Source: an uncultured delta proteobacterium (GTDB taxonomy: Bacteria > Myxococcota_A > Polyangia > Polyangiales > Ga0077539). Taken from it: a stretch of 61,583 nt of DNA. How positions within the stretch are numbered: position 1 is the stretch's first letter; each line of letters starts with the position of its first letter. Below, in pieces: positions 1 through 61,583 of this stretch. The notes under the pieces are model-generated. The model saw only the letters and a program-made list of their open reading frames with translations, made no database searches and was not told the origin of the DNA. The position numbers were made by a program, and so were the translations under genes. The stretch covers positions 1 to 61,583 of the forward strand of contig CAIMWA010000683.1 in assembly GCA_903845045.1 (NCBI GenBank), given 5' to 3'.

Positions 1-354
1 AACATCTCGAAGATCTACCAGGGCGAGACCTCGTACTTCAACCAGTCGTCGGAGAACAGCATCGCCAGCTTCGCCTCCGCCGGCCCGACGCCGTCCGGCT
101 CGCCGACCGCTTCGAAGTTCCCGGCCCAGCCCACCTCCTTCGTGGGCGACACGGGCTGGAGCGCCGTGGGCTTCTCCGTCGATCAGCCGCTGTACTTCCA
201 GTACACGGCGTCCGGCAGCGCCTCGGCCTTCACGGCCGACGCCAACGGCGACCTCGACGGCGACGGCATCACCTCGCTCTTCCGCCGCTCGGCCGCGCTC
301 AACGGCGGCGAGATCCAGGGCACGCAGATCGCGATCACCAACGAGCTCGAGTGA
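1..354 (+). CDS. Type IV pilin (PilA-like), C-terminal part; 5' end outside window
   Basis: Frame 1 is open from base 1 (NISKIYQGETSYF...W..VGF...PLYFQY...F.A.A.GDLDGDG..S.F). This pattern resembles myxobacterial major pilin C-domains. The N-terminal prepilin motif is not visible. Confidence 0.7.
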   Translation, partial: NISKIYQGETSYFNQSSENSIASFASAGPTPSGSPTASKFPAQPTSFVGDTGWSAVGFSVDQPLYFQYTASGSASAFTADANGDLDGDGITSLFRRSAALNGGEIQGTQIAITNELE

Positions 355-391
355 TCGGCGCCGCGGCCCTCGCGGGTCGCGGTGAATCCGC

Positions 392-1597
392 TCAGTCGAC
401 GAACGCGACCTCCGCGAGCCCTGCGTGGCTCGTCGGAGGTCCGTTCATTTCAGCGACCCCCAGCCGCACCGCATGGCACGGGCCCATGGGCCGCGGGAGC
501 AGCACGCGCTGCGGACCGTCGACGTCGGCGAGAAGGACCGTCGCGCGGTCCATGGCCGTGAGCGTGCGGGCGTTGCCCTCGAGGTCGAGGCACGTCACGT
601 CGAGGCGCCGCACGTGCGCGGTGCCCGGAGCCGTCGGTCCACCCTGCACCACCAGCGCCCGCAGCCGGCCGAGGCGCCGCGTGGGCACCTGCAGCCACTC
701 GCCGACGCCGCCGTGCGCGCCCTGGTCGATCCACGCGGTGCCCGGGTCGCCGTCGAGGGCCATGGCGCCGAGGTGCGCGAGCGCGCCGCCGGGTAGCGCC
801 GAGCTCTGCTGCACCAGCGAGCCGTCATCGCGGCGCGGGGTCACGCTCTCGCCCTGCTGACCGTTGCCGTAGTCCCACAGGAACAACGGCCGCCCGGCGC
901 TCGGGGTCACGGCGACGTCGAGGGGCACGTGCACGTCGTCGTGCGTGGTGGGGCGCAGCGCCGTGAAGCGCCGCAGCACCTGCGGACCGCCGTCCCATAG
1001 GTCGATCTCGCCGGCGCCGATGGAGCCGGCCCACTGCGCGCCGGTGTGGAGAACATACTCGGCGGAGTAAACGAGGCTCTGGTTGGTGTTCGTCGCCGTG
1101 GTGACGACGCCGGCGTTGGCGACGTAGAGGTTGCGCAGCGACGTCTCGCCGGTCGCGAAGGGCACGGTGAAGACGAACCAGCGGGCGTACGGTCCATCGC
1201 CGGGGAGCGTCTGCACGGGGAGCGGAGGCCCCCCGACGTCGGCGGCGAAGGCCTCGAGGATGGCGTGCGTGGTCACGCGGCCAGGGCCGCACTCGTAGCC
1301 GCAGTCGCGCTCGACGATGCGCCCGCGGAGCTCGGGAAAGCCCACGAGGAGCGACGCCGGCGCGCCGGGGTTGGCGAAGGCGTAGCGCACGTTGACGAAG
1401 AGCCGCACGACGCCGCCGTCGAGGAAGGGCACCAGCGACACGCGCTCCCGCGCCATGCCGATCTCCGTGTGCTGCCGCGGCACCACGGACACGACGCGGC
1501 CGAGCTCGTCGCGGCGCTCGCGCATCCACGCGCCGTCGCCGAGCGAGGCCGTGGAGTGGAGCGCGACGGAGAGGACCACTGCGGTGCGTGCGTTCAT
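392..1597 (-). CDS. Secreted protein, DUF4424-like N-domain plus C-terminal discoidin/F5-8-like glycan-binding domain
   Basis: ATG at 1597 overlaps the upstream stop (ATGA). Signal-like N-terminus. 'VRYAFANP...LLVGFP' and 'YVLHTGAQWAGSIG' are DUF4424-like; 'ALDGDPGTAW...GVGEWL' is discoidin-like. Confidence 0.6.
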   Translation of the reverse strand: MNARTAVVLSVALHSTASLGDGAWMRERRDELGRVVSVVPRQHTEIGMARERVSLVPFLDGGVVRLFVNVRYAFANPGAPASLLVGFPELRGRIVERDCGYECGPGRVTTHAILEAFAADVGGPPLPVQTLPGDGPYARWFVFTVPFATGETSLRNLYVANAGVVTTATNTNQSLVYSAEYVLHTGAQWAGSIGAGEIDLWDGGPQVLRRFTALRPTTHDDVHVPLDVAVTPSAGRPLFLWDYGNGQQGESVTPRRDDGSLVQQSSALPGGALAHLGAMALDGDPGTAWIDQGAHGGVGEWLQVPTRRLGRLRALVVQGGPTAPGTAHVRRLDVTCLDLEGNARTLTAMDRATVLLADVDGPQRVLLPRPMGPCHAVRLGVAEMNGPPTSHAGLAEVAFVD

Positions 1598-2763
1598 GGC
1601 GAGGCGTCCCCGGGGAAGATGGCCGCGAGGGCGGCGTCGACGAGATGCGGGCGTTGCGTGCGGTGGCTGCGCAGGGCGGGGCCGGCGTCGCGCGCGGCGG
1701 GGCCGATGCGGCCGAGGGCCCAGGTCGCGAGGAACGGGACGTCTCCGTCGGCGTCGGCGTCGTCGAGGGCCGCGACGAGCGCCGGCACCGCCGTGACCGC
1801 GGCATCGCCCAGGTGCACGAGCGCCTCCGCGGCGTCGCGACGCACCGCGCGGCGCGGGTCCACCAGGGCCGCGACGACCACGGGCACCGCCGGCGGGCCG
1901 AGGTCCTCGACCTCGCGGAAGAACGGCGTGCGGTCGGGGACCGTGTGCAGCGCGGCGAGGCGCGCGCCGAGGTCCGCGGGCACCGGAGGAGGCGGCGGGA
2001 ACGCGCCGCAGCGCGGGAGCTCCCACGCGCGCACGACGCGGCCGCGGGCGTCGACGAACTGCCACACGTGCTCCTCCCACTGCGGCTCGCGGAGGCGCTG
2101 CGGGGCGTCGTCCCAGCGGTGGCGGATGGGAAAATTGAGGTCGTCGACGGCCGCGCCGTAGAGCACCGCCAGGGCGAGGTCGTCGAGGCCGTCGGGTACG
2201 CGACGCGGAGGGTGCCGGTACTGGTCCCGCTCGAAGCCCTCGTGCACCTCGTAGCTCCCGTGCACGCGCGCGCCGAGGCGCTGCAGCCGCGCCCGCTGCA
2301 CCCGCGCCACGCCGCAACGGAACGGCTGCGCGCGCTCGAAGGGACCCGCGATGCGCACGGCGCCGGTGCGGTCGACGTAGCTCCAGCCGTCGCCGTCGCG
2401 CGCCGCCGCGAGGCCCTCGGAGAAGCCGTCGGCGTCGACGAAGCGCGGGGCGACGACGGTGTTTCCGGCGGCGTCGATCCAGCCCCAGCGGCCGCCGCGA
2501 CGCACCGCCGCGAGGCCCTCGGCGAAGGGCTCGACCCACTCGTAGGCGGGCGGCACCACCATGCGCCCGTCGCCCGCGGCGAAGCCCCAGCCGCCGTCGA
2601 CCTCGGTGCGCGCGAGCACCGGCGGCCCTGCGTCCCGGGCAGGCGCGGCGGCGGCGTGCGTGGACGCGTCGACGCGGCGATCGCTCGGGCGCCCGCACCC
2701 CGCGACGGTCGCGAGCGCCGCGACGGCCAAGGCCCCGCGCGCCCCTCGTCGCAGCAGCTTCAC
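1594..2763 (-). CDS. Lipoprotein with WG repeats and C-terminal HEAT repeats
   Basis: GTG at 2763 overlaps the upstream TGA. Lipobox VAGC. Repeats 'F.EGLAAV...G.WG.ID..G'. HEAT-like 'VRRDAAEALVHLG...AVPALVAAL'. Confidence 0.75.
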   Translation of the reverse strand: MKLLRRGARGALAVAALATVAGCGRPSDRRVDASTHAAAAPARDAGPPVLARTEVDGGWGFAAGDGRMVVPPAYEWVEPFAEGLAAVRRGGRWGWIDAAGNTVVAPRFVDADGFSEGLAAARDGDGWSYVDRTGAVRIAGPFERAQPFRCGVARVQRARLQRLGARVHGSYEVHEGFERDQYRHPPRRVPDGLDDLALAVLYGAAVDDLNFPIRHRWDDAPQRLREPQWEEHVWQFVDARGRVVRAWELPRCGAFPPPPPVPADLGARLAALHTVPDRTPFFREVEDLGPPAVPVVVAALVDPRRAVRRDAAEALVHLGDAAVTAVPALVAALDDADADGDVPFLATWALGRIGPAARDAGPALRSHRTQRPHLVDAALAAIFPGDASP

Positions 2764-4271
2764 CGCGCCGACCGGCGCCGGCGCCGCACCGCCGCGAGGG
2801 CCAGCAACGACGCGACGGAACCACCGGCACCGCCCGTTCGCGCACCGCCCGCGCGGCAACTGCAGCCCCCGTCGTCCTCGGTCATCACGTACAACCCGGC
2901 GTCGGCCACCGCCGCGCCCGCGTCGAGGGCGCTCCCGGCGTCCCGCGCTCGAACCCCGGCGTCGGCGCCCGCGTCGCGCACGACCCCCGCGTCGGGCCGC
3001 ACCCCGGCGTCCGGAGGCGGCGCTCCACACTGACCGCGGCTGCACACGCCCCCTTGCGGACACACGGCGTGGGCGCACGTGTCGACGCACGCGCCCGACG
3101 CGCAGTCGAAGCCGTCGGGGCACGTCACGCCGGTGCACGCCGTGTCGCGGCATCGCCCGTCGGAGAAGCACGCCTGGCCGCTGGGGCACGCGTGGCACGG
3201 GCACCGCGTCGTGCACACGCCCGCCACGCACACCTGCTCGGCGTCGCACGTCAGCCCCGCGCACGGGTCGACGCAGCGCCCGACGCGGCACACCTGCCCC
3301 GTCGGACACGTGATGCCCTCGCACGCCGCGTGGCAGGTTCCGCCGCGGCACACCTCGCCGCTCGGACACGTGACCGTGGTGCACGACGCCTCGGCGCAGG
3401 TGCCCGCGGCGGTGCAGGTGAAGCCGGGCGCGCAGCCGAGCTCCTGCGTGCAGCGGTCGAGGCACACGCCGCGGTCGCACACCTGCGACGCGGGACACAG
3501 CCCCATGCCGTCGTCGACGGTGCCGTTGCAGTCGTTGTCGACGCCGTCGCAGCGCTCGGCGCCGGGCGTCACCGTCTGCACGCACGCGAGGCGCCCGTCG
3601 TGGCACTGCCGCACGCCCTGCGCGCAGGCCCCGGGCTGGCCCGTGTCGCACGCGTCGCCGCCGCCCGCGCACACCAGGTTGTCGACCAGCACCAGAAGGT
3701 CCTGGAAGTCGTTGTCGCCGCCGCCGAAGAGGTCCTCCCAGGCGAAGATGAAGGCGTTGGGCGTGACCCGCGAGTCGTAGATGAGCAGGTGGATGAACCC
3801 CATGCTCACCGCCGTGTCGGGCTGGTAGCTCCGCTCCGAGTAGTACGTGTACGGCGGCGGCGTGCGGAGGTAGAAGCCGATCTGCCCGCCGCGGAAATCG
3901 GGGTTTCCGCGAAAGTCGAGGGTCGCCGTGAAGCCCACCGGGTCCGACGGCCCCACGAGCTGGTGCAGGTCGCTCGGCGCCGGCGCCGCCCCGGGAACGA
4001 CGTTGTACCAACCGAACGCGTCGGCGTAGCCCGAGTCGCGGCCGAGCACGCGAAAGCGGATGGAGCATCCCGGCATGAAGCGCTCCGGCGTCACCGCGGC
4101 GTCGCGCGACACGTCGATGCCCGTCTGCCCCGCCATGTCGAGGTACTGCTGCAACGACGGCGCGCCGCTCGACGGCTGCGGGATCGCCGTCCCGTCGGGC
4201 TGGTGGAGCTGCGCCGACGCCGTCGTGCTCGACAGCCACACCGCCCACCCCACCGCCGTCGCCGCGCGCAT
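2760..4271 (-). CDS. MYXO-CTERM surface protein with DUF4114-like domain, metal-binding motif and Cys-rich repeats
   Basis: 'FAWEDLFGGGDNDFQDLLV' (DUF4114-like), 'ERCDGVDNDCNGTVDD', multiple Cys-rich repeats, and C-terminal GGCSC...hydrophobic helix...RRRR. Confidence 0.8.
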   Translation of the reverse strand: MRAATAVGWAVWLSSTTASAQLHQPDGTAIPQPSSGAPSLQQYLDMAGQTGIDVSRDAAVTPERFMPGCSIRFRVLGRDSGYADAFGWYNVVPGAAPAPSDLHQLVGPSDPVGFTATLDFRGNPDFRGGQIGFYLRTPPPYTYYSERSYQPDTAVSMGFIHLLIYDSRVTPNAFIFAWEDLFGGGDNDFQDLLVLVDNLVCAGGGDACDTGQPGACAQGVRQCHDGRLACVQTVTPGAERCDGVDNDCNGTVDDGMGLCPASQVCDRGVCLDRCTQELGCAPGFTCTAAGTCAEASCTTVTCPSGEVCRGGTCHAACEGITCPTGQVCRVGRCVDPCAGLTCDAEQVCVAGVCTTRCPCHACPSGQACFSDGRCRDTACTGVTCPDGFDCASGACVDTCAHAVCPQGGVCSRGQCGAPPPDAGVRPDAGVVRDAGADAGVRARDAGSALDAGAAVADAGLYVMTEDDGGCSCRAGGARTGGAGGSVASLLALAAVRRRRRSAR

Positions 4272-4368
4272 GCGTCGACGTTCGGCCCCGCGCCGGGGCC
4301 GTGTCAACGCGATGCACCGCACTGCGACGAGGTTGACGCAGTTCACGATACGAGACAGAATCGATGAT

Positions 4369-5502
4369 ATGTCGGAAAGTTTCAGCATAGCGTCGGTGCC
4401 ACGCATCGAGGCGCGGGACGGGGTCCTGCGGGTGTGGCTCGACGCGGGCGACGACGGGTACGTCGACCTGCACCATCGGTTTCTTCGGCACCACGCGGGC
4501 ACGGACCGGCATCCGAAGACCGGTGAGCGCACGCTCTGCTCGTCGGAGCTCGCCGACGACGTCGCCCCCACCGACGCGCGCGTCGACGCGGCCAGCGGCG
4601 ACCTCGTGGTGACCTGGGACGGCGGCGCGACGGTGGCGCGGTACACCCCCGCGTGGCTGCGCGAGGTGGCCTACGGGCGCGTGGACCCCGGCGTCGCGCC
4701 CCCGCCCTCGGACGCCGCGCGGTTCACCGTCGACGCCGAGGCCATCGGAGACCTTCGGGCCGTGGTGGCCGAGGCCCTCGCGCGGGTGCGTCGCGACGGG
4801 CTCGTCATCGTGCGCGGCGGGGCGCGGCGCCCCACGCCGGTGGAGGCCACGGAGCCGCTCATCGAGGCGTTCCTGGCCGCCGGGCTCACCGTGCGGGAGA
4901 CGCATTTCGGGCGCATCGAGGACCTGCGCCCGGACAACACCACCAACGCCAACAACGACCAGCTCGGGTACACCGACGCGCCCATCGACCTGCACACGGA
5001 CCAGCCGTTCATCGACGATCCCCCGCGGTTCCAGCTCTTGCAGGGCGTGGTGCCGGCCACCGAGGGGGGCGAGAACGCCTTCGTCGACGCGTTCCTCGCC
5101 GCGCGGTGGTTTCGCGCGCACGAGGAGGCCGACCACGCGCTGCTCGCCACCACGCCGGTGCGCCTGCACCGCAAGCAGAAGGCCTTCGAGAGCATCGTCG
5201 ACGCGCCGACGCTTTACTACCCCGGCGGCTGGGACGACCCGGCGGGGTTCCGCGTGCGCTACTCGTACTTCACGCTCGCGCCGTTCCGCGTGCCCTTCGC
5301 GCGCATGGCGGCGTTCTACCGGGCCTTCGACCGCTTCGCGCGGCTCGTGCGCGACCCGCGGAACCAGGTCGTCGCGCGCCTCGAGGCCGGCGACTTCGTG
5401 CTCTACGACAACCACCGCGTGCTGCACGCGCGCAAGCCGTTCCGCGGACCGCGCTGGGTGCGCGGGATCTACTTCGACGAGGGCGCGGTCACCGCGCGAT
5501 GA
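4369..5502 (+). CDS. TauD/TfdA-family Fe(II)/2OG dioxygenase, gamma-butyrobetaine hydroxylase-like
   Basis: HTD motif (LHTDQPF), DNHRVLHAR, and an N-terminal GBBH/DUF971-like domain. Start could be a few codons downstream. Confidence 0.85.
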   Translation: MSESFSIASVPRIEARDGVLRVWLDAGDDGYVDLHHRFLRHHAGTDRHPKTGERTLCSSELADDVAPTDARVDAASGDLVVTWDGGATVARYTPAWLREVAYGRVDPGVAPPPSDAARFTVDAEAIGDLRAVVAEALARVRRDGLVIVRGGARRPTPVEATEPLIEAFLAAGLTVRETHFGRIEDLRPDNTTNANNDQLGYTDAPIDLHTDQPFIDDPPRFQLLQGVVPATEGGENAFVDAFLAARWFRAHEEADHALLATTPVRLHRKQKAFESIVDAPTLYYPGGWDDPAGFRVRYSYFTLAPFRVPFARMAAFYRAFDRFARLVRDPRNQVVARLEAGDFVLYDNHRVLHARKPFRGPRWVRGIYFDEGAVTAR

Positions 5503-6583
5503 TCGGCTCCACCTCGCGGTAGACCCGGCGCCGCCACGCCGCCAGCGCCGTCTCGCCGCGCATCATCTTCGCGGTCTCGTCGAGCACCGTCGCGATGGGC
5601 GTGAGCACCACGCTCGGGTCGTACGCCGTCGGCGCGCCGTCGACGCCGGCACCGAGCCAGCCGGCCATGAAGTCCTGCTCGCCGTCGGCCAGCGCGCGCA
5701 CCGCGGCGTTGCAGAGCCGCGCCGCGAGAAGCCGGTCGAAGGCCGTCGGCGAGCCCCCGCGCACCACGTGTCCGAGCACGGTGATGCGCGTGTCGACGTC
5801 GGGAACGCGCGCCGCGAGCCGCGCCTCGACCTCGCGCTTGAGCACCGCGAGATCGACCCGCGCGCCCTCGGCCTTGATGACGAGCACCCGCCTCCGCGCG
5901 GACTTTCCCTCGTAGGCGCGAAGCACGACGTCGGTCACGTGCGCGATGCGGTCGGCCTCGCTGCGGTCGACCTCGGGGACCAGCACCGCGTCGGCGCCCG
6001 CGGCGATGCCCGCCGTCATCGCGAGGTAGCCGCAGTCGCGCCCCATCACCTCGATGAAGAACGTGCGGTGGTGCGCGCTCGCCGTGTCGTCGATGCGGTC
6101 GATGGCCTCGACGATGGTGTTCATCGCCGTGTCGACGCCGAGCGCCATCGACGTGCACCCGAGGTCGTTGTCGATGCTCGCGGGAACGCCCGCCACGGCC
6201 AGCGTTCCCCCCTCGTCGGTGCGCGCGCCGAGGAGGCTGCGCGCGCCCGCGAGGGAGCCGTTGCCGCCGATGACCACGAGCCCGCGGAGCCCCAGCGCCA
6301 CGACCTTTTCCCGCGCCCGCGCCTGCCCCTCGGGCGTCGGAAACACCTTGGATCGTGCGGTTCCTAGCACCGTGCCGCCGCGCCGCGCGGCGTCGTCGAG
6401 CACCGCGAGGTCCATGGTCCGCACGCGCCCCTCGAGGAGCCCCGTGTAGCCGTCCTCGACGCCCACGACGTCGAGCCCGAGCTCGGCACCCACGCGCGCC
6501 ACCGCCCGCAGCGCGGCGTTCATCCCCGGCGCATCGCCGCCCGACGTGAGCACCCCCAGCCGATCGCCTCGCCGCAGTCCCAT
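5489..6583 (-). CDS. pfkA: 6-phosphofructokinase (PfkA family)
   Basis: TSGGDAPGMNAA, SIDND, EVMGR and GHVVRGG motifs. Confidence 0.92.
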   Translation of the reverse strand: MGLRRGDRLGVLTSGGDAPGMNAALRAVARVGAELGLDVVGVEDGYTGLLEGRVRTMDLAVLDDAARRGGTVLGTARSKVFPTPEGQARAREKVVALGLRGLVVIGGNGSLAGARSLLGARTDEGGTLAVAGVPASIDNDLGCTSMALGVDTAMNTIVEAIDRIDDTASAHHRTFFIEVMGRDCGYLAMTAGIAAGADAVLVPEVDRSEADRIAHVTDVVLRAYEGKSARRRVLVIKAEGARVDLAVLKREVEARLAARVPDVDTRITVLGHVVRGGSPTAFDRLLAARLCNAAVRALADGEQDFMAGWLGAGVDGAPTAYDPSVVLTPIATVLDETAKMMRGETALAAWRRRVYREVEPIIAR

Positions 6584-6616
6584 CGCGCCTCCGTGTGAGG
6601 GCGCACGGTACCGCAT

Positions 6617-7819
6617 TCAGCGCGGCGCAGGCAGCGGTCCGCTGGCCTCGAGGGCGACGCGCGAGCGCACGTTCACCTGCCCCGGAACCTCGACGCGGAA
6701 CCACCCGCGGCTCTCGTCGAAGCCCCCGCCGATGCTCGGCGTGAAGAGCCTGCGCGTGGCGACGACGGTGAAGCTCCAGCGCGAGCGGCGCCCCCCGGGA
6801 AGCGGCGCGGCCTCGACGGCCTCGGCCCCGTGGCGCACGGCCTCCTCGGCGGCGCGGTCGAAGGTCGGAATGCCCGAGGCGTGCACGAGGCGCACGGCGA
6901 CGATGCGGCCGGTGTCGTCCTGGTCGACCTCGAGCTCGGCGCGGGTGGTGCGCACGTTGCGGCGCCACGACTCGTCGAGGTTCCCCGGCGGCGGCGGCGG
7001 ACGGCCGTTCAAGCCCTGCCCGTACACCCCTCCCATGGCCTCGATGGCGTCCGCCGCGCCCCCTTCGCGCGGGGCCGGGGCCTCGAGCACCTGCCGCTGC
7101 CGCCGTGCGATGCGCTCCCCGAAGATGCGCAGCGCGCGCTCCGGTGGAATGAACCCCGCCAGCAGCGTCTCGGCGAGGTTCGGCACGCGCACCACGCCGG
7201 GCCGCCACGCCTCGGCGACGTGCCGGCGCAGACCCCAGAAATACCCGCGCACGCCTGGGGCCTCGCGCACCGTGCTGTCGGCCAGCGCCTGCCGCAGAAA
7301 GCCCCCGCTCGCGGCTTGCACGCGCTCCCCCTCGGTCCCCTCGGTGCCATGAAACACGGCGCCCCGCCCCGCGGGACCCTCGTGCGCGGGCTGCGTCGAC
7401 GGCGGCAGCGCGAAGGTGTCGAGGCGCGGGCGCAGCAGGTCCGTGGCGCGCAGCACCGGCGCGGGGGGAGGCGGTGCCGTCGGAGCGGGCGCGGGCAGCG
7501 GCGCGGGAGCCGTCGGAGCGGGCGATACCGGAGCCGGGGCGACGGGGTGCGGCGAAGGCCGTGGCGAAGGCGACGGAACGACGCGCGCAGCCGACGGCGG
7601 CGGTGGAGCGATGATCGGCGCAGGCACCGGAGGCACGGGCTCGGGCGCGGGTGCCGGCGGCGCCTCGAGGGAGAGCTCCACCGTCGACGCGGCCACCACC
7701 GGCGGAGTCGTCGATGCTGTGCGAGGCAACGACGCGAGCACCGCGCAGACCACGGCGTGCGCCGCGAGCGACGCGAGGAGACCGCGCGGTCGCAGGCCGG
7801 GTGCCATCGCCGCAACCAT
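6617..7819 (-). CDS. TonB-family protein (TM anchor, Pro-rich linker, TonB/TolA-like C-domain)
   Basis: 'SLAAHAVVCAVL' anchor, long Pro-rich stretch, and C-terminal 'GRIVAVRLVHASGIPTFDRAAEEAV'. Confidence 0.65.
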   Translation of the reverse strand: MVAAMAPGLRPRGLLASLAAHAVVCAVLASLPRTASTTPPVVAASTVELSLEAPPAPAPEPVPPVPAPIIAPPPPSAARVVPSPSPRPSPHPVAPAPVSPAPTAPAPLPAPAPTAPPPPAPVLRATDLLRPRLDTFALPPSTQPAHEGPAGRGAVFHGTEGTEGERVQAASGGFLRQALADSTVREAPGVRGYFWGLRRHVAEAWRPGVVRVPNLAETLLAGFIPPERALRIFGERIARRQRQVLEAPAPREGGAADAIEAMGGVYGQGLNGRPPPPPGNLDESWRRNVRTTRAELEVDQDDTGRIVAVRLVHASGIPTFDRAAEEAVRHGAEAVEAAPLPGGRRSRWSFTVVATRRLFTPSIGGGFDESRGWFRVEVPGQVNVRSRVALEASGPLPAPR

Positions 7820-7886
7820 GACACCCCGTCGCGCAATGGGCAGCTTCGTCGCGTCGGCGCGAGGGTCCGTGTTAGGCACCGCGGCG

Positions 7887-8621
7887 ATGAGCGCGCGACA
7901 CCTCCTCCTCGACAGCCCCGCCATGGGGCGCAAGGTGCACCTCTGGACCTACGGCGAGGTCGGACGCCCGCTCGTGGTGTTTCCGTCGAACGCCGGCGTG
8001 GCCCACGAGTGGCAGAAGAGCGGCATGATCGACGCTCTCGCGCCGCTGCTCGCCGCGGGCCGCATGAAGATCTACTGCCCCGAGACCAACGTCTCGCGCA
8101 GCTTCTCGGGCAAGGGGAGCATGGACGAGCGCATCGCCCACCACCACGCCTACGAGCGCTTCGTGCTCGAGACGCTGGTGCCGTTCATCCGCAACGACAG
8201 CCGTACGCCGGACGCGACGATGACCGCCACGGGGTGCAGCGTGGGCGCGCTCTACGCGTCGCTCTTCGTGCTCAAGCACCCCGAGACCTTCTCGCAGGCG
8301 CTCTGCCTCTCGGGCCGCTACCGCGCCAGCAAGTTCTTCGACGGCCGCGCGAACACCGACGTCTACTACAACGACCCGCTCGCCTTCGTGCCCAACCTCG
8401 AGGGCGCGGCGCTGCAGCGCGTGCGGGCCCGGGCGCACCTCGTCGTCGTCGTCGGCCGCGGCGCCCACGAGGACGGCTGCATCCCCGAGACCACCGAGTT
8501 CGGCACCTGGCTGCAGCGCAAGGAGATCCCGAACCACGTGGCCTTGTGGGGCCACGACAGCCGCCACGACTACACGTGGTGGGCGCGCCAGGCCTCGCAC
8601 TACCTGAACCAGCTCTTCTGA
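7887..8621 (+). CDS. Putative esterase (alpha/beta hydrolase)
   Basis: GCSVG (GxSxG) nucleophile elbow, 'WGHDSRHDYTWW' His region, and 'SPAMGRKV' N-terminus typical of the esterase family. Confidence 0.8.
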   Translation: MSARHLLLDSPAMGRKVHLWTYGEVGRPLVVFPSNAGVAHEWQKSGMIDALAPLLAAGRMKIYCPETNVSRSFSGKGSMDERIAHHHAYERFVLETLVPFIRNDSRTPDATMTATGCSVGALYASLFVLKHPETFSQALCLSGRYRASKFFDGRANTDVYYNDPLAFVPNLEGAALQRVRARAHLVVVVGRGAHEDGCIPETTEFGTWLQRKEIPNHVALWGHDSRHDYTWWARQASHYLNQLF

Positions 8622-8688
8622 CCCCCCGCTGGGGCGTGGGCCTGCGCTTTTTGCCGGGATTTCCCGCGCGCCGCGAGGGTGACAGACT

Positions 8689-8748
8689 ATGACCACGACA
8701 TGGTTGCATCCGAGCAGCGGTGGTCGCATGTTCAGTCCCGGAGGTTGA
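8689..8748 (+). other. Possible small upstream ORF (19 aa, MTTTWLHPSSGGRMFSPGG)
   Basis: ATG at 8689 preceded by GAGGGTG; stop ends 2 nt before the next ATG. Translation is unproven. Confidence 0.25.
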
Positions 8749-8750
8749 CG

Positions 8751-8831
8751 ATGGTCGATCACGAGGCGAGCGGTGCGGTTCGGCAGGGTCTCCCGGGGCT
8801 CCAGGTTCGCGGCACGCGGAGGGACGCGTGA
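8751..8831 (+). other. Possible small ORF (26 aa) coupled to the downstream CDS
   Basis: GGAGG 7 nt upstream of ATG 8751; its TGA overlaps the ATG at 8831 (TGATG). Confidence 0.3.
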
Positions 8832-9325
8832 TGGGCGCGGTGCAGCTCGCGCTCTTCGAGGTCCCTTCGGCGCGGAAGCCGTCGGTGCAGGCGCCCGGGG
8901 TGATGCCCGCGGTGGTTCCGGGTCCGCGACCGGCCAACGACGTCGCGCGGCCACTGCCGGGCGGGTCGTCCGAGGTCCAGGCGTTCCTAGCGGCGGCGGT
9001 GCGGGCCGAGGCGGCGGCATCGGCCGGGCGCTTCACGGCGGCCGACGAGGCCCTGGTCACGTCGGTGTGGTCCGTGGGCGGGCTGCCGTCGTCGGTGGCG
9101 CGGTCGCGGGTGCCGTCGGTGGCGCGCGAGTGGCTGGCCGCCGCCGCGACGCTGCGCGCCGAACGCCTGGCCCCGCACGAGCTCCGATCGCAGCTCTGCG
9201 TACGAAGCGCAGGAGCCGGCAGCCCCGAGACGCGGGCGCTGGCGCTGCACACCCTCTGCGCGCTGGCGACCCGCTCGGTGTCGCTCCGCAACCGCCTGCG
9301 CGACGGGGTGCGCGCGGCACGCTGA
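8831..9325 (+). CDS. Hypothetical protein with N-terminal QLALF motif
   Basis: Open frame MGAVQLALFEVP..., Pro-rich linker, then a predicted helical domain. No family recognised. Confidence 0.5.
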   Translation: MGAVQLALFEVPSARKPSVQAPGVMPAVVPGPRPANDVARPLPGGSSEVQAFLAAAVRAEAAASAGRFTAADEALVTSVWSVGGLPSSVARSRVPSVAREWLAAAATLRAERLAPHELRSQLCVRSAGAGSPETRALALHTLCALATRSVSLRNRLRDGVRAAR

Positions 9326-9453
9326 GCCAGCGCAGGTGCCGGTCATGGATTGCCGTCGTCGCGGGCATCCATGGTACGGACGTGCCGTGTCTCCGGTGGC
9401 CGATCACGGCGCCCCGGAGGATCCGGTTCCGTACCGACCCCGACGAGCCCGCC

Positions 9454-10269
9454 ATGACCTTCGCCCCCTCGAAGCTGTTCGCCGTCGTCCCGCTCTGGAT
9501 GCTCGCGTGTGCGCCGGCGTCGGTGCCGCTCCCGCCGTCCGATGGTGCCGCGCTCGGCGTCGACGTCGCCTCGACGACGGACGCCCCCGCGACGACATCG
9601 GACACCCCGGTCTCCGCGACGGACGCGCCCGCGACCCCGGGCGACACCGTCGTCGTCACGACGCCCGACGCTGGAACGCCGCCCGCGGACGTTCCGCTCG
9701 TCGAGATCGACGTGCCGCAGTGGGTCGACGACGTGCCCGTGACCACGGTGGACGTACCGGTGGTGGGCGTCGACGTGCGCCCGCCGCCCCCCGACGTGCC
9801 CGTGACCGGCGTCGACGTGCGTCCCCCGCCCCCCGACGTGCCCGTCGTCGACCCGACCTGCGGCAACACCGGACAGAACTGCTGCGCCACCGGCACGGCG
9901 TGTCGCGTGGCCGGCGAAGGCTGCCTCGATTGGGGCTGGGGTCGCGTGTGCGGCGCGTGCGGCGGCGCGGGACAGACGTGCTGCCCGGGCAATTCCTGCA
10001 GCGGCGGCGGGTCCTGCGTGTCGCTTCTCAACGGGGGGTTGTCGTCCTGCGCCGTGGCGTCGGCGCGCGCCGAGACGCCGGGCGGAAGCTGCACGCGACC
10101 GGGCATGGCCTGCGGCGCCGGGGCCGGGACCGCGTGCGTGTCGCAGGGCTTCGTGCGGGCCGTGTGCGTTTCCTGCGGCACCCGCGGCCTCCCGTGCTGC
10201 TGGGGCGGCGGCTGCACCGGTGGATCGACGTGCATGGGCTCCAACGGCTCGGTGCTCGTCTGCCGGTGA
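9454..10269 (+). CDS. Cys-rich lipoprotein with D/V/P/T-rich linker
   Basis: Lipobox-like MLAC, tandem VDVRPPPPDVPV repeat, and repeated 'CG..GQ.CC' modules. Confidence 0.7.
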   Translation: MTFAPSKLFAVVPLWMLACAPASVPLPPSDGAALGVDVASTTDAPATTSDTPVSATDAPATPGDTVVVTTPDAGTPPADVPLVEIDVPQWVDDVPVTTVDVPVVGVDVRPPPPDVPVTGVDVRPPPPDVPVVDPTCGNTGQNCCATGTACRVAGEGCLDWGWGRVCGACGGAGQTCCPGNSCSGGGSCVSLLNGGLSSCAVASARAETPGGSCTRPGMACGAGAGTACVSQGFVRAVCVSCGTRGLPCCWGGGCTGGSTCMGSNGSVLVCR

Positions 10270-10349
10270 CCGAGGCGCCTCGGCGCGCCCGAGGTGCGGT
10301 ACCGTGACCCCATCGCCCGGACGGCTCCGGGCATGGAGGTTTTGCCCCG

Positions 10350-11075
10350 ATGGTTCGCGCACGACGCCCTGCCCTGCTCTTCTTCGTGACCACCGCGTGC
10401 CTCGCGGGGTGCGGAGACGGCACCGCGACGCCCGCCGATGCCGCCGCCGTCGTCGATGTGTCGTCCGCCGACGTTCCCCGGGACACCGGCTCCACGCCCC
10501 CGGTGGACGTTGCGACGACGGACACCCCGGTCACCGACGCGGCGGTCTCGTCCGATGCCGTCACGACGGATGCGGCGGTCCTCGATGTGCCGCGGGTCGA
10601 TGTGCCCGCGACCGACGCGCCGGGCGCCGACGTGGTGACCGCCGACCGCACCGCCGTCGACGCCCCGGCCCCCAACGACGTCCCCGCGACCGGCGCTTCC
10701 TGCGGCACGCGCGGGACCGGGCCGTGCCCGTCGGGGCAGTTCTGCAACTACGCCCCGGCGGCGGCATGCGGAACCTTCGACGCGCCGGGCACCTGCACCG
10801 CGATCCCGACGGCGTGCACCCGCGAGTACGTGCCCGTGTGCGGCTGCGACGGCATGACCTACGGCAACGCGTGCACCGCCGCGGCCGCCAGCGTGGGCGT
10901 GCGCTCCCTCGGCGCCTGCGCCGACGACGCCGGCACCCCGCAGGACTCCGCGTCGAGCGACGCGCCCCCGGCCGACTGCCGCACTTCCGGCTGCGCTGGA
11001 ACGAGCACCTGCCAGGCCTGCCGCGGCGTCGGCGGCGTGGTCTACGCCTGCATCCCCTCCGGCGCCGCCTGCTGA
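10350..11075 (+). CDS. Lipoprotein with Kazal-type protease-inhibitor domain
   Basis: Lipobox LAGC; Kazal signature C-TREYVPVCGCDGMTYGNAC. Confidence 0.75.
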   Translation: MVRARRPALLFFVTTACLAGCGDGTATPADAAAVVDVSSADVPRDTGSTPPVDVATTDTPVTDAAVSSDAVTTDAAVLDVPRVDVPATDAPGADVVTADRTAVDAPAPNDVPATGASCGTRGTGPCPSGQFCNYAPAAACGTFDAPGTCTAIPTACTREYVPVCGCDGMTYGNACTAAAASVGVRSLGACADDAGTPQDSASSDAPPADCRTSGCAGTSTCQACRGVGGVVYACIPSGAAC

Positions 11076-11117
11076 GGGGGACGACAAACGCTCCCCGGGT
11101 TCGTACTCTCCGCCCCG

Positions 11118-11882
11118 ATGGCACTCGAAGTCACCCCGGTTCCCTGTCTCGAGGACAACTACGCCTACGTGCTGCGCTGCACCGCGACCGGTGCGTGCGC
11201 CGTGGTCGACCCCTCCGACGCCGACGTCGTGCTCGCCGCGCTGCGAGCCCTCGACGCGCGGCCGTCGATGATCCTCAACACCCACCACCACCTGGACCAC
11301 GTCGCGGGCAACGAGGCCCTCGCCGCTGCGTTTCCGGGCATCGCCGTCATCGCGCACGTGAGCGACCGCGGGCGCGTTCCCGCGCAGACCGCGAGCGTCG
11401 AGAACTTCGACAAGGTCTCCCTCGGCGACGTCACGCTGCAGGCGATGCACGTTCCCGGGCACTCCCTCGGCGACGTCGCCTGGGCGGCCCCGGACGCGGC
11501 GTTCACCGGCGACACGCTGTTCCTCGCGGGCTGCGGCCGGATCTTCGAGGGCCACCCGCAGATGATGCTCACGTCCCTCGACCGCCTCGCGACGGAGCTC
11601 GACCCGCGCACGCGGATCTACTGCGGCCACGAGTACACCGTGAAGAACCTCCGCTTCGCGCTCACCGTGGAGCCCGGGAGCGCCGACCTCGTCGAGGCGC
11701 TGCGCTTCGCCGAGTCGCAGCGCGCGGCCGGCACGCCGACGGTGCCGCACACCCTCGCCAACGAGCTCCGCACGAACCCGTTTCTCCGCTGCGACGACGA
11801 CGCCTTCGCCGACGCCATCGGCGTGCGCGGCGGACCGCTCGCGGTCTTCACGCACCTCCGCGAGCTTCGCAACGCGTTCTGA
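11118..11882 (+). CDS. gloB: Hydroxyacylglutathione hydrolase (glyoxalase II)
   Basis: DNYAY, THHHLDH, GDTLF.AGCGR, YCGHEYT and E..TNPFLR motifs. Confidence 0.9.
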   Translation: MALEVTPVPCLEDNYAYVLRCTATGACAVVDPSDADVVLAALRALDARPSMILNTHHHLDHVAGNEALAAAFPGIAVIAHVSDRGRVPAQTASVENFDKVSLGDVTLQAMHVPGHSLGDVAWAAPDAAFTGDTLFLAGCGRIFEGHPQMMLTSLDRLATELDPRTRIYCGHEYTVKNLRFALTVEPGSADLVEALRFAESQRAAGTPTVPHTLANELRTNPFLRCDDDAFADAIGVRGGPLAVFTHLRELRNAF

Positions 11883-11896
11883 GCGCCGCGGGCTCG

Positions 11897-12373
11897 CTAC
11901 GGCTTCGGGAGCGGCAGCGAGCCCAGCGCGATGGCCGCGTTGGTGTACGCCGGGTCGTCGGTGACCTCGTCGGTCACCCACGCCGGCGACGTGAACTCCT
12001 CGTCGGGGTCATCGAGCTCGACCTCGGCGATCCAGAGCCCCTCGTAGCGCCCGTGGTACTGGTCGAGGTCCCAGACGTGCGAGCCCGCGAGCACGCGGTA
12101 CCTCGTCTTGCGCAGCGTCGCGACGCACAGCGGGACCATCGCCCGCGCGTCCTCCACGGGGATCGCGTACTCGAACTCCGCGCGCTGGATGCCGCCCGGT
12201 CCCTTCACCGTGATCCACGCCTCGGTGGGTGAGCCCGGGCGCTCGCTCACGCGCACGCGCACCGTCGGCGACAGCGAGAGGTAGCCCTGCACGAAGCCCG
12301 CGCCGTCGCGCAACGCCTCCCGGGGGATGCGCGCAGCATCGACCAGGAACTTTCGTTCGATCTCGGTCCCCAT
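11897..12373 (-). CDS. CYTH-domain protein (triphosphate tunnel metalloenzyme / CyaB-like)
   Basis: EIERKFLV (ExExK), QGYL, EFEY.IP and AEVEL motifs. Confidence 0.9.
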   Translation of the reverse strand: MGTEIERKFLVDAARIPREALRDGAGFVQGYLSLSPTVRVRVSERPGSPTEAWITVKGPGGIQRAEFEYAIPVEDARAMVPLCVATLRKTRYRVLAGSHVWDLDQYHGRYEGLWIAEVELDDPDEEFTSPAWVTDEVTDDPAYTNAAIALGSLPLPKP

Positions 12374-12461
12374 AGGTTGCGCCGACGATACACCCGCGGC
12401 CCCGCGCGAGGGCATCCGGCCTCCCGCGCCCGCGCGCGCCGTGCGAACCTCCGCCGCGCCC

Positions 12462-13862
12462 ATGCACCTCCCCGGATGGCTCTCGAACGCGCTCCCCATC
12501 GTCCTGCTGCTCGCCGCCGTGGGCGCCGTCGTCGCGCGGCTGCCGAAGGTGGACGTCGGACACTCCGAGGCCTTCAAGCGCCGGCGCGTCGCGAACTGGC
12601 TACCGCTCGGGCTGACATACGCGTTCCTGTATTTCGGGCGCTACAACCTCTCGGCCATCGTCGATCAGCTCGAGCACGCGCACCTGCTCACCAAGGCGCA
12701 GTTCGGCGACATCGACGGCGTCGGCGCGCTCACCTACGGCGTCGCGTTCCTCGTCAACGGACCGCTCACGGACCGCTTCGGCGGGCGCGCCACGCTCCTC
12801 GCCGCCGCGGGCGGATCGGCCGTCGTGAACCTCGTGCTGGCGTACGCCGTCGCCCACGCCGCGCAGGACCCCGACGCGTTCCACCGCACGCTGCTCCTCG
12901 CCAACGCGGCGAACATGTACTTCCAGAGCTTCGGCGCGGTCTCCATCGTGAAGGTGAACGCGCCGTGGTTCCACGTGCGCGAGCGCGGCATGCTCGGCGG
13001 GCTCTTCGGCATCCTCATCTCGCTGGGGCTCTATTTCGCCTACGACTGGGCCAAGAACCTCGCCGTGGCGTTCGGCCTCGCGGCGGCGTTCTGGGTGCCC
13101 GCGCTGGTGCTCGCGGCGTGCTTCGTGGCGGCCTTCGTGCTCATCCGCGACACGCCCTCGGACGCCGGCTTCGCGGACTTCGACACCGGCGACGCGACCA
13201 GCGGCGAGACCGGTCCGACGCCGCTCGGCGAGGTGGTGAAGCGCATGTTGTCGCAGCGCGCGGTGCTGCTCATCGTGGCCATCGAGTTCTGCTCGGGCTT
13301 CCTGCGCCAGGGCGTGATGAAGTGGTACCGGCTCTTCGCCAAGGCCGTCGGCGAGGACCACGGCTTCGTCTACGCGAACTGGGGCATGCTGCTCTGCGTG
13401 GCGGGCATCCTCGGCGGCGTCTTCGCCGGGTCCATCTCGGACCACGTCTTCCAGTCGCGGCGCGGACCGGTCGCGGCGGTGCTCTACGGAGGGCTGCTCC
13501 TCGGCGCCGGCGTGGCCCTCGCGACGCTGGGAATGCCCTTGCTCGGGTGGTCCATGGTGTTCATGTCGCTGTGCGTGATCGGCGTGCACGGCATGCTCTC
13601 GGGCACGGCCTCCATGGACTTCGGCGGCACCCGCAACGCGGGCCTCGTCACCGGCGTCATCGACGGCTTCGTGTACCTCGGCTCGGCGGCGCAGGCCTTC
13701 CTCTACGGGCACCTGCTGCCCGGCACGCACGACCCCGCCGCCCACGACCCCACCGCGTGGCGCGTGTGGCCGGGCACCATGATCGGCGTCGCCGTCGTGG
13801 GCCTCGCGCTCTGCTCCCGCGTCTGGAACGCCCGCCCCCGCAGCGCCTCCGCCGCGCACTGA
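12462..13862 (+). CDS. MFS transporter, GlpT/organophosphate:Pi antiporter-like
   Basis: About 12 hydrophobic segments; 'YFGRYNLS', 'GPLTDRFGGR', 'WFHVRERG' and 'SISDHVF' motifs. Confidence 0.85.
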   Translation: MHLPGWLSNALPIVLLLAAVGAVVARLPKVDVGHSEAFKRRRVANWLPLGLTYAFLYFGRYNLSAIVDQLEHAHLLTKAQFGDIDGVGALTYGVAFLVNGPLTDRFGGRATLLAAAGGSAVVNLVLAYAVAHAAQDPDAFHRTLLLANAANMYFQSFGAVSIVKVNAPWFHVRERGMLGGLFGILISLGLYFAYDWAKNLAVAFGLAAAFWVPALVLAACFVAAFVLIRDTPSDAGFADFDTGDATSGETGPTPLGEVVKRMLSQRAVLLIVAIEFCSGFLRQGVMKWYRLFAKAVGEDHGFVYANWGMLLCVAGILGGVFAGSISDHVFQSRRGPVAAVLYGGLLLGAGVALATLGMPLLGWSMVFMSLCVIGVHGMLSGTASMDFGGTRNAGLVTGVIDGFVYLGSAAQAFLYGHLLPGTHDPAAHDPTAWRVWPGTMIGVAVVGLALCSRVWNARPRSASAAH

Positions 13863-13878
13863 ACGCAGGCCCGCAGCG

Positions 13879-15630
13879 ATGACCCCGCCCGCCGTCGCGC
13901 GCCGTCTTCCGTGGATCACCGCCGCGCTCTGCGTCGCGGGATGGTGCGTGCTCGCGTGGAGCTTCGTCGCGCCGGGCCGCAACGTCGGTAACGACTTCTC
14001 GTACTTCTTTCCGCGGCTCCTCGACCTCGCGTGGTGGCGCTGGACCAACGGCCTCCTCGCCGTGCCCTGGTTCTCGCCGTCGTTCTGCGGCGGCCTCCCG
14101 ATCTTCGCCGACGGCCAGGACCTCTCCTACGCCCTGCCCGGTCTCCTCGCCCCGTGGGTCGACCCGCGCGTCGCCGTGTACGTCACCGCCGTGGTCTTCG
14201 CGCTCCTCGGTGGAGCGGGCTTCGCGCGGCTGCTCTCGCGGTGCTTCGGTGCCAGCGCCCCGACGGCGCTCCTCGGCGGCGTGGTGGTCGCCCTCAACGG
14301 GGCGTTCACCGCGCGCTTCCTCGCGGGGCACCTCGCGTACCACGGCATGATGGCGATCCCCTGGGCCTGCGACGCCGTGCTCGCGCCGCTGCCCGACGCG
14401 GGCCCCGCGCGAACCCGCGCCTTCGTACGCGACGCGTGCGTGGCCGCCCTCGCGCTGGGCTACGTGGTGTGGGGCGGGCTGCTCAACCTCTGCGTTCCGC
14501 TCTTCATGGGAGCGGCCGCGGTGATGCTCGCGCAGCACCTCGCGCGCGGCGGATCGATGCGCGGCAAGCTCCTGCGCCTCGTCGTCGGCGGGCTCCTCGC
14601 GCTCGCCCTCGGGGCCGCCAAGGGCGCTGCCTTCGCCGCGTATTTCTCGCACTTTCCGCGCGACGGGTACCCGCTGCCGGGCATCCCCGGCGTGGGGCGC
14701 ACGGTGCTCGCGGCGGCGCAGTCGGTGTTCGGCGTCGGCGAGCCGTGGCAGACGCCCGTCGCCAACGCCCGCTGGGTCATCGAGCCCCACGAGTGGGACT
14801 ACGCCGTCGGACCGATCCCCGCCATCGGCCTCGTCGCTCTCGCCGTGCACGCGCTGCGCACCCGTCTGCGACCGCGCACGACGGCCGCGTGGGCACAGCT
14901 CGCGGCGCTGGCGTTGCTCCTCGCCGCGCCCATCGCCATCAACGTCTACACGCCGTCCTGGAACGCCTTTCTCAAGCGCATTCCGGTGCTCTCGTCGAGC
15001 AGTCACCTGGTGCGCTGGTGGCTCGCATACCTCTTCGCCGCGCCGCTCGGCGTGCTGGCCCTGGAGCGCGTGTCCGCCCCGCGGCGCCCGGTCATCGCAT
15101 CGCTCGCGATGACCGCGGTGCTCGCGCTCGTGGTGCTGCGTCCGCGCCCCGACACGTTGGTGGCCCGGTACAACCCCGACGACGTCGTCGCCGCGTGGCA
15201 CGCGCATCACCCGCGGGCCGTGCGCGAGCTCACGGGCTTCAAGGCCCGCACGCTGCAGCGCAACTCGGCGCTCGTGCGCGGGGCGTCGCAGCTCCATTGC
15301 TACGAGCCCGCCTTCGGCTACGCCCGCGAGCGCTTCCCCCGCGGCGCCCTCCACGAAGGACCGCTCGGCGACGCCCCGCCCGGCACGCTCAACCTGAAGA
15401 ACCCCGCGTGCTACCTGTGGCCCGCGGAGACCGGCTACGCGCCGGGGTCGCCGTTCACCGTCGCGCAGGTGCCGCAGGCCCGCGCGTTCGTCACGCGCCA
15501 CCGCTGGACCTTCGCGACGTCGTCCCGTCAGCGCGTCGCGTGGGCCGTCACGGCGGCGGCGTGGGCGGCGCTCTTCGGTGCGCTGCTCTGGCTCGCGCGT
15601 CCGCTCAGGCCCACTCCATCTCCGCGGTGA
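13879..15630 (+). CDS. Polytopic membrane protein, GT-C-fold glycosyltransferase-like (YfhO-like)
   Basis: Early 'ND' acidic loop, 'PWFSP.FCGGLP.FAD', many TM segments, a periplasmic C-domain and a final TM. Confidence 0.6.
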   Translation: MTPPAVARRLPWITAALCVAGWCVLAWSFVAPGRNVGNDFSYFFPRLLDLAWWRWTNGLLAVPWFSPSFCGGLPIFADGQDLSYALPGLLAPWVDPRVAVYVTAVVFALLGGAGFARLLSRCFGASAPTALLGGVVVALNGAFTARFLAGHLAYHGMMAIPWACDAVLAPLPDAGPARTRAFVRDACVAALALGYVVWGGLLNLCVPLFMGAAAVMLAQHLARGGSMRGKLLRLVVGGLLALALGAAKGAAFAAYFSHFPRDGYPLPGIPGVGRTVLAAAQSVFGVGEPWQTPVANARWVIEPHEWDYAVGPIPAIGLVALAVHALRTRLRPRTTAAWAQLAALALLLAAPIAINVYTPSWNAFLKRIPVLSSSSHLVRWWLAYLFAAPLGVLALERVSAPRRPVIASLAMTAVLALVVLRPRPDTLVARYNPDDVVAAWHAHHPRAVRELTGFKARTLQRNSALVRGASQLHCYEPAFGYARERFPRGALHEGPLGDAPPGTLNLKNPACYLWPAETGYAPGSPFTVAQVPQARAFVTRHRWTFATSSRQRVAWAVTAAAWAALFGALLWLARPLRPTPSPR

Positions 15631-16975
15631 AGTGCCGCAGGTACTTGCTCTGCTTGGCGATGCGCACGCCGCGGATGGAGCGCGCCTTGGCCTTCACCTC
15701 GACGAGCACCTCGGCGGCGAAATCGAAGTGGCTCTGCGTGTACATGCGCCGCGGGAACGCCAGCCGCACGAGCTCCATCGGGTGGTACGTCTCGGTGCCG
15801 TCGTCGAGGCGCTTGCCGAACATCACCGAGCCGATCTCGACGCCTCGGATTCCGCCCTCGAGATAGAGCGCGTTGCAGAGCGCCCACGCGGGGTAGTGCG
15901 CCGCGGGCATCTCGGGCAGCACGGTCTTCGCGTCGAGGTACACCGCATGGCCGCCGGTGGGCTTCACGAAGCCGATGCCCGCGGCCTCGAGCTTCTCGCC
16001 GAGGTACTCCGCGGTGCGCAGGCGGTAGCGGAGATAGGCCTCGTCCATGCCCTCTTCGAGGCCCACGGCGAGGGCCTCGAGGTCGCGCCCCGCGAGGCCG
16101 CCGTAGGTCGGAAAACCCTCGGTGAGGATGAGCATGTTGCGCACCGCCTCGAGCCAGCGGTCGTCGCGCAGCATGATGAAGCCGCCGATGTTCACCATGC
16201 CGTCCTTCTTGGCGCTCATGGTGCAGCCGTCGGCGTAGCTGAACATCTCCTGGCAGATCGCCCGCACCGGGGTGTTGGTGTAGCCGGGCTCGCGCAGCTT
16301 GATGAACATCGCGTTCTCGGCGAAGCGGCACACGTCCATGACGAGCGGCTTGCCATGGCGCTTGAGCAGCGCGGCGTAGGCGCGGATGTTCGCCATGGAG
16401 ACGGGCTGTCCGCCGCCGGTGTTGTTCGTCACCGTGATCATGCCGAAGGGCACGCGGTCGCCCTCGCGGGTGAGCAGCTCGTCGGCCCGCGCGAGGTCGA
16501 TGTTGCCCTTGAACGGATGCAGCGTCGCGGGCTGCAGCCCCTCGGCGATGACGAGGTCCACGGCCTCGACGCCGTTGAACTCGAGGTTCGCGCGGGTGGT
16601 GTCGAAGTGGCAGTTGTTCGGCACCACGTCGCCGCGCTTGCACACCGCGGTGAAGAGCACGCGCTCGGCGGCGCGCCCTTGGTGCGTCGGCACGAGGTGC
16701 TCCATGCCCGTGATGTCGCGAAGCACCGACTGCAATCGAAAGAAGCTGCGCGCGCCGGCGTAGCTCTCGTCGCCGACCATGATCGCGCCCCACTGCGCCG
16801 AGCTCATGGCGCCGGTGCCCGAGTCCGTCAGCCAGTCGAGGAGCACGTCCTCGGCGCGCAGCTTGAAGACGTTGAGCTTCGCCTCCTCGAGCAGCGCGAG
16901 GCGCTCGGCGGAGCTCGTCATGCGGATGGGCTCCACCGACTTGATGCGGAACGGTTCGATCATCGTGCGCGGCAT
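15605..16975 (-). CDS. tnaA: Tryptophanase (PLP beta-eliminating lyase)
   Basis: IEPFRIKSVE, DWLTDSGT and PLP-Lys MSAKKDG. FDTT and LRHFT match tryptophanase rather than tyrosine phenol-lyase (FTTT, LRFFT). Confidence 0.88.
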   Translation of the reverse strand: MPRTMIEPFRIKSVEPIRMTSSAERLALLEEAKLNVFKLRAEDVLLDWLTDSGTGAMSSAQWGAIMVGDESYAGARSFFRLQSVLRDITGMEHLVPTHQGRAAERVLFTAVCKRGDVVPNNCHFDTTRANLEFNGVEAVDLVIAEGLQPATLHPFKGNIDLARADELLTREGDRVPFGMITVTNNTGGGQPVSMANIRAYAALLKRHGKPLVMDVCRFAENAMFIKLREPGYTNTPVRAICQEMFSYADGCTMSAKKDGMVNIGGFIMLRDDRWLEAVRNMLILTEGFPTYGGLAGRDLEALAVGLEEGMDEAYLRYRLRTAEYLGEKLEAAGIGFVKPTGGHAVYLDAKTVLPEMPAAHYPAWALCNALYLEGGIRGVEIGSVMFGKRLDDGTETYHPMELVRLAFPRRMYTQSHFDFAAEVLVEVKAKARSIRGVRIAKQSKYLRHFTAEMEWA

Positions 16976-17042
16976 GCGTGGTCTCCTGCGCCGGCCACGC
17001 TACGCCGCCCGCCAAGCCCGCTGCGGCCCCGCGCAAATTTCA

Positions 17043-17174
17043 CGGGGACGGTTTCAACAAGTTGCCATTCCGGTGAGACCGGAATTCATCGCGTGCGAAA
17101 TGCTCGAAACAAAGCATTTCGTCTCGAGGAAATTCCGGTGACACCGGAACATTGAATTGTTGAAACCGTCCCCG
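17043..17174. repeat. 132-bp symmetric element: 18-bp perfect terminal inverted repeats enclosing three palindromes
   Basis: CGGGGACGGTTTCAACAA (17043-17060) / TTGTTGAAACCGTCCCCG (17157-17174). Internal ATTCCGGT-gag-ACCGGAAT, CGAAATGCT-N8-AGCATTTCG and TTCCGGT-gac-ACCGGAA. Confidence 0.9.
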
Positions 17175-17182
17175 GGCGGGGG

Positions 17183-18022
17183 TCAGAGCACGAAGGTCTG
17201 CCCCTCGTAGCCGGCGCACACGGGCATCGACGGCGACGTGTCGCGGAGCAACTGCGCGACGATGCCCTCGAGGGTGGCGTCGTCGTGGTCCGGGTCGTGG
17301 TGGAAGAGCACCATCTGCCGGGCCTCGACGAGCTCAGCGAACTCCACGGCCCGCGCGAAGGTGCTGTGCCCCCAGCCGACGCGCGAGGCGTACTGCCTCT
17401 CGGTGTACTGCCCGTCGTGGATGAGCAGGTCCGTCTCCCGCGCGAGCCTCGTGCCCGTCGTCCAGCCCCCGCGCAGCAGCGGACCGCGCAGGCCCAACGC
17501 CGGCTCGTGGTCAGGGAGGTAGGTGACCGCGCGGCCCTCCTCGGCGATGCGGAAGCCCACCGTGGGACCGGGGTGGCACACCAGCGACGAGTCGACGCTG
17601 AAGGGCCCGATGCGCTCGTTCACGCACGGCACCTCGTGCACCGTGAGACGGCACGGAAGGTCGCGCAGCCGCACCGGAAAGAGCGGCGGGGACATGTACC
17701 GCCCGAGCCGCGAGCGCAGCGACTCCGACGGCGACGGCGGACCCCACACGTGCACCTCGAGCCCCGGCACGTAGAACGGCGCGAAGAACCCGAGCCCCTG
17801 GATGTGGTCCATGTGCAGGTGCGAGAGCAGCACGTCGACGCGGCGGGTCGTGCCTGGAATGGTCCGACCCAGGTTGCGCACGCCGGTGCCCGCGTCGAGC
17901 ACCAGCACGTGCTCGCCGTCGCCGCTGCGCACCTCGACGCAGACCGTGTTGCCGCCGTAGCGCGCGGTCTCGGGCCCCGGCGTCGCCAGCGAGCCCCGGG
18001 TGCCCCAGAGGCGGACCTTCAC
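17183..18022 (-). CDS. MBL-fold metallo-hydrolase (phosphodiesterase-like)
   Basis: WGTRGS, YGGNT.CVEV, LDAGTG, SHLHMDHIQG (HxHxDH), GWGHS and FHHDP motifs. Confidence 0.85.
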   Translation of the reverse strand: MKVRLWGTRGSLATPGPETARYGGNTVCVEVRSGDGEHVLVLDAGTGVRNLGRTIPGTTRRVDVLLSHLHMDHIQGLGFFAPFYVPGLEVHVWGPPSPSESLRSRLGRYMSPPLFPVRLRDLPCRLTVHEVPCVNERIGPFSVDSSLVCHPGPTVGFRIAEEGRAVTYLPDHEPALGLRGPLLRGGWTTGTRLARETDLLIHDGQYTERQYASRVGWGHSTFARAVEFAELVEARQMVLFHHDPDHDDATLEGIVAQLLRDTSPSMPVCAGYEGQTFVL

Positions 18023-18417
18023 TTGCCGGGCCCTTCCCAGAGCAGCGCGAGCGCCCCGAGAAAGCGGCCGGCCTGGCCCGCCAGCGGCATCGCCGTGAGC
18101 AGCAGGTGCCGACGCTGGCCGTCGGCGCTGGTGATCCAGAACTCGCCGTGCGCGGGGTGCCGCGTGCGCAGCGCCATCACGAGCGGAAGCGACTCCACCG
18201 GGAGCGGCACGCCGTCGGCGCCGGTGGGCTCGAAGCGCGTGCCCCAGGCCTCCACGGACAGCTCGCCGGTCTCCTCGAAGCGCTGCCCCAGCAGCACCTC
18301 CGCGGGCTCGTTGTAGAACAGCAGGGTGCCGCGGGGATCGACGAGGAACGCCGGCGTCGCGAGGTAGCTCGCGAGCTGCCGCGTCAGGATGATCTCCACT
18401 TCCTTCTGCACTTCCAT
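18019..18417 (-). CDS. Stand-alone PAS-domain protein
   Basis: 'PAFLVDPRGTLLFYNEPAEVLLG' PAS N-terminal motif; stop overlaps the MBL gene start. Confidence 0.8.
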   Translation of the reverse strand: MEVQKEVEIILTRQLASYLATPAFLVDPRGTLLFYNEPAEVLLGQRFEETGELSVEAWGTRFEPTGADGVPLPVESLPLVMALRTRHPAHGEFWITSADGQRRHLLLTAMPLAGQAGRFLGALALLWEGPGK

Positions 18418-18546
18418 CGAGGCCCCTTTTGCGACGAGGCTACCCTCGGCCGCGGGGCCATGTCGAACTCCTGGGTGATGTCGGCGACTTCCAAGGGCTT
18501 CGCCACGCCGGGGCGTCTGGAGTAGGGTCGCGCCCCGACAGCACCG

Positions 18547-20205
18547 ATGGCCCTCGAAGCACCCCCTCGCAGCACCGATTGCGACGTCCTCGTCATTGGC
18601 GGCGGCGTCAACGGCACCGGCCTCGCGCGCGACCTCGCGCTGCGCGGCCTCCGCACCATCCTCGTCGAGCGCAACGACCTGGCCTACGGGGCCAGCGGCA
18701 ACTCGTCGGGCATGATCCACGGAGGACCGCGCTACCTCACGACGCACCCCGCCGTGACGCGCTCGTCCTGCGTCGACTCCGGGTACATCCAGAAGATCGC
18801 GCCGCACATGATCTTCCGGATCCCGTTCGTGATGCCGGTGTTCGGCCGGGGCATCGACGCTCGGGTGCGCTTCGACGCCTTCGACGCGTTCTTCGCGGTC
18901 TACGACGAGTACCAGCCGCTGAAGCGCGGCAAGCGCCACACGCGGCTCACGCCCGAAGAGACGCTCACGCTGGTGCCGGGCCTCCGCGAGGACGACCTCT
19001 ACGGCTCCATCACCTTCGACGAGTGGGGCATCTACGGGAACCGCCTGTGCGTCGCGAACGCCGTCGACGCCGTGGAGCACGGCTGCAAGGTGCTCGTGCA
19101 CACCACCGTGGAGCGCATCGTCGTGCAGGACGGCCGCGCCACCGGCGTCGTGGCCCGGGACCGCCTCGACGGGCGGGCGTACGAGCTCAGCGCGCGGGCC
19201 GTGGTGAATTGCACCGGGGCGTGGGGTCCCATCACCGCGGCCACGGCGGGTCTCGAGGGCAAGCTGCGGGTGCGTCCCGGCAAGGGCGTGCACCTCGTGC
19301 TCGACCGGCCCGTGTGCGACGTCGGCGTGATGGCCGACGCCATCGACGGTCGGCAGATCTTCATCGAGCCGTGGGGCAACACGGCGATCATCGGCACCAC
19401 CGACGACGACACCTACGCCGACCTCGACGACCTGCCCGTGAGCACCGACGAGGTGCGCTACCTCGTCGAGGGCATCGAGAAGGTGCTCCCGCGGGTGCGC
19501 GAGGCCCGGATCATCGGCACCACCGTCGGCGCCCGCCCCTCGCTCTACGCCTGGGGACCGATGGAGGACGCCCTCTCCCGCGAGCACGAGGTCATCGACC
19601 ACGCGCCGCACGGCGTCGAGGGGCTCTACTCGCTCACCGGCGGCAAGCTCGCGAGCTACCGCATGTTCGCGCAGGAGGCCGCCGACGTGCTCGCCCCCCG
19701 CCTCGGCAACAACACCCCTTGCACCACGCACACGGCGCCGCTGCCCGGGGGCGAGCGCATCGTCGACGCCGCCCAGCTCGCCGAGCGCTTCGGGATCCCG
19801 CGGTACGCCGCCGACCGCCTCGTGGCGCGGCACGGCGCGCGGGCCGAGGGGATGCTCTCCGCGGCGGGACGCGCGGGGCGTGCCGTGGTGTGCTCCCACG
19901 AGCCGGTGCTCGCCTGCGAGGTGCGCTGGGCCGTGGAGCACGAGTTCGCGCGCACGCTGCTCGACGTCGCCCGGCGCACGCACCTGGGCTACGGCGCTTG
20001 CGGCGGCACGGACTGCGCCCTCGGCGGTGCGGTGATCGCCGGCGAGGCGCTGGGCTGGAGCCCCGCCGAGGTGCGGGCCCAGGCCGCGGAGCTCCTGCGC
20101 GCGCGACACCGTTCACGGCTGCCGGCCATCGGCGACAAGCAGGCCCGGGCCGAGGCGCTGACCATGGCGGCGCTGCGCTCCCTCGGAAGGCTGGCGTCGC
20201 CGTGA
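18547..20205 (+). CDS. glpA: FAD-dependent glycerol-3-phosphate dehydrogenase, subunit A-like with C-terminal BFD-like Cys motif
   Basis: IGGGVNG, GASGNSSGMIHGG.RY, GTTD, GGKLASYR and RTHLGYGACGGTDC motifs. Confidence 0.85.
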   Translation: MALEAPPRSTDCDVLVIGGGVNGTGLARDLALRGLRTILVERNDLAYGASGNSSGMIHGGPRYLTTHPAVTRSSCVDSGYIQKIAPHMIFRIPFVMPVFGRGIDARVRFDAFDAFFAVYDEYQPLKRGKRHTRLTPEETLTLVPGLREDDLYGSITFDEWGIYGNRLCVANAVDAVEHGCKVLVHTTVERIVVQDGRATGVVARDRLDGRAYELSARAVVNCTGAWGPITAATAGLEGKLRVRPGKGVHLVLDRPVCDVGVMADAIDGRQIFIEPWGNTAIIGTTDDDTYADLDDLPVSTDEVRYLVEGIEKVLPRVREARIIGTTVGARPSLYAWGPMEDALSREHEVIDHAPHGVEGLYSLTGGKLASYRMFAQEAADVLAPRLGNNTPCTTHTAPLPGGERIVDAAQLAERFGIPRYAADRLVARHGARAEGMLSAAGRAGRAVVCSHEPVLACEVRWAVEHEFARTLLDVARRTHLGYGACGGTDCALGGAVIAGEALGWSPAEVRAQAAELLRARHRSRLPAIGDKQARAEALTMAALRSLGRLASP

Positions 20206-21302
20206 GCGCCCCGATGGTGGACGTGCTGGTGATCGGGGCTGGCGCGGCGGGCGTGGCGGCGGCGCGCGCGGCGCACGAGGCCGGGGCGTCGGTGTGCGTC
20301 GTGGCCGACGGCGGCGGCGCGGCGGCGCTCGGGTCGGGTGTGGTGTGGGGCGTGGCGCGCGATCCCTTCGTGCGCTGGGCCGCCGAGGGCCGCGCGTGGC
20401 GCGTCGGCGGACGCTACGTGACCACCGCGGGCTGGCTCCTCGAGGGGGCCGTGGGGGCGCTGTCGTCGCTCCTCGATCTGTCTTCGCTGCCCGCGCACGG
20501 AACGCCGGGCGTGCTCGCGATCCCGGGTCACCCGGCGTGGTCGGCGACGCTGGTGGCGCAGAGCCTCGGGGCGCGCGTCGTCGAGGCTCCGACGGGGTCC
20601 GTCGAGGGCGCGACGCTGCGCGAGGTGGCCGCCCGGCTCGACCTCGACGGCGCCGCCGAGGCCTTCGCCCACGCCCTCGCCCCGCGCTGCGAAGGGCTCT
20701 CGGCGTTGCTGCTTCCGCCCGTGCTCGGGCTCGCCCGCGGCGACGTGGCCGAGCGCATCGCCGCGGTGTTGCGCATGCCCGTGGGCGAGACCGCGGGCGT
20801 GCCCGGCGACGCACCGGGCGTGCGCGTGACGAAGGCCCTTCGAGCGTCGCTGCCCCCCTCGGTGGAGGTGCTGCGCGGACGGGCGACGGTGCGCCCCGAA
20901 GGTCCGTCGGGCGTGCGGCTCGAGGGCGGACGCGAGCTGCGGGCGCGGTCCGTGGTGCTGTGCACCGGCGGGCTCCTCGGCGGCGGTCTGGCCTTCGGCG
21001 CGAGCTTGCACGAGGCCACCGCCGGCGCCCCCGTCTGGACCCGCGACCGCCGCCGCGTGCTCGTCGACGGCGGCAGCGCGCGCGGCGCCGACCCGGCGGA
21101 GTGGTTCGACGAGCACACCGGCCGGGCGCGCGGCGCGGGCGTGCGCGTCGACGCGCGCGGACGCGTCGTGGGCGCCGACGGAACGACGCCGCTCGCACCG
21201 TGGCTCCACGCGGCCGGCGAGGTGTGCTGCGCGCCGCACGAGGGTCTGGCCGACACCCTCGCCGACGGCGCACGGACGGGGCGCAGCGCGGCGGAGCGGT
21301 GA
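20202..21302 (+). CDS. FAD-binding protein, GlpB-like (anaerobic G3P dehydrogenase subunit B)
   Basis: GTGA-coupled to glpA; DVLVIGAGAAG, PPVLG, VVLCTGG..GGGL, GVRVD and AAGEV motifs. Confidence 0.7.
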   Translation: MSAPMVDVLVIGAGAAGVAAARAAHEAGASVCVVADGGGAAALGSGVVWGVARDPFVRWAAEGRAWRVGGRYVTTAGWLLEGAVGALSSLLDLSSLPAHGTPGVLAIPGHPAWSATLVAQSLGARVVEAPTGSVEGATLREVAARLDLDGAAEAFAHALAPRCEGLSALLLPPVLGLARGDVAERIAAVLRMPVGETAGVPGDAPGVRVTKALRASLPPSVEVLRGRATVRPEGPSGVRLEGGRELRARSVVLCTGGLLGGGLAFGASLHEATAGAPVWTRDRRRVLVDGGSARGADPAEWFDEHTGRARGAGVRVDARGRVVGADGTTPLAPWLHAAGEVCCAPHEGLADTLADGARTGRSAAER

Positions 21303-22411
21303 CGGCGCGGACGCAGGTCCGGGCACGGGGCGCGGCGCGAATCCTGGCGCTGGCGGGGCTCGTCGCCGCGGGCGCCGCGAGCGCCCAGGAGAACCCGCGC
21401 ATCGAGGCCGGACGCGCGGCCATGGAGGCCGGCGACACGTCGCGCGCCCGGGCCTCGTTCACCGAGGCGGTGAACCGCGGCGACGCCGTCGAGGCCTCGC
21501 TCGGCGAGTACTACCTCGCGCTCATGTCCGACGAGGCGCTGGACCTGCCCGCCGCGCTTGCGGGCTACCGGCACTTCGTCGCGAGGGACCCCGGTTCGCG
21601 CTTCGCGGCGCGGGCCATGGCGCGCATCGACGACCTCGAGGCGCACTCCGAGGGTCGCTTCGTCCCCCTCGCGGCGCTCGAGCGGGTGCGGCGCTCGCCG
21701 GACCTCAGCAACGACGCCCACGCCCTCGAGGCCCTCGACGCGCAGGCCGGAACGTGGCCGCCGGGCAACGTGCGCGCCGAGGCGTGGCTCCTCGTCGGCG
21801 AGGCCTACCTCGGACGCATGCAGCGCCCCCGCGACGCCGCCCGGGTGTTCCTGCGCCTCGCCCGCGACGACGGTGCCTCGGCGGCTATGCGCGAGCTCGC
21901 GGCGACGCGCCTCGTGGCGGCCCGCGCGGTGCTCGGCGAGAGCGTGCGCGCCGAGCAGGAGCTCTCCGGCGCCCGCGTCACCGACGCCGTGCGCGCCGAG
22001 GCCGCGGTGCTCGCCCGCCGGGTGCGCCTCGGGCGCGGCGCGACGTGGGTCCTCGGCATCCTCGGGGCGGCGACGGCGGCAGGCATCGCGGCGGTGCTGC
22101 GGCGGGGACAGCTCAGCGAAGTGCTCCGCCGATGGCGCCGCCCCATGCCGCTGGTGCAGCTCGCGGTGCTCACCGTCGGCGGCGCGGCCCTCGCGAAGGC
22201 CTCCGACGACCACGAGGTGCGGCCGTTCCTGCTGCTCGGCGGCGGAGTGCTCGCCGTGTACCTCGCGGCCGTGGTGCTCAACGTCGCCGGCGGGACGACC
22301 CCCGGCGCCCGCGCCGCCCGCGCGGCGGTGTGCGTCCTCGCGGTGCTCTCGGTGGCGTTCCTCACGATGCTGCGCTGCGACCCGATGATGCTCGAAGGCA
22401 TCGGGCTCTGA
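21299..22411 (+). CDS. Hypothetical protein: signal peptide, TPR-like periplasmic region, C-terminal TM helices
   Basis: GTG overlaps the upstream stop; Ala-rich helical repeats; 3-4 hydrophobic C-terminal segments. Confidence 0.55.
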   Translation: MTARTQVRARGAARILALAGLVAAGAASAQENPRIEAGRAAMEAGDTSRARASFTEAVNRGDAVEASLGEYYLALMSDEALDLPAALAGYRHFVARDPGSRFAARAMARIDDLEAHSEGRFVPLAALERVRRSPDLSNDAHALEALDAQAGTWPPGNVRAEAWLLVGEAYLGRMQRPRDAARVFLRLARDDGASAAMRELAATRLVAARAVLGESVRAEQELSGARVTDAVRAEAAVLARRVRLGRGATWVLGILGAATAAGIAAVLRRGQLSEVLRRWRRPMPLVQLAVLTVGGAALAKASDDHEVRPFLLLGGGVLAVYLAAVVLNVAGGTTPGARAARAAVCVLAVLSVAFLTMLRCDPMMLEGIGL

Positions 22412-22556
22412 ACGACCCCTCGAAACCCTTCCGTTCCAGGCCCCGTGGCGGGAGGCCGACAAAGTGCGCGGGGGTGATTGAATGTAGGTGCAGGTGGTGG
22501 TACCCACGCCGCGTTTCAGGGGCTCCGCTTCGGCGGTTCCAGGAGGTCTGCGGGTG

Positions 22557-23081
22557 ATGACGAAGCTTTCCGTTTCGGCGGTGGTGGTGCTGGCACTCGC
22601 GGGCTGTATGGGCTCCGGCGACACGTCCTCGGATACGGCCTCGGTGGCCTCGGACGTTCGCGCGGGCGCTCGCTGCGGCGGCGGCACTCAGCACGCCCCG
22701 GTGTGCAACCACGGCCTCGTCTGCGTGTTCCCGCACTCCCCGCCGCGCCCCGGCGAGAGCGGCACCTGCGAGCACCCCCCGGCCTGCGTGCAGAACACCC
22801 TCTGCGTGCTCACGGCGCACTGGGACGCGGGGCAGTGCCGCTGCGTTCCCAACGACACCGACGCGGGCACGGTCTGCGTGCAGCGAACGCTCTGCGTCGT
22901 CACCGCGCACTGGGACACCACGCTCTGCCAGTGCGTCCCGAACACCGGCAGCTGCGACCGCGCCTCGGACTGCACCGGCGCGCTGCCGGACTTCTGCCGC
23001 ACGTGCTCCAACGGCCGCTCGGCCTGCGCGCACTGGTCCTGCACGAACCACGTCTGCACCCTCGCGACCTGCCCGAACTGA
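22557..23081 (+). CDS. Cys-rich lipoprotein with an internal 2x repeat
   Basis: AGGAGG upstream; lipobox LAGC; CVQxTLCVxTAHWDxxxCxCVPN at 22785-22853 and 22875-22943. Confidence 0.7.
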   Translation: MTKLSVSAVVVLALAGCMGSGDTSSDTASVASDVRAGARCGGGTQHAPVCNHGLVCVFPHSPPRPGESGTCEHPPACVQNTLCVLTAHWDAGQCRCVPNDTDAGTVCVQRTLCVVTAHWDTTLCQCVPNTGSCDRASDCTGALPDFCRTCSNGRSACAHWSCTNHVCTLATCPN

Positions 23082-23673
23082 GACCGCGCGCACCCTGCGC
23101 GGCGTGCCCATCGCTTTGCCCGCGACGCCCGACGGTGTTACCGTCACGGACGATCGTGAGCGTGCGCCTGCCGAGGTCCTCGACCCGACTTTCCGCGCGG
23201 AGCCTTCCGCGAGGGCTTTCGGTCCGAGGGCACGGCGGAGCGGGCGGTCACGGCGCGGCACGGGGTGGTCCTGCACCCGGGAATGATCCCGCACGCGCGA
23301 GCGTGCCCCGTACCGACGGCCGAGCGCGGGCGCATGGTGCGCACCGGCTCCACTTCACACGAAGGCCCGGAACGTGGGCCGGGATCCGTCCCGGAGTCCC
23401 TCGGGCTGCGGCATCGCCGCGGGAGGTACAGACGCACAATGGGCAAACAGCATACGTCTCTCGACAGGGTGGAGCTCTCGTCCAGGTAGGCGGTCCGTCC
23501 GCCCCCGCGCGCTGATCGTTCGGCGCGTTGGGCGATGCGTCCCTCCACGGGGGGCGCTCCGGGATGATCCCGGGGCGTCCCCCGTGTTCTATTTTGCGCC
23601 CTCGGGAATGAGACGCGGCCGTCGACGGGTTGCACGTTCGCCCGGTCATGGGATAAGTGCCGGGCCGCAACGC

Positions 23674-24099
23674 ATGCGCTTCGTCCTCGCCGCCCTCTGC
23701 GCCCTCGTCGCCGTGATGCTCACGGCCGCGCCGGCGCACGCGCAGGCCTCGACGACGCGCTGCTTCGAGGCCCTCGCGACGCACCTCCCGGTGGCCAACG
23801 ACCAGGTGACCTCGCCGGCGAAGACCGTGAAGACGGTGCTCGCCCCCGCGGCGCCGATGCGGTCCCAGGCCCCGCGGCTCTGCAGCGACCCGAACCAGCC
23901 CGGCTGCCACGTCGACCGGCCCGACGCCCCGCGGCACCGCGGCGGCGGCCTCGACCTCCACCACGAGCCCGTGGTGCAGACGGCTGCGATGCCCGACCTC
24001 GCCCCGCGCCCCGAGCGCGTGACGCCCTGGAGCCCGGCCCCGGCCGGTGATGCGCGGCCTGCGTGCGCGCGCTCTCCGTGGCGTCCGCCCGCGGCCTGA
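23674..24099 (+). CDS. Hypothetical secreted protein ending in ...SPWRPPAA
   Basis: Signal peptide (AHA cleavage), three Cys, Pro-rich C-terminus. Confidence 0.55.
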   Translation: MRFVLAALCALVAVMLTAAPAHAQASTTRCFEALATHLPVANDQVTSPAKTVKTVLAPAAPMRSQAPRLCSDPNQPGCHVDRPDAPRHRGGGLDLHHEPVVQTAAMPDLAPRPERVTPWSPAPAGDARPACARSPWRPPAA

Positions 24100-24318
24100 G
24101 GGCGCCACCGACGGGCCTTCACGGCTGCGCAACGCCCTCGCGCGACGGACCTCCGTCCCACGCGGGCAGCGCCGCCCGGCCCGTCCACCGGCGCACCGGG
24201 AACGACCCGGCGAGCCCGTCTCGAAAACAATGTTCTTCGTGGCAACGGCACCGCGCGGCGACGGCCAGCGCAGCGCGGCGCATCCGACAGTCGACTGGTC
24301 TAGGAACAAGAGGGATAC

Positions 24319-26337
24319 GTGAGCAAGGGAGCAGCAGCCATTTCGATCATCATGGCGCTGGTGCTGGGCTTCGTGGTGGGCAACATCACGGGCGCCAAGG
24401 CACCCGCCGAGCCGGGCGGTGACGTCACCGCCGAGGCCTCCGCCGGAACCGGCAACACCAACGGACCGAACATGGTCGATGCCGAGCGCATCCCCGTGGG
24501 CACGTCGCCGGTGGACGGTCCGAACAACGCGCTCGTCACCATCGTGGAGTTCTCGGACTTCCAGTGTCCGTTCTGCTCGCGGGTGAACGACACCGTCGAC
24601 CAGATCAAGCGGCAGTACGGCAACGACGTGCGCATCGTCTGGAAGAACGCGCCGCTGCCGTTCCACAACAACGCCACCCCGGCGGCCGAAGCCGCGCAGG
24701 AAGCGTTCGCCCAGGGCGGCGCGGCGAAGTTCTGGCAGATGCACCACCTGCTCTTCCAGAACCAGCAGAACCTCGACCGCGCGACGCTCGACCGCCTCGC
24801 GCAGCAGGTCGGCCTGAACATGACCCGCTACAACGCGGCGATGAACGGCCACACGCACACGGCCGAGATCGACCGCGACAAGAACCTCGCGCAGGCCGTG
24901 GGCGCCCAGGGCACGCCGAACTTCTTCATCAACGGAACGCAGGTCACTGGCGCGCAGCCCTTCGACCGGTTCAAGACCATCATCGACCAGGTGCTGGCCC
25001 GCGCGCGCACCATCCAGCCGCGCAACCGCGTGTACGCGAACATGGTCGCCGACCCCGTCCCGGGTGAGGCGCCCGCGCAGCCGCAGCAGCCGCAGCAGCG
25101 CCCGGCGGAGCCCGATCCGGCGCAGGTCCTCCGCGTTCCGGTGGGCACCTCGCCGGTGCTCGGCTCGAACAACGCCCTCGTGACGGTGGTGGTCTTCTCG
25201 GACTTCCAGTGCCCGTTCTGCTCGCGCGTGGAGACGACGCTCTCGGCGCTCCGCACCCGCTACGGCAACGACATCCGCTTCGTGTGGAAGAACGAGCCGC
25301 TCCCGTTCCACGACAAGGCCCGCCCGGCCGCCGAGGCCGCCATGGAGGCCTTCGCGCAGCGCAGCCACGCCGGCTTCTGGACCTTCCACGACACGCTGTT
25401 CTCGCACCAGCAGAACATCGACCGCCCGGACCTCGAGCGGTACGCCCAGGAGCAGCACCTCGACATGGCGCGCTTCCGCGCCGCGCTCGACGGCCACACG
25501 CACCAGGCCCAGATCGACGCCGACCACCAGCTCGCGCAGTCGCTCGAGGCGAACGGCACGCCGCACTTCTTCGTCAACGGCCGCCGCATCGTCGGCGCCC
25601 AGCCCGAGGACGCCTTCGTGCGCCTCATCGACGAGGCCAAGACCGCCGCGGAGACCTACATCCGCACGCACCCCGGCACCACGCGCGCGAACGTCTACGA
25701 GCGCATGATGGCCGAAGCCGACACCACGATCCGCCGCACCGGCGGTGGCGCGGCTCCGCAGGCGGCCGCCCCGGCCCCGGCGCAGCCCGACGAGAACCAC
25801 GTCTACACGGTGCGCCCGAACGCGCACGCGCCGAGCTTCGGCCCGGCCAACGCCCGCGTGGTCATCGAGCACTTCTCGGACTACCAGTGCCCGTTCTGCT
25901 CGCGCGTCGGACCGCAGGTGGAGCAGATCCGCCAGCGCTACGGCGACCGCGTCCGCTTCGTGTGGCGTGACTACCCGCTCCCCTTCCACGACCACGCGAT
26001 GCTCGCCGCCGAGGCCGCCCAGGAGGCGTTCGCGCAGCGTGGAAACCAGGGCTTCTGGCGCTTCCACGACAACCTGTTCACCAACCAGCAGCACATCGAG
26101 CGCGCGGACCTCGAGCGCTACGCCCAGGAGCAGGGCCTCGACATGGCGCGCTTCCGCGCCGCCCTCGACGGCCACACGCACCAGGCCCGCATCCGCGACG
26201 ACATGGCCGCGGCCGACGCCACGGGCGCCCAGATCGGCACCCCGGCGTTCTTCATCGCGGGCAAGTTCGTCGCCGGCGCGCTCCCCTTCGAGGAGTTCCA
26301 GCGCCGCATCGACGCCGCCCTCGCCGCCGCGCACTGA
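24319..26337 (+). CDS. Membrane-anchored protein with three DsbA/thioredoxin domains
   Basis: N-terminal TM; three FSD(F/Y)QCPFCSRV active sites; three GTP cis-Pro loops; GAGGGA RBS. Confidence 0.92.
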   Translation: MSKGAAAISIIMALVLGFVVGNITGAKAPAEPGGDVTAEASAGTGNTNGPNMVDAERIPVGTSPVDGPNNALVTIVEFSDFQCPFCSRVNDTVDQIKRQYGNDVRIVWKNAPLPFHNNATPAAEAAQEAFAQGGAAKFWQMHHLLFQNQQNLDRATLDRLAQQVGLNMTRYNAAMNGHTHTAEIDRDKNLAQAVGAQGTPNFFINGTQVTGAQPFDRFKTIIDQVLARARTIQPRNRVYANMVADPVPGEAPAQPQQPQQRPAEPDPAQVLRVPVGTSPVLGSNNALVTVVVFSDFQCPFCSRVETTLSALRTRYGNDIRFVWKNEPLPFHDKARPAAEAAMEAFAQRSHAGFWTFHDTLFSHQQNIDRPDLERYAQEQHLDMARFRAALDGHTHQAQIDADHQLAQSLEANGTPHFFVNGRRIVGAQPEDAFVRLIDEAKTAAETYIRTHPGTTRANVYERMMAEADTTIRRTGGGAAPQAAAPAPAQPDENHVYTVRPNAHAPSFGPANARVVIEHFSDYQCPFCSRVGPQVEQIRQRYGDRVRFVWRDYPLPFHDHAMLAAEAAQEAFAQRGNQGFWRFHDNLFTNQQHIERADLERYAQEQGLDMARFRAALDGHTHQARIRDDMAAADATGAQIGTPAFFIAGKFVAGALPFEEFQRRIDAALAAAH

Positions 26338-26353
26338 TCGCGCACCCCGCAAC

Positions 26354-26379
26354 CGCCGGGCTCCACACGGGGCCCGGCG
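26354..26379 (+). terminator. GC-rich hairpin downstream of the triple-DsbA gene (possible terminator)
   Basis: CGCCGGGCTCC / GGGGCCCGGCG stem; no clear U-tract. Confidence 0.35.
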
Positions 26380-26430
26380 TCGCCCCCTTCCCCGCAGCTT
26401 CGACTCTGGCCGACGACGCGCTCCGTGCGC

Positions 26431-26546
26431 GGGGACACAGTTACGTTGTTGCATTCCGGTCCCGCGGGCCGGGCGCGGGGACACAGTTAAGTTCTTGCCT
26501 TACGTTCCCGCGACCTCGCTGAATGCAACAACGTAACTGTGTCCCC
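26431..26546. repeat. GGGGAC-23mer repeat locus A (copies +26431, +26477 degenerate, -26524)
   Basis: The outer copies form a perfect 26-bp inverted repeat (26431-26456 / 26521-26546); the middle copy has 3 mismatches. Confidence 0.95.
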
Positions 26547-27906
26547 ATCGACGTCCACGCCCGCGACGCTGACCCCGACGCTGCTCGGGACGGCAGCACT
26601 CGGCCTCGTAGTGGCCCTCGTCCGCCCCCGCGACCGCGACGCGCTGCGCGCCATGCTGCGCCCTCACGCCACCGAAGGCGCACCGTCGCCGCGCACACCG
26701 GGCGTCCCGACGATCACGCCCGCCCCGGAGCCCCCGCTCCCGCCACGTTGGACACCCGCGACGCACGCGGCGACGGCGCCGTTTCCGTTTCTCGCGAACC
26801 CGGTGCTCGCAGCGTCGACGGAGCACGCCCTCGACGCGTTCGCACGCCGGCTCTCGGCGGCGGCGGAGACACGACGCACGGTGCGGGTGCTGCACCTCGG
26901 CGACTCGCTCATCGCCGATGACCGCATCACCGGACGCCTGCGACGAAGGCTCCAGCACGAGTTCGGCGACGGCGGGCTCGGCATGGTGTTCCTGAGGCCG
27001 ACGGCGCGCTCGTATCACCCCGCGGGCGTGCGCTTCGACGCGCGGGGTTGGTACCCGGGGTCCGTGGTCGGTCCGCTTTGGGAGGACGGAGGCTACGGCG
27101 TCGGCGGCACGGGCTTCGAGGCCCCCGACGCAGGCCCGACGGCGACGCTCGACTTCGACCGTGGACGGCGCTTCGCCGTGCGCGCGCGACGCGACCCCGC
27201 CGGCGGTGCGCTTCGCCTGCGCCTCGACGAAGGTCCGTGGGTGACCGCACGTACCGACGGAGAGGTTCCCGTGCTCGTGGCCGACACCGACGGAGTCCAC
27301 AGCGTCACGGTGCGCGCGGCGGGCGGGCGCGTGCGCGTCTACGGCGTCGTGGCGCTGCGCGAGGGACCCGGCGTCACCGTCGAGAACCTCGGCACCGTCA
27401 GCAGCTCCGCGCAGGCGCTGCTCCACATCGACGAGGCGCACTGGACCGCGGCCCTCGCCGCCGAGGATCCTGCGCTGGTGATCCTTTCGCTCGGCACCAA
27501 CGAGGCGAGCCACGGCGCGCTCGGTCCCACGGCCCGCGAGGCGCTTCGGCGCGACACCGCGACGCTCTACCGCCGGGTGCGCGCGGCGCTGCCCCACGCG
27601 TCGTGCCTCGTCACCGCCCCGCCCGACGCCGCCGTCGTGCTCGAGGACGGGAGCGTCGCTCCGAGGCCCGCCCTCGCCGCCATCGTCGCCGCCGAGGCCG
27701 ACGGGGCGCGCGATGCGGGCTGCGCCTTCTTCGACACCCTCGCCTGGATGGGCGGCCACGGAAGCATCACGCGGTGGCAGCGCACGGGCCTCGCCGACGG
27801 CGACCTCACGCACCTCACCGACGCCGGCGGCGCACGGGTGGGCGACGTGCTCGCCGACGCGCTGCTACACGCCCGCGACGACGCCATGACCCGAGGTGCG
27901 CCGTGA
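26539..27906 (+). CDS. SGNH/GDSL-family protein (PatB/AlgJ-like O-acetyltransferase partner)
   Basis: HLGDSL, LGTNE and DLTH (DxxH) motifs; N-terminal TM. Start is uncertain because the GTG lies inside the repeat. Confidence 0.8.
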   Translation: MSPSTSTPATLTPTLLGTAALGLVVALVRPRDRDALRAMLRPHATEGAPSPRTPGVPTITPAPEPPLPPRWTPATHAATAPFPFLANPVLAASTEHALDAFARRLSAAAETRRTVRVLHLGDSLIADDRITGRLRRRLQHEFGDGGLGMVFLRPTARSYHPAGVRFDARGWYPGSVVGPLWEDGGYGVGGTGFEAPDAGPTATLDFDRGRRFAVRARRDPAGGALRLRLDEGPWVTARTDGEVPVLVADTDGVHSVTVRAAGGRVRVYGVVALREGPGVTVENLGTVSSSAQALLHIDEAHWTAALAAEDPALVILSLGTNEASHGALGPTAREALRRDTATLYRRVRAALPHASCLVTAPPDAAVVLEDGSVAPRPALAAIVAAEADGARDAGCAFFDTLAWMGGHGSITRWQRTGLADGDLTHLTDAGGARVGDVLADALLHARDDAMTRGAP

Positions 27907-29303
27907 CCGTCGCGCGCGCTCTCGCGCTGTGGGCCCTCGTCGCAGGGTGCGCTCCGCACCCGCTTCCGCTGGGCATCGGCGAGGCCGCGCCGCCGGGGCA
28001 AAACCGCAACCCGCATCCGCTGCCCACGCCCGCGCCCGAGGAGCCTGCGCCGCCCCCGGGACACGAGCCGCAGGAGCCGCTGCCGGACCGCCTCGACCTC
28101 ACCGTCGTGGGCGACGACGCGGGCCCCGCGCCGGCCGATGCTTCGACGCCGAACGATCCCGCGCCCGCGGCCTCCACGACGACCGCCGCGACGACGACGA
28201 CGACCGCTCTCGGACCGGTGTGGGAGGACCCGTCGGGCACCCTCGGCGAGGCGCTCGCGGCGTTTCGCGCGCACGGCCGCCCGCTGCGCGTGGTGCAGCT
28301 CGGCGACTCGCACACCGAGGGCGACGCCTTCACCGGACCGCTGCGCCGACGCCTCTGGGAGCGCCTCGGCGACGGCGGCCGCGGCTTCGTCCCGGTGGTC
28401 GGCGCGCAGCAGGACGTCGTGCGGATGTTGCGTGGTCCGTGGCGCGTCGTGCGGAGCGGCCTGCACACGGCGGGCGCCCCCAACGGCCTCGGCCTCGCGC
28501 GCGCCATCGCGACGCTGCCCGACGCGATGCTGCACGTCGCCACCTGCACGCGCTGCCCCGGCGGCCGCACCGCCGACCGCATCACCGTGCTCTACCGCCC
28601 GCGCGAAGCCGGCGGATCGCTGCGCATCGCCATCGACGGACACCCACCCGAGACCGTCTCCACCCGCACCGGCGGGAGCTTCGTGCGCGACGTCGCCGAC
28701 GGTCCGCATGCGGTGACGGTGCAGCCTGCGGGCGACGGGGCCGTGGAGCTCTACGGCGTGGCCCTCGATCGCGCGGGCGACGGTGCGCGCCTCGACGCCG
28801 CCGGCGTCATCGGGGCCCAGGCCTCGCACCTGCGCGCCGAGGACTGGTCCGTGCTCGGTGCGCAGCTCGCCGCGCGGGCGCCGACGCTGGTGCTGCTCGC
28901 CTTCGGAACCAACGAAGCCTTCGCGCCGCACCGCGACGCCGCCGAGGACGCGGCCTCCTTCGCCGCCCTCGTGCAGCAGGTGCGCGCGGCGGTGCCCGAC
29001 GCGACGGTGGCCCTGCTCGGAGCGCCCGACGGTGAGCGTCGCACCCCTGGCGCCGCAGGGATCTTCGCGCCGCCTCCGCGCCTCTCGGCGGTCATCGACG
29101 CCACGCGCTCCACGGCCGCCGCGGAGCACGCGCTCTTCGTCGACCTGCGCTCGGTGATGGGCGGCCCCGGCACCATCGGCGCGTGGACCCTCGAGCGTCC
29201 GCCGGCCGCCGAGCCCGACCACGTGCACCTCACCCCTCGCGGCTACGCGCGCCTCGCCGCCCGCCTCGTCGAGGGCCTCCTCGGACCCCGTCCCGCGCCG
29301 TGA
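27903..29303 (+). CDS. SGNH/GDSL-family lipoprotein (second PatB-like)
   Basis: Lipobox VAGC; QLGDSH, FGTNE and DHVH motifs; GTGA coupling. Confidence 0.8.
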   Translation: MTVARALALWALVAGCAPHPLPLGIGEAAPPGQNRNPHPLPTPAPEEPAPPPGHEPQEPLPDRLDLTVVGDDAGPAPADASTPNDPAPAASTTTAATTTTTALGPVWEDPSGTLGEALAAFRAHGRPLRVVQLGDSHTEGDAFTGPLRRRLWERLGDGGRGFVPVVGAQQDVVRMLRGPWRVVRSGLHTAGAPNGLGLARAIATLPDAMLHVATCTRCPGGRTADRITVLYRPREAGGSLRIAIDGHPPETVSTRTGGSFVRDVADGPHAVTVQPAGDGAVELYGVALDRAGDGARLDAAGVIGAQASHLRAEDWSVLGAQLAARAPTLVLLAFGTNEAFAPHRDAAEDAASFAALVQQVRAAVPDATVALLGAPDGERRTPGAAGIFAPPPRLSAVIDATRSTAAAEHALFVDLRSVMGGPGTIGAWTLERPPAAEPDHVHLTPRGYARLAARLVEGLLGPRPAP

Positions 29304-31162
29304 GCTTCGCCGACGGAGCATTTCCGCTCTTCCTGTGGGCGGCGGTGATGGTCTGCGTGCTGCTGCGGCGCGGTGCTTCGAGCGCCTTCACGCGCGTCGT
29401 CGGAGCCCTCGGCGTGGGCCTCCTCGCGGACCTCGCGTGGATCGTCGCGCTGCGTCCGCATACACCCCTGCGTACTCCCTGGGGCCTCGCGCTGCAGCGC
29501 CTCGGAGGGCCGCTCGCGCACCCCGTCTCGTGGGCGTGGGCGCTCATCGGCGCCGCTCTCTTCGCCGTCGGCATCGTCGCTGGACTTCGCGCGCACCCGT
29601 CGCCGTCGGAAGGGTCCCTCGTCGCCCGCGCCCGCGCGCTGGGCTGGACCACGCTCGCCGCGGTGCTGCTCTTCGTCGTCGCCGCGCGCACCCATCACCT
29701 CGACGTCGTCGCGTCGGCCATCGCGCGCACGGCGCACTTCGGCTGGGTGGCGCTCTGGGGCTTCGCCTGGGGCGCCGCGCAGCGACCCGACGGACGCCGC
29801 AGCGCCCTGCAATTGGGGCTCTTCGCGCTGAGCGCGCTGTTCTACCAATCGTGGGCGGCGACGATGCCCGGGGCGTACCGCTTCCTGCTCGGCGTGATCG
29901 TCGCGACGGTGGTGCTCGACTACTGGCTCGCCCGCGCCATCGACGCGCGCACCGAGCCCGCCCCGCGCCGCGCCATGCTCGTCGTGTCGCTCGTCGCGAA
30001 CCTCGGCATCCTCGGGGTGTTCAAGTACGCCGACTTCGCGGGCGCGAACCTCTTCGCGCTGGGCCGCCTCGCGGGCCTCGACCGATCGTTCATCCCCTGG
30101 CGCCTGGTGCTGCCCGCGGGGATCTCGTTCCACACGTTCCAGTCGCTCTCTTACACCGTCGACGTGTACCGGCGCCGGCTGCGACCGACGGCGTCGCTGC
30201 GCGCCTTCGCGACCTTCGTGCTGTTCTTTCCGCAGCTCGTGGCGGGGCCCATCGTGCGCGCCGACGCGTTCCTGCCGCAGATCACCGAGCCGCCCGCCAT
30301 CGACGAGGCGCGCGCCGCCGCGGGGCTGTGGCGCATCGCGCTGGGCCTCGCGAAGAAGCTCTGGCTCGCCGACACCCTCGCGCTCACCCTCGTCGACCGC
30401 ACCTTCGCGAACCCCGCGCAGTTCTCGGCCCTCGAGAACCTCCTCGGCGCGTACGGCTACGCCTTCCAGATCTACCTGGATTTCTCGGCCTACAGCGACA
30501 TCGCCGTGGGCGCCGCGGCGCTGCTCGGCTTCACGCTTCCCGAGAACTTCGACGCGCCGTACCGCTCCCGGGACCTCGCCGAGTTCTGGCACCGCTGGCA
30601 CATCTCGCTCAGCACCTGGCTGCGCGACTACCTGTACATCCCCCTCGGCGGCAACCGCGACGGCGAGGCGCGCACGTACCGCAACCTCGCCCTCACCATG
30701 CTCCTCGGCGGCCTCTGGCACGGCGCGTCCTGGACCTTCGTCGTCTGGGGCCTGCTCCACGGCGTCGGCCTCGGCGTGACCCGCTTCCTCCAACGCCGTC
30801 GGCAGCGCCTTGGACACACCCCTTCGCGCGGCGCCGCGGCGCTCGGCACGGTGCTCACGTTCCACGCCGTGGTGGCGGCCTGGGTGTTCTTTCGCGCGCC
30901 CGATTTCGCGACGGCGCAGGCGGTCTTCGCGCAGCTCGGAACGCTCGGAACGGACGTCGCCAACGTGCCGCGATCGTTCGTCGTGGCGATCCTCGTGGCG
31001 GCGGCTGCGCACGCGGTGCCATCGGCGTGGGAGCGCCGGGCGACGGAGTCCTTCGTGCGGGCGCCGTGGTGGCTCCGCGCGGCGGTGCTCGTCGGGGCGG
31101 GCGCGGCGGTGCGGACGCTGGCGCGGCCGGCGGCGGTGCCGTTCATCTACTTCCAATTCTAG
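29300..31162 (+). CDS. MBOAT O-acyltransferase (AlgI/PatA/DltB family) with extra N-terminal membrane region
   Basis: LPAGISFHTFQSLSY, FFPQLVAGPI, DFSAYSDIA, FWHRWHISLSTWLRDYLYIPLGG and GGLWHGA motifs. Confidence 0.9.
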   Translation: MSFADGAFPLFLWAAVMVCVLLRRGASSAFTRVVGALGVGLLADLAWIVALRPHTPLRTPWGLALQRLGGPLAHPVSWAWALIGAALFAVGIVAGLRAHPSPSEGSLVARARALGWTTLAAVLLFVVAARTHHLDVVASAIARTAHFGWVALWGFAWGAAQRPDGRRSALQLGLFALSALFYQSWAATMPGAYRFLLGVIVATVVLDYWLARAIDARTEPAPRRAMLVVSLVANLGILGVFKYADFAGANLFALGRLAGLDRSFIPWRLVLPAGISFHTFQSLSYTVDVYRRRLRPTASLRAFATFVLFFPQLVAGPIVRADAFLPQITEPPAIDEARAAAGLWRIALGLAKKLWLADTLALTLVDRTFANPAQFSALENLLGAYGYAFQIYLDFSAYSDIAVGAAALLGFTLPENFDAPYRSRDLAEFWHRWHISLSTWLRDYLYIPLGGNRDGEARTYRNLALTMLLGGLWHGASWTFVVWGLLHGVGLGVTRFLQRRRQRLGHTPSRGAAALGTVLTFHAVVAAWVFFRAPDFATAQAVFAQLGTLGTDVANVPRSFVVAILVAAAAHAVPSAWERRATESFVRAPWWLRAAVLVGAGAAVRTLARPAAVPFIYFQF

Positions 31163-31295
31163 GCCCCGGGAGCGTGCGGCGGCCGTGTCCGGGGGGCCTC
31201 GACGGGGCCTGATTTGACGCCGCCGGGGTTCGCGCCTAAACGCACCCCGCGCGGCTTCGCGCGCGCTTTCAGCCTCTGCTCCGAGGAGTGCAACG

Positions 31296-32267
31296 ATGGG
31301 TCTTTCGCGCACAGTCTCGAACGCCGACCGCCTGCGGGCGGCGGGCCAGTACCTGCACAATCGCGTCACCGGACGGCCGACGTCGCTGACGCTCGAGATC
31401 ACCAAGCGGTGCAACGCCACCTGCGACTTCTGCCCCTACTGGGAGGCCGACGAGGTCGAGGAGGTCAAGGACTGGACCCCGGTGATCCGGTACTTCCAGC
31501 CGTTGCAGGTGAGCATCACCGGCGGCGAGACGCTGCTCCGCAAGGACATCGTCGACGTGGTGCGGCAGGTGAAGGACGTGCCGGGCTTCCGGTACATCGG
31601 TCTGTACACGAACGGCTGGCTGCTCACCGAGAAGCTCGTCGCCGAGCTGACCGAGGCGGGCGTCAACCAGATCCAGATCTCGTGCAACTACCCCGACGAG
31701 CGGCAGGACACCGAGCGCGGACTGCCGGGGCTCTGGAAGAAGCTGTCGACGTTCATCCCGGAGATGACGGCGAAGGGCTACGACAACCTCTCCATCGGCA
31801 CGTTCCTCTGCGCCGAGAACCTCGACTGCGTGGTGGACCTCGCGAAGGTCGTGAAGAGCTGGGGCTGCAAGCACTCGTTCAACAGCTACTCGCGGCTGAA
31901 GAACGACAACCAGGAGCACGTGCTGCCCGTCGAGATGATCTCCAAGTCGCGCAAGGTCATCGAGGAGCTCATCAAGATCAAGCACGAGAACCGCAACTCG
32001 CTCACGTCGGACCAGTACCTCCGTACGATCCCGACGTTCTTCGAGGACGGCCAGCGCCCCGGCTGCATCGCCGGCGACAAGTTCCTGTACGTGGACCAGC
32101 AGGGGTACGTGAAGCAGTGCCCGGAGCTGCCGCCCATCGCCCACATCTCGAACCTGGAGAACGTCGAGCGCCAGCCCGTGTCGTGCGGGATGTGCTGGTA
32201 CGCGTGCCGCGGCGAGCACCAGACGAAGATCGACTACGCGCGCGTGAAGGAGCTGGTCGAGTCATGA
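31296..32267 (+). CDS. Radical SAM protein with C-terminal Cys cluster (Twitch/SPASM-like)
   Basis: CNATCDFC (CxxxCxxC), TGGE, TNG; C-terminal C-x13-C and CGMCWYAC. Confidence 0.9.
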   Translation: MGLSRTVSNADRLRAAGQYLHNRVTGRPTSLTLEITKRCNATCDFCPYWEADEVEEVKDWTPVIRYFQPLQVSITGGETLLRKDIVDVVRQVKDVPGFRYIGLYTNGWLLTEKLVAELTEAGVNQIQISCNYPDERQDTERGLPGLWKKLSTFIPEMTAKGYDNLSIGTFLCAENLDCVVDLAKVVKSWGCKHSFNSYSRLKNDNQEHVLPVEMISKSRKVIEELIKIKHENRNSLTSDQYLRTIPTFFEDGQRPGCIAGDKFLYVDQQGYVKQCPELPPIAHISNLENVERQPVSCGMCWYACRGEHQTKIDYARVKELVES

Positions 32268-33028
32268 AGACCTGGGTCACGAAGTACGACGAGGAGCTGC
32301 TCGCGAAGAGCAAGGAGCTCGTGAAGGGCGCCGAGGAGAACCCCACGTCGCGGGAGCTCCTCGGCCGCTACGAGTTCTCCGCGGAGGAGCTCGAGCGCGG
32401 TCGCAAGCTCATCGCGAACGTCGAGAAGAGCTTCGAGTGGGAGCGCAGCGGGCGCGCGTACAACTTCCTCTCGACGACGCCGGAGAAGCGCGTCGCCGAG
32501 GCGAAGCACTGGTACGCCGACACGCGCCGCCGCTGGGTGCGCGAGGCGTTCCGCCACGCCGAGGAGGACTCGGGCTGGGTGGGCTTTCGCCCCTCGTCGC
32601 AGTGGTCCCTCGAGCGCAAGCTCACCGAGGGCACCCGCATCGCCGTGAAGCACGCCGCGCGCGCGTTCAGCGTGAGCGCGTTCCTGGAGCACCGCGCGAA
32701 CCTCAAGCGCGACCTCGCCCTCGCGCTGCAGGACAAGCCCGCCGACGCCCCGCCGCCGAAGGACACGGCGCTCGTGGAGCTCGCGGGCTGGTACGAGCGG
32801 TGGCGCCTGCTGGTGCAGCGCGTGTTCCGCCAGCGCCCGGACCTCATGGCCCCCTTCGGGCTCACGCCCGGCAAGGCCCCGCCGCGGCTTCGTGGCAAGG
32901 GCGCGCAGAAGTACGGCGAGCGCGCCGCGGGATCGCTCCCGGTGCTGCAGACCAACGGCTGCGAGACGCACGTTGCCGACGAAGCCGACGACGACGACGA
33001 CGCGACCGCCGACGCCTCGGCGAACTGA
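32264..33028 (+). CDS. Hypothetical helical protein coupled to the radical SAM gene
   Basis: ATGA overlap; coding-like codon usage; acidic tail. No family recognised. Confidence 0.75.
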   Translation: MKTWVTKYDEELLAKSKELVKGAEENPTSRELLGRYEFSAEELERGRKLIANVEKSFEWERSGRAYNFLSTTPEKRVAEAKHWYADTRRRWVREAFRHAEEDSGWVGFRPSSQWSLERKLTEGTRIAVKHAARAFSVSAFLEHRANLKRDLALALQDKPADAPPPKDTALVELAGWYERWRLLVQRVFRQRPDLMAPFGLTPGKAPPRLRGKGAQKYGERAAGSLPVLQTNGCETHVADEADDDDDATADASAN

Positions 33029-33032
33029 CCCC

Positions 33033-34046
33033 GTGACCACCGCGCCCGACGCCGATCGCCCGGCGCTGCCGGGATGGCGAAAGCTCGCGCTGCGGGCGTC
33101 CCTCGGGCTCGTCGGCGGCGTGGCGGTGGCGGTGCTCGCCGGCTGGGCGCTGGGCGTGCATCCGCGCGAGGTGCTGCGCTCCCTCGAGGGCGTGCCGGCG
33201 TGGAGCGTGCTGTTCTGCGTGCTCTCGTCGTACGGGGTGCTGGGGTTCCAGGCGCTGCGGTGGCATCGCGTGATGGGGCCGCGGCTGGGGCTGAGCTACG
33301 CCGACGCGCTGCAGGCGCAGGTGGTGGGGTTCTTCTTCAACGCGTTCCTGCCGGCGCGCGGAGGCGACCTGCTGCGGGTGCAGTACCTCGGGCGGCGCAC
33401 CGGCAAGAGCCGCGCGACGATCCTCGGCACCGAGCTCGTGGACCGCTGGCTGGACTGGTGGGGCTGGATCCCGACGTTCATCGTGATGGCGCTGCTGAGC
33501 GACCCGCCGCGGTGGCTCTTCAAGGCCCTCGGCATCTTCGGCGCGCTGCTCGTCGCCTGGGGTCTCGCGATGGTGGTGCTCACCCGCAGCGGGCGCCTGG
33601 GCCGCGAGGACACCCGCTTCGGGCGCGCGATGACGGCGCTGCGCTCGGGCGTGCAGTCGTTCCGCGAGCCGCGCATCTGGGTGACGGCGCTCGTCATCGC
33701 GCCGCTGCCGTGGGTCTGGGAGGCGACGGCGATCACCATCGCGGGCCGCGCCTTCGGGCTGCACCTGTCGCTGGTGCAGTCGTTCAGCGTGATGATCGCG
33801 TTCAACCTCGCGATGATCGTCCCCACGCCGGGCGGCGTCGGGAGCCAGGAGTCGGGCGGCACCGCGGCGCTGGCCTTCTTCGGCTTCGACCACAGCCGCT
33901 CCCTCGCCTTCCTCTTCGTGTACCACTTCACGCAGCTGCTGCCGGGCATGGCGACGGGCGCGGCGCTGCTGCTCGCGCAGGGCGAGGTGCTCTTCGGCCG
34001 CGGACCGTCGGACACCGTGACGCCACCGCCCGCTCCCGAGCCCTGA
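33033..34046 (+). CDS. Lysylphosphatidylglycerol-synthase-TM / flippase-like membrane protein (UPF0104-like)
   Basis: 'LRWHRV', 'FFNAFLPARGGDLLR', 'VPTPGGVGSQE' motifs; about 8 TM. Confidence 0.8.
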   Translation: MTTAPDADRPALPGWRKLALRASLGLVGGVAVAVLAGWALGVHPREVLRSLEGVPAWSVLFCVLSSYGVLGFQALRWHRVMGPRLGLSYADALQAQVVGFFFNAFLPARGGDLLRVQYLGRRTGKSRATILGTELVDRWLDWWGWIPTFIVMALLSDPPRWLFKALGIFGALLVAWGLAMVVLTRSGRLGREDTRFGRAMTALRSGVQSFREPRIWVTALVIAPLPWVWEATAITIAGRAFGLHLSLVQSFSVMIAFNLAMIVPTPGGVGSQESGGTAALAFFGFDHSRSLAFLFVYHFTQLLPGMATGAALLLAQGEVLFGRGPSDTVTPPPAPEP

Positions 34047-34110
34047 ACCCCGCGCGTTGGCGCGCCGTGGCACAGATTTCCAGGCACACCCGTTGCTCCA
34101 GCCCGGGACC

Positions 34111-35040
34111 ATGGAAGCTCCCGCATCGCTCCGTCGCATGGTGTTCGTGGTTCTCGTCGGGACGGGCTGCGGCGCGTCGGTGTCCGTGGGCGGCCCCGAT
34201 GCGTCGGTGACCCCCGACGTGCCCTTGGCGACGGACGTTCCCGTACGCCCCGACGTCCCCGTGGCGACCGATGTGCCGGTTGCGCGCGACGTGCCCGTGG
34301 TGTCGTCCGATGCGCCTGCGACGTGCGACTGGGGCACGGCGTCGACGGTGCGCATCGCGCTGAGCGGTCCCGGGACGACGACGTACGACTGCTCGGGCCT
34401 GCCGGGCGGACCGGCGATGCCCCCGGCCGCGCTGCTCGATCGCCACGCCGCGGTCACGGCGGTCGTCGACGATGCCACGGGCAGCACCGTGTCGCTCGAC
34501 TTCTGCAGCCCCGCGGCGGACTGCATCGCGATGCCGGGCACGCTGCGCATCCAGGCCCGCGGCTTCACCCTCGGCGGCGGACCGCTCGCGCTGCGGCCAG
34601 GGCAGTTCCTTCGCATCCGGTCGCGGGTGCAGTGGTCCTTCGCGTGCTCGATGCAGGTCGAGGTGTCGAACGCGCCCACCTGGGACGGGGCCCCGAACCC
34701 GGTGCGCACCGACGCGTCGCTGCTGGCGGCGGCGTCGAGCGGCGAGGGCCACGCGCTCCCGTCGGCGCCCTTCGAGGTGGACCGCGCGCACATCGGCTGC
34801 GCCGAGCCCGGCCCGACGTGCAGCTCGGACCCGCGGGAACTCTACGCCCTGTCGTTCCAGGGGCACTGCAACACCTGCCTGCGCGACCCCGACCCGGTGA
34901 TCGTGCGTCAGGGCGGCGACGGTCTCATCGAGGCGGGCGGCCACCGCTACACGGCAACGAACCTCGAGTCGTACTCGTCGGGCTACTGCGACGACTACTG
35001 GAGCTGGGCGTGGACGGTGCGCGAGGCCTACCTCGACTGA
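34111..35040 (+). CDS. Cys-containing lipoprotein with DV/DA-rich linker
   Basis: GTGC lipobox-like, repeated TDVPV linker, about 10 Cys. Start may be 34138. Confidence 0.65.
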   Translation: MEAPASLRRMVFVVLVGTGCGASVSVGGPDASVTPDVPLATDVPVRPDVPVATDVPVARDVPVVSSDAPATCDWGTASTVRIALSGPGTTTYDCSGLPGGPAMPPAALLDRHAAVTAVVDDATGSTVSLDFCSPAADCIAMPGTLRIQARGFTLGGGPLALRPGQFLRIRSRVQWSFACSMQVEVSNAPTWDGAPNPVRTDASLLAAASSGEGHALPSAPFEVDRAHIGCAEPGPTCSSDPRELYALSFQGHCNTCLRDPDPVIVRQGGDGLIEAGGHRYTATNLESYSSGYCDDYWSWAWTVREAYLD

Positions 35041-35041
35041 T

Positions 35042-35319
35042 GCACCCGGGGACACAGTTACGTTGTTGCATTCAGCGCTGCGGCGCGACGAAACGCCGAT
35101 AGGCACCCGGGGACACAGTTACGTTGTTGCATTCAGCGCTGCGGCGCGACGAAACGCTGCAATTGCCGGGGATTCGGATGCGGCCGGCGCCAAGGGCAAC
35201 AAGGTAACTGTATCCCCGTTCACCTCGGGTGCCGACGACGACCGCGGCAGAAAGCTAGCTGTGTCCCCGTACGCATCCCCGTACGCACCGGCTGGATGCA
35301 ACAACGTAACTGTGTCCCC
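35042..35319. repeat. GGGGAC-23mer repeat locus B (+35048, +35109, -35195, -35246, -35297) with a 55-bp exact tandem duplication
   Basis: 35042-35096 is identical to 35103-35157 (61-bp period); three reverse copies have 3, 6 and 0 mismatches. Confidence 0.95.
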
Positions 35320-35373
35320 ATGGATGCAGGCCCTTGAACGGGCGCCCGCCGTCGTGGGATGCCTCCGGGCACC

Positions 35374-35679
35374 ATGAAGCGAGAGAAGCACCTCACCCGT
35401 CGCGAGCGTCAGGCCCTCAACGGAGGCCCCCGCGGCCCGAACCCGTCGGCGCGGAGCAGCACGCTCCAGCCCGGGGCGCACATCCACTGCGTCGCCTGCG
35501 GAAAGCACCTGCACACCGTCGGCGAAGCCGAGACCGGACCGCGAACGTGGAGCGACGTGAAGTGCGCCCATGGGAGCGTGTTCCAGGCATGCACGAGCTG
35601 CGTCGGGCAGGCTCGGGTGCTCCTCGACGACCACGACCGCACCGGCCAGGCCGTGCGCGCCGCCGCCGCCTGGCACTGA
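35374..35679 (+). CDS. Small putative zinc-binding protein
   Basis: Basic N-terminus; CVAC...CAH...CTSC...H arrangement. Confidence 0.7.
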   Translation: MKREKHLTRRERQALNGGPRGPNPSARSSTLQPGAHIHCVACGKHLHTVGEAETGPRTWSDVKCAHGSVFQACTSCVGQARVLLDDHDRTGQAVRAAAAWH

Positions 35680-35811
35680 AAAAGCGCTCCCCCTTTCTCC
35701 CTGATTGACGTATGCTTCTACGTAGTTCCGCCTCGCCGCGCTTCGCGCGAGCCCGATGGAGCACTTCGGACGATGGATGGTGTGCGATGCGCATGCTGAG
35801 GAGCGCAATCC

Positions 35812-37776
35812 TTGCGTGAGGCGAGCCGTGAGGGCGTGGCCTTCCTCGCGGGTCTTGCCGCGGCGTTGGTTCGTCACGGAGAGTTCGGCGGTGCGCCGTC
35901 GGTGCGGGCGAAGGCTCTCGGGCGTCTCTACAAGGACGTGGCTCGACAGCTTCGCGTGCAGCCCGAGGTGGTGCTGGCGCTGAAGCACGGCGAGGGCGGC
36001 GCCGGGCTCGTGCTGCACTTCGACGGGATTCCGCTGGGCACTGCGTTCGGACTCACCGAAGCGCTGCGAAAGCGCGACGTGCTCGTGCTCGCCCTGCGCC
36101 GCGGGCTCACCGAAGAGGACTTCGCCGCCGCGGTGGACCTGCTCGCCGCGAAGCCCACCGAGGACGCTTCGTCGAAGGACGGCGTGGTGCTCGCCGACGC
36201 CATGAGCGCGCGGGCCTCGCGCGGGGTGCTGGTCATCGTGGGGCGCGATGCCGGCGACGATCCCGCGGTGACGTGGGAGACGCGCGTGGCGCAGGGGCGC
36301 TTCGTGCGCGAGGTGCGCCTCGCCGTGCGCGAGGGGCGTTGGTCGCCGCCTTGGGACAAGCTGCGCGACGAGATGCTCGCCGAGGCCCTGCAGCCCCTCG
36401 GGACCGCGCCGGAGATGGTGCGGCAGTTCCTTTTGGCCGCGGCCGAGGCGCCGCCGCTGCCCGAGGGCGACGTCGACACCGCGCGCGTGCCGCTGCTGAA
36501 CATCATCGTGCCCGGCATCGCTCCGACGGTGCTTCTGGCCGTGTGCCGCAGCCTCCTCGGGAGCGGCTCCGTGGCCCGCGGCGGCGCGACGTGGAAGGCG
36601 CTCGTCGTGGCGGGGCGTCGCGTGCTCGGCTTCGAAGCCACCGCCGAGCGCGATCGCGTGCTGCGGCGTCTCTGTGCCGTCGGCGCGCTCCCCCTCGAGG
36701 CCCTTCCGCCGGACGTGCAGGAGTGGGTGCACGCCGAGCGCTGGGTCGACCAGCTCATCACCGACCGCGACTCGGCGACGCCGAACTCGCCGAACGAGCC
36801 CGGGGTGCTCCGCAAGTCCGTGCGCCACGCCCTCGGCTCGCGCCGCTACCTCCTCGCACGGCTGGCCGCGGATCGCTTGCGGCGGTCGTTCCCCGACGAG
36901 ACGGCGCCGATCTTCGACCCCGAGACCTTCGAGCCCGTGGTGGCCGACTTTCCCGACGACGACGAGCGCCGCCAGCAGCTTCTCGACGTCATGACCGACG
37001 CCGGCGACGAGGCCTTCGACGCCCTCACGACGCTCGCTGCGCGGGGCACCGGACGGGTCTCCGACGACGCCGGACGCGCGCTGGGACGCCTTGGTGCGCC
37101 CGGCATCGCGGCGGCGCTGCGCGAGCTGCACAAGGGCGTCGAGTCCGAGGGCGGCGCGGCGGCGCTGCTGCTCTGCGTCGAGCCCGCGGCGGAGCCCGGC
37201 ATGACGCCGATGCTGCTCAAGTACGCGAAGCACCCGGGCCCCAAGGTGCGCTGCGCGGCGCTGAGCCTGCTCGTCGCGGCCAACCCCGCCACCGCCGAGG
37301 AGCCCGTGGGCAAGGCCGGCCATGACCACGCGCCGAGCGTGCGCGCGCGGGCGTTCCTGCTGTGCGCCATCGCGAAGGTGGCGCGGGAGAAGCTCGTTCC
37401 GTTGGCGCTCGACATGGTCGCGAGCAACGCATCGAAGGCCGACGTCGAGGTCATGAAGGCCGCCATCGAGGTCGCCGGCGCCGTGGCCTCGGAGGGCGGC
37501 GACAAGGCCCCGAAGGCCGAAGACGCGCTCTGCGTGCTCCTCACCCCGGTGGGGTGGTTCGGGCGCATGACGGGCCGCGATCGCATCCCCGTGGACGTGC
37601 TCTTCGCCGCCGCCGGAGCCCTCGCCCGACTGACCACGCCGAAGGCCGAGAAGACCCTCGCCGCCCTCGAGCGCGACGGCGACCCCGAGGTCGCCCGCAT
37701 CTGCCGCGAAGGACGCATCGCCTCCCGGGCGCGCCGCAGCTCCCAGCCCGTGCAGTCGACGCCGGGATTGCGCTGA
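35812..37776 (+). CDS. HEAT/alpha-solenoid repeat protein, paralog 1
   Basis: HEAT-like 'VRCAALSLL', 'PSVRARAF', 'DGDPEVARI'; colinear with the next gene. Start (TTG) uncertain. Confidence 0.7.
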   Translation: MREASREGVAFLAGLAAALVRHGEFGGAPSVRAKALGRLYKDVARQLRVQPEVVLALKHGEGGAGLVLHFDGIPLGTAFGLTEALRKRDVLVLALRRGLTEEDFAAAVDLLAAKPTEDASSKDGVVLADAMSARASRGVLVIVGRDAGDDPAVTWETRVAQGRFVREVRLAVREGRWSPPWDKLRDEMLAEALQPLGTAPEMVRQFLLAAAEAPPLPEGDVDTARVPLLNIIVPGIAPTVLLAVCRSLLGSGSVARGGATWKALVVAGRRVLGFEATAERDRVLRRLCAVGALPLEALPPDVQEWVHAERWVDQLITDRDSATPNSPNEPGVLRKSVRHALGSRRYLLARLAADRLRRSFPDETAPIFDPETFEPVVADFPDDDERRQQLLDVMTDAGDEAFDALTTLAARGTGRVSDDAGRALGRLGAPGIAAALRELHKGVESEGGAAALLLCVEPAAEPGMTPMLLKYAKHPGPKVRCAALSLLVAANPATAEEPVGKAGHDHAPSVRARAFLLCAIAKVAREKLVPLALDMVASNASKADVEVMKAAIEVAGAVASEGGDKAPKAEDALCVLLTPVGWFGRMTGRDRIPVDVLFAAAGALARLTTPKAEKTLAALERDGDPEVARICREGRIASRARRSSQPVQSTPGLR

Positions 37777-37907
37777 TCGCGCACCGCTCGCCTTTTTTCC
37801 AGTCTCCCACGCGGGTGCAATCGCTGCGTCTGGCTCAAGGCCGCCGTGTCCGTCGCCATTGGGAGCGGCATGGAGCGGTGTTCCAAGCGGCAACCAAGGC
37901 GGGCGCG

Positions 37908-39992
37908 GTGAACGAGCAGACGGAGCACGACGACGGTCGGGCGTTCGTCGCGGCGTTGGGCGAGTCCGTGCGGCACGAGGGTCCCTTCGCGGGGACGGCG
38001 GCGGTGCGCGCACGGGCGCTGGGGCGTACGTACCGGGACCTCGTGCGGCTGCTGCGCACGAGCCCCGAGGTGGTGCTGTACAGCGACCGGGCGACGTCGT
38101 TGCACGTCGACGGCATCGGCGGAGCGCGCCTGTCGTTGCGCGGCGCGGCCTCGCCGGTGGTGCGCGCGCTGGTCGAGGCGCTTCGGCGTCGCGACGTGCA
38201 CATGGTGGTGTTCCGTCGCGGGGTCACCGAGGACGCCTTCGTGGCGACGATGGAGATGCTCGGTGCCCCGCAGCCGGAGCGTGCGTCGGCGGACGACGGC
38301 GTGGCCCTCGCCGAGGCGCTGCTCTCGCGGGGCACGCGCGCCGTGGTGGTGGTGCTGGGGCGCGACTGCGGCGACGACGCGACGGTGTCCTGGGCCCCGC
38401 GGGCGGCGCTCGGACGCTTCGTGCGAGACCTGCGCACCGCGCACCGCTTCGGGCTCTGGGTGGCGCCCTGGGAGGGCGTGCGCGACGCGCTGCTGGCCGA
38501 CGCGCTGCGTCCGTTGGGGAGCTCGGCGGACCTGCAGCGCCAGTTTCTCCAGGCGGCGGCGGCGGCGCCGGCGGTGGTCGACGACGGCGGCGAGCTCTCG
38601 CGGGTGCCGGTGCTCACGCTGGCCGTGGGGGGCCTCGACGCGGCGGCGTCCATGGCCGTGTGCCGGAGCCTGCTCGGCGACACCGGCGCGTCCGGCGGAA
38701 CGACCTGGAAGGTGCTCGGCACCGTGGCCCGGCGCCTCCTCGTGGTGGAGCCCGGCGTCGAGCGCGACCGGATGCTGCGAAGGCTCTGCGTGCAGGGCGT
38801 GCTGCGCGCGGAGAACCTACCGACGGAGCTGCAGGAGTGGGTGCTCGCGGAGCGCTGGGTCGACGCGCTGCTGGCCGACCCGCATGCCCCGCTGCCGTTC
38901 GCGCCGAGCGAGACCGGGCTGCTGCGCAAGGCCGTGCGGCATGCGTTGTCGTCGCGGCGGTACCCGCAGGCGCGGGTGGCGGCGGACCTGCTGCGGGACC
39001 TCGACGCGCACGAGGCCGCGCGGCTCTTCGACGCCGAGACGTGCGCCGACGTGGTCGCGGAGTTTCCGGAGGACGGCGAGCGCCGCGGGCAGCTCCAAGG
39101 GTTGCTGGAGGAGGCGGGCGACGCGGCCTTCGACGGGCTGGCGGGGCTCGCGGCGGCGGGCGCGGGCAAGGTCGCCGACGACGCCGCGCGGGTGCTCGAG
39201 CGCCTGGGCAGCCCGGGCATCACGGCGGCGCTGCGGGCGCTGCGCGCGGGGGTCGTGGGCGAGGACGGCGCGGCGGCGCTGCTCGGATGCGTGGGCGTGG
39301 TGCTGGCGCCGGAGCTCGCACCGATGCTGCTGACGTACACGAAGCACCCCGGCGCGCGGGCGCGGTGTGCGGCGCTGAGCCTGCTCGTGGGGGCCGACCT
39401 CGCGGCGGCGCAGGAGCCCGTCGCGCGCGCCGCGCTGGACCCCGCGCCGAGCGTGCGGGCGCGGGCCTTCGCGCTCTGTGCCGGGGCGCGGGTGGCGCAG
39501 GAGCGGCTCGTCCCGCTGGCGCTGGCGGTGGTGTCGAGGGACGGTTCGCGGGAGGAGCCTGAGGTGGTCTGCGCGGCCATCGACGTCGCCGCGCGCGTGG
39601 CCGCCGAAGGCAGCGATCTCTCGTCGCAGGCCGAGGACGCCCTCTGCGTGCTCGTGACGCCGGTGGGCTGGTTCGCGCGGCTCGCGGGGCGCGATCGCAT
39701 GCCGGTGCCGGTGCTCTTCGCGGCGGCGGGCGCCCTCGCGCGGCTCACGACGCCGAAGGCCACGAAGACCCTCGAGTCGCTGGAGCACGACGGCGACCCC
39801 GAGGTCGCGCGCATCTCCCGCGAGGGACGCATCACCGCGCGGGCGCATCGCTCGACGCGTCCGCCGCCGCCGATGCCGTCGATCCCGGCGCCCATCGCGC
39901 GCAACCCCTCGCAGCCGGCGTTGCCCGCGGTGCCGGCGCCCATCGCCCGCGTCGCGTCGCGGCCGTCGATGCCCGTCGCGAAGCCGCGCTGA
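37908..39992 (+). CDS. HEAT/alpha-solenoid repeat protein, paralog 2
   Basis: Shares blocks with paralog 1 (QEWVxAERWVD, TPVGWF, LFAAAGALARLTTPKA); Pro-rich tail. Confidence 0.7.
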   Translation: MNEQTEHDDGRAFVAALGESVRHEGPFAGTAAVRARALGRTYRDLVRLLRTSPEVVLYSDRATSLHVDGIGGARLSLRGAASPVVRALVEALRRRDVHMVVFRRGVTEDAFVATMEMLGAPQPERASADDGVALAEALLSRGTRAVVVVLGRDCGDDATVSWAPRAALGRFVRDLRTAHRFGLWVAPWEGVRDALLADALRPLGSSADLQRQFLQAAAAAPAVVDDGGELSRVPVLTLAVGGLDAAASMAVCRSLLGDTGASGGTTWKVLGTVARRLLVVEPGVERDRMLRRLCVQGVLRAENLPTELQEWVLAERWVDALLADPHAPLPFAPSETGLLRKAVRHALSSRRYPQARVAADLLRDLDAHEAARLFDAETCADVVAEFPEDGERRGQLQGLLEEAGDAAFDGLAGLAAAGAGKVADDAARVLERLGSPGITAALRALRAGVVGEDGAAALLGCVGVVLAPELAPMLLTYTKHPGARARCAALSLLVGADLAAAQEPVARAALDPAPSVRARAFALCAGARVAQERLVPLALAVVSRDGSREEPEVVCAAIDVAARVAAEGSDLSSQAEDALCVLVTPVGWFARLAGRDRMPVPVLFAAAGALARLTTPKATKTLESLEHDGDPEVARISREGRITARAHRSTRPPPPMPSIPAPIARNPSQPALPAVPAPIARVASRPSMPVAKPR

Positions 39993-40172
39993 CGCCGCTC
40001 AGCCGCGCAGGCGGCGGCGCAGGCGATCGCGCTCGGAGTCGAGCCCCGCGAGCTGCGCTCCGGTGCCCACGAACGCGCGAAACACCGCGAGCGCTAAGGC
40101 CACGGTCCTCGGTAGTCGTACGAGAACGCGCGGCCGGGGCCGTCGCAGCTGGGTCTGGGGGCGGGCCCGCGC

Positions 40173-41387
40173 TCACCCCCGCCACAGCCCGTGCACGTGC
40201 AGCACGCTGCGCTCCGCCGGAACGCCGATGCGCAGCGGAAATCCGTAGTGCCCCGTGCCCCGATGCACGTACAGCCGTGACCGCCCCAGCGCCCAAGGAC
40301 CGTGGTCCGGCACCTTGGAGAGCGCCGACACCACGGTGCCCTTCAAGCCGAGGCGCAGCAGCCCGAGCTGGCCGCCGTGCGTGTGTCCCGAGAGCACGAG
40401 CTCCGCGCTGCCCTCGGGAAGGTGCTTGAACGCGCCCGGGTCGTGCAGCATCGCGATGCGAGGAACACCCGCATTGCGCGGAAAGCGCTGGGTCACTTCG
40501 CGAAGGTGCCGCGGGCGATCGCGCCACACGAAATCGAGCCCGAGGATCTCCACCGCGCCCGCCGGCGTGTCGGCCACCGCGAGGTCGTCGACGAGCAGCG
40601 TCACGCCCGCCGCCGCGAGCCCCGCGCGCACCGTGTCGAGGGCCTCGTGGTCGTGGTTTCCGAGGCACGCGTAGCAGCGCCCCGGCAGGCTCTTCAACGG
40701 AGCGAGGGCCGCCGTGAGCCACGCCGGGTCGCGCTGCGACTCCATGGTGAGAAGATCACCGGTGAGCAGCACGAGGTCGGGGTCGCGGGCCACGGCGCGC
40801 GCGCAGATGGCGTGCAGCCCCGCCACCGACATGAACGGTCCGAGGTGCGGATCGGTGATCTGCAGCACGCGCAGCGGACGCTCGTCGCGCGCGCCCTCGA
40901 CGTGGTGGCGGCGCAGCGCCGGCACCGTCGCGCCGTCGAGGAAGAGGTCGCGCTCGTCCTCGGCGGCCCAGAGCGAGTCGACGAGGCCCGCGACGGCGAC
41001 GGCGAAGGGGATCCACGCGCCCCACGGGTGAAAGCCGAGGCCCCGCGCGACGCTCCACGGCACCGACAGGAACACCGCCGCGCCGAACCACGAGCCCGGG
41101 ATGCTCACCAGCGTGCGGTAGAGCGGTCCGCGCAGCGTGGGGCGGGCGAGCATGGCGTAGTGCACGAACACCACGGCCTGCAGGTAGGCGAAGAGCGGCC
41201 AGAGCGAGCCCGACAGCGGCGCGAGGCTCCGCGACGACGCGACGTGGATGCCCAGCAGCACGCTGAGGAACATCGCGAAGGGGCGCCCGCGCACGGTGTA
41301 CGCGAGGAGCACGACGGCGACCCAGCCGACGAGGCTTCCGACGGTCAGCGCCGTCGTCGGAACGGGGGGCAGATGCATGGCCGGCAA
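40173..41387 (-). CDS. Membrane-anchored calcineurin-like metallophosphoesterase (YkuE/YaeI-like)
   Basis: DPHLG, GDLL, GNHDH and GHTHGGQ motifs; N-terminal TMs. Start may be 41378. Confidence 0.88.
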   Translation of the reverse strand: MPAMHLPPVPTTALTVGSLVGWVAVVLLAYTVRGRPFAMFLSVLLGIHVASSRSLAPLSGSLWPLFAYLQAVVFVHYAMLARPTLRGPLYRTLVSIPGSWFGAAVFLSVPWSVARGLGFHPWGAWIPFAVAVAGLVDSLWAAEDERDLFLDGATVPALRRHHVEGARDERPLRVLQITDPHLGPFMSVAGLHAICARAVARDPDLVLLTGDLLTMESQRDPAWLTAALAPLKSLPGRCYACLGNHDHEALDTVRAGLAAAGVTLLVDDLAVADTPAGAVEILGLDFVWRDRPRHLREVTQRFPRNAGVPRIAMLHDPGAFKHLPEGSAELVLSGHTHGGQLGLLRLGLKGTVVSALSKVPDHGPWALGRSRLYVHRGTGHYGFPLRIGVPAERSVLHVHGLWRG

Positions 41388-41424
41388 CCATAGCCAGCGA
41401 AGCAGGTTTCGTCCCGTGACGGCG

Positions 41425-43074
41425 TCACGAAGCGTCGCAGAGCCCGAGCATGGCGAGGCCCGGCGGGGCCGTTCCGTGCGGTCCTTCGTGGCACACCGGG
41501 GCGACGGTGGAGCGGGCCTCGGCGTCGCGGCCGCGCTGCATCAGCACCTGCGCGAGCAGCGTGCGAACGGCCACCTCGAGGCGGCGGTCGGTGAACTGCG
41601 TCTGCAGCACGCGGGTCTCGGCGAGGGCGGCGCGAAGATCTTCCTCCGCCCCCGTGGCGTTGCCGGCGTCGAGGCGCCGCGTGGCGCGCACGTAGCGGGC
41701 CCGCGGGTCCCGGGGATAGCGGCGCACCAGGTCGTCGACGGACTCCATCGCCGCCTCGCCGGCAGCCGCGCGCTCGACCTGCTCCTGCGGGGCCAGGGCC
41801 GTGAGCGCCGTGCGTGCCTGTGCGACGCCCGACACGCCCCAGGCGAGCATCAACGCCCCGGCCACCACTACCGCCTTCGCGAGCAAAGCGCCCCGGGGGA
41901 GCGGGCTCGTGCGATCCCAGGTCTTCCAGAGCGCGAGGCCCGCGAGGGCGCCGACGACGGCACCGCCGAAGTGCGCCGCGTAGTCGACGTGGGCCCCCGT
42001 CGCCGACGCCAGCGGAAGCAGCGACGGAACGAGCACCCGCGCCATGGCACCCTGCACGTTCGTGCGCGCCGCGCCCTCGGGCAGGCGCATGGCCGCGACG
42101 AGCGTCGCCGCGAGGAGCCCCATGATGGCCCCCGACGCGCCCACGCTCACCACCGAGGGACCGTTGAGCAGCAGTCCCATGGCCGATCCGCCGAGGGCGC
42201 CGAGGACGAAGAGCGCTGCGAGCCAAGCCCGCCCGACGAGCCGCTCGAGCACGGCGCCGGCCATGTACAGCGCGAGGCCGTTCATGAGCAGGTGCACCGG
42301 CGATCCGTGGAGCAGCGCCGCGGTGAGCATGCGCCAGCCCTCGTGGTCGCGGAGCACGGCGTCGCGCGTGAGGGCGCCGAGGGAGAGCACGGTGCCGAGG
42401 TCCGGCGAGTAGCTCGAGGAGGCGGCGGGGCGTGCCGCGAGCTCGCCGACGAACACCGCCGCGAGCGCCGCGAGAATGCCCACGGTGAGCAGCGGACGCG
42501 TCACCGACGCATCGCCCGCGGGGACGCCCTCGGCGGCGGCGAGGTCCTCGTCGGCGACGCGGGGCGACGAGAGCACCGAGCGCAGCCAACGCTTTCCGGG
42601 GTGCTGGGCCTGGAGCCAGCGGGCGGTGGTCCACACGCGCTGCGACGCATCGGCGGCGGCGGGGTCGAGCACCCACCCGGTCACGCCGACGCGGGCGACG
42701 CCGGTCGGTCGATGCAGCGCCGAGAGCGCCTCGCGCCGCGATGCCGACGCCTGGGCGTTCACGTGCCAGAGCTGGATGCCGACGGGCAGCCGCGCTCCGT
42801 TGTACGTCGGCGCGTAGCGCGAGCACGCGGCGCCGAGGCTCACGAGCTGCGCCTGGGTGAGCGCGAAGGGGCGCGCGCAGGCGCCGTCGCGGCGGTCGTG
42901 ATCGACGATTGCGATCATCACGAAGCCCGTGCCGTTGTCGAGCGTGAGCAGCCGGTCGACGGCGGCGGCGAGCGGCGCGGCCTCGGGAACGTGGCCCTCG
43001 ACGAAGCCCTTCTGCGCGACGAGGCGGCGCACGAGGTACGCCGCGAGCGGTTCGTTCTCGGGAGGGGCCGCCAT
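41425..43074 (-). CDS. Rhomboid intramembrane serine protease with extra N- and C-terminal domains
   Basis: WRMLTAALLHG..HLLMN, GASG (Ser) and AHFGG (His) motifs. Confidence 0.85.
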   Translation of the reverse strand: MAAPPENEPLAAYLVRRLVAQKGFVEGHVPEAAPLAAAVDRLLTLDNGTGFVMIAIVDHDRRDGACARPFALTQAQLVSLGAACSRYAPTYNGARLPVGIQLWHVNAQASASRREALSALHRPTGVARVGVTGWVLDPAAADASQRVWTTARWLQAQHPGKRWLRSVLSSPRVADEDLAAAEGVPAGDASVTRPLLTVGILAALAAVFVGELAARPAASSSYSPDLGTVLSLGALTRDAVLRDHEGWRMLTAALLHGSPVHLLMNGLALYMAGAVLERLVGRAWLAALFVLGALGGSAMGLLLNGPSVVSVGASGAIMGLLAATLVAAMRLPEGAARTNVQGAMARVLVPSLLPLASATGAHVDYAAHFGGAVVGALAGLALWKTWDRTSPLPRGALLAKAVVVAGALMLAWGVSGVAQARTALTALAPQEQVERAAAGEAAMESVDDLVRRYPRDPRARYVRATRRLDAGNATGAEEDLRAALAETRVLQTQFTDRRLEVAVRTLLAQVLMQRGRDAEARSTVAPVCHEGPHGTAPPGLAMLGLCDAS

Positions 43075-43096
43075 GGGGGCGCGGACTCTACCTCAT

Positions 43097-43307
43097 GGGG
43101 ACACAGTTACGTTGTTGCACTCCCGGGGGCTCTCCCCGGGGACACAGTTACGTTGTTGCATCCACTGCCCGGCGCGGTCGGCCGATGGACCGCGCGCGCT
43201 CCGGTGCCGACGCGGGCCCCGCGCACCGATCGTGGTCGCGGGGAGTGCAACAATGTAACTGTGTCCCCGGTGCGCGGCCGCGAACGCAACAACGTAACAC
43301 TGTCCCC
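43097..43307. repeat. GGGGAC-23mer repeat locus C (+43097, +43138, -43246, -43285)
   Basis: Two exact forward copies and two reverse copies (1 and 3 mismatches) fill the divergent rhomboid/kinase intergenic region. Confidence 0.95.
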
Positions 43308-43334
43308 GTGACCCCCTCGACCCTCCCGGAGACG

Positions 43335-44345
43335 ATGCTGCGCCTGCGACGCACGCTGCTTCTAGCGGCCATCGTGCCGTGCGTGGCGGCGGTGCCCGGC
43401 GCGCTGCATCGTCCGTGGGCCCTCGCGTTGGCCGCGCTGGGAGCGATCGCCGCCGTCGCCCTCGCGGAGCAGCTTCGACGCGCCCTCGCCGCGGAGACCG
43501 ACGGGGCCGCGCAACGGCTCCGCGCCCTCGCCCGCGACACCCCCGCGGAGCCCCGCGACGGGGGCGCCTTCGACCGCGCCGTCGATGCCTGGAGCGCCCG
43601 CTTCGCCGAGGAGCGCACCCGGCACCGCGACGCCCTCGCGAGACTCGAGGAGACCGAGCGCCGCCGCGAGGCGTGGCTCAGCACCCTGCGTCACGAGCTG
43701 CGCACGCCGCTCAACGCCATCGTGGGGTTCACCGAGCTGCTCTCCGCCGAGGTCGAGGGCCCCCTCACCGACGCCCAGCGCGAGGACGTCGGCACCATCG
43801 CCAGCGCCAGCGCCCACCTGCGCCGCCTCGTCGAGGACGTCTTCGACCTGTCGGCGATGACCACCGGGACGTTTCCCATCACCCGCGCGCGCACCGACGT
43901 GGCCGCCGTGGTGCGCGACGTCGTGCGCGAGGCGACGGGACTCGCCCGCACCCGCAACGTCACGCTGCACGCCGACACGCCCGCCGAGGCCGTCGCCTGG
44001 GTCGACCCCGTCGCCGTGCGCCGCGCCCTCACGAACCTCGTCGTGAACGCCATCGAGCACGCCGGCGGCGCCGTCGACGTCACCCTCTCCGTCAGCCCCG
44101 CGACGCTCACCGTCGCCGTGCGCGACAACGGTCCAGGCATCGCGCCGGGCGAGCTGCGGCGGCTGTTTCGCCCCTTCGAGCGCGGACGCACCGCCGAGGC
44201 CCGCGGCGCCGGGCTCGGCCTCGCCATCACCCTCGGCCTCGTCGAGGTCCACGGCGGAACGCTCTCGGCGCAGCCCAACGCCGACCGCGGAAGCACCTTC
44301 AGCGTCACCCTTCCCGCGGGCATGGTCCCCCTCGAGGCGCCGTGA
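43335..44345 (+). CDS. Membrane sensor histidine kinase
   Basis: H-box RHELRTPL, N-box NLVVNA, G1 DNGPGI, F-box LFRPF, G2 GLGLAI. Confidence 0.88.
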   Translation: MLRLRRTLLLAAIVPCVAAVPGALHRPWALALAALGAIAAVALAEQLRRALAAETDGAAQRLRALARDTPAEPRDGGAFDRAVDAWSARFAEERTRHRDALARLEETERRREAWLSTLRHELRTPLNAIVGFTELLSAEVEGPLTDAQREDVGTIASASAHLRRLVEDVFDLSAMTTGTFPITRARTDVAAVVRDVVREATGLARTRNVTLHADTPAEAVAWVDPVAVRRALTNLVVNAIEHAGGAVDVTLSVSPATLTVAVRDNGPGIAPGELRRLFRPFERGRTAEARGAGLGLAITLGLVEVHGGTLSAQPNADRGSTFSVTLPAGMVPLEAP

Positions 44346-45343
44346 CGGCCCCGACGCGTTCGCTCCCGTGGCGCTGCGCCCTCGCCCTCGCACTTCCGTG
44401 GGCCCTCGCCGGCGCCGCCGCCTTCGCCCACGCACCGGCCGTCGGCGCCCTCGCAGGACTGCTCCTCGGCGCAGCCCTCGGTGCGGTGCTCGGAACGCGG
44501 CTGCGCGACGACCTCGCCGAGCGCGCGACGGCCCTCGGTGCCGGCGCGGGCGGGCGCGGCGACGACCTCGGCGCGGCCCTCGACGAGGCGGCGGCTGCGA
44601 TGGCCGCGATGAAGGCCGACCAGCGCCGCGCCATCACCACGCGGCTCGAAGGGGCACGGCTCCGGGCGTTCGTCCTCGCGGGCGTGAGCCATGATCTCCG
44701 CGGTCCGCTCAACAGCCTCGTGGGGTTCACGGAGATCCTGCGCGAAGGGGTCGATGGTCCGCTCACCGAGGCGCAGGCCGAGAGCGTCGAGGCGCTGGCC
44801 CGCGGGGGGCGCGCGCTGCTCCGGCGCGTCGACGACCTGCTCGACGCCGCCCGCCTCGACGCCGGACGCATGACCCTCGACCGCGTCACCGTGCCGCTGC
44901 GCGAGCTCCTCGAGGCCGCCCGCGCCGTGGCCCTCGAGCGCCTCGGCGACACGCTCCCGGACCCCGACGGCGTGCGCATCGACGGAGCCCTCGACGGAAC
45001 CCTCGTCGCCGACCGCGCGCGCATGGCCCAGGCCCTCGGCGCCGTGCTCGCCTTCGCCCGCACCGCCGCCCCGGACCGCGCCCGCGCCGAGGTGCGCCGC
45101 GACCCGACGGGACAGCCCGTGCTCACCGTGTCCATCCCCGGCACCGCCGCCCTGCGCGCGTGGCTCGAGGACCCCTTGGAGGTCCCCCCGGCGGGCGTGC
45201 GCGCACCCGTCGGTCTCGGCCTCGCGGTGAGCGTCGCGCGGCGCATCCTCGCTCTCCACGGCGGAGCCCTCGACACCGGCGAGGCCGCCGACGGACACCT
45301 CACCCTGCGCGCGCGCCTCGGCGGCGACGCCCCCACGACCTGA
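44342..45343 (+). CDS. Histidine-kinase-like protein with intact H-box but degenerate ATPase domain
   Basis: SHDLRGPLNS is intact. The N-box Asn is absent (AQALGAVLAFA), there is no DxGxG, and G2 GLGL is retained. GTGA-coupled. Confidence 0.75.
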   Translation: MTAPTRSLPWRCALALALPWALAGAAAFAHAPAVGALAGLLLGAALGAVLGTRLRDDLAERATALGAGAGGRGDDLGAALDEAAAAMAAMKADQRRAITTRLEGARLRAFVLAGVSHDLRGPLNSLVGFTEILREGVDGPLTEAQAESVEALARGGRALLRRVDDLLDAARLDAGRMTLDRVTVPLRELLEAARAVALERLGDTLPDPDGVRIDGALDGTLVADRARMAQALGAVLAFARTAAPDRARAEVRRDPTGQPVLTVSIPGTAALRAWLEDPLEVPPAGVRAPVGLGLAVSVARRILALHGGALDTGEAADGHLTLRARLGGDAPTT

Positions 45344-45349
45344 GCCCGC

Positions 45350-46249
45350 TCAGCGCGGCGCCGCGTCGTACGCGCAGCGAAAGCCCAGGTTCGTGAACGA
45401 CGACCGCGGAAGGTTGTGCCCGCGGTACCAGAGCCCGAAGCCGTCGCACGTTCCGTGGCCGCACCACCACGAGCCGCCGCGCACCACGCGATACACGGCG
45501 CCCGCGCTCGCCCCGGCGTCGATGCCTCGCGCGGCAGCGGCGTAGGCGTCGCGGCGGTAGGCGTCGGAGGTCCATTGCCACACGTTGCCCACGGCGTCGT
45601 AGAAGCCCCAGGCGTTGGGTGCGAAGGCGCGCACCGGCGACACGTAGACCCAGCCGTCGGCACGGTCGTTGTGCGCGTGGCTCGCGCCCTGCCAGAAGTT
45701 CAGCCGCGGACGACCCTGCGCGTCCATCGGCGACGCGCCCCACGGAAAGCGCGTCCCGGCGGAGCCCGCGCGCATCGCGTACTCCCACTCGGCCTCGGTG
45801 GGCAGCCGTCCGTGGCTCCACGCGCAGTACGCCACGGCGTCGTCGAAGGAGACGAGCACCACCGGCGCGTCGTCGCGGAGAAAGGTCCGCGTGTCGTCGT
45901 TCTCCACGCCGAAGGGGCGGCGCCACGACGCGTGCGGCTCGCGCTGCCACGCCCAGTCCTCGAAGCCCTCGTAGGAGACCGTTCCGTAGCGCGTGCGCTC
46001 GGCCTCGGTGACGTGCCCCGTCGCCGTCACGAAGCGCCCGAAGGCGCCGCGCGTCACCAGCGTCGCGTCGAGGCAGAACGCCCCCACCGACACATGGTGC
46101 ACAGGACCTTCGTCGGGGCGGGAGCTCCCGGCGTGACCTTGCTCGAAGGTGCCCGCGGCGAGGCAGCGCACGTCGTCGCGCGGGGACTGTGCCGACGCCG
46201 TCGCCGACGCCAGCAGCACCGCCGCGGCGATCGCGAACGGTGGCTTCAT
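45350..46249 (-). CDS. Formylglycine-generating enzyme (FGE/SUMF1) family protein
   Basis: PVVLVSFDDA.AYC.W..GRLPTEAEWEYA, PNAWG.YD..GNVWQW and RGGSWWCGHGTC motifs; signal peptide. Confidence 0.85.
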   Translation of the reverse strand: MKPPFAIAAAVLLASATASAQSPRDDVRCLAAGTFEQGHAGSSRPDEGPVHHVSVGAFCLDATLVTRGAFGRFVTATGHVTEAERTRYGTVSYEGFEDWAWQREPHASWRRPFGVENDDTRTFLRDDAPVVLVSFDDAVAYCAWSHGRLPTEAEWEYAMRAGSAGTRFPWGASPMDAQGRPRLNFWQGASHAHNDRADGWVYVSPVRAFAPNAWGFYDAVGNVWQWTSDAYRRDAYAAAARGIDAGASAGAVYRVVRGGSWWCGHGTCDGFGLWYRGHNLPRSSFTNLGFRCAYDAAPR

Positions 46250-47055
46250 CGATCCGTCGTGGTCGACGCGTCGCCGGGTCCCGCGTCGCTCCCGTCATCC
46301 GCCGACCCCTCGCCGGGCAGCGACGGACCGTCTTCCCCAGAGGTCATGCACAGCGCCTGCTCGTCCTCGGAGCAGTGCCCGCGGCGCCCCATGCAGTTCA
46401 TCGTGCACGCGTCGGAGTCGGCGTTGCGGCACGCGACGTGGCATCGACGGCACCACCCGAGGCAATGGTCGGCGCGGTACCGGCGCACGAGGGCCGCGTT
46501 GCACGCGTTCGTGCGCGCCATGCAGCCGGCCGACAGGCAGCGGTCCTTGGCGGCGACGGCGTCGTCGAGGCATGCGGCCTCGGAGCGCGCGCACGCGAGG
46601 CGGCACACGTCCGTCGTGCACGTCGACGCGCACGTCACCGCGGCGGAGCGGCACCGCGTCTCGCCCGCATCGCAGGTGTGCATGCACGCCGTGCGGCACG
46701 GAAGGTCCCGCGTGAAGCACGGGTCCGGCTCGCACGACTGCGGGTCCACGTCGCCCGCGCAGCCGTAGATGTTCGCGGGCATCTCGTCGGGGTCGCGTTG
46801 CGCGAAGCTCCACGCGGGGCTGCGCACGAGCTCCCGGAGCACCGGCTCGTCGCGGTACGCCGCCGCGTTCTCGAGGGTCATCGGCACGTCGTCGTCGTCG
46901 ACCCCCGCGTCCGTCGACACCGCGGGCGCGGGCGACACCGAGGCGTCCATGACGGCGACGGGTCGCGGGGCGGCGGCGGGGCTCTGCGGGGCGCGCGGCG
47001 TGCGGCACCCGAGGAGCGCCATGAGCAACACGAACTTCGGCGAAGGCTTCGACAT
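46246..47055 (-). CDS. Cys-rich helical lipoprotein
   Basis: Lipobox LLGC; many CxxxC pairs; acidic tail; ATGA-coupled to the FGE gene. Confidence 0.65.
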   Translation of the reverse strand: MSKPSPKFVLLMALLGCRTPRAPQSPAAAPRPVAVMDASVSPAPAVSTDAGVDDDDVPMTLENAAAYRDEPVLRELVRSPAWSFAQRDPDEMPANIYGCAGDVDPQSCEPDPCFTRDLPCRTACMHTCDAGETRCRSAAVTCASTCTTDVCRLACARSEAACLDDAVAAKDRCLSAGCMARTNACNAALVRRYRADHCLGWCRRCHVACRNADSDACTMNCMGRRGHCSEDEQALCMTSGEDGPSLPGEGSADDGSDAGPGDASTTTDR

Positions 47056-47147
47056 CTCGGGCTCAGGGCTCCCTCGGGGCGTCGGCCCCGCGAACGCGGC
47101 GGTTCTCGCACGCAGGGCGCGGTCCGCAAACGGCGTCCGGGCGTGAG

Positions 47148-47170
47148 TGCAACAACGTAACTCTGTCCCC
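47148..47170 (-). repeat. GGGGAC-23mer repeat locus D (single copy, 1 mismatch)
   Basis: TGCAACAACGTAACTCTGTCCCC in the divergent intergenic region. Confidence 0.9.
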
Positions 47171-47229
47171 AGCACGGCGGACCCGTGGTAGACGAAACCA
47201 CACGCCCGCCTCCCGCAGCGACACGACCG

Positions 47230-48222
47230 ATGGCCGAGCCCTCGCGCACCCGTCCGAACGCCACGATCTCGCCGCTCGCCCACGAGGTGGCGATGAAGCT
47301 GACCCGCGCCGTCGGGGCGGTGCTCACGGGCAAGCCCGACGTCGTCGAGCGCGCCGTCGTCACGCTCCTCGCCCGCGGCCACCTGCTCATCGAGGACGTC
47401 CCCGGCGTCGGCAAGACCACCCTCGCCCGCGCCCTCGCCCGCGCCCTCGGCACCGACTTTCGCCGCGTGCAGTGCACCAGCGACCTCATGCCGTCGGAGC
47501 TCCTCGGCGTGAACGTCTACAACGCCTCCGAGCGGCGCTTCGAGTTCCGCCCGGGCCCCGTGTTCACGCACCTCCTCGTGGCCGACGAGATCAACCGCGC
47601 CACGCCGAAGACGCAGAGCGCGCTCCTCGAGGTCATGAGCGAGCGCCAGGTCTCCATCGACGGCGCCACGCACCGCCTCGAGGAGCCCTTCGCCGTCATC
47701 GCCACGCAGAACCCCGACGACGCCGCGGGAACGTATCCGCTGCCGGAGTCGCAGCTCGATCGCTTCCTGCTGCGAACCGCCGTGGGGTACCCGTCGGCGG
47801 CCCTCGAGAAGCAGATCCTCTCGACGCGCGGAGGCACCGAGCCCGTCGACGAGATCGAGGCCGTGCTCACCGTCGCGCAGCTCGTCGCGGCACAGCGCGA
47901 GGTCGACGCCGTGGTCCTCGAGGCCAGCGTCGTCGACTACGCCTACGCGCTCGTGCATGCCACGCGCACCCACGAGCAGATCTCCGTCGGCGTCTCGACG
48001 CGCGGCGCCCTCGCCTTCGTGCGCGCCGCCAAGGCCCGCGCCATCGTGCGCGGCCGCAGCTACGTCATCCCCGACGACCTCTCGGACCTCGCCGGCCCGG
48101 TGCTCGCACACCGCATCCGCGTGCACGGCGCCGACCCCGCGCTGCTCCCCGGCGACGCGCGGCGCAGCGACGCCGACCGCATCGTGCACGAGATCGTGCA
48201 GCGCACCGACGTTCCGCTGTAG
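47230..48222 (+). CDS. MoxR-family AAA+ ATPase
   Basis: GHLLIEDVPGVGKT, QCTSDLMPS, LVADEINRATPKTQSALLE and ATQNP...GTYPLPESQLDRF motifs. Confidence 0.92.
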   Translation: MAEPSRTRPNATISPLAHEVAMKLTRAVGAVLTGKPDVVERAVVTLLARGHLLIEDVPGVGKTTLARALARALGTDFRRVQCTSDLMPSELLGVNVYNASERRFEFRPGPVFTHLLVADEINRATPKTQSALLEVMSERQVSIDGATHRLEEPFAVIATQNPDDAAGTYPLPESQLDRFLLRTAVGYPSAALEKQILSTRGGTEPVDEIEAVLTVAQLVAAQREVDAVVLEASVVDYAYALVHATRTHEQISVGVSTRGALAFVRAAKARAIVRGRSYVIPDDLSDLAGPVLAHRIRVHGADPALLPGDARRSDADRIVHEIVQRTDVPL

Positions 48223-48226
48223 CCGA

Positions 48227-48268
48227 CGTTCATCGACGTCGATGAACGGTTCATCAACGTCGATGAAA
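48227..48268. repeat. Tandem palindromes (21-bp period) between convergent genes
   Basis: CGTTCATCGACGTCGATGAACG is a perfect 22-bp palindrome; it is followed by GTTCATCAACGTCGATGAAA (2 mismatches to the 20-bp core). Confidence 0.85.
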
Positions 48269-48278
48269 CCTCGACGCG

Positions 48279-49463
48279 CTACAGCGCCGCCGCGAGCCCC
48301 TCGCGGATCAGCCGGCGCACGAGCACCAGCTTGCCGTCGTCGTCGAGCGGACCGGGCAGGTCGCGCACCGCCGTCGACGGGTGCGTCAGCACGTGCTTCG
48401 CGGCCTCGGCGGCGTGCGGCGGCAGCGTGAGCTCGCGCCCGGAGAACGCCACCGTGAGCCCCTCGGCGCTCTCACGGAAGCGGAACACCAGCGTCGATCG
48501 CACACCGACGCGGTCGTCGGGGGTGAGCAGCGCGAGGCGGCACACCTGCTGGAGCTGTCCGCGCAGCAGCGACGGGCGGTTCGAGCGCATCTCCTCGGCG
48601 TAGAAGTCCATGGTGCCGTCGAAGTCGGCGTGGTCGTGCAGGCGCTGCAAGAGCCCGCGGAAGGTCTTCTCGGCCTCGGTGCGGTCGAAGCCGTCCTGCG
48701 AGTGACCCGCGGGGATGCTCGCGCGAAACGCCGGGTCCTTGAGGGCGATGCGCGCGACGGTCTCGATGATCGCCTCGGCCCACGACGTGTGCAGCACGCC
48801 CACGGTGATGTGCAGCGACTCGCTGCTCGTGGTCTGCGCCTGGTGCATGACCCCGCGCGGCAGGTACAGCATGTCGCCGGGCTTGAGGTCGAACTCCGCG
48901 CTGACGGGACCAGGCTCCGCCGGGAACTCCGAGAACGACTGACCGCGCAGGGGCAGCGCCACCGCCGTGTCGTAGAGGGTCCAGTGCTTGGTGCCGTGCG
49001 TCTGCAGCACGAACACGTCGTGGCTGTCGTAGTGCACCTTGAGGCCCTGCGACTCCCGCGGCGTGAGGTAGATGTTCGTCTGGATCGGGCACCCCGCGTC
49101 GCGCTCCACCTCGCGGCAGAGCCCCGCGAGCGCAGGAACGAAGCGATGCAGCTGGTTCATCACCAGCGAGCCGCCCAGCGCGAACTGCTGGTAGAGCCGC
49201 GCCACGTCGATGACGTCGTTGCCGAAGGTGTAGTCCTTCGTCGTCACCGGGCGGTTCGCGTTGGCCACGGTGATCGCCGGGAACGAGAGCTGGTACGTCG
49301 TGATGACGCGGTCGACCTCGTCCATGGTGAGCAGGTCGTCGTAGTAGTGCGGCGCGTCGCGATGCACGATGAGCGGCTCGCGCTCCCAGTGCTTCGCGAA
49401 GAACGCCGCAGGGTCCGTCGGGCTGATCATCCGGGCGAGATCGAAGGTGTCCGTGCTGCTCAT
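48279..49463 (-). CDS. JmjC/Cupin_4 Fe(II)/2OG oxygenase, ribosomal-oxygenase (NO66/YcfD)-like architecture
   Basis: FFAKHWEREPL, NIYLTP, HYDSHDVFVLQ.HG.K.W (HxD), LYLPRG..HQA (His), and a C-terminal winged-helix-like 'LVLVRRLIREGL'. Confidence 0.9.
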   Translation of the reverse strand: MSSTDTFDLARMISPTDPAAFFAKHWEREPLIVHRDAPHYYDDLLTMDEVDRVITTYQLSFPAITVANANRPVTTKDYTFGNDVIDVARLYQQFALGGSLVMNQLHRFVPALAGLCREVERDAGCPIQTNIYLTPRESQGLKVHYDSHDVFVLQTHGTKHWTLYDTAVALPLRGQSFSEFPAEPGPVSAEFDLKPGDMLYLPRGVMHQAQTTSSESLHITVGVLHTSWAEAIIETVARIALKDPAFRASIPAGHSQDGFDRTEAEKTFRGLLQRLHDHADFDGTMDFYAEEMRSNRPSLLRGQLQQVCRLALLTPDDRVGVRSTLVFRFRESAEGLTVAFSGRELTLPPHAAEAAKHVLTHPSTAVRDLPGPLDDDGKLVLVRRLIREGLAAAL

Positions 49464-49743
49464 GAGTGCGCCTTCTACACCGGGTGGAACCGACGCTCCC
49501 AGCGCGAACGCGCGCCGCCGTGGAACCCCGTGTGCGCCCCCGTCGACGCAACCTCCGACGGGCAGATTCAACATCCCGCACGAACTGCGCGATGAATGTT
49601 CGGACCGGCGGTTCCGTACGAACACCTTGCGTCCCGGCGTCGATTCGTGATTCCGTGACGCTGTTGGTCAACCTGCCCGCGGGAGTAGGTCCGTCGCCCT
49701 GAGCGGCACCGTTCACCGTGGGTTTCGCGCGGAGGATTTCGAG

Positions 49744-50094
49744 ATGGCGGACAAGAAGGTCACCCTGACGGACGACGAGATGGTGAGCTCCGAGGGCATG
49801 GGACGTCGCACGGCGCTCGGCATGATCGGCGCCGGCGTGGTGGGTGCGGCGGTCGGCGCGGCCGTCGGCCTGCGTCCGGAGACGGCCCAGGCCCAGAGCG
49901 GCCCGAACGACAGCGACAGCGGCCCCGGCGAGGACGCCCCGGGTCACGGCGTCACCGGCGCCAGCGATCGCGACAGCGGCCCGAACGAGGACCGCCCGAA
50001 CCACGGCGTGTGCGCGCGCCGCGGCGTGACCGACAGCGACTCTGGCAACGGCGCCGACGGCGCTAGCCATGGCCGCGGTCCCTGCCACCAGTAA
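49744..50094 (+). CDS. Small twin-arginine-signal protein with three DxDSGxxxDxxxHG repeats (candidate multicore precursor)
   Basis: GGAGGA RBS; GRRTALG; hydrophobic h-region; AQA cleavage site; repeats at 49909-49950, 49966-50007 and 50032-50073. Confidence 0.8.
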
Positions 50095-50119
50095 GCACTC
50101 CTTCGCATTCGTTGCGACG

Positions 50120-50155
50120 CGCGGCCGGTTCGGGGTACTCCCTCGGGCCGGCCGC
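50120..50155 (+). other. Strong hairpin directly before the glyQ start codon
   Basis: CGCGGCCGG / CCGGCCGCG outer stem ending 1 nt before ATG 50157. Confidence 0.6.
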
Positions 50156-50156
50156 G

Positions 50157-51101
50157 ATGTATTTTCAAGAGCTCATCCTCACGCTGCAGCAGTTCTGGAC
50201 CGCGAGGGGGTGCCTCCTCGTGCAGCCCTACAACAGCGAGGTCGGCGCGGGGACCTTCAACCCGCACACGTTCCTCCGCGCCCTCGGCCCGGAGCCCTGG
50301 AGCGTCGCCTTCGTCGAGCCCTCGCGGCGCCCGGCGGACGGACGCTACGGCGACAACCCGAACCGCCTGCAGCAGTTCCACCAGTTCCAGGTGATCCTCA
50401 AGCCGTCGCCGCTCGACATCCAGGACCAGTACCTGGCGTCCCTCGCGGCCCTCGGCACGGACCCGCTGAAGCACGACGTACGCTTCGTCGAGGACGACTG
50501 GGAGTCGCCGACGCTCGGCGCCTGGGGCCTCGGCTGGCAGGTGTGGCTCGACGGCCTCGAGGTGTCGCAGTTCACGTACTTCCAGCAGTGCGGCGGCTTC
50601 GACTGCCGTCCCGTGTCGGGAGAGCTCACCTACGGCCTCGAGCGCATCGTGATGTACCTGCAGGACGTCGACGACATCTACGAGGCGATGTGGGCGCCCG
50701 GCGTGCGCTACGGCGAGATCGCCAAGCGCGCCGAGTGGGAGTGGTCCACGTACAACTTCACGGCGGCGGACGTGGAGCACCACCGCGCGCAGTTCGACAC
50801 CTGCGAGCGCGAGTGCCGCCGCATGCTCGGCCTCGAGGAGCAGCGCATCGAGACCAAGAAGGGACCGCGCACGGAGCTCGGCTACGTGAAGGCCCCGCTC
50901 GAGCGCCTCGCCCTGCCCGCCTATGATTTCTGCGTGAAGGCGTCGCACCACTTCAACGTGCTCGACGCCCGCGGCGCCATCTCCGTCACCGCGCGGCAGG
51001 ACTACATCAAGCGCGTGCGCGGCATCGCCCACCGCTGCGCCGAGTCGTGGCTCGCCCAGCGCGAGGCCCTCGGTTTCCCGCTGCTCAAGGGCCGCACGTG
51101 A
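50157..51101 (+). CDS. glyQ: Glycine--tRNA ligase alpha subunit
   Basis: [44 protein letters not shown] and ELTYGLER motifs. Confidence 0.96.
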
Positions 51102-51886
51102 AGCTCCGCGGCGCTGCGCTGGCCGGTGCGCTGCTGCTCGCCGCTCCCGCGGCGCGGGCCCAGGCAAACCTCGCCGAGACGTACTTCCAGAACGGCAGCC
51201 GCGCCTTCACCGAGCAGCGCTACGCCGAGGCCGCGCGCGCCTTCCGCGAGGCCCTGGCGATCTCGCATCGGCCGGAGCTCCTCTTCAACCTCTCGCGCGC
51301 CCTCGAGCGCCAGGGCGACTACGTCGGCGCGCTCCAAGCCCTGCAGGACTTCTCCAACGGCGGCGCACCCGGCTTCGACCGCGCGGCGCTCACGCAGATG
51401 ATCACGCAGCTCGAGGGCCTCGCCGCGGACCAGCGCACCCGCGAGGAGGCCGCGCGCACCGCCGGCAGCGCACCGCCCCCGGTGGTGACCGTGGAGCGTC
51501 CGGTCATCGAGCCCCGGTGGTTCCGCGTCGAGTACCGGCGCAGCGCCGTGAACAACGTGGGCCCGTGGGTGACCCTCGGCGTCGGCGCGGCCCTCGGCAT
51601 CGCCGGCGTCGCCGAGGCCCTCGTGGGCGGCGCCGCGGCGTCGACGCTGCGCAACGTGAACGCGGGCTCCGAACCCTGGAGCCAGGCCGCCGCCGACGCC
51701 CAGGCCCGCGCGCCGGGCGCCTTCACCCGCGGGTGGATCCTCGGGGGCACGGGCGCGGCCCTCGCCGTCGGCGGCGTGCTCTGGGCATTGCTCCGCGGAC
51801 CGGGCCAGCGCGTCGAGGTCCGCGACGCACCGCACGTCTCGCTGGCACCCGCAGGCCTCGGCCTCGCCGTCGGAGGAGCGCTGTGA
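51098..51886 (+). CDS. Secreted TPR protein with C-terminal TM hairpin (myxobacterial type)
   Basis: Signal peptide (ARA); TPR '[12 protein letters not shown]...[12 protein letters not shown]'; C-terminal GG-rich TMs. Confidence 0.7.
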
Positions 51887-52704
51887 CCGCGCCCCGCTGG
51901 CTCCTCGCCGTCACCGTCGCCGCGAGCTGTTCGGCGCCGGACCTCGACCGCACCGGCGCCATTCTCTGCGGGCCCGCGAACGCCGATGGCGTCGGGCTGT
52001 GTCCGTCGGGCTACGAGTGCCGCCTCGAGCACTGCTGCCCCACGACGAGCGCGACGTCGGCGTGCCCCGGCGAGACCGCGGCGACCACCGGCGCGCCCTG
52101 CGGACCGGGCACCTGCACGCTCTCGAGCACCGCCTCGACGGCGTGCTGCGCGACGGTGAACGCCAACGCGCGCGAGGTGTTCCGCGGGGGCTACGCGACG
52201 ATGCTCAACTGCACGTCGAACGCGCAGTGCGGGGCCTACGGAACGTGCACGACGCTGCAGGGCATCGGGCGCCCGGCGTGCTGGCGGCGCTGCACCTACC
52301 GCGCGGGCATGGTGACCCCGTGCCGCGACGCCGCGAGCGAGATCGCATCGTCGCCGTCGGGATCGTACGTGTGCGTCCCCGACCCCGAGGGGCGCGCGCC
52401 CAACGACGGCGTGTGCATCCCCGACTGCACCGCGGTGCCGACGGTGTGCGGCAACGACGTCTGCGATCCCGCCACGCACACGTGCCACGGGTGCACCGCG
52501 AACACGTCCTGCGCGGCGGGACAGGTGTGCAACCGAAGCTCCGGGCAGTGCAGCGATCCCTGCACCGCGCTCACCGCCGTGCGCCTCTGCGGCGCGCTCA
52601 CGCTCTGCGTGCTGCGCACCGGCAACTGCATCTACTGCCCCGAGACGCCGTGCCCCGCGGGGTTCTCGTGCAACGCCACCACCGGGCGCTGCGCGGCGCG
52701 CTAA
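51883..52704 (+). CDS. Cys-rich lipoprotein
   Basis: AASC lipobox-like; many Cys-rich modules; GTGA-coupled. Confidence 0.7.
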   Translation: MTAPRWLLAVTVAASCSAPDLDRTGAILCGPANADGVGLCPSGYECRLEHCCPTTSATSACPGETAATTGAPCGPGTCTLSSTASTACCATVNANAREVFRGGYATMLNCTSNAQCGAYGTCTTLQGIGRPACWRRCTYRAGMVTPCRDAASEIASSPSGSYVCVPDPEGRAPNDGVCIPDCTAVPTVCGNDVCDPATHTCHGCTANTSCAAGQVCNRSSGQCSDPCTALTAVRLCGALTLCVLRTGNCIYCPETPCPAGFSCNATTGRCAAR

Positions 52705-52979
52705 CCCTCGACCCTTCGGCGCACCTCGTCGCGGGTCCCGTCGAGCAACGCCGCAAGCACCGACGCCGCGAGGTGGGACGGCACGCCGGCCTCGGCGGCG
52801 AGCGACGACCAGCGCGCGTGCAGCGAGGCCTCGCGGGCGGCGTCGACGGCGGAGAGCCCCTGCGCGCGCTTGAGGTCCCCGACGGCGCGCACCGCGGCGA
52901 GGCGGCGGCCGAGGGCGGCGACGAGGTCCGCGTCGGCGGCGTCGATGGCGGCACGGAGCGTGGCGAGGTCGTCGGCCAT
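52701..52979 (-). CDS. Stand-alone AroQ/type II chorismate mutase
   Basis: LATLRAAIDAADADLVAALGRR...VGDLK...D.ARE motif. Confidence 0.8.
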   Translation of the reverse strand: MADDLATLRAAIDAADADLVAALGRRLAAVRAVGDLKRAQGLSAVDAAREASLHARWSSLAAEAGVPSHLAASVLAALLDGTRDEVRRRVEG

Positions 52980-53045
52980 GGCGTCGGCGAAGGTACGCCG
53001 GGAGCGATGTGGCGGGGCGGCCGTTCCCGGTGTAAGCGCCCGCCG

Positions 53046-55499
53046 GTGAACGACGCGACGCGCCCCGAAGTGCTCAGCCCCGCGGGAGACGCCGAGGCCA
53101 TGGAGGCCGCCGTGCGCGCCGGCGCCGACGCCGTGTACTTCGGGCTCCAGGGGTTCAACGCCCGCGCCCGCGCCACGAACTTCGACGCCGCGGGGCTCGG
53201 CGCCACCGTCGCGGGGCTCCACGCCCGGGGCGTGCGGGCCTACGTCACGCTCAACACGTTGATCTTCGACGCCGAGCTCGCCGCCGTCGAAGAGGCCGTG
53301 CGCGCGTGCGCCGCCGCCGGCGTCGACGCCGTCATCGTGCAGGACCTCGGGCTCCTCGCGCTGCTCCGCGCCGTCGCGCCGACGCTGCCGGTGCACGCCT
53401 CGACGCAGATGACCTGCACCGACGCGGCGTCCGTCGCCCTGGCCGCGGAGCTCGGGGCGTCGCGGGTGATCCTCGCGCGGGAGCTCTCGGTGGCCGACAT
53501 CGCCGCGGTGCGCGCGCAGACCGACGTGCCCGTCGAGGTGTTCGTGCACGGCGCGCTCTGCGTGGCGTACTCGGGCCAGTGCCTCACCAGCGAGGCCATC
53601 GGCGGACGCAGCGCCAACCGCGGAGCGTGCGCGCAGGCGTGCCGTCTCCCGTACGCGCTCGTCGTCGACGGCGCCGACCGCGACACCGGCGACCGGGCGT
53701 TTCTGCTCTCTCCGCAGGACCTCGAGGCCAGCGCGCGGGTGCCCGAGCTCGCGGCCCTCGGCGTGGCGTCGATCAAGATCGAGGGGCGCCTCAAGGGCGG
53801 GGCCTACGTCGGCGCCACCACGGCGCTCTACCGCGACGCCGTCGATGGACGCGTCGACGAGAGCGAACGCCAGCGGGCGCTGCAGATGTTCACCCGCGGC
53901 AGCGGCGACGGCTTCTTCGGCGGCGTGGACCACCAGCGCCTCGTCGACGGCGGCACCTGCGACCACCGCGGGCTGCGCGCGGGCACCCTCGTCGCCATGG
54001 AGCGCGGACGCCTCCGGGTGCGCCTCGAGACCCCCATCGCGCGCGGCGATGGCGTGCTGGTCCAGGGCGGCGCCGCGAACGAGGGCGAGGTCGGCGGACG
54101 CGTCTGGACCGTCGCCGTCGACGACCGCGACGTCGAGCGCGCCGAGGCCGGCGTCGAGGCGTCGTTGTGGCTCGGTCCCGAGCGCGACGTGCGCGGCGCC
54201 GTGGCCGGACGCACCGTGTGGCGCACCGATGCTCCCGGCGAGGAGCGGGCCGTGCGCGAGGCCCTGCACGACGACTCCCGCGGCGACGTCGTCGACCTCG
54301 TGCTGCGCGGCGACGTCGGCGAGCGCCCGGTGCTCGAGGCCCGCACGCACCGCGGCCGCCACGCCACCGTCATGGGCGACGCGCCCCTCGCCGAGGGACG
54401 CAGCGGACGCACCCCCGACGACGTGCTGCGCGACAAGCTCGGACGCCTCGGCGGCACCGGCCTGCGACTCGGAGCGCTCGAGAACGCCCTCGGTGCGGGG
54501 GCGATGATCGCGCCGTCGGCGTTGAACCGCCTGCGTCGCTCCGTCACCGACACCCTCGCCGAGGCCCCGGCGCTCCCGTGGACGGCCACCGCGCGCACGG
54601 CCGCGGAGCTCCTCGCCGAAGCAGCGCCGCCCGCCGCCGAACCCGCCCCCGCGGGGCTCTTCGCGCTGTGCCGCACGCTCCCGCAGGCTCGCGCGGCCCT
54701 CGCGGCCGGCGCCGACGGCGTGTACCTCGACCTGCTCGAGCTCACCGGCACCGGCGAGGCGTTTCGCGCGCTGCGCGCCGAGGGAGCCCGCTGCATCGGC
54801 CTCGCGCCGCCGCGCATCCGCAAGCCCGGCGAGGAGAAGATCGACCGCTACCTCCGCGCCCTCGGACCCGACGTGCTGCTCGTGCGCGGCCTCGGTGCGC
54901 TGCGCGAGGCGAACGTCGACGACGGGGTTCTTCGCGTGGGCGACGCGTCGCTCAACGTGGCCAACCGCCTCGCCGCGGCCACCGTGCTGCAGCGCGGGCT
55001 GCGCGCGTTCACGCCGAGCTTCGACCTCGACGCCGCGCAGCTCGGCGCGCTCCTCGACGGCCCCTTCGCGCCCTGGACCGAGGTGGTGCTGCATCACCCC
55101 ATGCCGCTGTTCCACATGGAGCACTGCGTGATCGCCGCCGAGCTCTCGTCGGGCCGGGACCACCGCGACTGCGGCCGTCCGTGCGAGCGCCACGCCGTCT
55201 CGCTGCGCGACCGCGCCGGCTTCGTGCACCCCGTCGAGGCCGACGTCGGGTGCCGCAACACCGTGTTCCACGCGCGCCCGCAGAGCGCCGCGGGCGTGGC
55301 GGCGGGGGCCCAGCGCGCGGGCGTGCGACGGTTCCGCGTGGAGCTCGTGCGCGAGACCCCGGCGCAGGCCGCGAGCGTCGTCACCGCCTACCGCGCGCTG
55401 CTCGACGGACGCAGCACCCCCGCCGAGGTCTGGCGCACCCTCGAGGCCGACGGGAGCTACGGCGTCGTGCGCGGATCGCTGCGCGTGCTCGGCGCCTGA
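53046..55499 (+). CDS. Peptidase U32 family protein with DUF3656-like extension (RlhA-like rRNA hydroxylase candidate)
   Basis: EVLSPAG, HASTQM, EVFVHGALCVAYSGQC, NRGACAQACR and KIEGR motifs; duplicated C-terminal U32-like domain. Confidence 0.9.
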   Translation: MNDATRPEVLSPAGDAEAMEAAVRAGADAVYFGLQGFNARARATNFDAAGLGATVAGLHARGVRAYVTLNTLIFDAELAAVEEAVRACAAAGVDAVIVQDLGLLALLRAVAPTLPVHASTQMTCTDAASVALAAELGASRVILARELSVADIAAVRAQTDVPVEVFVHGALCVAYSGQCLTSEAIGGRSANRGACAQACRLPYALVVDGADRDTGDRAFLLSPQDLEASARVPELAALGVASIKIEGRLKGGAYVGATTALYRDAVDGRVDESERQRALQMFTRGSGDGFFGGVDHQRLVDGGTCDHRGLRAGTLVAMERGRLRVRLETPIARGDGVLVQGGAANEGEVGGRVWTVAVDDRDVERAEAGVEASLWLGPERDVRGAVAGRTVWRTDAPGEERAVREALHDDSRGDVVDLVLRGDVGERPVLEARTHRGRHATVMGDAPLAEGRSGRTPDDVLRDKLGRLGGTGLRLGALENALGAGAMIAPSALNRLRRSVTDTLAEAPALPWTATARTAAELLAEAAPPAAEPAPAGLFALCRTLPQARAALAAGADGVYLDLLELTGTGEAFRALRAEGARCIGLAPPRIRKPGEEKIDRYLRALGPDVLLVRGLGALREANVDDGVLRVGDASLNVANRLAAATVLQRGLRAFTPSFDLDAAQLGALLDGPFAPWTEVVLHHPMPLFHMEHCVIAAELSSGRDHRDCGRPCERHAVSLRDRAGFVHPVEADVGCRNTVFHARPQSAAGVAAGAQRAGVRRFRVELVRETPAQAASVVTAYRALLDGRSTPAEVWRTLEADGSYGVVRGSLRVLGA

Positions 55500-55912
55500 G
55501 CGCGGCCAGGCACACCCGCGTCCGGCGGGTTCACGTTGTCGCCCGCGGACTCGTCGTAGGGCGTGAGCGTGCGCTGCAAGAGCGCCCGGGTCTCCTCGTC
55601 GAGGGCCTGCGGACGCTGCTCGACGGCCTCGCGGGCCACGGCGAGCCAGTGCCGCGCCTCGTCGTGCTGCCCGAGGCGCTCGCTGGTCATGCCCCGGAGG
55701 TACCGGTACCGCACCTGCTCGTAGGGCTCGAGGTGCCCGAAGTCCGCCTCGAGGTCCTCGAGGTTCGTGAGCGCGGCCTCGTAGCGTGCGGCGCGATAGT
55801 GCGCGTCGGCACGATCGAGCTGGTCGCGGTAGTTCGCGCAGGCCGGCAGCAGGGCCAGCAGCGCGAGCACGGGGAGTCGGTCTCCGAGACGCACGGCGGC
55901 GCACCGTACCAC
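55457..55912 (-). CDS. Small TPR-like lipoprotein
   Basis: LPAC lipobox-like; helical 'RADAHY...YEAAL', 'YLRGMT..RLGQ.DEARHWL'. 3' end overlaps the U32 gene by 43 bp. Start uncertain. Confidence 0.65.
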   Translation of the reverse strand: MVRCAAVRLGDRLPVLALLALLPACANYRDQLDRADAHYRAARYEAALTNLEDLEADFGHLEPYEQVRYRYLRGMTSERLGQHDEARHWLAVAREAVEQRPQALDEETRALLQRTLTPYDESAGDNVNPPDAGVPGRAQAPSTRSDPRTTP

Positions 55913-56069
55913 GACGCTCGCCGCGGGCGCGCGCTCCGCACCATGGCGGCTCGGTCCACCGCCACTGCGACACGGATGTCAGGGCCCGCGGACCCAACGC
56001 CCGCCCGCGGCGCCCGGCGCGCACCGCCAACCCTCTGAGAACACGCGGAACCGTGCGTGAACGCCCCTC

Positions 56070-56085
56070 TGGCACGGCTACTGCA
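56070..56085 (+). promoter_or_regulatory. Sigma54 (-24/-12) promoter
   Basis: TGGCACGGCTACTGCA: GG (56071-72), exactly 10 nt, GC (56083-84); matches TGGCAC-N5-YTGCW. Predicted start about 56096. Confidence 0.7.
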
Positions 56086-56095
56086 CTAGCGCTGG

Positions 56096-56242
56096 AAGCT
56101 TCGTTCCTTCGCTTCTTCTTGCTTCGGTTTCGCCTCTTCCTTCGCTTCAACGTCCCCCTTCGACTTCGCCTTCCCGCGCCGTGAAGTTTTCGAGCCCGCG
56201 GAGCGCCCCCCTTCGGTGGAGGGCCTCCGCGGTCTTCTTTTT
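56096..56242 (+). ncRNA. Candidate sigma54-dependent sRNA with nine YUUCG motifs
   Basis: Bounded by a sigma54 promoter and a terminator-like hairpin. The C/U-rich tract begins at the predicted +1. No credible ORF. Confidence 0.55.
56196..56242 (+). terminator. Intrinsic terminator-like hairpin
   Basis: CCGCGGAG...cUUCGg loop...CTCCGCGG followed by TCTTCTTTTT. Confidence 0.65.
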
Positions 56243-56272
56243 CCCGCGCGGCGTGCAGTGCAGAATGAGGGC

Positions 56273-57007
56273 GTGGACGAGCCGCTGGTCGACGTCTTGT
56301 GCCGGCGCGCCGCCGCCGTGGCCGACATCGCCATGCGCGTGCAGCTCTTCCGCACGATGCTCGTCGCGGTGGAGATCGACGCGCTGCGCGACACCCTCGA
56401 CCGCCTCGCGGGGCGCGCGAGCCTCCGCGATCCGCCCGCGCAGATCGCCCTGCTCACCGCGGAGATCGCGCTGTGCTGGGAGCCGGCGCTGCAGCGCGCG
56501 GTGCACGGACCCCGCCTCGACGCGACGGCCGGCGACCCCGACCTCGTCGTCGCCGATGACGAGGCCCGCATCCCCGACTACGGCCGCGGCCGCGTGCTCA
56601 CCCTCGGCGAGCGCAAGTCCCTCGCGCGCCGCCAGGACCGGCGGCTCCTCGACCGCGTGCTCCGCGACCCGCACCCCGACGTCATCGAGCTGCTGTTGAT
56701 GAACCCGCGGCTCACCGAGGCCGACGTGGTGCGGCTCTGCGCGCGGCGGCCCAACGTCCCGCTCATCCTCCTGCGGGTCTTTCGGGCGCCGCGCTGGGCC
56801 GTGCGCCCTGCCGTGCGCGCCGCCATCGCGCTGAACCCCGCGACGCCGCCGGTCATCGCCGAGGCCATCGTTCCGCTCCTCGCGCCCGACGACCTGCGCT
56901 GCATCGCCGTCGACGAGCGCGCCGCCCCCGCCGTTCGCCAGCGCTGCGCCGACGTCATGCTCCGCGCCGTGCCCGTCGACACCGGCGCCGAGCCCGCGCT
57001 GCACTGA
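56273..57007 (+). CDS. Hypothetical protein with LRV/DUF2336-like helical repeats
   Basis: GAGGG RBS then GTG; 'LTLGERKSLARR...LLDRVLRDPHPDVI..LL.NPRLTE'. Confidence 0.7.
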   Translation: MDEPLVDVLCRRAAAVADIAMRVQLFRTMLVAVEIDALRDTLDRLAGRASLRDPPAQIALLTAEIALCWEPALQRAVHGPRLDATAGDPDLVVADDEARIPDYGRGRVLTLGERKSLARRQDRRLLDRVLRDPHPDVIELLLMNPRLTEADVVRLCARRPNVPLILLRVFRAPRWAVRPAVRAAIALNPATPPVIAEAIVPLLAPDDLRCIAVDERAAPAVRQRCADVMLRAVPVDTGAEPALH

Positions 57008-57010
57008 CCG

Positions 57011-58528
57011 TCAGTCGGCCGCGGTCGCGTCCATGGACTCGTCGAGGCCCGCGTCGGCGGCGTCGTCCGAGGCCCCGAGGTCCGCGCCCGCGTCCGTCGG
57101 CGCCGCGCCCAGGTCCGTGGAGATCACCGCGTCGTCCGGCGCGCCGAGGTCGAGCACCGCGTCCGTCGCAGCGCCGTCGCCGCCGTCGGGCTTCGGCCCC
57201 TCGGGGACGATCACCCGCACCGTGCGCTGGCCGATGACGAGCCCGTCGCCGACGAGCGTCACGTGCACGAAATACAACTGCGGGTATTCGCCGGCGGGCA
57301 TCGTGACGTTGCGCATGTGCACGCGGAACGTGAGCAGCGTGCGCGTGGGCACCGCGGTGAAGGTGTCGACGATGCCGTCGTGGGCGCCGGCGGGCAGGCG
57401 GTCCTCGCGACCCGGGGGAACGCCGCCGTCGGGAAGAAGCGCCGACACGGCCTCGATGGCGTGCACGAAGTCGTGCGTGTCGTCCGTGGGCTGGCCGTGC
57501 ACCTCGGTGAACGCCAGCGAGTCGAGAAACCGCAGGATGCCGTCGACGAGCGTGCTCCCGAGGCCCGTGCCATCGCTCTGGATGTCGAACACCAGCGGAC
57601 ACGAGGGCCCCGACGCAGGCCGCGCGGTGCCGCCGATGCCCGTGGTGCACTGGCCGTTCACCGCGGGCGCGACGGCGCCGGTGGCGACGGCGATGGCCTC
57701 CTCCTGGGCGCGGGCGGGCAGGCCCGACGCGATGCCGATCATGCGGGCGCCGATGAGCCGCAGCGCCGCAGCGGCCTGCGCGGTGGAGTGCGCGCCGGGC
57801 ACCGCGGATCCGTAGTCTTCGGGCTCGTGCGACGGCGCGTCGGTGACGTTGATCACGACGTGCGCGGCGCCAGGACGAAACCCCGCGCCGCCGAGCAGCC
57901 CCGCCGCGCGCCCCGCGGTGTACGGCGCGATGTTCCCCGCGGAGAGCCCCGTGAGGCCCTCGCCGGTGGCGATCTGGTACAGCGCCTCGCCCCAGGGTTC
58001 GGCGTCGTCGCCGCCGTTCTGCAGCGGGCGGTTCAGCGACTGCACGGCGCCCATGACCCGCCCGAGGTCCGCGGTGATCGGCGTGAGGAGGTTGTACGCT
58101 TGGTCCGTGCGCGCGCCGAACGGGGCGATGGGAAATTCCCCGAAGCGCGACACACCCATCTGCAGGTCTGGAACGCGGGCGCGGAGGCCCGGGATGATCA
58201 CCGTGTCGAGGGTGCCCTGCAGCGCGTCGATCTCGCCGCCGAAGCTGCCCGTGGTGTCGATGTTGAGGTGCACGTCGAGCTTCGTCGCCCGCGGCTCGAC
58301 CTGCATGTCGAAGGTGCGCTCGGGCGCGCCGTAGGGCATCACGAAGGTGACGTCGTAGGCGGGGTACGACGACGCCACGCGCGCGGGCAGCACGTCCGGC
58401 AGCGGTCCGAGATCGCCCAGCGTCGCCGGCGGTCCGGCGTCGGCCACGGCGGGCAGGCCCGGCGGGCGCGTGCCGCCGCAGCCGACGGCCAACACGGCCA
58501 GGACGAGCGTGCGAAGCGGCGCCTTCAC
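57011..58528 (-). CDS. Lipoprotein with von Willebrand A (integrin-beta-like) domain
   Basis: AVGC lipobox; MIDAS-like DTTGS; 'GGDDAEPWGEALYQ', 'VINVTDAPSH'; acidic tail. Confidence 0.7.
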   Translation of the reverse strand: MKAPLRTLVLAVLAVGCGGTRPPGLPAVADAGPPATLGDLGPLPDVLPARVASSYPAYDVTFVMPYGAPERTFDMQVEPRATKLDVHLNIDTTGSFGGEIDALQGTLDTVIIPGLRARVPDLQMGVSRFGEFPIAPFGARTDQAYNLLTPITADLGRVMGAVQSLNRPLQNGGDDAEPWGEALYQIATGEGLTGLSAGNIAPYTAGRAAGLLGGAGFRPGAAHVVINVTDAPSHEPEDYGSAVPGAHSTAQAAAALRLIGARMIGIASGLPARAQEEAIAVATGAVAPAVNGQCTTGIGGTARPASGPSCPLVFDIQSDGTGLGSTLVDGILRFLDSLAFTEVHGQPTDDTHDFVHAIEAVSALLPDGGVPPGREDRLPAGAHDGIVDTFTAVPTRTLLTFRVHMRNVTMPAGEYPQLYFVHVTLVGDGLVIGQRTVRVIVPEGPKPDGGDGAATDAVLDLGAPDDAVISTDLGAAPTDAGADLGASDDAADAGLDESMDATAAD

Positions 58529-58631
58529 GGTGCGCCGCACGGTAGCACGGCGCGCTCGCGGTCCCGGTGGAGCACGCAGACCGCGGGTGCGCGTTGACAC
58601 CTCCGGGGCCCGGGGTGTCCGATCTCGCATC

Positions 58632-59045
58632 ATGGGAAGAACGCTGAAGCCGTCCGCGGTGTCGACGGCGCTGCCCGCCCTCGCCGCGCTCCTCGCCGCC
58701 TGCAACCGCGAGTCGCGCACGGCCCCGGCGCCGCCCCCGCCGGGCCAGCCCGACACGACCTCGGCCCAGGACGCCGGCGCCCCGCAGCACCCCGTCGAGC
58801 CGGTGCACGTCGACCCGCACAACGTCCCCATGCACATGGGTGGCGCCGTGATGGTCGTGTCTCCGCGCCCGGCGCCGTCGGCGATGGCCGCCCCCGCTGC
58901 GCCTTCCGCTGCTGCGGCTGCTGCACCTGCCGCGGAGCGCGCTCCGGGCGTCTACGTCGTGCACAACCACCCGCAGGGAACGCCCTGCCGCCCGCTCTCG
59001 CACACCGAGGTGCGCCAGGCCGCGGAGCGCGTCGCGACGCCGTGA
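58632..59045 (+). CDS. Small Pro/Ala/His-rich lipoprotein
   Basis: LAAC lipobox; low-complexity body; C-terminal HNHPQGTPC. Confidence 0.55.
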   Translation: MGRTLKPSAVSTALPALAALLAACNRESRTAPAPPPPGQPDTTSAQDAGAPQHPVEPVHVDPHNVPMHMGGAVMVVSPRPAPSAMAAPAAPSAAAAAAPAAERAPGVYVVHNHPQGTPCRPLSHTEVRQAAERVATP

Positions 59046-60241
59046 CCCCCCGCGGACACCGGCTCTTCGACACCGCCTTCGGACGGGCCGGCATCGCGTG
59101 GAGCGACGCGGGGCTCGTGGCCGTGCAGCTCCCCGAGGCCACCGACGCCGACACCCTCGCCCGCCTCGCCGCGCGAAGCCCGCACGGCGTCGAGGACGCA
59201 CCAGCGCCCGCACCGGTACGCGACTCCATCGCCCTTCTCCAACGCCACCTCGAGACCGGCCGCGAGGACCTTCGGAGCATCGCCCTCGACCTCGGCGCAG
59301 CGCCCCCGTTTTACCAGTCTGTGTATGCTCGGCTTCGCGAGGTCACCCCCGGCCGCACCGTCGCCTACGCAGACCTCGCCCGCGCGGTGGGAGGGATCGG
59401 GCACGCGCGCGCCGTCGGCACCGCCATGGCGCGCAACCCGCTGCCCGTCGTCGTACCCTGCCACCGCGTGCTCGCCGCGGGCGGCGGCGGAGGCTTCTCG
59501 GCGCACGGCGGCCTGCGCACCAAGGCGCGGCTCCTGGCGCGCGAGGGCGCGGCGCTCCCCGACGACCTGCTCTCCTTCACGGTCCGCACCGGAACCCCTG
59601 AATTTCCCGTTGATCGCGCGCTCGTAGCGCTGTCGAAGCGCGACGCCGTGATGCGCGACCTCATCGCCACCGTCGGGCCCTTCACCCTCGAGCGCTCGCC
59701 CGCCGCGAGCACCTACGAGGCCCTCGCCCGCTCGGTGATCTACCAACAGCTCACGGGCAAGGCCGCGGCGACGATCCACGGACGGGTGACCGCCCTCGGG
59801 GCCGACGGTGCGTTCCCGGCGCCCGCTGACCTCGCGAGGCTCCCCGACGAGGCGCTGCGCGGGGCCGGCCTCTCCGGCGCGAAGGTGCGCGCGCTCCAGG
59901 ACCTCGCCGCGAAGACCCTCGCCGGCGCGCTCCCTGCGCTCGATGCGATGGACAGCCTCGACGACGACGCCATCGTCGCCGCGCTCAGCTCCGTGCGCGG
60001 CATCGGCCGCTGGAGCGCCGAGATGCTCTCGATGTTCACCCTCGGCCGCCCCGACGTGCTGCCCGTCGGCGACTACGGCGTGCGCAACGGCGTGCGCCTC
60101 GCCTACGGCCTGCGGGAGCTCCCGTCGGAGCAGGAGCTGGCCGCCCGCGGCGAGCGGTGGCGTCCGTGGCGCAGCGTCGCGAGTTGGTACCTCTGGCGCG
60201 CCGTGGACCTGCACCGCGGCACCCTCGCGCCCGCGTCGTGA
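59042..60241 (+). CDS. Fusion of O6-methylguanine-DNA methyltransferase (Ogt) and AlkA-type 3-methyladenine glycosylase
   Basis: N-half ARAVG...NPLPVVVPCHRV. C-half YQQL, HhH 'L..VRGIGRWSA', DVLPVGD and WRPWRS. Confidence 0.9.
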   Translation: MTPRGHRLFDTAFGRAGIAWSDAGLVAVQLPEATDADTLARLAARSPHGVEDAPAPAPVRDSIALLQRHLETGREDLRSIALDLGAAPPFYQSVYARLREVTPGRTVAYADLARAVGGIGHARAVGTAMARNPLPVVVPCHRVLAAGGGGGFSAHGGLRTKARLLAREGAALPDDLLSFTVRTGTPEFPVDRALVALSKRDAVMRDLIATVGPFTLERSPAASTYEALARSVIYQQLTGKAAATIHGRVTALGADGAFPAPADLARLPDEALRGAGLSGAKVRALQDLAAKTLAGALPALDAMDSLDDDAIVAALSSVRGIGRWSAEMLSMFTLGRPDVLPVGDYGVRNGVRLAYGLRELPSEQELAARGERWRPWRSVASWYLWRAVDLHRGTLAPAS

Positions 60242-60251
60242 CGAAGCGTCG

Positions 60252-60731
60252 TCAGCCGTAGCGCACGGCGAGCACCGTGTATTCGAGCGTCGCCCCGTCG
60301 GGACGGCGCACCGCCATGGTGTCGTCGACGGTCTTCTTGAGCAGCGCGCGACCGAGCGGCGAGCGCCACGAGATGTGCCGGCGCTCCAGGTCGACCTCGT
60401 CCTCGCCGACGATGTGCCAGGTGCTGAGCGCGCCCTCGTCGTCCTCGAGATCGACGGTGGCGCCGAAGAAGACCCGGTCGCCCTTCTGCTTCGCGGGGTC
60501 GACGACCTGCACGTTGCGCAGCCGCAGCCCCAGGAAGTTCAGCCTCCGGTCGATCTCGCGGAGCCGCTTCTTGCCGTAGATGTACTCGGCGTTCTCGCTG
60601 CGATCGCCCTGCGCGGCGGCGTCTTGCACCTCCTGCACGACGCGCGGGCGCTCCTTGCGCGACAGGAACTCCACCTCGTCGGCGATGCGCTGGTAGCCCG
60701 CGGGGGTGATGTAGTTCGGCGTGTCGGTCAT
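60252..60731 (-). CDS. greB: Transcription elongation factor GreB
   Basis: NYITPAG, AAAQGDRSENAEYIYGKKRLREIDRR and ISWRSPLGRALL motifs. Confidence 0.93.
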   Translation of the reverse strand: MTDTPNYITPAGYQRIADEVEFLSRKERPRVVQEVQDAAAQGDRSENAEYIYGKKRLREIDRRLNFLGLRLRNVQVVDPAKQKGDRVFFGATVDLEDDEGALSTWHIVGEDEVDLERRHISWRSPLGRALLKKTVDDTMAVRRPDGATLEYTVLAVRYG

Positions 60732-60816
60732 CGCTTCGGCGCAGCGTCGTCGCAACGCCCCGTCGCACGCAAGCCGCTGGCACGGCCGGGGTGAAGTGCG
60801 CTACCCCGTCGTCACC

Positions 60817-61527
60817 ATGAGCCCCCTCGACGCGGCCCGCGATCGCCTCGTCTTCGCCCTCGACGTCGCCGACGAGGACCGCGCCCGCGCCCTCGTCACC
60901 GAGCTTCGCGACTCCGTGGGCACCTTCAAGGTGGGCCTCGAGCTGCTCCTCCGCGGCGGCATGGAGCTCGCGCGCCGCATCACCGACGGCTCGGCCCTCT
61001 TCATCGACGCCAAGCTTCACGACGTGCCCGCCACCGTCGAGCGCGCCACCGCGCAGATCGTCGGCGCCGGGCTGCCGGTGCGCTTCATCACCGTGCACGA
61101 GCCCGTCTCCGCCGCCGTGCGCGGGGCCGCCGGGCGCGCGGGCATCTTACGTGTCACCGTACTCACGTCGCAGCCCGCCGACGCCCGGGGCGAGGCCGCC
61201 CTCACCGAGACCGTGGTCGCCCGCGCCGTCGAGGCGCAGCGTGATGGGGCCGCGGGCATCGTGTGCTCGCCCCGCGAGCTCCGCGCCGTGCGTGCGGTGC
61301 TCCCGTCGTTTCCGTGCGTGACCCCGGGCGTGCGTCCGGCCTGGGCCAGCGTCGACGGCGACGACCAGCGCCGCACGGCCACCGCCTCCGAGGCCATCCG
61401 CGACGGCGCGTCGTGCATCGTGGTCGGCCGCCCCATCCGCGACGCGCGCGTGCCCCGCGACGCCGCCCGCCGCGTGCTCGAAGAGATCGCCGAAGCCGCC
61501 GGTGCTTCTCCTTCTGCGCGCGCCTAG
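60817..61527 (+). CDS. pyrF: Orotidine-5'-phosphate decarboxylase
   Basis: VFALD, FKVGLEL, DAKLHDVPATV, VTVLTS, TPGVR, DDQ.R and VVGRPI motifs. Confidence 0.92.
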   Translation: MSPLDAARDRLVFALDVADEDRARALVTELRDSVGTFKVGLELLLRGGMELARRITDGSALFIDAKLHDVPATVERATAQIVGAGLPVRFITVHEPVSAAVRGAAGRAGILRVTVLTSQPADARGEAALTETVVARAVEAQRDGAAGIVCSPRELRAVRAVLPSFPCVTPGVRPAWASVDGDDQRRTATASEAIRDGASCIVVGRPIRDARVPRDAARRVLEEIAEAAGASPSARA

Positions 61528-61583
61528 GAACATCCGCCCGCCCTCGCGGGTTGCCCCTCTCACCGCAGGAGGCCATCGCATGA

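Follow-up and report, generated by a model that had tools for sequence, protein, structure and literature searches.

TIRYT genes are flanked by terminal inverted repeats (TIRs) that share GGGGWSAS (Di Nocera, De Gregorio & Rocco 2013, BMC Genomics 14:522, PMC3733652). Some of these TIRs make up dispersed families of dimers or clusters, described as 'moderately abundant', and one genome may hold several TIRYT genes with different TIRs (PMC3733652). TnpA-Y1 proteins of subclass 2.1, which have Bac_DnaA_C/HTH tails, are probably the same as the TIRYTs and correspond to Bertels' Group 1; Quentin et al. doubt that the HTH reads repeats at all (Quentin et al. 2018, PMC6006769). We found no experimental assay of a TIRYT in PMC3733652 or PMC6006769.

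Judged by sequence and predicted fold, the repeat family analysed here (F1) and a gene on contig C60 of the same genome are assigned to the TIRYT or "TIRtron" class. F1 lies inverted around this RAYT-like Y1 gene, its ends are not of the REP type and fit GGGGWSAS, gene-less F1 occurs as singles, dimers, and clusters, and the genome holds multiple enzyme-repeat pairs. As expected of a TIRtron, the unit is non-GTAG/CGTC and non-self-complementary. The differences lie in the host, here an uncultured myxobacterium, in abundance (at least 193 F1 copies versus the published 'moderately abundant'), and in the presence of two or more direct arms per gene end. Novelty is limited to the F1 sequence family. 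An earlier sequence-only reading had called the repeat undescribed, which holds for that family but not for its kind, published as TIRYT/TIRtron GGGGWSAS (PMC3733652; PMC6006769); the match to a known class that it had named as refuting evidence was thus found at the class level.

By its architecture and motifs, the putative C60 enzyme falls into TnpA-Y1 subclass 2.1.2 (PMC6006769), or RAYT Group 1 (Bertels et al. 2017, PMC5581495). Shared features are the HUH and Y-x3-NP motifs, a long protein (337 aa), a C-terminal Bac_DnaA_C-type HTH, low copy number, and divergent paralogues per genome. Surveys found subclass 2.1 without a REP-like partner, and the 16-mer flanking Group 1 genes averages ~12 occurrences, whereas a 14-mer flanking the C60 gene occurs 147 times. 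F1 provides a clean high-copy repeat case for RAYT Group 1/subclass 2.1, for which two large surveys gave few or no repeat partners.

The REPIN-RAYT systems of Pseudomonas and Enterobacteria (RAYT Groups 2 and 3; Bertels & Rainey 2011, PMC3116915) resemble F1 in their paired short repeats, long hairpins, hundreds of copies, species specificity, one flanked single-copy Y1 gene per family, and coexistence of orthogonal pairs. F1 shows the inverted repeats with spacer hairpin, and the flanking of a single-copy RAYT, by which REPINs are recognised. However, its unit is non-palindromic and without a GTAG tag, its spacers are not conserved, and the C60 enzyme comes from another RAYT group and has an extra HTH domain. 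The E. coli REP/BIME system with TnpA_REP (4ER8; Messing et al. 2012, PMC3479197) offers the closest catalytic-domain structure (TM 0.73) and a similar logic of conserved tag plus structured DNA, but REPs are 20-40 nt imperfect palindromes with a GTAG tag, and TnpA_REP has no DnaA-like domain. We rejected F1 as a classical REP/BIME because its unit is not self-complementary and has no GTAG/CGTC tag. IS200/IS605 elements (IS608, ISDra2) are alike in the Y1 HUH fold, the single-strand chemistry predicted here, and the lack of target duplication; they differ in being multi-copy and autonomous and in having, in place of terminal inverted repeats, asymmetric ends and sub-terminal hairpins.

Arms in the window and across the genome

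The window, the whole 61,583-nt stretch that was analysed, contains 13 F1 copies: 7 exact and 6 variant (1, 1, 3, 3, 3, and 6 mismatches). A motif scan at ≤3 mismatches returned 12 of these, and the degenerate 13th was found separately; dinucleotide-preserving shuffles of the window gave 0 matches at ≤3 mismatches (maximum 0 in 100). Every copy listed by the sequence-only reading was recovered at its position, with the same division into exact and variant copies where shuffling predicts 0. Its account of four loci in intergenic or gene-boundary DNA, with forward copies before reverse copies at each, also proved accurate.

Locus A (+ + -) is flanked by a DsbA/thioredoxin gene and a GDSL lipase gene. 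It comprises an exact outer left arm (26431..26453, +), an arm with 3 mismatches (26477..26499, +), and an exact right arm (26524..26546, -); the latter two form an inverted pair with a 24-nt spacer. Locus B (+ + - - -) has an unknown gene upstream and a 106-aa ORF downstream, for which an exact-protein look-up gave no match. Its exact forward arms (35048..35070 and 35109..35131), the first of which starts 7 nt past the upstream stop codon, are units 1 and 2 of a 61-bp local tandem duplication. Three reverse arms follow: one with 3 mismatches (35195..35217), the degenerate copy (35246..35268; GGGGACACAGCTAGCTTTCTGCC, 6 mismatches), which retains GGGGACACAG and TGC, and an exact outer right arm (35297..35319). 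Data from four lake-metagenome runs that contain the locus, in the form of contigs, showed apparent joints at locus B, which we rejected as excision products because other genomic copies cross-map onto the arms. Locus C (+ + - -) separates divergent rhomboid and histidine-kinase genes and has exact outer and inner left arms (43097..43119 and 43138..43160, both +), an inner right arm with 1 mismatch (43246..43268, -), and an outer right arm with 3 mismatches that represents a recurrent 'AGTG' variant (43285..43307, -). Locus D is a single reverse arm with 1 mismatch (47148..47170, -), directly upstream of a MoxR AAA+ gene. The genes flanking these loci are functionally unrelated. As the sequence-only reading had said of the window, no Y1 transposase is encoded on its contig.

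Genome-wide alignment of copies shows that the conserved unit, YGGGGACACAGTTACGTTGTTGCATTC, is 27 nt long and has the 23-mer as its core, to which it adds a pyrimidine 5' of GGGG and TTC 3' of GCA; the 23-bp unit first proposed was correct as a core and too short as the conserved unit. The outer end, GGGGACAC, fits GGGGWSAS exactly. GGGGA and T20-G21-C22 are invariant in all window copies, as had been noted, and in 189/189 genome copies, among which positions 1-6 are essentially invariant. Also as noted earlier, the G+C content of the core is 52% (12/23), in a host genome of 72.5% G+C, and a lone unit has no meaningful hairpin (RNA MFE -2.9 kcal/mol). Inverted pairs fold with a mean of -47.6 kcal/mol. 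Neither GTAG nor CGTC was found in the F1 consensus, and an Rfam search with the repeat matched no family.

Counting the motif genome-wide, a check that the sequence-only reading had proposed, revealed a high-copy family: at least 193 copies at ≤4 mismatches, 120 of them exact, in 103 clusters on 67 contigs. The clusters are almost entirely intergenic and include 39 singlets and 34 '+-' pairs, the rest being larger arrays. GGGG ends face outward, with only one '-+' pair closer than 2994 nt. The modal spacer in 58 adjacent '+-' pairs is 24-26 nt, and neighbouring arms of every orientation class are regularly phased at about 46-50 bp. Co-directional (21), convergent (9), and divergent (9) intergenic regions occur in a chance mix, and cluster starts have a median position 13 nt past the upstream stop codon. 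Among 53 complete clusters, direct matches of 1-5 bp are no more frequent than expected by chance, so no target-site duplication was detected.

F1 is species-specific. No copy turned up in any of 40 relatives, comprising all 8 congeners and 32 others, or in 185,579 species genomes, and the C60 gene is absent from the congeners. Flanking genes in congeners have only ~71% nucleotide identity and locus B is not syntenic; with this divergence and broken synteny, comparison with the congeners yielded no pre-insertion (empty) site.

The C60 gene and its relatives

The sequence-only reading had recommended a search for a RAYT/TnpA(Y1) gene with the motif on its flanks, and such a gene is present on contig C60, outside the window. 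It is a single-copy, 337-aa gene (C60:16801-17814) in a '++ gene --' arrangement with four perfect F1 arms. The protein has an HUH motif (H60-V-H62) and a Y-x3-NP motif (Y118-VHN-N122-P123), and H60, H62, Y118, and HNNPVR are invariant in an alignment with 28 homologues. Searched alone, it gave no Pfam match even at E≤10 and only noise in a PDB sequence search, and its match to NCBIfam REP_Tyr_transpos (E=9e-6, 25.6 bits) is below the 80-bit cut-off. For this reason we classify it as a predicted RAYT-like Y1 transposase via homologues, invariant motifs, and predicted fold. PF01797 was matched in 15/28 homologues and PF08299 in 13/28, and several are annotated by JGI as 'REP element-mobilizing transposase RayT'. 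The best PDB match of the AF2 model (pLDDT 92.5) is E. coli TnpA_REP in complex with a REP hairpin (4ER8); ISDra2 and IS608 TnpA rank next. The modelled C-terminus, predicted to be a DnaA-domain-IV-like HTH, aligns with the DnaA DNA-binding domain 3PVP (TM 0.81), and the family profile matches DnaA domain IV in PDB.

The same dnaJ-adjacent site and identical ++/-- arms were found in 9/9 metagenome contigs from two sample series. These nine independent contigs are virtually identical (2 differences in 4 kb), and the available population is nearly clonal. Three more genes are bracketed by F1, none of them for a transposase: their products are a phosphoribosyltransferase, an AlkZ-like glycosylase, and a membrane protein.

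Two paralogues are flanked by repeat families of their own: C126 (51% identity) by F2 and C628 (44% identity) by F3. These sister families have about 46-80 and 68 arms and their own GGGGACG head; F3 spacers are diverged yet recognisably homologous within subsets. Six other Myxococcota genomes contain seven homologues, each of which lies between 1-3 forward and 1-3 reverse repeats that have the GGGGACG head and differ in the tail. Gene-less repeat pairs are dispersed in genomes G022 and G016. Thus three orthogonal enzyme-repeat pairs coexist in one genome, and the same architecture recurs at seven loci in six others. Mean identity among homologues is 47% in the catalytic domain versus 27% in the HTH. 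The combination of conserved head and variable tail with conserved catalytic domain and variable HTH leads to a direct, testable recognition hypothesis.

Origin and maintenance of the arms

We consider it likely that F1 is the terminal inverted repeat of the C60 TIRtron, and that the ~190 gene-less copies are non-autonomous descendants of its ends. The window's 13 copies would be among these descendants, as singlets, inverted pairs, and '++ --' shells. We predict that the C60 enzyme acts in trans on gene-less copies. Its N-terminal HUH/Tyr nuclease domain may recognise and cut single-stranded DNA at the outward GGGGAC head, which could do for this family what the GTAG tag does for classical REPs, and the C-terminal HTH may read the family-specific, AT-richer tail. 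The tail could be read as a duplex, either as B-DNA or as the 26-bp stem extruded by an inverted pair. No target-site duplication would be made, as in IS200/IS605 and the RAYT lineage, and arrays may also enlarge locally via tandem duplication. The sequence-only proposal of a REPIN- or MITE-like family mobilised in trans was essentially right, given the Y1/RAYT-type gene bracketed on C60, although mobility itself we infer.

A TIRtron origin leaves one feature unexplained, the presence of near-perfect arms around unrelated spacers. Arms diverge at ~3% of sites, and spacers are close to random: with an edit distance of 8.0, against 9.1 +/- 0.1 for shuffles, they resemble one another only a little more than shuffled sequences do. 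If the pair were the unit, as in the REPIN model, conserved spacers would be predicted, but those observed are near random. We rejected a fold-back origin of the pairs, as the self-complementarity of the spacer core does not exceed that of shuffles. Derivation of the '++ --' shells by internal deletion of the TIRtron was also rejected: of the 16 longer interiors (56-340 nt), nearly all show no relation to one another or to the inside of the TIRtron, and a single one, on C131, weakly matches the TIRtron 5' inner region (z = 5.7).

The arm rather than the inverted pair may be the unit that is propagated and maintained, with a two-part code in which the HUH domain reads the universal GGGGAC head and the fast-evolving HTH reads the family-specific 15-20-nt tail as a duplex. 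We regard this as unlikely. Subclass-2.1/TIRYT enzymes would then install or preserve arms in a fixed outward geometry, with a phasing of ~48 bp, on either side of any DNA, even entire host genes. If true, the largest RAYT group, so far regarded as without REP partners, would serve generally to build orthogonal arrays of protein-DNA sites and might also be a gene-bracketing (cassette-forming) system, unlike IS608 and classical REPINs. With slightly less confidence still, the arms could form a domesticated array, immobile, in which each copy is retained as a high-affinity site for the TIRYT HTH or a host protein, for example in chromosome organisation, replication-fork targeting, or supercoil management. 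Near-perfect arms with randomised spacers and interiors would imply constraint on each arm and not recent copying of whole elements, and the regular 46-50 bp phasing in all orientation classes, the multi-arm ends conserved at homologous genes elsewhere, and the fixation of the single-copy C60 gene at one locus are consistent with this. However, variant arms such as TTAACTTG and ACAGTG recur at many F1 loci, which indicates copying from variant masters and thus replicative spread, and congeners have neither motif nor gene. A domesticated array moreover concerns present function only and is compatible with a TIRtron origin.

Other explanations have much lower probability. Inverted pairs could be chiefly transcribed hairpins that end or stabilise upstream mRNAs, given folds of about -48 kcal/mol and starts close behind stop codons (at locus B, even closer than the median), a placement similar to that of REPs in PMC3733652. 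We think this very unlikely: the pairs are not followed by a T-run (G or A comes next), the 9 clusters between divergent genes, including locus C, have no 3' end to act on, perfect singlets are incapable of folding, Rfam gave no match, and the bracketing of a transposase gene is left unaccounted for. More improbable again is a MITE of an ordinary DDE insertion sequence that shares ends with the C60 locus by chance. The inverted geometry, outward ends, and short gene-less copies would suit a MITE, and a DDE element may hide at contig ends of this fragmented assembly (685 contigs), but 1-5 bp duplications are not above chance, none of the three other bracketed genes encodes a transposase, and the three paralogue-repeat pairs here and seven elsewhere all involve the same Y1 family. 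Least probable of all is the operator of a transcription factor for one regulon. A non-palindromic 23-27-nt unit in intergenic inverted pairs might suggest one; against this are the 120 identical copies, their absence from all 40 relatives, unrelated flanking genes, no enrichment of divergent or promoter regions, and an arm spacing of 47-49 bp centre to centre, far beyond that of dimeric operators. The sequence-only alternative of a nucleoid or regulator site is not supported as the primary explanation, given the species range, the lack of promoter preference, and the bracketing of a transposase gene; nor are copies confined to one regulon's promoters, as flanking genes are unrelated and the intergenic mix is at chance. 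Also rejected were a sigma-54 promoter reading of the TTGCA tail, in which the -24 element is missing (by eye), and a CRISPR-like array, as there are at most 3 direct copies and inverted ones are always next.

F1 copies are ~4-fold enriched at contig ends, where the arms break the assembly. F1 arms also account for several 'odd palindromes' of the genome, including that at 17043-17174.

F1 copies in the window and across the genome

A window search with GGGGACACAGTTACGTTGTTGCA at ≤3 mismatches returned 12 sites of the 23-nt repeat family F1, and dinucleotide-preserving shuffles of the window returned none at the same threshold. A looser search identified a 13th, degenerate copy at 35246-35268. 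All 13 copies of the sequence-only reading were thus recovered, the 12 at exactly the positions reported. They occupy four loci within 26431-47170, and the order of the arms (single copies, + or - by strand) is also as first read: + + - at locus A, which separates a DsbA/thioredoxin gene from a GDSL lipase gene; + + - - - at locus B, 7 nt past a stop codon and ahead of a 106-aa ORF; + + - - at locus C, between divergent rhomboid and histidine-kinase genes; and a lone - arm at locus D, directly upstream of a MoxR AAA+ gene. Codon-position G+C and Pfam matches place all four loci between genes, in line with the intergenic or gene-boundary location claimed initially. The F1 unit is conspicuous because its G+C content is 52%, versus 72-75% for the window.

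Genome-wide mapping, which the sequence-only reading had called for, identified 193 F1 copies at ≤4 mismatches (120 exact) on 67 contigs of the source assembly (7.66 Mb, 685 contigs), in which the window is contig C683. These form 103 clusters: 39 singlets, 34 '+-' pairs, and others of the types '++-', '+--', '++--', '++', and '--'. Alignment of all copies extends the full unit to 27 nt (YGGGGACACAGTTACGTTGTTGCATTC), with positions 1-6, 11-12, 16-17, and 19-22 practically invariant. The gap is 23-26 nt in about half of the 58 adjacent '+-' pairs. Only one '-+' pair is <2994 nt apart, and it sits within a tandem '+-+-'; the outward-facing GGGG ends described for the window are therefore a genome-wide rule. 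On its own, a unit stays unfolded (-2.9 kcal/mol), confirming that it lacks an internal hairpin; an inverted pair yields a stem of at least 26 bp (mean -47.6 kcal/mol).

Based on a rough gene map, 6 of the 103 clusters are inside ORFs, and several of these six are degenerate matches. The other clusters are flanked by co-directional (21), convergent (9), or divergent (9) genes, approximating the 2:1:1 ratio predicted without preference for intergenic type. Clusters start a median of 13 nt past the upstream stop codon. Target-site duplications were looked for and none were found. Contig ends (≤150 nt) hold 22 of the 193 copies versus 2.7% of the genome, a ~4-fold enrichment. The count of 193 is therefore a lower bound, and F1 is one cause of assembly breaks in this genome.

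A Y1 transposase gene bracketed by F1

Four '+ ... -' F1 pairs in the genome are spaced 0.6-1.3 kb. At C60:16630-17923, four perfect F1 arms bracket an ORF (16801-17814) in the layout '+ + ORF - -', providing the RAYT/TnpA(Y1) gene flanked by the motif for which a check had been proposed. Its 337-aa product, P0001, has no Pfam match on its own, and its match to the NCBIfam family 'REP-associated tyrosine transposase' (E = 9e-6, 25.6 bits) is below the cut-off of 80. We identified 97 homologues in the protein collection, several of which carry the JGI name 'REP element-mobilizing transposase RayT'. Alignment of 28 homologues shows no variation at H60 and H62 (the HUH motif), at Y118, or across H120-N-N-P-V-R125; 15 of the 28 match PF01797 (Y1_Tnp) and 13 match PF08299 (Bac_DnaA_C). 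Mean pairwise identity among them is 47% in the catalytic domain versus 27% in the HTH. Comparison of the family profile with the PDB recovered DnaA domain IV. The AlphaFold model of P0001 is confident (pLDDT 92.5) and aligns best with 4ER8, in which E. coli TnpA_REP holds a REP hairpin (TM 0.73, 163 columns), then with ISDra2 and IS608 TnpA. The C terminus of the model resembles the DnaA DNA-binding domain 3PVP (TM 0.81).

The dnaJ-adjoining site of the C60 gene and its four identical arms are kept in nine of nine independent metagenome contigs from two sample series, which diverge by 2-4 bases in 4 kb. The gene behaves as a single-copy resident, unlike a multi-copy IS.

RAYT-like genes with long terminal inverted repeats (TIRs) instead of REPs have been named TIRYTs, and the corresponding units TIRtrons (Di Nocera, De Gregorio & Rocco 2013, PMC3733652). 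Many of these TIRs have a GGGGWSAS motif in common, and some constitute 'moderately abundant' dispersed families, as dimers or clusters (PMC3733652). The head of F1, GGGGACAC, fits GGGGWSAS exactly. TnpA-Y1 subclass 2.1, whose members have C-terminal Bac_DnaA_C/HTH domains, takes in 20 of 26 TIRYTs and is the counterpart of Bertels' RAYT Group 1 (Quentin et al. 2018, PMC6006769), for which flanking 16-mers average only ~12 per replicon (PMC5581495). P0001 has the same architecture as subclass 2.1.2. Overall, F1 is a real, well-defined, high-copy addition to the known TIRYT/TIRtron kind. The original proposal of an undescribed REP/REPIN- or MITE-like family served in trans gains from the F1-bracketed Y1 gene and loses its claim to novelty at the level of class: because the class is already published, F1 is ordinary in kind. 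The F1/P0001 system is useful as a model of the TIRYT enzyme group.

P0001 has five paralogues in this genome (42-51% identity). The gene at C126:3000-4001 (bracketed locus 2810-4139; 51% identity) has on both sides a ~130-nt inverted pair of a sister family, F2 (GGGGACGGTTTCAACAAGTTGCCATTCC), 14-mers of which occur up to 80 times. The gene at C628:7062-8027 (bracketed locus 6909-8357; 44% identity) is flanked by F3 (AGGGACGGGGGTAGGAAAGTAGG), a family with 68 arms and 28 '+-' clusters; of 30 F3 pairs, 26 have their two arms 94-97 nt apart. F1, F2, and F3 all begin GGGAC, and the three enzyme-repeat pairings are orthogonal. The paralogue at C576:5894-6442 has an in-frame TAG and is probably a pseudogene; an F2-like arm fragment (GAAACCGTCCCC) lies ~70 nt upstream. 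No repeat was detected around the C486 paralogue on its 2-kb contig. The window itself contains one complete inverted F2 pair (CGGGGACGGTTTCAACAAGTTGCCATTCCGGTGAGACCGGAATTC ... GGAATTCCGGTGACACCGGAACATTGAATTGTTGAAACCGTCCCCG) at 17043-17174, explaining the 132-bp palindromic element there as the kind of pair that flanks the C126 paralogue.

Two classical PF01797 Y1 transposase genes were also identified, at C384:10339-10677 (E = 5e-16) and C439:770-1108 (E = 2e-15). They have common G+C-rich flanks on both sides (e.g., CGCGAACGTACCGGCCGCGGACGGCCGGGCCT and CTGCCGGGCGTGAGCGC; ~23-33 genome occurrences) and may represent a separate REP/RAYT or IS200-type system.

Conserved arms, diverged spacers, and other genomes

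F1 arms are off consensus at ~3% of positions. The spacers of 30 distinct short pairs are near-random (mean edit distance 8.0 versus 9.1 ± 0.1 for shuffles), with a faint TTCRCGGC...GCCGYGAA trace left of common ancestry. [quoted passage not shown] F3 likewise combines perfect arms with diverged spacers. Three ordinary-looking genes, at C479:14649-15535, C432:7359-8767, and C171:13635-14318, share the '+(+) gene -(-)' layout of the transposase gene, with outward-facing F1 arms; their products are a phosphoribosyltransferase (PF00156), an AlkZ-like DNA glycosylase (PF06224), and a membrane protein. Arm pairs within 1.5 kb comprise four '+...-', one '--', and no '-+'. The contrast between arms and spacers has three possible readings: each arm is constrained through being bound, conversion homogenises the arms, or installation works on single arms and not on pairs.

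Outside this genome, seven homologous genes, from six genomes of its order, are each bounded by one to three forward and one to three reverse repeats, which start GGGGACG and continue into an AT-richer tail that differs per genome. Two genomes of the same family, G022 (on many contigs) and G016, also contain gene-less dispersed inverted pairs of their own TIRYT repeats. These mirror F1 in that the arms (e.g., CGGGGACGGTCCTCAATAACTCAACTATT-loop-AATAGTTGAGTTATTGAGGACCGTCCCCG) are near-perfect and the 5-10-nt loop is unlike in each copy. No F1 copy was recovered from any of 40 relatives (all 8 congeners plus 32 others), and the TIRYT gene is missing from every one of the congeners. The exact F1 word occurs in none of 185,579 species (one genome each), and a degenerate pattern gave three isolated, unrelated matches in the same set.

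Proposed action in trans and alternatives

We predict that the TIRYT acts on F1 arms in trans. The conserved HUH domain would recognise and cleave the conserved head in single-stranded form, and the variable tail would be read as duplex by the variable DnaA-like HTH, either as B-form DNA or within the stem that a pair extrudes. Several arms per end, ~46-50 bp centre-to-centre, could provide multiple binding sites, as in other transposon ends.

An operator, the other role considered in the sequence-only reading, is excluded because F1 is species-specific, 120 of its copies are identical, the neighbouring genes are unrelated, and promoter bias is absent. Mobilization as a MITE by a DDE-type transposase is unlikely given the absence of target duplications; no DDE transposase gene bounded by F1 arms was found in the 685 contigs, although the fragmentation of the assembly leaves slight doubt. 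The stems of F1 pairs could also act as RNA hairpins in 3'-end formation or stability, possibly as a side effect, but no T-run follows the pairs, and such a role leaves singlets, sites between divergent genes, and the transposase link unexplained. The most interesting alternative, that F1 copies are domesticated binding sites, is compatible with an origin through the TIRYT.

Beside the proposed TIRYT action, local tandem duplication contributes to F1 arrays: the duplicated stretch of many '++' and '--' pairs takes in 10-27 nt beside each arm, as in the 61-bp unit at 35048/35109. Variant arms (TTAACTTG, ACAGTG, and TTCTTGC) recur at many loci, which shows copying of arms from variant masters.

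Follow-up and report, generated by a model that had tools for sequence, protein, structure and literature searches.

The enzymes of the ROX family hydroxylate the C3 carbon of a protein residue located in a Gly-rich loop. Their substrates are uL16 Arg81, uL2/Rpl8 His216, and uL15/Rpl27a His39, and FIH is likewise a residue C3-hydroxylase. Members of this family, namely NO66/RIOX1, MINA53/RIOX2, E. coli YcfD/RoxA, and the ROX of Rhodothermus marinus, provided the best sequence and fold matches to an oxygenase encoded in the window analysed here, a stretch of 61,583 nucleotides from an uncultured delta proteobacterium. The predicted three-domain architecture is the same, as are the HxD...H triad and a Lys aligned with the 2OG-binding position. 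Meanwhile, the window enzyme differs from ROX enzymes in that its substrate appears to be no ribosomal protein but a dedicated, linked, and exported repeat peptide. It also has several paralogues per genome, its identity to ROX enzymes is only 23-26%, and Asp is its likely target instead of His or Arg.

JmjC hydroxylases also act on RiPP precursors, as described for BipG (ornithine, biphenomycin; PMC12707348) and for CzlI, the JmjC Phe hydroxylase of curacozole (PMC11575548). The window pair resembles these systems, as it would likewise consist of a JmjC Fe/2OG enzyme and a ribosomally made precursor encoded nearby, the role of the latter as substrate being putative. However, BipG and CzlI perform accessory steps on a single core, within multi-enzyme clusters equipped with proteases and transporters, whereas here the JmjC protein is the sole enzyme, the leader appears to lie within a Tat signal, and several repeats make up the core.

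A second group of relevant peptides comprises the bufferins, which are MNIO-modified, signal-peptide-bearing, copper-binding RiPPs (PMC11626156), and the RiPPs of the lipoprotein pathway (PMC13056109). As in the locus described here, a precursor with a general-secretion signal peptide replaces the set of leader, protease, and transporter, and some paralogous precursors of the present family also have a lipobox. Bufferins are modified in the cytoplasm and yield a periplasmic product; we propose the same for the window peptide, for which a metal-buffering role is plausible. Meanwhile, bufferins differ by their Sec signal, their MNIO (DUF692) and DUF2063 enzymes, and their Cys-to-thiooxazole chemistry. 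Genes for MNIO (DUF692) and DUF2063 were not conserved in 21 neighbourhoods of the present family, in which only the JmjC and peptide genes are.

The beta-hydroxylation of Asp and Asn is known from FIH (a JmjC enzyme acting on Asn, Asp, and His of ankyrins), AspH (EGF domains), and CinX/DurX (lanthipeptide Asp), and hydroxy-Asp is a known ligand of Ca(II) and Fe(III). HExxH aKG beta-hydroxylases have also been described (PMC12186529). All of these enzymes carry out the reaction proposed here, which is the formation of 3-hydroxy-Asp in a polypeptide. Nevertheless, they have different folds or belong to distant JmjC branches (Foldseek comparison of the oxygenase model with FIH yielded an E-value of ~1e-8 and a TM of only 0.35), and their systems have neither Tat-leader precursors nor repeat cores. 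In the literature that we searched, no description of a system made of a JmjC enzyme and a Tat-exported repeat peptide was found.

The oxygenase and peptide genes

The two genes are divergently oriented, and their features are as follows (positions refer to the window).

48279..49463, minus strand: ROX-type JmjC Fe(II)/2-oxoglutarate oxygenase gene, 394 aa, stop codon at 48279-48281
48282..48512, minus strand: C-terminal winged-helix-like domain of the oxygenase, residues 318-394, predicted by AF2
48294-48362, minus strand: nearly invariant motif DLPGxLDDxGKLVLVRRLIREGL in the C-terminal domain
48540..48782, minus strand: helical (dimerisation-type) middle domain of the oxygenase, residues 228-308, predicted by AF2 and Foldseek
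48786..49463, minus strand: JmjC double-stranded beta-helix catalytic domain, oxygenase residues 1-226
49032-49034, 49026-49028, and 48843-48845, minus strand: oxygenase Fe ligands H144, D146, and H207, respectively, codons checked
48987-48989, minus strand: likely 2OG-binding K159 of the oxygenase, codon checked
49464..49743, no strand: divergent intergenic region with presumed promoters inside, 280 bp between the two start codons
49744..50094, plus strand: predicted precursor gene, 116 aa, stop codon at 50092-50094, 48 database homologues
49744-49893, plus strand: whole predicted signal peptide of the precursor, residues 1-50, ending in AQA (48-50)
49759..49788, plus strand: acidic pre-leader and conserved leader motif, precursor residues 6-15
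49804..49809, plus strand: twin-arginine pair R21-R22 of the predicted Tat signal, invariant in alignments A1 and A4
49906..49950, plus strand: core repeat 1, residues 55-69, with the exact pattern D-x-D-S-G-x3-D-x3-H-G at 56-69
49963..50007, plus strand: core repeat 2, residues 74-88, with the same exact pattern at 75-88
50029..50079, plus strand: core repeat 3, residues 96-112, with the same exact pattern at 97-110
50011-50013 and 50083-50085, plus strand: Cys90 and Cys114, respectively, flanking core repeat 3
50120..50156, plus strand: GC-rich hairpin followed by a U-run, 16-pair stem, MFE -41.4 kcal/mol, z=-4.2 against shuffles

The program-made list of open reading frames displayed the oxygenase as an over-extended 448-aa ORF starting with GTG. 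Its true start is the ATG at 49463 (MSSTDTF...), resulting in 394 aa; this start was chosen because the homologues span 390-399 aa, with one of 394 aa that is 99% identical. The GC3 of this gene is 0.96, and the GC of the window is 0.74. The protein matched Pfam JmjC_2 (PF08007, E=6.6e-29). A PDB sequence search yielded MINA53 (E=4e-33, 284 residues) and NO66 (1e-23) as matches, as compared to YcfD at E=4e-6 over 85 residues only; an earlier reading of the locus, made from the sequence only, had named grouping with the uL16 hydroxylases as a finding that would speak against it, and these matches show no such grouping. Residues H144-x-D146...H207 and K159 line up with the HxD...H and GEKHW of MINA53 (Fe/2OG residues). 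No variation was seen in the HxD...H triad, K159, N130, or Y132 across 61 homologues.

The AF2 model of the oxygenase (pLDDT 92.7) was matched by Foldseek to NO66 and MINA53 over the full length (~430-440 columns, E ~1e-28, TM 0.69-0.71), and by this model the enzyme has the full ROX three-domain architecture, with a JmjC domain, a helical domain, and a winged helix. Predicted helices of the middle domain cover residues 228-242, 262-278, 281-294, and 303-308, and Foldseek matched this domain to the equivalent region of NO66/MINA53. The C-terminal domain is predicted to start with four strands, followed by helices, an order that is winged-helix-like.

The sequence-only reading had described a 116-aa ORF with an acidic pre-leader, a twin arginine, an AQA site, three repeats, and two Cys, lying 280 bp from an oxygenase with an intact triad. 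This anatomy is present in full, the 280 bp being the distance between the two start codons, and H144, D146, and H207 are invariant. Judging from its residues, the precursor carries a Tat-type signal, with an invariant RR, a mildly hydrophobic h-region (20 residues of Gly/Ala/Val following R21-R22), and an AxA c-region, or a lipobox instead in some paralogous precursors. Acidobacterial precursors read RRSFL at the twin-arginine site. Weak NCBIfam matches to Tat-target models covered residues 15-57 of the peptide, which is the signal region, and TatC was found in the source genome (E=1.6e-63). No family for the peptide was found in Pfam or NCBIfam. The GC3 of the precursor region is 0.91 in the coding frame, and 0.75 and 0.60 in the other two.

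In the alignment of the closest subfamily, the invariant positions were D58, G60, D64, G67, and G69 of repeat 1, D75, D77, D83, and G88 of repeat 2, and D97, D99, G101, D105, G110, and R111 of repeat 3, together with T7 and L8 of the leader. C90 and C114 were conserved to at least 90%, and the His positions 68, 87, and 109 were variable (H/R/Y/N/Q/G/A/C) even within this subfamily. The precursor was predicted by AF2 to be disordered (pLDDT 47), and no folded Ca-binding module was seen in the model, which does not contradict folding upon metal binding.

No sigma-70-like consensus was found in the 280-bp intergenic region. The hairpin sits directly 3' of the precursor gene and abuts the ATG of glyQ (50157); it is probably a terminator or attenuator. 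The locus was present in lake-water DNA metagenomes only, and one metatranscriptome contained 5% of its words, which is uninformative.

Pairing of the two genes across genomes

The source genome encodes three such peptides and three JmjC paralogues, and every pair is adjacent. Among 61 relatives, a full-length JmjC gene was found no more than 900 bp away at 50 of 60 peptide loci, 41 of which had the peptide gene directly 5' of it in the same orientation (gaps of 55-370 bp); conversely, 48 of 53 JmjC loci had a peptide. The best 80 GTDB matches span Myxococcota, Acidobacteriota, Alphaproteobacteria, and others. Among these, 56 displayed a precursor by a strict test and at least 67 by a looser one, while ~9-12 of the 80 JmjC loci were without a recognisable precursor. 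At 39 of 61 GTDB loci the two genes were co-directional, with the peptide immediately upstream. The strict precursor pattern had only four matches in the whole 7.66-Mb genome, two of them true, therefore ~0.06 chance matches would be expected in 80 loci. The adjacency of the JmjC and peptide genes is more than chance.

Enzyme clades and precursor types co-diversified: the JmjC tree clusters by precursor type, with 4 label changes where shuffling gave a mean of 11.0, and none of 200 shuffles reached 4. The pairing that had been read from adjacency at this one locus turned out to be conserved across phyla, with three paralogous pairs in the source genome. The expectation that peptide and oxygenase occur together held for the 50 of 60 loci mentioned above, but not for the orphan peptide copies, ~7 among 57 assessable loci, whose genomes almost always encode the oxygenase elsewhere. 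One genome (G015, 77% complete) had peptides with no JmjC detected.

A third conserved gene (protease, transporter, or second enzyme) was not found in the 21 neighbourhoods, each of 17 kb. This extends the earlier remark that no dedicated protease or transporter is adjacent, an absence that the Tat signal and signal peptidase would explain. The conserved JmjC-peptide pair across several phyla points to an undescribed two-gene system that modifies the peptide before Tat export. Ser/Thr kinases and MOSC genes recurred in the 21 neighbourhoods as well, as a matter of genus-level synteny only.

Leader, core, and the proposed modification

The family leader displays the consensus L-[TS]-D-[DE]-[DQE]-I-V-T-E-R, which was found across phyla, and in 48 of 68 precursors the spacing from its L to the RR is 13 residues. 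Different phyla have unrelated cores, such as TDSDSGxxADxxGxGR in one and SDPDKKK in another. As far as can be read from these sequences, the precursor combines a conserved leader with a variable core, as in RiPP-type cassettes. The only core feature common to all phyla is [ST]-D-x-D: in every phylum group DxD occurs 2.6-3x above the expectation from composition, with S or T ahead of it. Many cores have no His, many no Arg, and many no Lys, and Cys is not conserved family-wide. Since [ST]-D-x-D is the sole shared core feature, the Asp of the core repeats is the best candidate for the hydroxylated residue.

The sequence-only reading had taken the His residues to be invariant, which does not stand. 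Other residues occur at these positions even in the subfamily, and 28 of 35 alphaproteobacterial cores contain no His; because His is not conserved, its hydroxylation is unlikely as a family-wide reaction. Arg was also rejected as a family-wide target (YcfD-like, at GxGR), since 9 of 27 acidobacterial cores have none.

We propose, with a probability of roughly 0.6, that the two genes form a self-contained cassette for leader-guided Asp beta-hydroxylation in the cytoplasm, after which Tat would export the peptide and signal peptidase would cleave it. The small gene would encode an intrinsically disordered precursor, whose N-terminus would be a Tat signal doubling as a RiPP-like leader, with the recognition motif in the n-region of the signal, ~13 residues ahead of the twin arginines. 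The cytoplasmic three-domain oxygenase would most likely dock on this leader via its C-terminal winged-helix domain, and would most likely hydroxylate the beta-carbon of Asp in each repeat. The modified peptide, still unfolded and hydrophilic, would leave the cell via Tat, and signal peptidase I would cut after AQA50, while paralogous precursor types would go through the lipoprotein pathway. One cut would remove leader and signal together, so that no dedicated protease or transporter would be needed. The mature product would have 66 residues, up to nine hydroxy-Asp, and probably a Cys90-Cys114 disulfide, and it would probably bind cations or metals in the periplasm or outside the cell.

Pfam and PDB sequence searches did not link the winged-helix-like domain to RRE or PqqD families, hence its leader-binding role is one that we infer; RRE-like folds fused to PF08007 have been reported (PMC12710340). 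The motif DLPGxLDDxGKLVLVRRLIREGL is kept in enzymes whose precursors bear the leader, and its position is replaced in three Caulobacterales enzymes paired with leaderless precursors, where leader loss and the divergent enzyme C-terminus represent one single evolutionary event.

A further elaboration is, in our judgement, doubtful. The Tat signal itself would be the RiPP leader of a new class of exported ribosomal products, the winged helix would bind the conserved motif a little ahead of the twin arginines and hold the precursor in the cytoplasm until all [ST]DxD repeats are beta-hydroxylated and then release it to Tat, as a checkpoint that puts modification before export, and the resulting poly-(3-hydroxyaspartate) products would capture or buffer metal in the envelope. 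If the peptide is indeed modified before export, such products would be ribosomally made equivalents of hydroxy-Asp siderophores or of Ca-binding EGF modules, and their envelope role would cover Myxococcota, Acidobacteriota, and Alphaproteobacteria.

It is unlikely, but deserves consideration, that enzyme and peptide are a true enzyme-substrate pair with a chemistry other than Asp beta-hydroxylation. The modified site could be a Ser/Thr-adjacent position, the Pro in DPD cores, the variable GxG residue, or the leader site (T-D-D-E), and the outcome could also be desaturation, cross-linking, or backbone cleavage. Sequence alone cannot assign the modified residue. The leader is the most conserved part of the precursor and itself has [ST]-D-x-[DE], thus it could be modified rather than the core, although among core residues the Asp of DxD alone is common to all phyla. 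The GxG position of the myxobacterial repeats is occupied by residues that can be beta-hydroxylated (H, R, Y, or N); yet some repeats have Gly there, and many cores are without His, Arg, or Lys. As for other oxidative outcomes, 2OG enzymes of RiPP pathways macrocyclise and cleave besides hydroxylating, going by titles cited in PMC12710340 (ref. 45) and PMC12636437. The nearest characterised relatives of the window enzyme (NO66, MINA53, and YcfD), however, are simple residue C3-hydroxylases, which argues against a different chemistry.

Regulatory and ribosomal alternatives

The divergent layout in the window is typical of regulator-target pairs, and the JmjC protein could in principle be a regulator or chaperone without chemistry: a repressor of the peptide gene, a Tat proofreading chaperone, or a signal-binding hitchhiker cargo. 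We consider this improbable. Esi of Sorangium, a JmjC/cupin-like protein, was reported as a DNA-binding repressor that binds the epothilone promoter (PMC5442856), and the winged-helix domain of the window enzyme could bind DNA; nevertheless, no conserved motif, operator-like or metal-regulatory, was found among five orthologous divergent intergenic regions. The co-directional arrangement at most loci, in which the peptide gene directly precedes that of the enzyme (41 of 50 in relatives, 39 of 61 in GTDB), suggests an operon, not a regulator-target layout. The conserved motif sits beside the RR, as in the signals to which TorD- or DmsD-type chaperones bind, but the Fe and 2OG ligands are invariant in the 61 homologues, which is unexpected for a purely structural role. 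An exported hitchhiker enzyme would moreover find no 2OG outside of the cytoplasm.

That the enzyme is an ordinary ribosomal oxygenase, hydroxylating uL16 or another ribosomal protein next to an unrelated peptide gene, is very improbable despite its ROX fold and the JGI label 'ribosomal protein L16 Arg81 hydroxylase' of many homologues, since its similarity to YcfD/RoxA is marginal beside that to MINA53, it is not a single housekeeping copy but one of three peptide-linked paralogues per genome, each by a different precursor type with which it co-diversified, and the adjacency is kept across several phyla.

If Asp beta-hydroxylation before Tat export is the true function of the cassette, the bacterial ROX/JmjC_2 family, whose members are at present labelled 'L16 Arg81 hydroxylase' throughout, would gain a second class of substrates, probably a much larger one. 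Peptide natural-product biosynthesis would likewise gain a minimal two-gene logic with a general Tat signal in place of leader, protease, and transporter, and a widespread family of secreted polymers, built of repeats and possibly poly-hydroxy-Asp, would be recognised in abundant soil and water bacteria. Relatives of the JmjC clade of the source locus occur in at least 590 species-level genomes, with Pararhodobacter aggregans D1-19, Pararhodobacter marinus CIC4N-9, and Paramagnetospirillum marisnigri SP-1 as cultured carriers.

The oxygenase and its neighbouring peptide

The oxygenase and the peptide occupy adjacent, divergently oriented genes of the window:

48279-49463, minus strand: 394-aa JmjC oxygenase; the AlphaFold2 model (pLDDT 92.7) has a JmjC barrel (residues 1-226), a helical domain (residues 228-308) and, at the C-terminus, a domain in which helices follow four strands (residues 318-394)
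49744-50094, plus strand: 116-aa precursor ORF, with R21-R22 followed by a Gly/Ala/Val h-region, an AQA cleavage site (residues 48-50; residues 1-50 precede cleavage and 66 residues follow it), three exact copies of D-x-D-S-G-x3-D-x3-H-G (residues 56-69, 75-88 and 97-110), and Cys90 and Cys114 flanking the third repeat

The longest minus-strand ORF of the oxygenase begins at a GTG and is over-extended. Because homologues measure 390-399 aa, one of them 394 aa at 99% identity, the start was placed at the ATG at 49463, which leaves exactly the 280 bp to the peptide ATG reported in the sequence-only reading. Third-position GC content reaches 0.96 in the oxygenase gene and 0.91 in the peptide gene, whereas the other frames of the peptide gene give 0.75 and 0.60; both are therefore coding.

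Sequence comparison and the predicted structure indicate that the oxygenase is a genuine ROX-type enzyme. It matched the Pfam family JmjC_2 (PF08007, E=6.6e-29), and its best matches in a PDB sequence search were MINA53 (4e-33) and NO66 (1e-23), followed by Bacillus subtilis YxbC (4e-13) and a Rhodothermus ROX (8e-8). Foldseek aligned the model with NO66 and MINA53 over about 440 columns (E about 1e-28, TM about 0.7), while FIH, JMJD5 and TYW5 were far poorer matches. The enzyme looks catalytically competent: the HxD...H triad first described as intact (H144-x-D146...H207) falls on the metal-binding positions of MINA53, K159 likewise aligns with the metal- and 2OG-binding positions, and all four residues, together with N130 and Y132, are invariant among 61 homologues. 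An orthologue of Escherichia coli YcfD was rejected, given a match of 4e-6 over 85 residues only against 4e-33 for MINA53; clustering with uL16 hydroxylases, which would have counted against a peptide substrate, was not seen in the PDB sequence comparison.

All features initially noted in the peptide, namely the acidic pre-leader, twin arginine, AQA site, three repeats and two cysteines, are present. Within the window's precursor subfamily no variation occurs at the Asp and Gly positions of the repeats, and conservation of Cys90 and Cys114 is 90% or higher. The supposedly invariant histidines, by contrast, did not hold up, as His68, His87 and His109 vary even inside this subfamily. AlphaFold2 predicted a disordered chain (pLDDT 47) without secondary structure, and no Pfam or NCBIfam model covers it.

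Conservation of the enzyme-peptide pair

The pairing had at first rested on adjacency, and it exceeds mere adjacency: it recurs in paralogues, in related genomes and in distant phyla, and it is reflected in the enzyme tree. The window genome carries three peptide and three JmjC paralogues, each peptide beside a JmjC. The window pair is divergent, while the other two (C472:19745-21567, locus L054; C295:2121-3724, loci L002/L010) are operonic, with the peptide directly upstream of the JmjC on the same strand. One of the extra precursors, of 199 aa, combines four TGLTDxDSGx[WY]ADPVGxGRG repeats with a linker rich in Gln and Pro and a Tat lipoprotein signal (ALGGC); the second belongs to a four-Cys type (EAEACRR...).

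A survey of 61 related genomes found a full-length JmjC within 900 bp of the peptide at 50 of 60 peptide loci (41 with the peptide upstream and co-directional at gaps of 55-370 bp, eight divergent, one with the peptide downstream), and a peptide at 48 of 53 JmjC loci. Peptides lacking the oxygenase, named at the outset as evidence against the pairing, do occur, since about 7 of 57 assessable copies are orphans, but nearly all of these genomes encode an oxygenase elsewhere; in one 77%-complete genome a peptide but no JmjC was detected. Some loci hold two or three precursor genes around a single enzyme.

A JmjC profile scan of GTDB species genomes recovered at least 590 relatives. The best 80 of these derive from Myxococcota (Sandaracinaceae, Polyangiales), Terriglobia, Acidiferrales, Bryobacteraceae, Vicinamibacterales, many Alphaproteobacteria, Steroidobacteraceae, Bacteroidota and Anaerolineae; cultured alphaproteobacterial carriers are Pararhodobacter aggregans D1-19, Pararhodobacter marinus CIC4N-9 and Paramagnetospirillum marisnigri SP-1. 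Under strict criteria, which asked for the leader motif, an RR, a hydrophobic segment and two or more DxD inside 1.5 kb, a precursor was recognised at 56 of these 80 loci; looser criteria raised this to at least 67, three or four of the negative loci being truncated by contig ends. Chance would yield about 0.06 strict matches in 80 loci; the whole 7.66-Mb genome gave four, two of them true. A linked protease or transporter, which the sequence-only reading had not seen nearby either, did not emerge: the JmjC and the peptide were the only genes conserved among 21 neighbourhoods of 17 kb.

The maximum-likelihood tree of the enzyme groups by type of adjacent precursor: A (window-like, with VC...GPCH), B (lipobox and four W/Y-containing repeats) or C (AEAC and four Cys). 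Type labels change 4 times, against a shuffled mean of 11.0 (0 of 200 shuffles reached 4), and enzyme and peptide have therefore undergone duplication and inheritance as units.

Leader, cores and a proposed modification

The N-terminus of the precursors is conserved across phyla while the remainder differs. The shared leader is L-[TS]-D-[DE]-[DQE]-I-V-T-E-R. In 48 of 68 precursors the distance between its L and the RR is 13 residues, and after the motif come RR[ST][FA]L and a hydrophobic segment. The cores take several forms:

Myxococcota and Alphaproteobacteria: T-D-S-D-S-G-x-x-A-D-x-x-G-x-G-R, 3 to more than 14 copies
Acidobacteriota: [SA]-D-P-D-K-K-K or D-P-D-K-P
Methyloceanibacter: K-D-P-D-D
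Other lineages: strings of D-S-D or D-T-D

The sole feature common to all is D-x-D, mostly preceded by Ser or Thr, which occurs 2.6-3 times above composition expectation in each phylum group. Twenty-eight of 35 alphaproteobacterial cores contain no His, 9 of 27 acidobacterial cores contain no Arg, and most myxobacterial and alphaproteobacterial cores contain no Lys.

Two variants were also observed. In P. aggregans D1-19 and a related MAG (L117, L119), precursors of 360-415 aa carry 12-14 near-identical GLTDSDSGxGADPAGNGRGGG repeats, so that the predicted substrates, in a cultured strain, are protein-sized rather than peptide-sized. Shorter cores without Ser-Gly (C-[ST]-D-S-D-P-x-D-x-x-G-x-G-R-x-C) occur at L036 (G015:C241), L045 (G020:C52) and the Sandaracinaceae loci L067-L072, the G015 peptide having no adjacent oxygenase; the paired Cys flanking each repeat suggest disulfide-closed mini-loops.

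The enzyme C-terminus may read the leader. Wherever precursors carry it, the enzyme ends in a near-invariant DLPGxLDDxGKLVLVRRLIREGL, whereas three Caulobacterales/Hyphomonadaceae enzymes (L140, L142 and L144, from Caulobacteraceae, Terricaulis and Hyphomonadaceae) have an unrelated D[LI]xIEKxDAxISTLLAYGLI instead, and their precursors begin directly with MSEKKKLNRRSF, without the leader motif. This co-variation, a single evolutionary event, hints at recognition. Sequence comparison of the C-terminal domain with RRE families, the leader-binding domains of RiPP enzymes, showed no similarity; RRE-like folds fused to PF08007 domains were reported in a 2025 survey (PMC12710340).

With one dedicated enzyme, hypervariable multi-core peptides and a conserved leader, the system is organised in a RiPP-like way; it departs from usual systems in having the n-region of a Tat signal as its leader. 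In the most economical reading, to which we assign a probability of about 0.6, the cytoplasmic oxygenase would recognise the leader, possibly via its C-terminal, winged-helix-like domain, and hydroxylate the Asp beta-carbon in [ST]DxD repeats; to our knowledge, all characterised ROX enzymes, as well as FIH, are residue C3-hydroxylases. Tat, which accepts short, hydrophilic, unfolded chains and whose TatC is encoded in the window genome, would then export the peptide, and signal peptidase I would cut signal and leader away together, here after AQA50; for type B and many alphaproteobacterial precursors the lipoprotein pathway would do so instead. Since such export and processing would suffice, a linked protease or transporter need not be expected.

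A different chemistry or a different site is a lesser possibility, and the leader, itself resembling [ST]DxD, could be that site. It is improbable that the JmjC acts as a regulator or chaperone: the divergent layout in the window and the promoter binding reported for the Sorangium JmjC-like Esi (PMC5442856) would fit such a role, but the layout is mostly operonic across loci, the catalytic residues are invariant and five orthologous intergenic regions yielded no conserved motif. An ordinary ribosomal oxygenase beside a coincidental peptide is very unlikely.

The product may bind cations or metals, on circumstantial arguments: hydroxy-Asp is a ligand of Ca and Fe(III), and the cores are polyanionic or zwitterionic. 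Signal-peptide-bearing bufferins, moreover, are copper buffers (PMC11626156). In the L083 precursor, encoded upstream of a JmjC gene in an Acidobacteriota MAG, a core of DPN/DPD-Pro repeats contains the His run HHHRHHHHHH (KKHHHRHHHHHH), which hints at metal binding in this product family.

Known systems and genomic surroundings

JmjC hydroxylases are accessory enzymes in RiPP clusters (BipG, PMC12707348; CzlI, PMC11575548), whereas here a ROX-type oxygenase is the sole enzyme; signal-peptide-bearing RiPPs include bufferins (PMC11626156) and lipoprotein-pathway RiPPs (PMC13056109). Full-text literature searches returned no description of a sole ROX-type enzyme with a Tat-leader repeat precursor, nor of the precursor motifs. 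We rate the system as a putative case of RiPP-like modification in which a 2OG oxygenase acts on a peptide; its distribution is wide and it can be studied experimentally.

The window (G+C 73.8%) derives from a lake-water metagenome-assembled genome whose closest named relatives are Sandaracinaceae (Polyangiales) MAGs. The cassette neighbours encode a MoxR AAA ATPase, an FGE-sulfatase-domain protein, glyQ and a TPR protein. Two further features lie close by:

46246-47352, minus strand: predicted lipoprotein rich in Cys (MSKPSPKFVLLMALLGC...; over 30 Cys), without a Pfam family, between the FGE-sulfatase-domain and MoxR ATPase genes
50120-50156: very stable hairpin (16 base pairs, -41.4 kcal/mol, z=-4.2) in the gap that separates the stop codon of the precursor gene from the glyQ start codon (ATG at 50157)

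The U-run of the hairpin overlaps the glyQ start, and the structure could be a terminator of the peptide gene or a control structure for glyQ translation. Two unrelated loci place a glycyl-tRNA synthetase gene next to the cassette: in the window glyQ (50157-51101) lies immediately downstream, and in L063 (1-950), a JGI metagenome contig, glyS lies upstream. Gly makes up about 20% of precursor residues, and this adjacency may be coincidence.

Follow-up and report, generated by a model that had tools for sequence, protein, structure and literature searches.

CrcZ and CrcY of Pseudomonas and Azotobacter are transcribed from a sigma-54 promoter that is served by a dedicated enhancer-binding protein (CbrB), carry several copies of a short single-stranded motif and follow a protein-titrating logic. 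The locus described here, which lies in a 61,583-nucleotide stretch of DNA from an uncultured member of Polyangiales (the whole of this stretch is referred to as the window), resembles them in its promoter, in its activator site and in its repeated motif, which is predicted to be single-stranded. However, the CrcZ/CrcY motifs are A-rich and bind Hfq/Crc, whereas the motif here is CUUCG, in a tract with 4 A in 84 nt and in an organism without Hfq; there is also no sequence or structure match in Rfam, and the taxon and the gene neighbourhood are different. LhrC1-5 of Listeria monocytogenes likewise offer redundant CU-rich single-stranded sites, and LhrC is Hfq-free and induced by a two-component system (PMC4132741). 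In contrast to this locus, the LhrC sites are of the UCCC type and pair with AG-rich ribosome-binding sites, while the complement of the motif here is depleted at starts, and LhrC has a sigma-70-type promoter and multiple gene copies, while a single copy was found here.

Pxr of Myxococcus xanthus, a small RNA that is also myxobacterial, likewise has a predicted sigma-54 promoter (PMC5568312, PMC5684412), but it folds into three stem-loops within ~90-110 nt and is restricted to Cystobacterineae, unlike the unstructured repeat body found here in Polyangiales, which has no Rfam match. GlmY, which depends on GlrR and sigma-54 and is a protein decoy (PMC7073468), and Qrr, which depends on LuxO and sigma-54, share with this locus that the output of a dedicated enhancer-binding protein seems to be mainly or solely a small RNA, although both are structured RNAs with a single functional site. 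CsrB/RsmZ are similar in their variable length and variable copy number of a short protein-binding motif; their GGA motifs, however, are displayed in hairpin loops and bind CsrA, whereas the repeats here are pyrimidine-rich and predicted to be unpaired, and tblastn found no CsrA. The RNA was accordingly not assigned to CrcZ, Pxr, CsrB/RsmZ or the anti-Shine-Dalgarno small RNAs (LhrC, RsaE and the cuckoo RNAs), whose defining features it does not show. What the locus does combine is a sigma-54 promoter in a genome with rpoN, a phased activator site, a terminator of its own and no conserved ORF, which are features expected of a sigma-54 small-RNA gene.

Searches of Rfam with the window (E <= 10) and with 12 homologous loci (gathering score) returned no family, in agreement with the original prediction of an undescribed regulator, and a literature search on related terms found no description of a CUUCG-repeat RNA. 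The CUUCG-repeat RNA is a new family of a known kind, the activator-driven sigma-54 small RNAs. To our knowledge, almost nothing is known of RNA-based regulation in Polyangiales; the one well-studied myxobacterial small RNA that we know of, Pxr, belongs to another suborder, and CUUCG matches no bacterial RNA-binding specificity known to us. The family is notable for its predicted spread over at least eleven bacterial families, for its presence in soil and marine metatranscriptomes without its neighbours, and for a host that lacks the usual RNA chaperones.

Promoter, activator site and transcript

The near-consensus promoter, TGGCACGGCTACTGCA, occupies positions 56070-56085 of the plus strand and has the correct -24/-12 spacing that had been predicted, with GG at 56071-72 and GC at 56083-84, 10 bp apart; from these positions, +1 is placed at ~56096. 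The predicted non-coding RNA (plus strand, 56096-56242) would thus be ~147 nt long, its 3′ end being taken from the U-tract of the terminator. The abrupt start of a C/U tract at about 56096 is borne out by the composition of the body, a C/U-rich and predicted unpaired stretch of 84 nt on the plus strand (56097-56180) with 36 C, 31 T, 13 G and 4 A (80% pyrimidine) and seven copies of CUUCG. YTTCG, counted up to 56215, occurs nine times, as had been claimed. Across the genome, 120 nt contain 0.41 YTTCG on average; when the region was shuffled 10,000 times with its composition preserved, the mean count was 0.71 and the highest 5, so the density in 56096-56215 is far above chance. The twofold occurrence of TTCCTTCGCTTC was also verified on the plus strand (56104-56115 and 56137-56148); the second copy runs on into the genus-conserved GCTTCAACGTC (56144-56154). 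The 5′-terminal GCUUCGUUCCUU (plus strand, 56098-56109) begins at +3 of the predicted transcript, a position that it keeps genus-wide.

The unit ends in an intrinsic terminator on the plus strand (56192-56242), a hairpin at 56192-56236 with its core at 56196-56233, followed by the U-rich UCUUCUUUUU that ends at 56242; a folding energy of -31.5 kcal/mol was obtained for the 56-nt terminator segment. The predicted stem and U-rich tail were therefore present, whereas the C(UUCG)G loop that had been assigned to the stem can be drawn in the window but is not conserved in the relatives. As a whole, the window RNA is no more stably folded than shuffled sequences (z = -1.28).

Several comparisons within the genome (7.66 Mb, 72.5% GC) set this unit apart. 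Just eight tracts reach >=78% pyrimidine over 80 nt, strict TGGCAYG-N4-YTGCW sites occur only six times, and the two features coincide only at the window unit; a search for paralogs in the same genome found none, so that the unit is single copy. The remaining YTTCG clusters of the genome were discarded as antisense to Lys/Ala-rich coding regions, as was the largest pyrimidine tract, on contig C561, which is antisense to a Lys/Glu-rich coding region. A second intergenic-looking pyrimidine tract, with repeated CCCTCC/CCTCC and anti-Shine-Dalgarno-like, lies outside the window on contig C120 (6385-6484, minus strand).

An upstream activator (enhancer) site, GACACGGATGTCA, was found on the plus strand at 55969-55981; it contains a GACA-N4-TGTC palindrome (55969-80) and starts 101 bp before the promoter. 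Neither this palindrome nor the wide conservation of the locus was part of the original prediction. In each of the nine genus genomes, GACAyGGATGTCA precedes the promoter by 90-103 bp, and the palindrome, with the consensus ATGACA-N4-TGTCAT, recurs 79-137 bp upstream in 37 loci of eight families. The distances between enhancer and promoter cluster in steps of ~10.5 bp (Rayleigh test on 24 distinct genus/distance classes, p ~2e-4), and such a face-of-helix constraint is expected of enhancer-binding proteins. GACA-N4-TGTC occurs at 21 sites in the genome, but a sigma-54 promoter follows only at the window unit. Since this is the sole palindrome with a promoter, and an rpoN homolog is encoded on contig C509 of the same genome, the RNA seems to be the chief or even the sole output of a single dedicated sigma-54 activator here; no activator gene adjoins the RNA.

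In other families, the pair of enhancer and sigma-54 promoter also precedes protein-coding genes. Loci L169 (genome G011), L178 (G053), L179 (G049) and L165 (G129), from several families, carry it before a related lipoprotein-like gene, whose product has an N-terminal Cys followed by L-I/V-T and a conserved W-W-I/V motif near its end. This gene is a possible second regulon member of the activator.

Conservation and transcription of the module

A BLAST-type DNA search of the relatives with the window copy returned only one homolog because the sequence is of low complexity; syntenic loci were instead gathered by anchoring on the neighbouring TPR lipoprotein gene. In the genus, enhancer, promoter, CU-repeat body and terminator are kept in 9 of 9 genomes with spacers that vary. 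TGGCAY-N5-CTGCA holds the same position in all nine. GCUUCGUUCCUU stands at +3 with at most one mismatch in every genus RNA, and this 5′-fixed element could be a seed or a high-affinity site. Behind it, the RNAs carry a variable array of CUUCCUUC and CUUCG units, share GCUUCAACGUC (9/9) and end in a GC-rich hairpin with a U-rich tail (9/9). The window copy is the shortest (~147-150 nt, as against 200-243 nt in the others), and in a consensus fold of the nine RNAs only the terminator helix is paired and conserved.

The same comparison bears on coding capacity. No ORF with a start codon is shared by the nine copies on either strand, stops break most of the six frames across the copies, with different frames broken in different copies, and the differences in RNA length are not multiples of 3, indicating that the RNA is non-coding. 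A translated, Lys/Glu-rich ORF on the minus strand had been named as a finding that would speak against an RNA gene, and no conserved minus-strand ORF was found.

Beyond the genus, the module again begins with the enhancer and the sigma-54 promoter, continues with a CUUCGCUU-rich RNA of 137-550 nt and closes with a strong intrinsic terminator. In other genera of the family and in further families it lies directly upstream of the TPR gene and in the same orientation. We inspected 37 RNAs from eight families in detail; a wider count, in which pattern matches were crossed with TPR coordinates, gave ~49 genomes of ten families with the module at the TPR locus, and in one genome, from an eleventh family (f17), a similar RNA lies at a different locus. 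Judged by these sequence patterns, the RNA family is present in at least eleven families of Polyangiales. Because the RNAs range from 137 to 550 nt and differ in repeat content, a single covariance model is unreliable for them.

CTTCG occurs 265 times in the 37 RNAs and is present in all of them, in 1-14 copies each and at variable positions, and CTTCGCTT is found in 32 of the 37. The motif has the consensus [C/G]CUUCGCUU[C/G] and is often arranged in tandem with 5-nt spacing. CUUCG(CUU) is the sole sequence conserved order-wide, longer blocks being genus-specific; some homologs keep just one to three exact CUUCG copies and otherwise carry the looser units GCUUG or GCUUA. Most of the 37 homologs have a terminator hairpin and U-tail of unrelated sequence, with energies of -24 to -38 kcal/mol and with U-tracts. 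In some lineages the RNA has additional 5′ hairpins and a GC palindrome at its centre, both of which are missing from the window copy. In the longer RNAs of L025-L038, L170 and L171, this perfect palindrome (GGGCGCCC, CAGGCGCCTG or CGAAGGGCCCTTCG) sits between two CU-repeat arms and may form a short hairpin or serve in dimerisation.

When named genomes were scanned for the enhancer-plus-promoter pattern, no cultured carrier was found. Pattern matches in Sorangium, Cystobacter and Rhodobacteraceae were rejected, since they have neither a CU tract nor a TPR gene. About a dozen of these records are from Rhodobacteraceae (L065, L071, L080, L089, L098 and L101, with L104, L117, L128, L135 and L136 as further records) and show the pattern with a near-identical spacing of 111 bp. 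As CU tract and TPR gene are both lacking, they probably represent an unrelated sigma-54 locus that is conserved in the Roseobacter group.

No RNA-seq runs containing the window were found, and only lake-water DNA metagenomes match it; evidence of transcription comes from homologs. For a complete genome of family f9, a 1.7-kb homologous locus was matched by one contig each from two marine metatranscriptomes, at 902-1075 and 898-1149. Both contigs fall within the predicted RNA (882 to ~1215) and leave the flanking genes, including the TPR gene, uncovered. At a Sandaracinaceae locus, perfect matches of 60-128 nt came from four soil metatranscriptomes of separate studies and fell only inside the RNA, and two contigs (420 and 535 nt) bridge the RNA with a different internal length, indicating that they stem from the versions of relatives. 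Coverage of the RNA alone in six libraries, although the contigs are non-quantitative, is in keeping with a discrete and abundant transcript and not with DNA carry-over. Taken with the comparative data, these homologous transcripts strongly support the central claim of the original prediction, an undescribed and independently transcribed sigma-54 RNA of ~147 nt with repeated YUUCG motifs.

Decoy, base-pairing and Rho-directed readings

Our leading reading, held tentatively and with slightly less than even confidence, is that the RNA is a multivalent decoy for a single-strand RNA-binding protein. It is favoured because CUUCG(CUU) alone is conserved across the order, in variable copy number and within tracts that are predicted to be unpaired; RNAs that titrate proteins typically carry a short motif in varying numbers, unlike single-seed antisense RNAs. 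In the proposed mechanism, a dedicated enhancer-binding protein on GACA-N4-TGTC, ~100 bp upstream, would activate sigma-54 RNA polymerase at the -24/-12 promoter, and transcription would begin at ~56096 and end at the intrinsic terminator at ~56242. The G- and A-poor, predicted single-stranded body would then present many CUUCG(CUU) copies, which, once the activator is on, may form a multivalent platform that titrates a single-strand RNA-binding protein. The abundant RNA would act in trans, by the logic of CrcZ and CsrB with a different motif and a different protein.

The range of partners for such a decoy is narrowed by what these genomes encode. None of 21 related genomes encodes Hfq, which removes the Hfq-like partner of the original prediction, and tblastn of the window genome found no CsrA, ProQ or CspA. 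The cold-shock protein that had also been suggested fares no better, as cold-shock-domain proteins were found in 0 of the 13 genomes of the family tested (G000-G012), against eight of eight tested genomes of sister families. Hfq, CsrA, ProQ and CspA were therefore rejected as partners, and with these proteins lacking, the candidates are RRM proteins or Rho; the window genome encodes Rho and four RRM proteins. RRM proteins are encoded in 149 of 151 genomes of the order, with one to seven in nearly every genome, and this near-universal presence does not discriminate for a partner. RbpB, the one RRM protein of bacteria for which binding data are published, gave no shift of a C/U-rich probe (bioRxiv 10.1101/2021.04.27.441718), so that an RbpB-type specificity does not fit the C/U-rich motif and was set aside as a partner model.

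Rho is a possible partner. In the boldest form of the decoy reading, the RNA would be induced by a signal and sequester a pyrimidine-binding factor of global reach, in bacteria without Hfq, CsrA and ProQ and, in this family, without cold-shock proteins. This form would be most striking with Rho as its target: through the sigma-54 activator, the cell would fill with the best rut-like RNA of a 72% GC genome, and Rho-dependent termination would be relaxed genome-wide. We regard this form as improbable; no natural Rho-titrating RNA is known to us. Whichever protein it is, identifying the partner would probably lead to the lineage's global post-transcriptional regulator. Cultured relatives appear to have the locus, the carrier G072 (Sandaracinaceae) being a single 10.3-Mb contig, which would make the question directly testable.

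The strongest competitor of the decoy is a base-pairing regulator, which we consider a real but rather unlikely alternative. Here, the CU-rich motifs would be redundant seeds for GA-rich mRNA stretches (CGAAG, GAAGC), acting independently of Hfq in the manner of LhrC, whose three CU-rich sites are a precedent for such redundancy (PMC4132741). The body is pyrimidine-rich and predicted to be unstructured, the 12-nt GCUUCGUUCCUU is fixed at the 5′ end of all nine genus RNAs, as is typical of base-pairing seeds, and the genomes are without Hfq, a setting in which C/U-rich seeds are the usual solution. These points are opposed by the distribution of targets. In a small set of genes with 252 confidently placed start codons, called heuristically, CGAAG (0.64x) and GAAGC (0.72x) are depleted upstream of the start, contrary to the pairing with GAAG/GAAGG-rich ribosome-binding regions that had been put forward for this RNA. 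A genome-wide scan for 11-mer complements gave 756 scattered matches with no pattern, mostly to the GC-rich 3′ part and uninformative without comparative filtering, and outside the genus no seed longer than the 5-8-nt motif is conserved.

The same set of starts shows which words are enriched there: AGGAG (2.6x) and, as the most enriched 5-mers, the -10-like CGGTA and GGTAG. This enrichment indicates that the motif is not directed against ribosome-binding sites, and the anti-Shine-Dalgarno reading was rejected on these k-mer counts; it also points to many mRNAs without leaders, and leaderless mRNAs seem to be common in the window organism alongside GGAGG-type sites.

A Rho-directed element is a weaker candidate than base pairing, and we give it a low probability. 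The C-rich, G-poor, untranslated tract would in this case be a very strong rut site, acting either to insulate transcription or to compete for Rho by occupying it. Its ~80 nt with C well above G (36 versus 13 in 84 nt) and no predicted structure have the composition of a rut site, and composition is as far as this likeness goes; Rho is encoded in the genome, in which, at 72.5% GC, such tracts are extremely rare. Against this, the unit is already ended by an intrinsic terminator, a pure insulator would have no need of an enhancer-dependent promoter, and Rho translocates off its substrates, so that stable titration is not expected. Moreover, it is the pentamer CUUCG itself that is conserved, beyond a richness in YC.

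Neighbouring genes and the independence of the RNA

The TPR lipoprotein gene lies on the minus strand at 55460-55912 (Pfam TPR_16; probable true start GTG 55894). It was found in 108 of 151 genomes of the order, and the RNA adjoins it in nearly all loci examined. On the other side of the RNA, a gene of unknown function occupies 56273-57007 on the plus strand, outside the RNA unit. Neither protein has an NCBIfam match, and the TPR protein has no relative in the PDB.

This arrangement raises the question of a cis-acting leader or attenuator, in which the sigma-54 transcript would be the 5′UTR of a downstream gene (the 56273 gene here, the TPR gene elsewhere) with a regulated terminator. The co-orientation of the RNA directly upstream of the TPR gene in most families would suit a leader, and in the window the 56273 gene starts ~30 nt past the U-tract, so that read-through into it is possible in this genome. 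We nevertheless hold a leader to be very unlikely. The module, from enhancer through terminator, is inverted and divergent from the TPR gene in 9 of 9 genomes of the genus, and hence the RNA is not the leader of that gene; in genomes G016 and G024 module and TPR homolog are not linked at all. The TPR homologs have their own -10-like box, GGTAnnnT, just before the start codon and downstream of the RNA terminator. The strong terminators with their U-tracts and the metatranscriptome contigs, which lie on the RNA and never on the TPR gene, likewise count against a leader.

The downstream gene also differs among congeners. The 56273 homolog begins at +204 nt from the promoter in the window, at +565 and +595 in two congeners and at +915 to +960 in six, and other genera lack it at this locus. 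No single downstream gene accompanies the RNA throughout, and a plain 5′UTR of the 56273 gene, which had been named as a way in which the prediction could fail, is not what the relatives show. We conclude that an independent RNA gene very probably exists. The opposite view, in which there is no RNA gene and the tract is a minus-strand Lys/Glu-rich coding tail, a small peptide gene or meaningless low-complexity DNA, is hardly credible: minus-strand ORFs do cross the tract in the window, purine-rich DNA being poor in stop codons, but the broken frames, the lack of a shared ORF and the non-triplet length differences among the nine genus copies speak against it, as does the fact that promoter, enhancer and terminator are always on the CU strand and invert together with the CU tract.

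Two minor observations concern the flanking genes. Six congeners have a gene for a secreted protein (~185 aa, beginning MRPIFPLLALALLP) between the terminator and the 56273 homolog (L002, 688-1240), and this gene is missing from the window (56243-56275) and from two other congeners, its absence placing the 56273 gene ~30 nt behind the terminator. The start of the TPR gene is probably at GTG 55894 and not at 55912 (55880-55930, minus strand), where MRLGDRLPVLALLALLPAC includes a lipobox; the -10-like GGTACGGT lies just upstream of the TPR start, and its closeness to that start suggests a leaderless mRNA or one with a very short leader.
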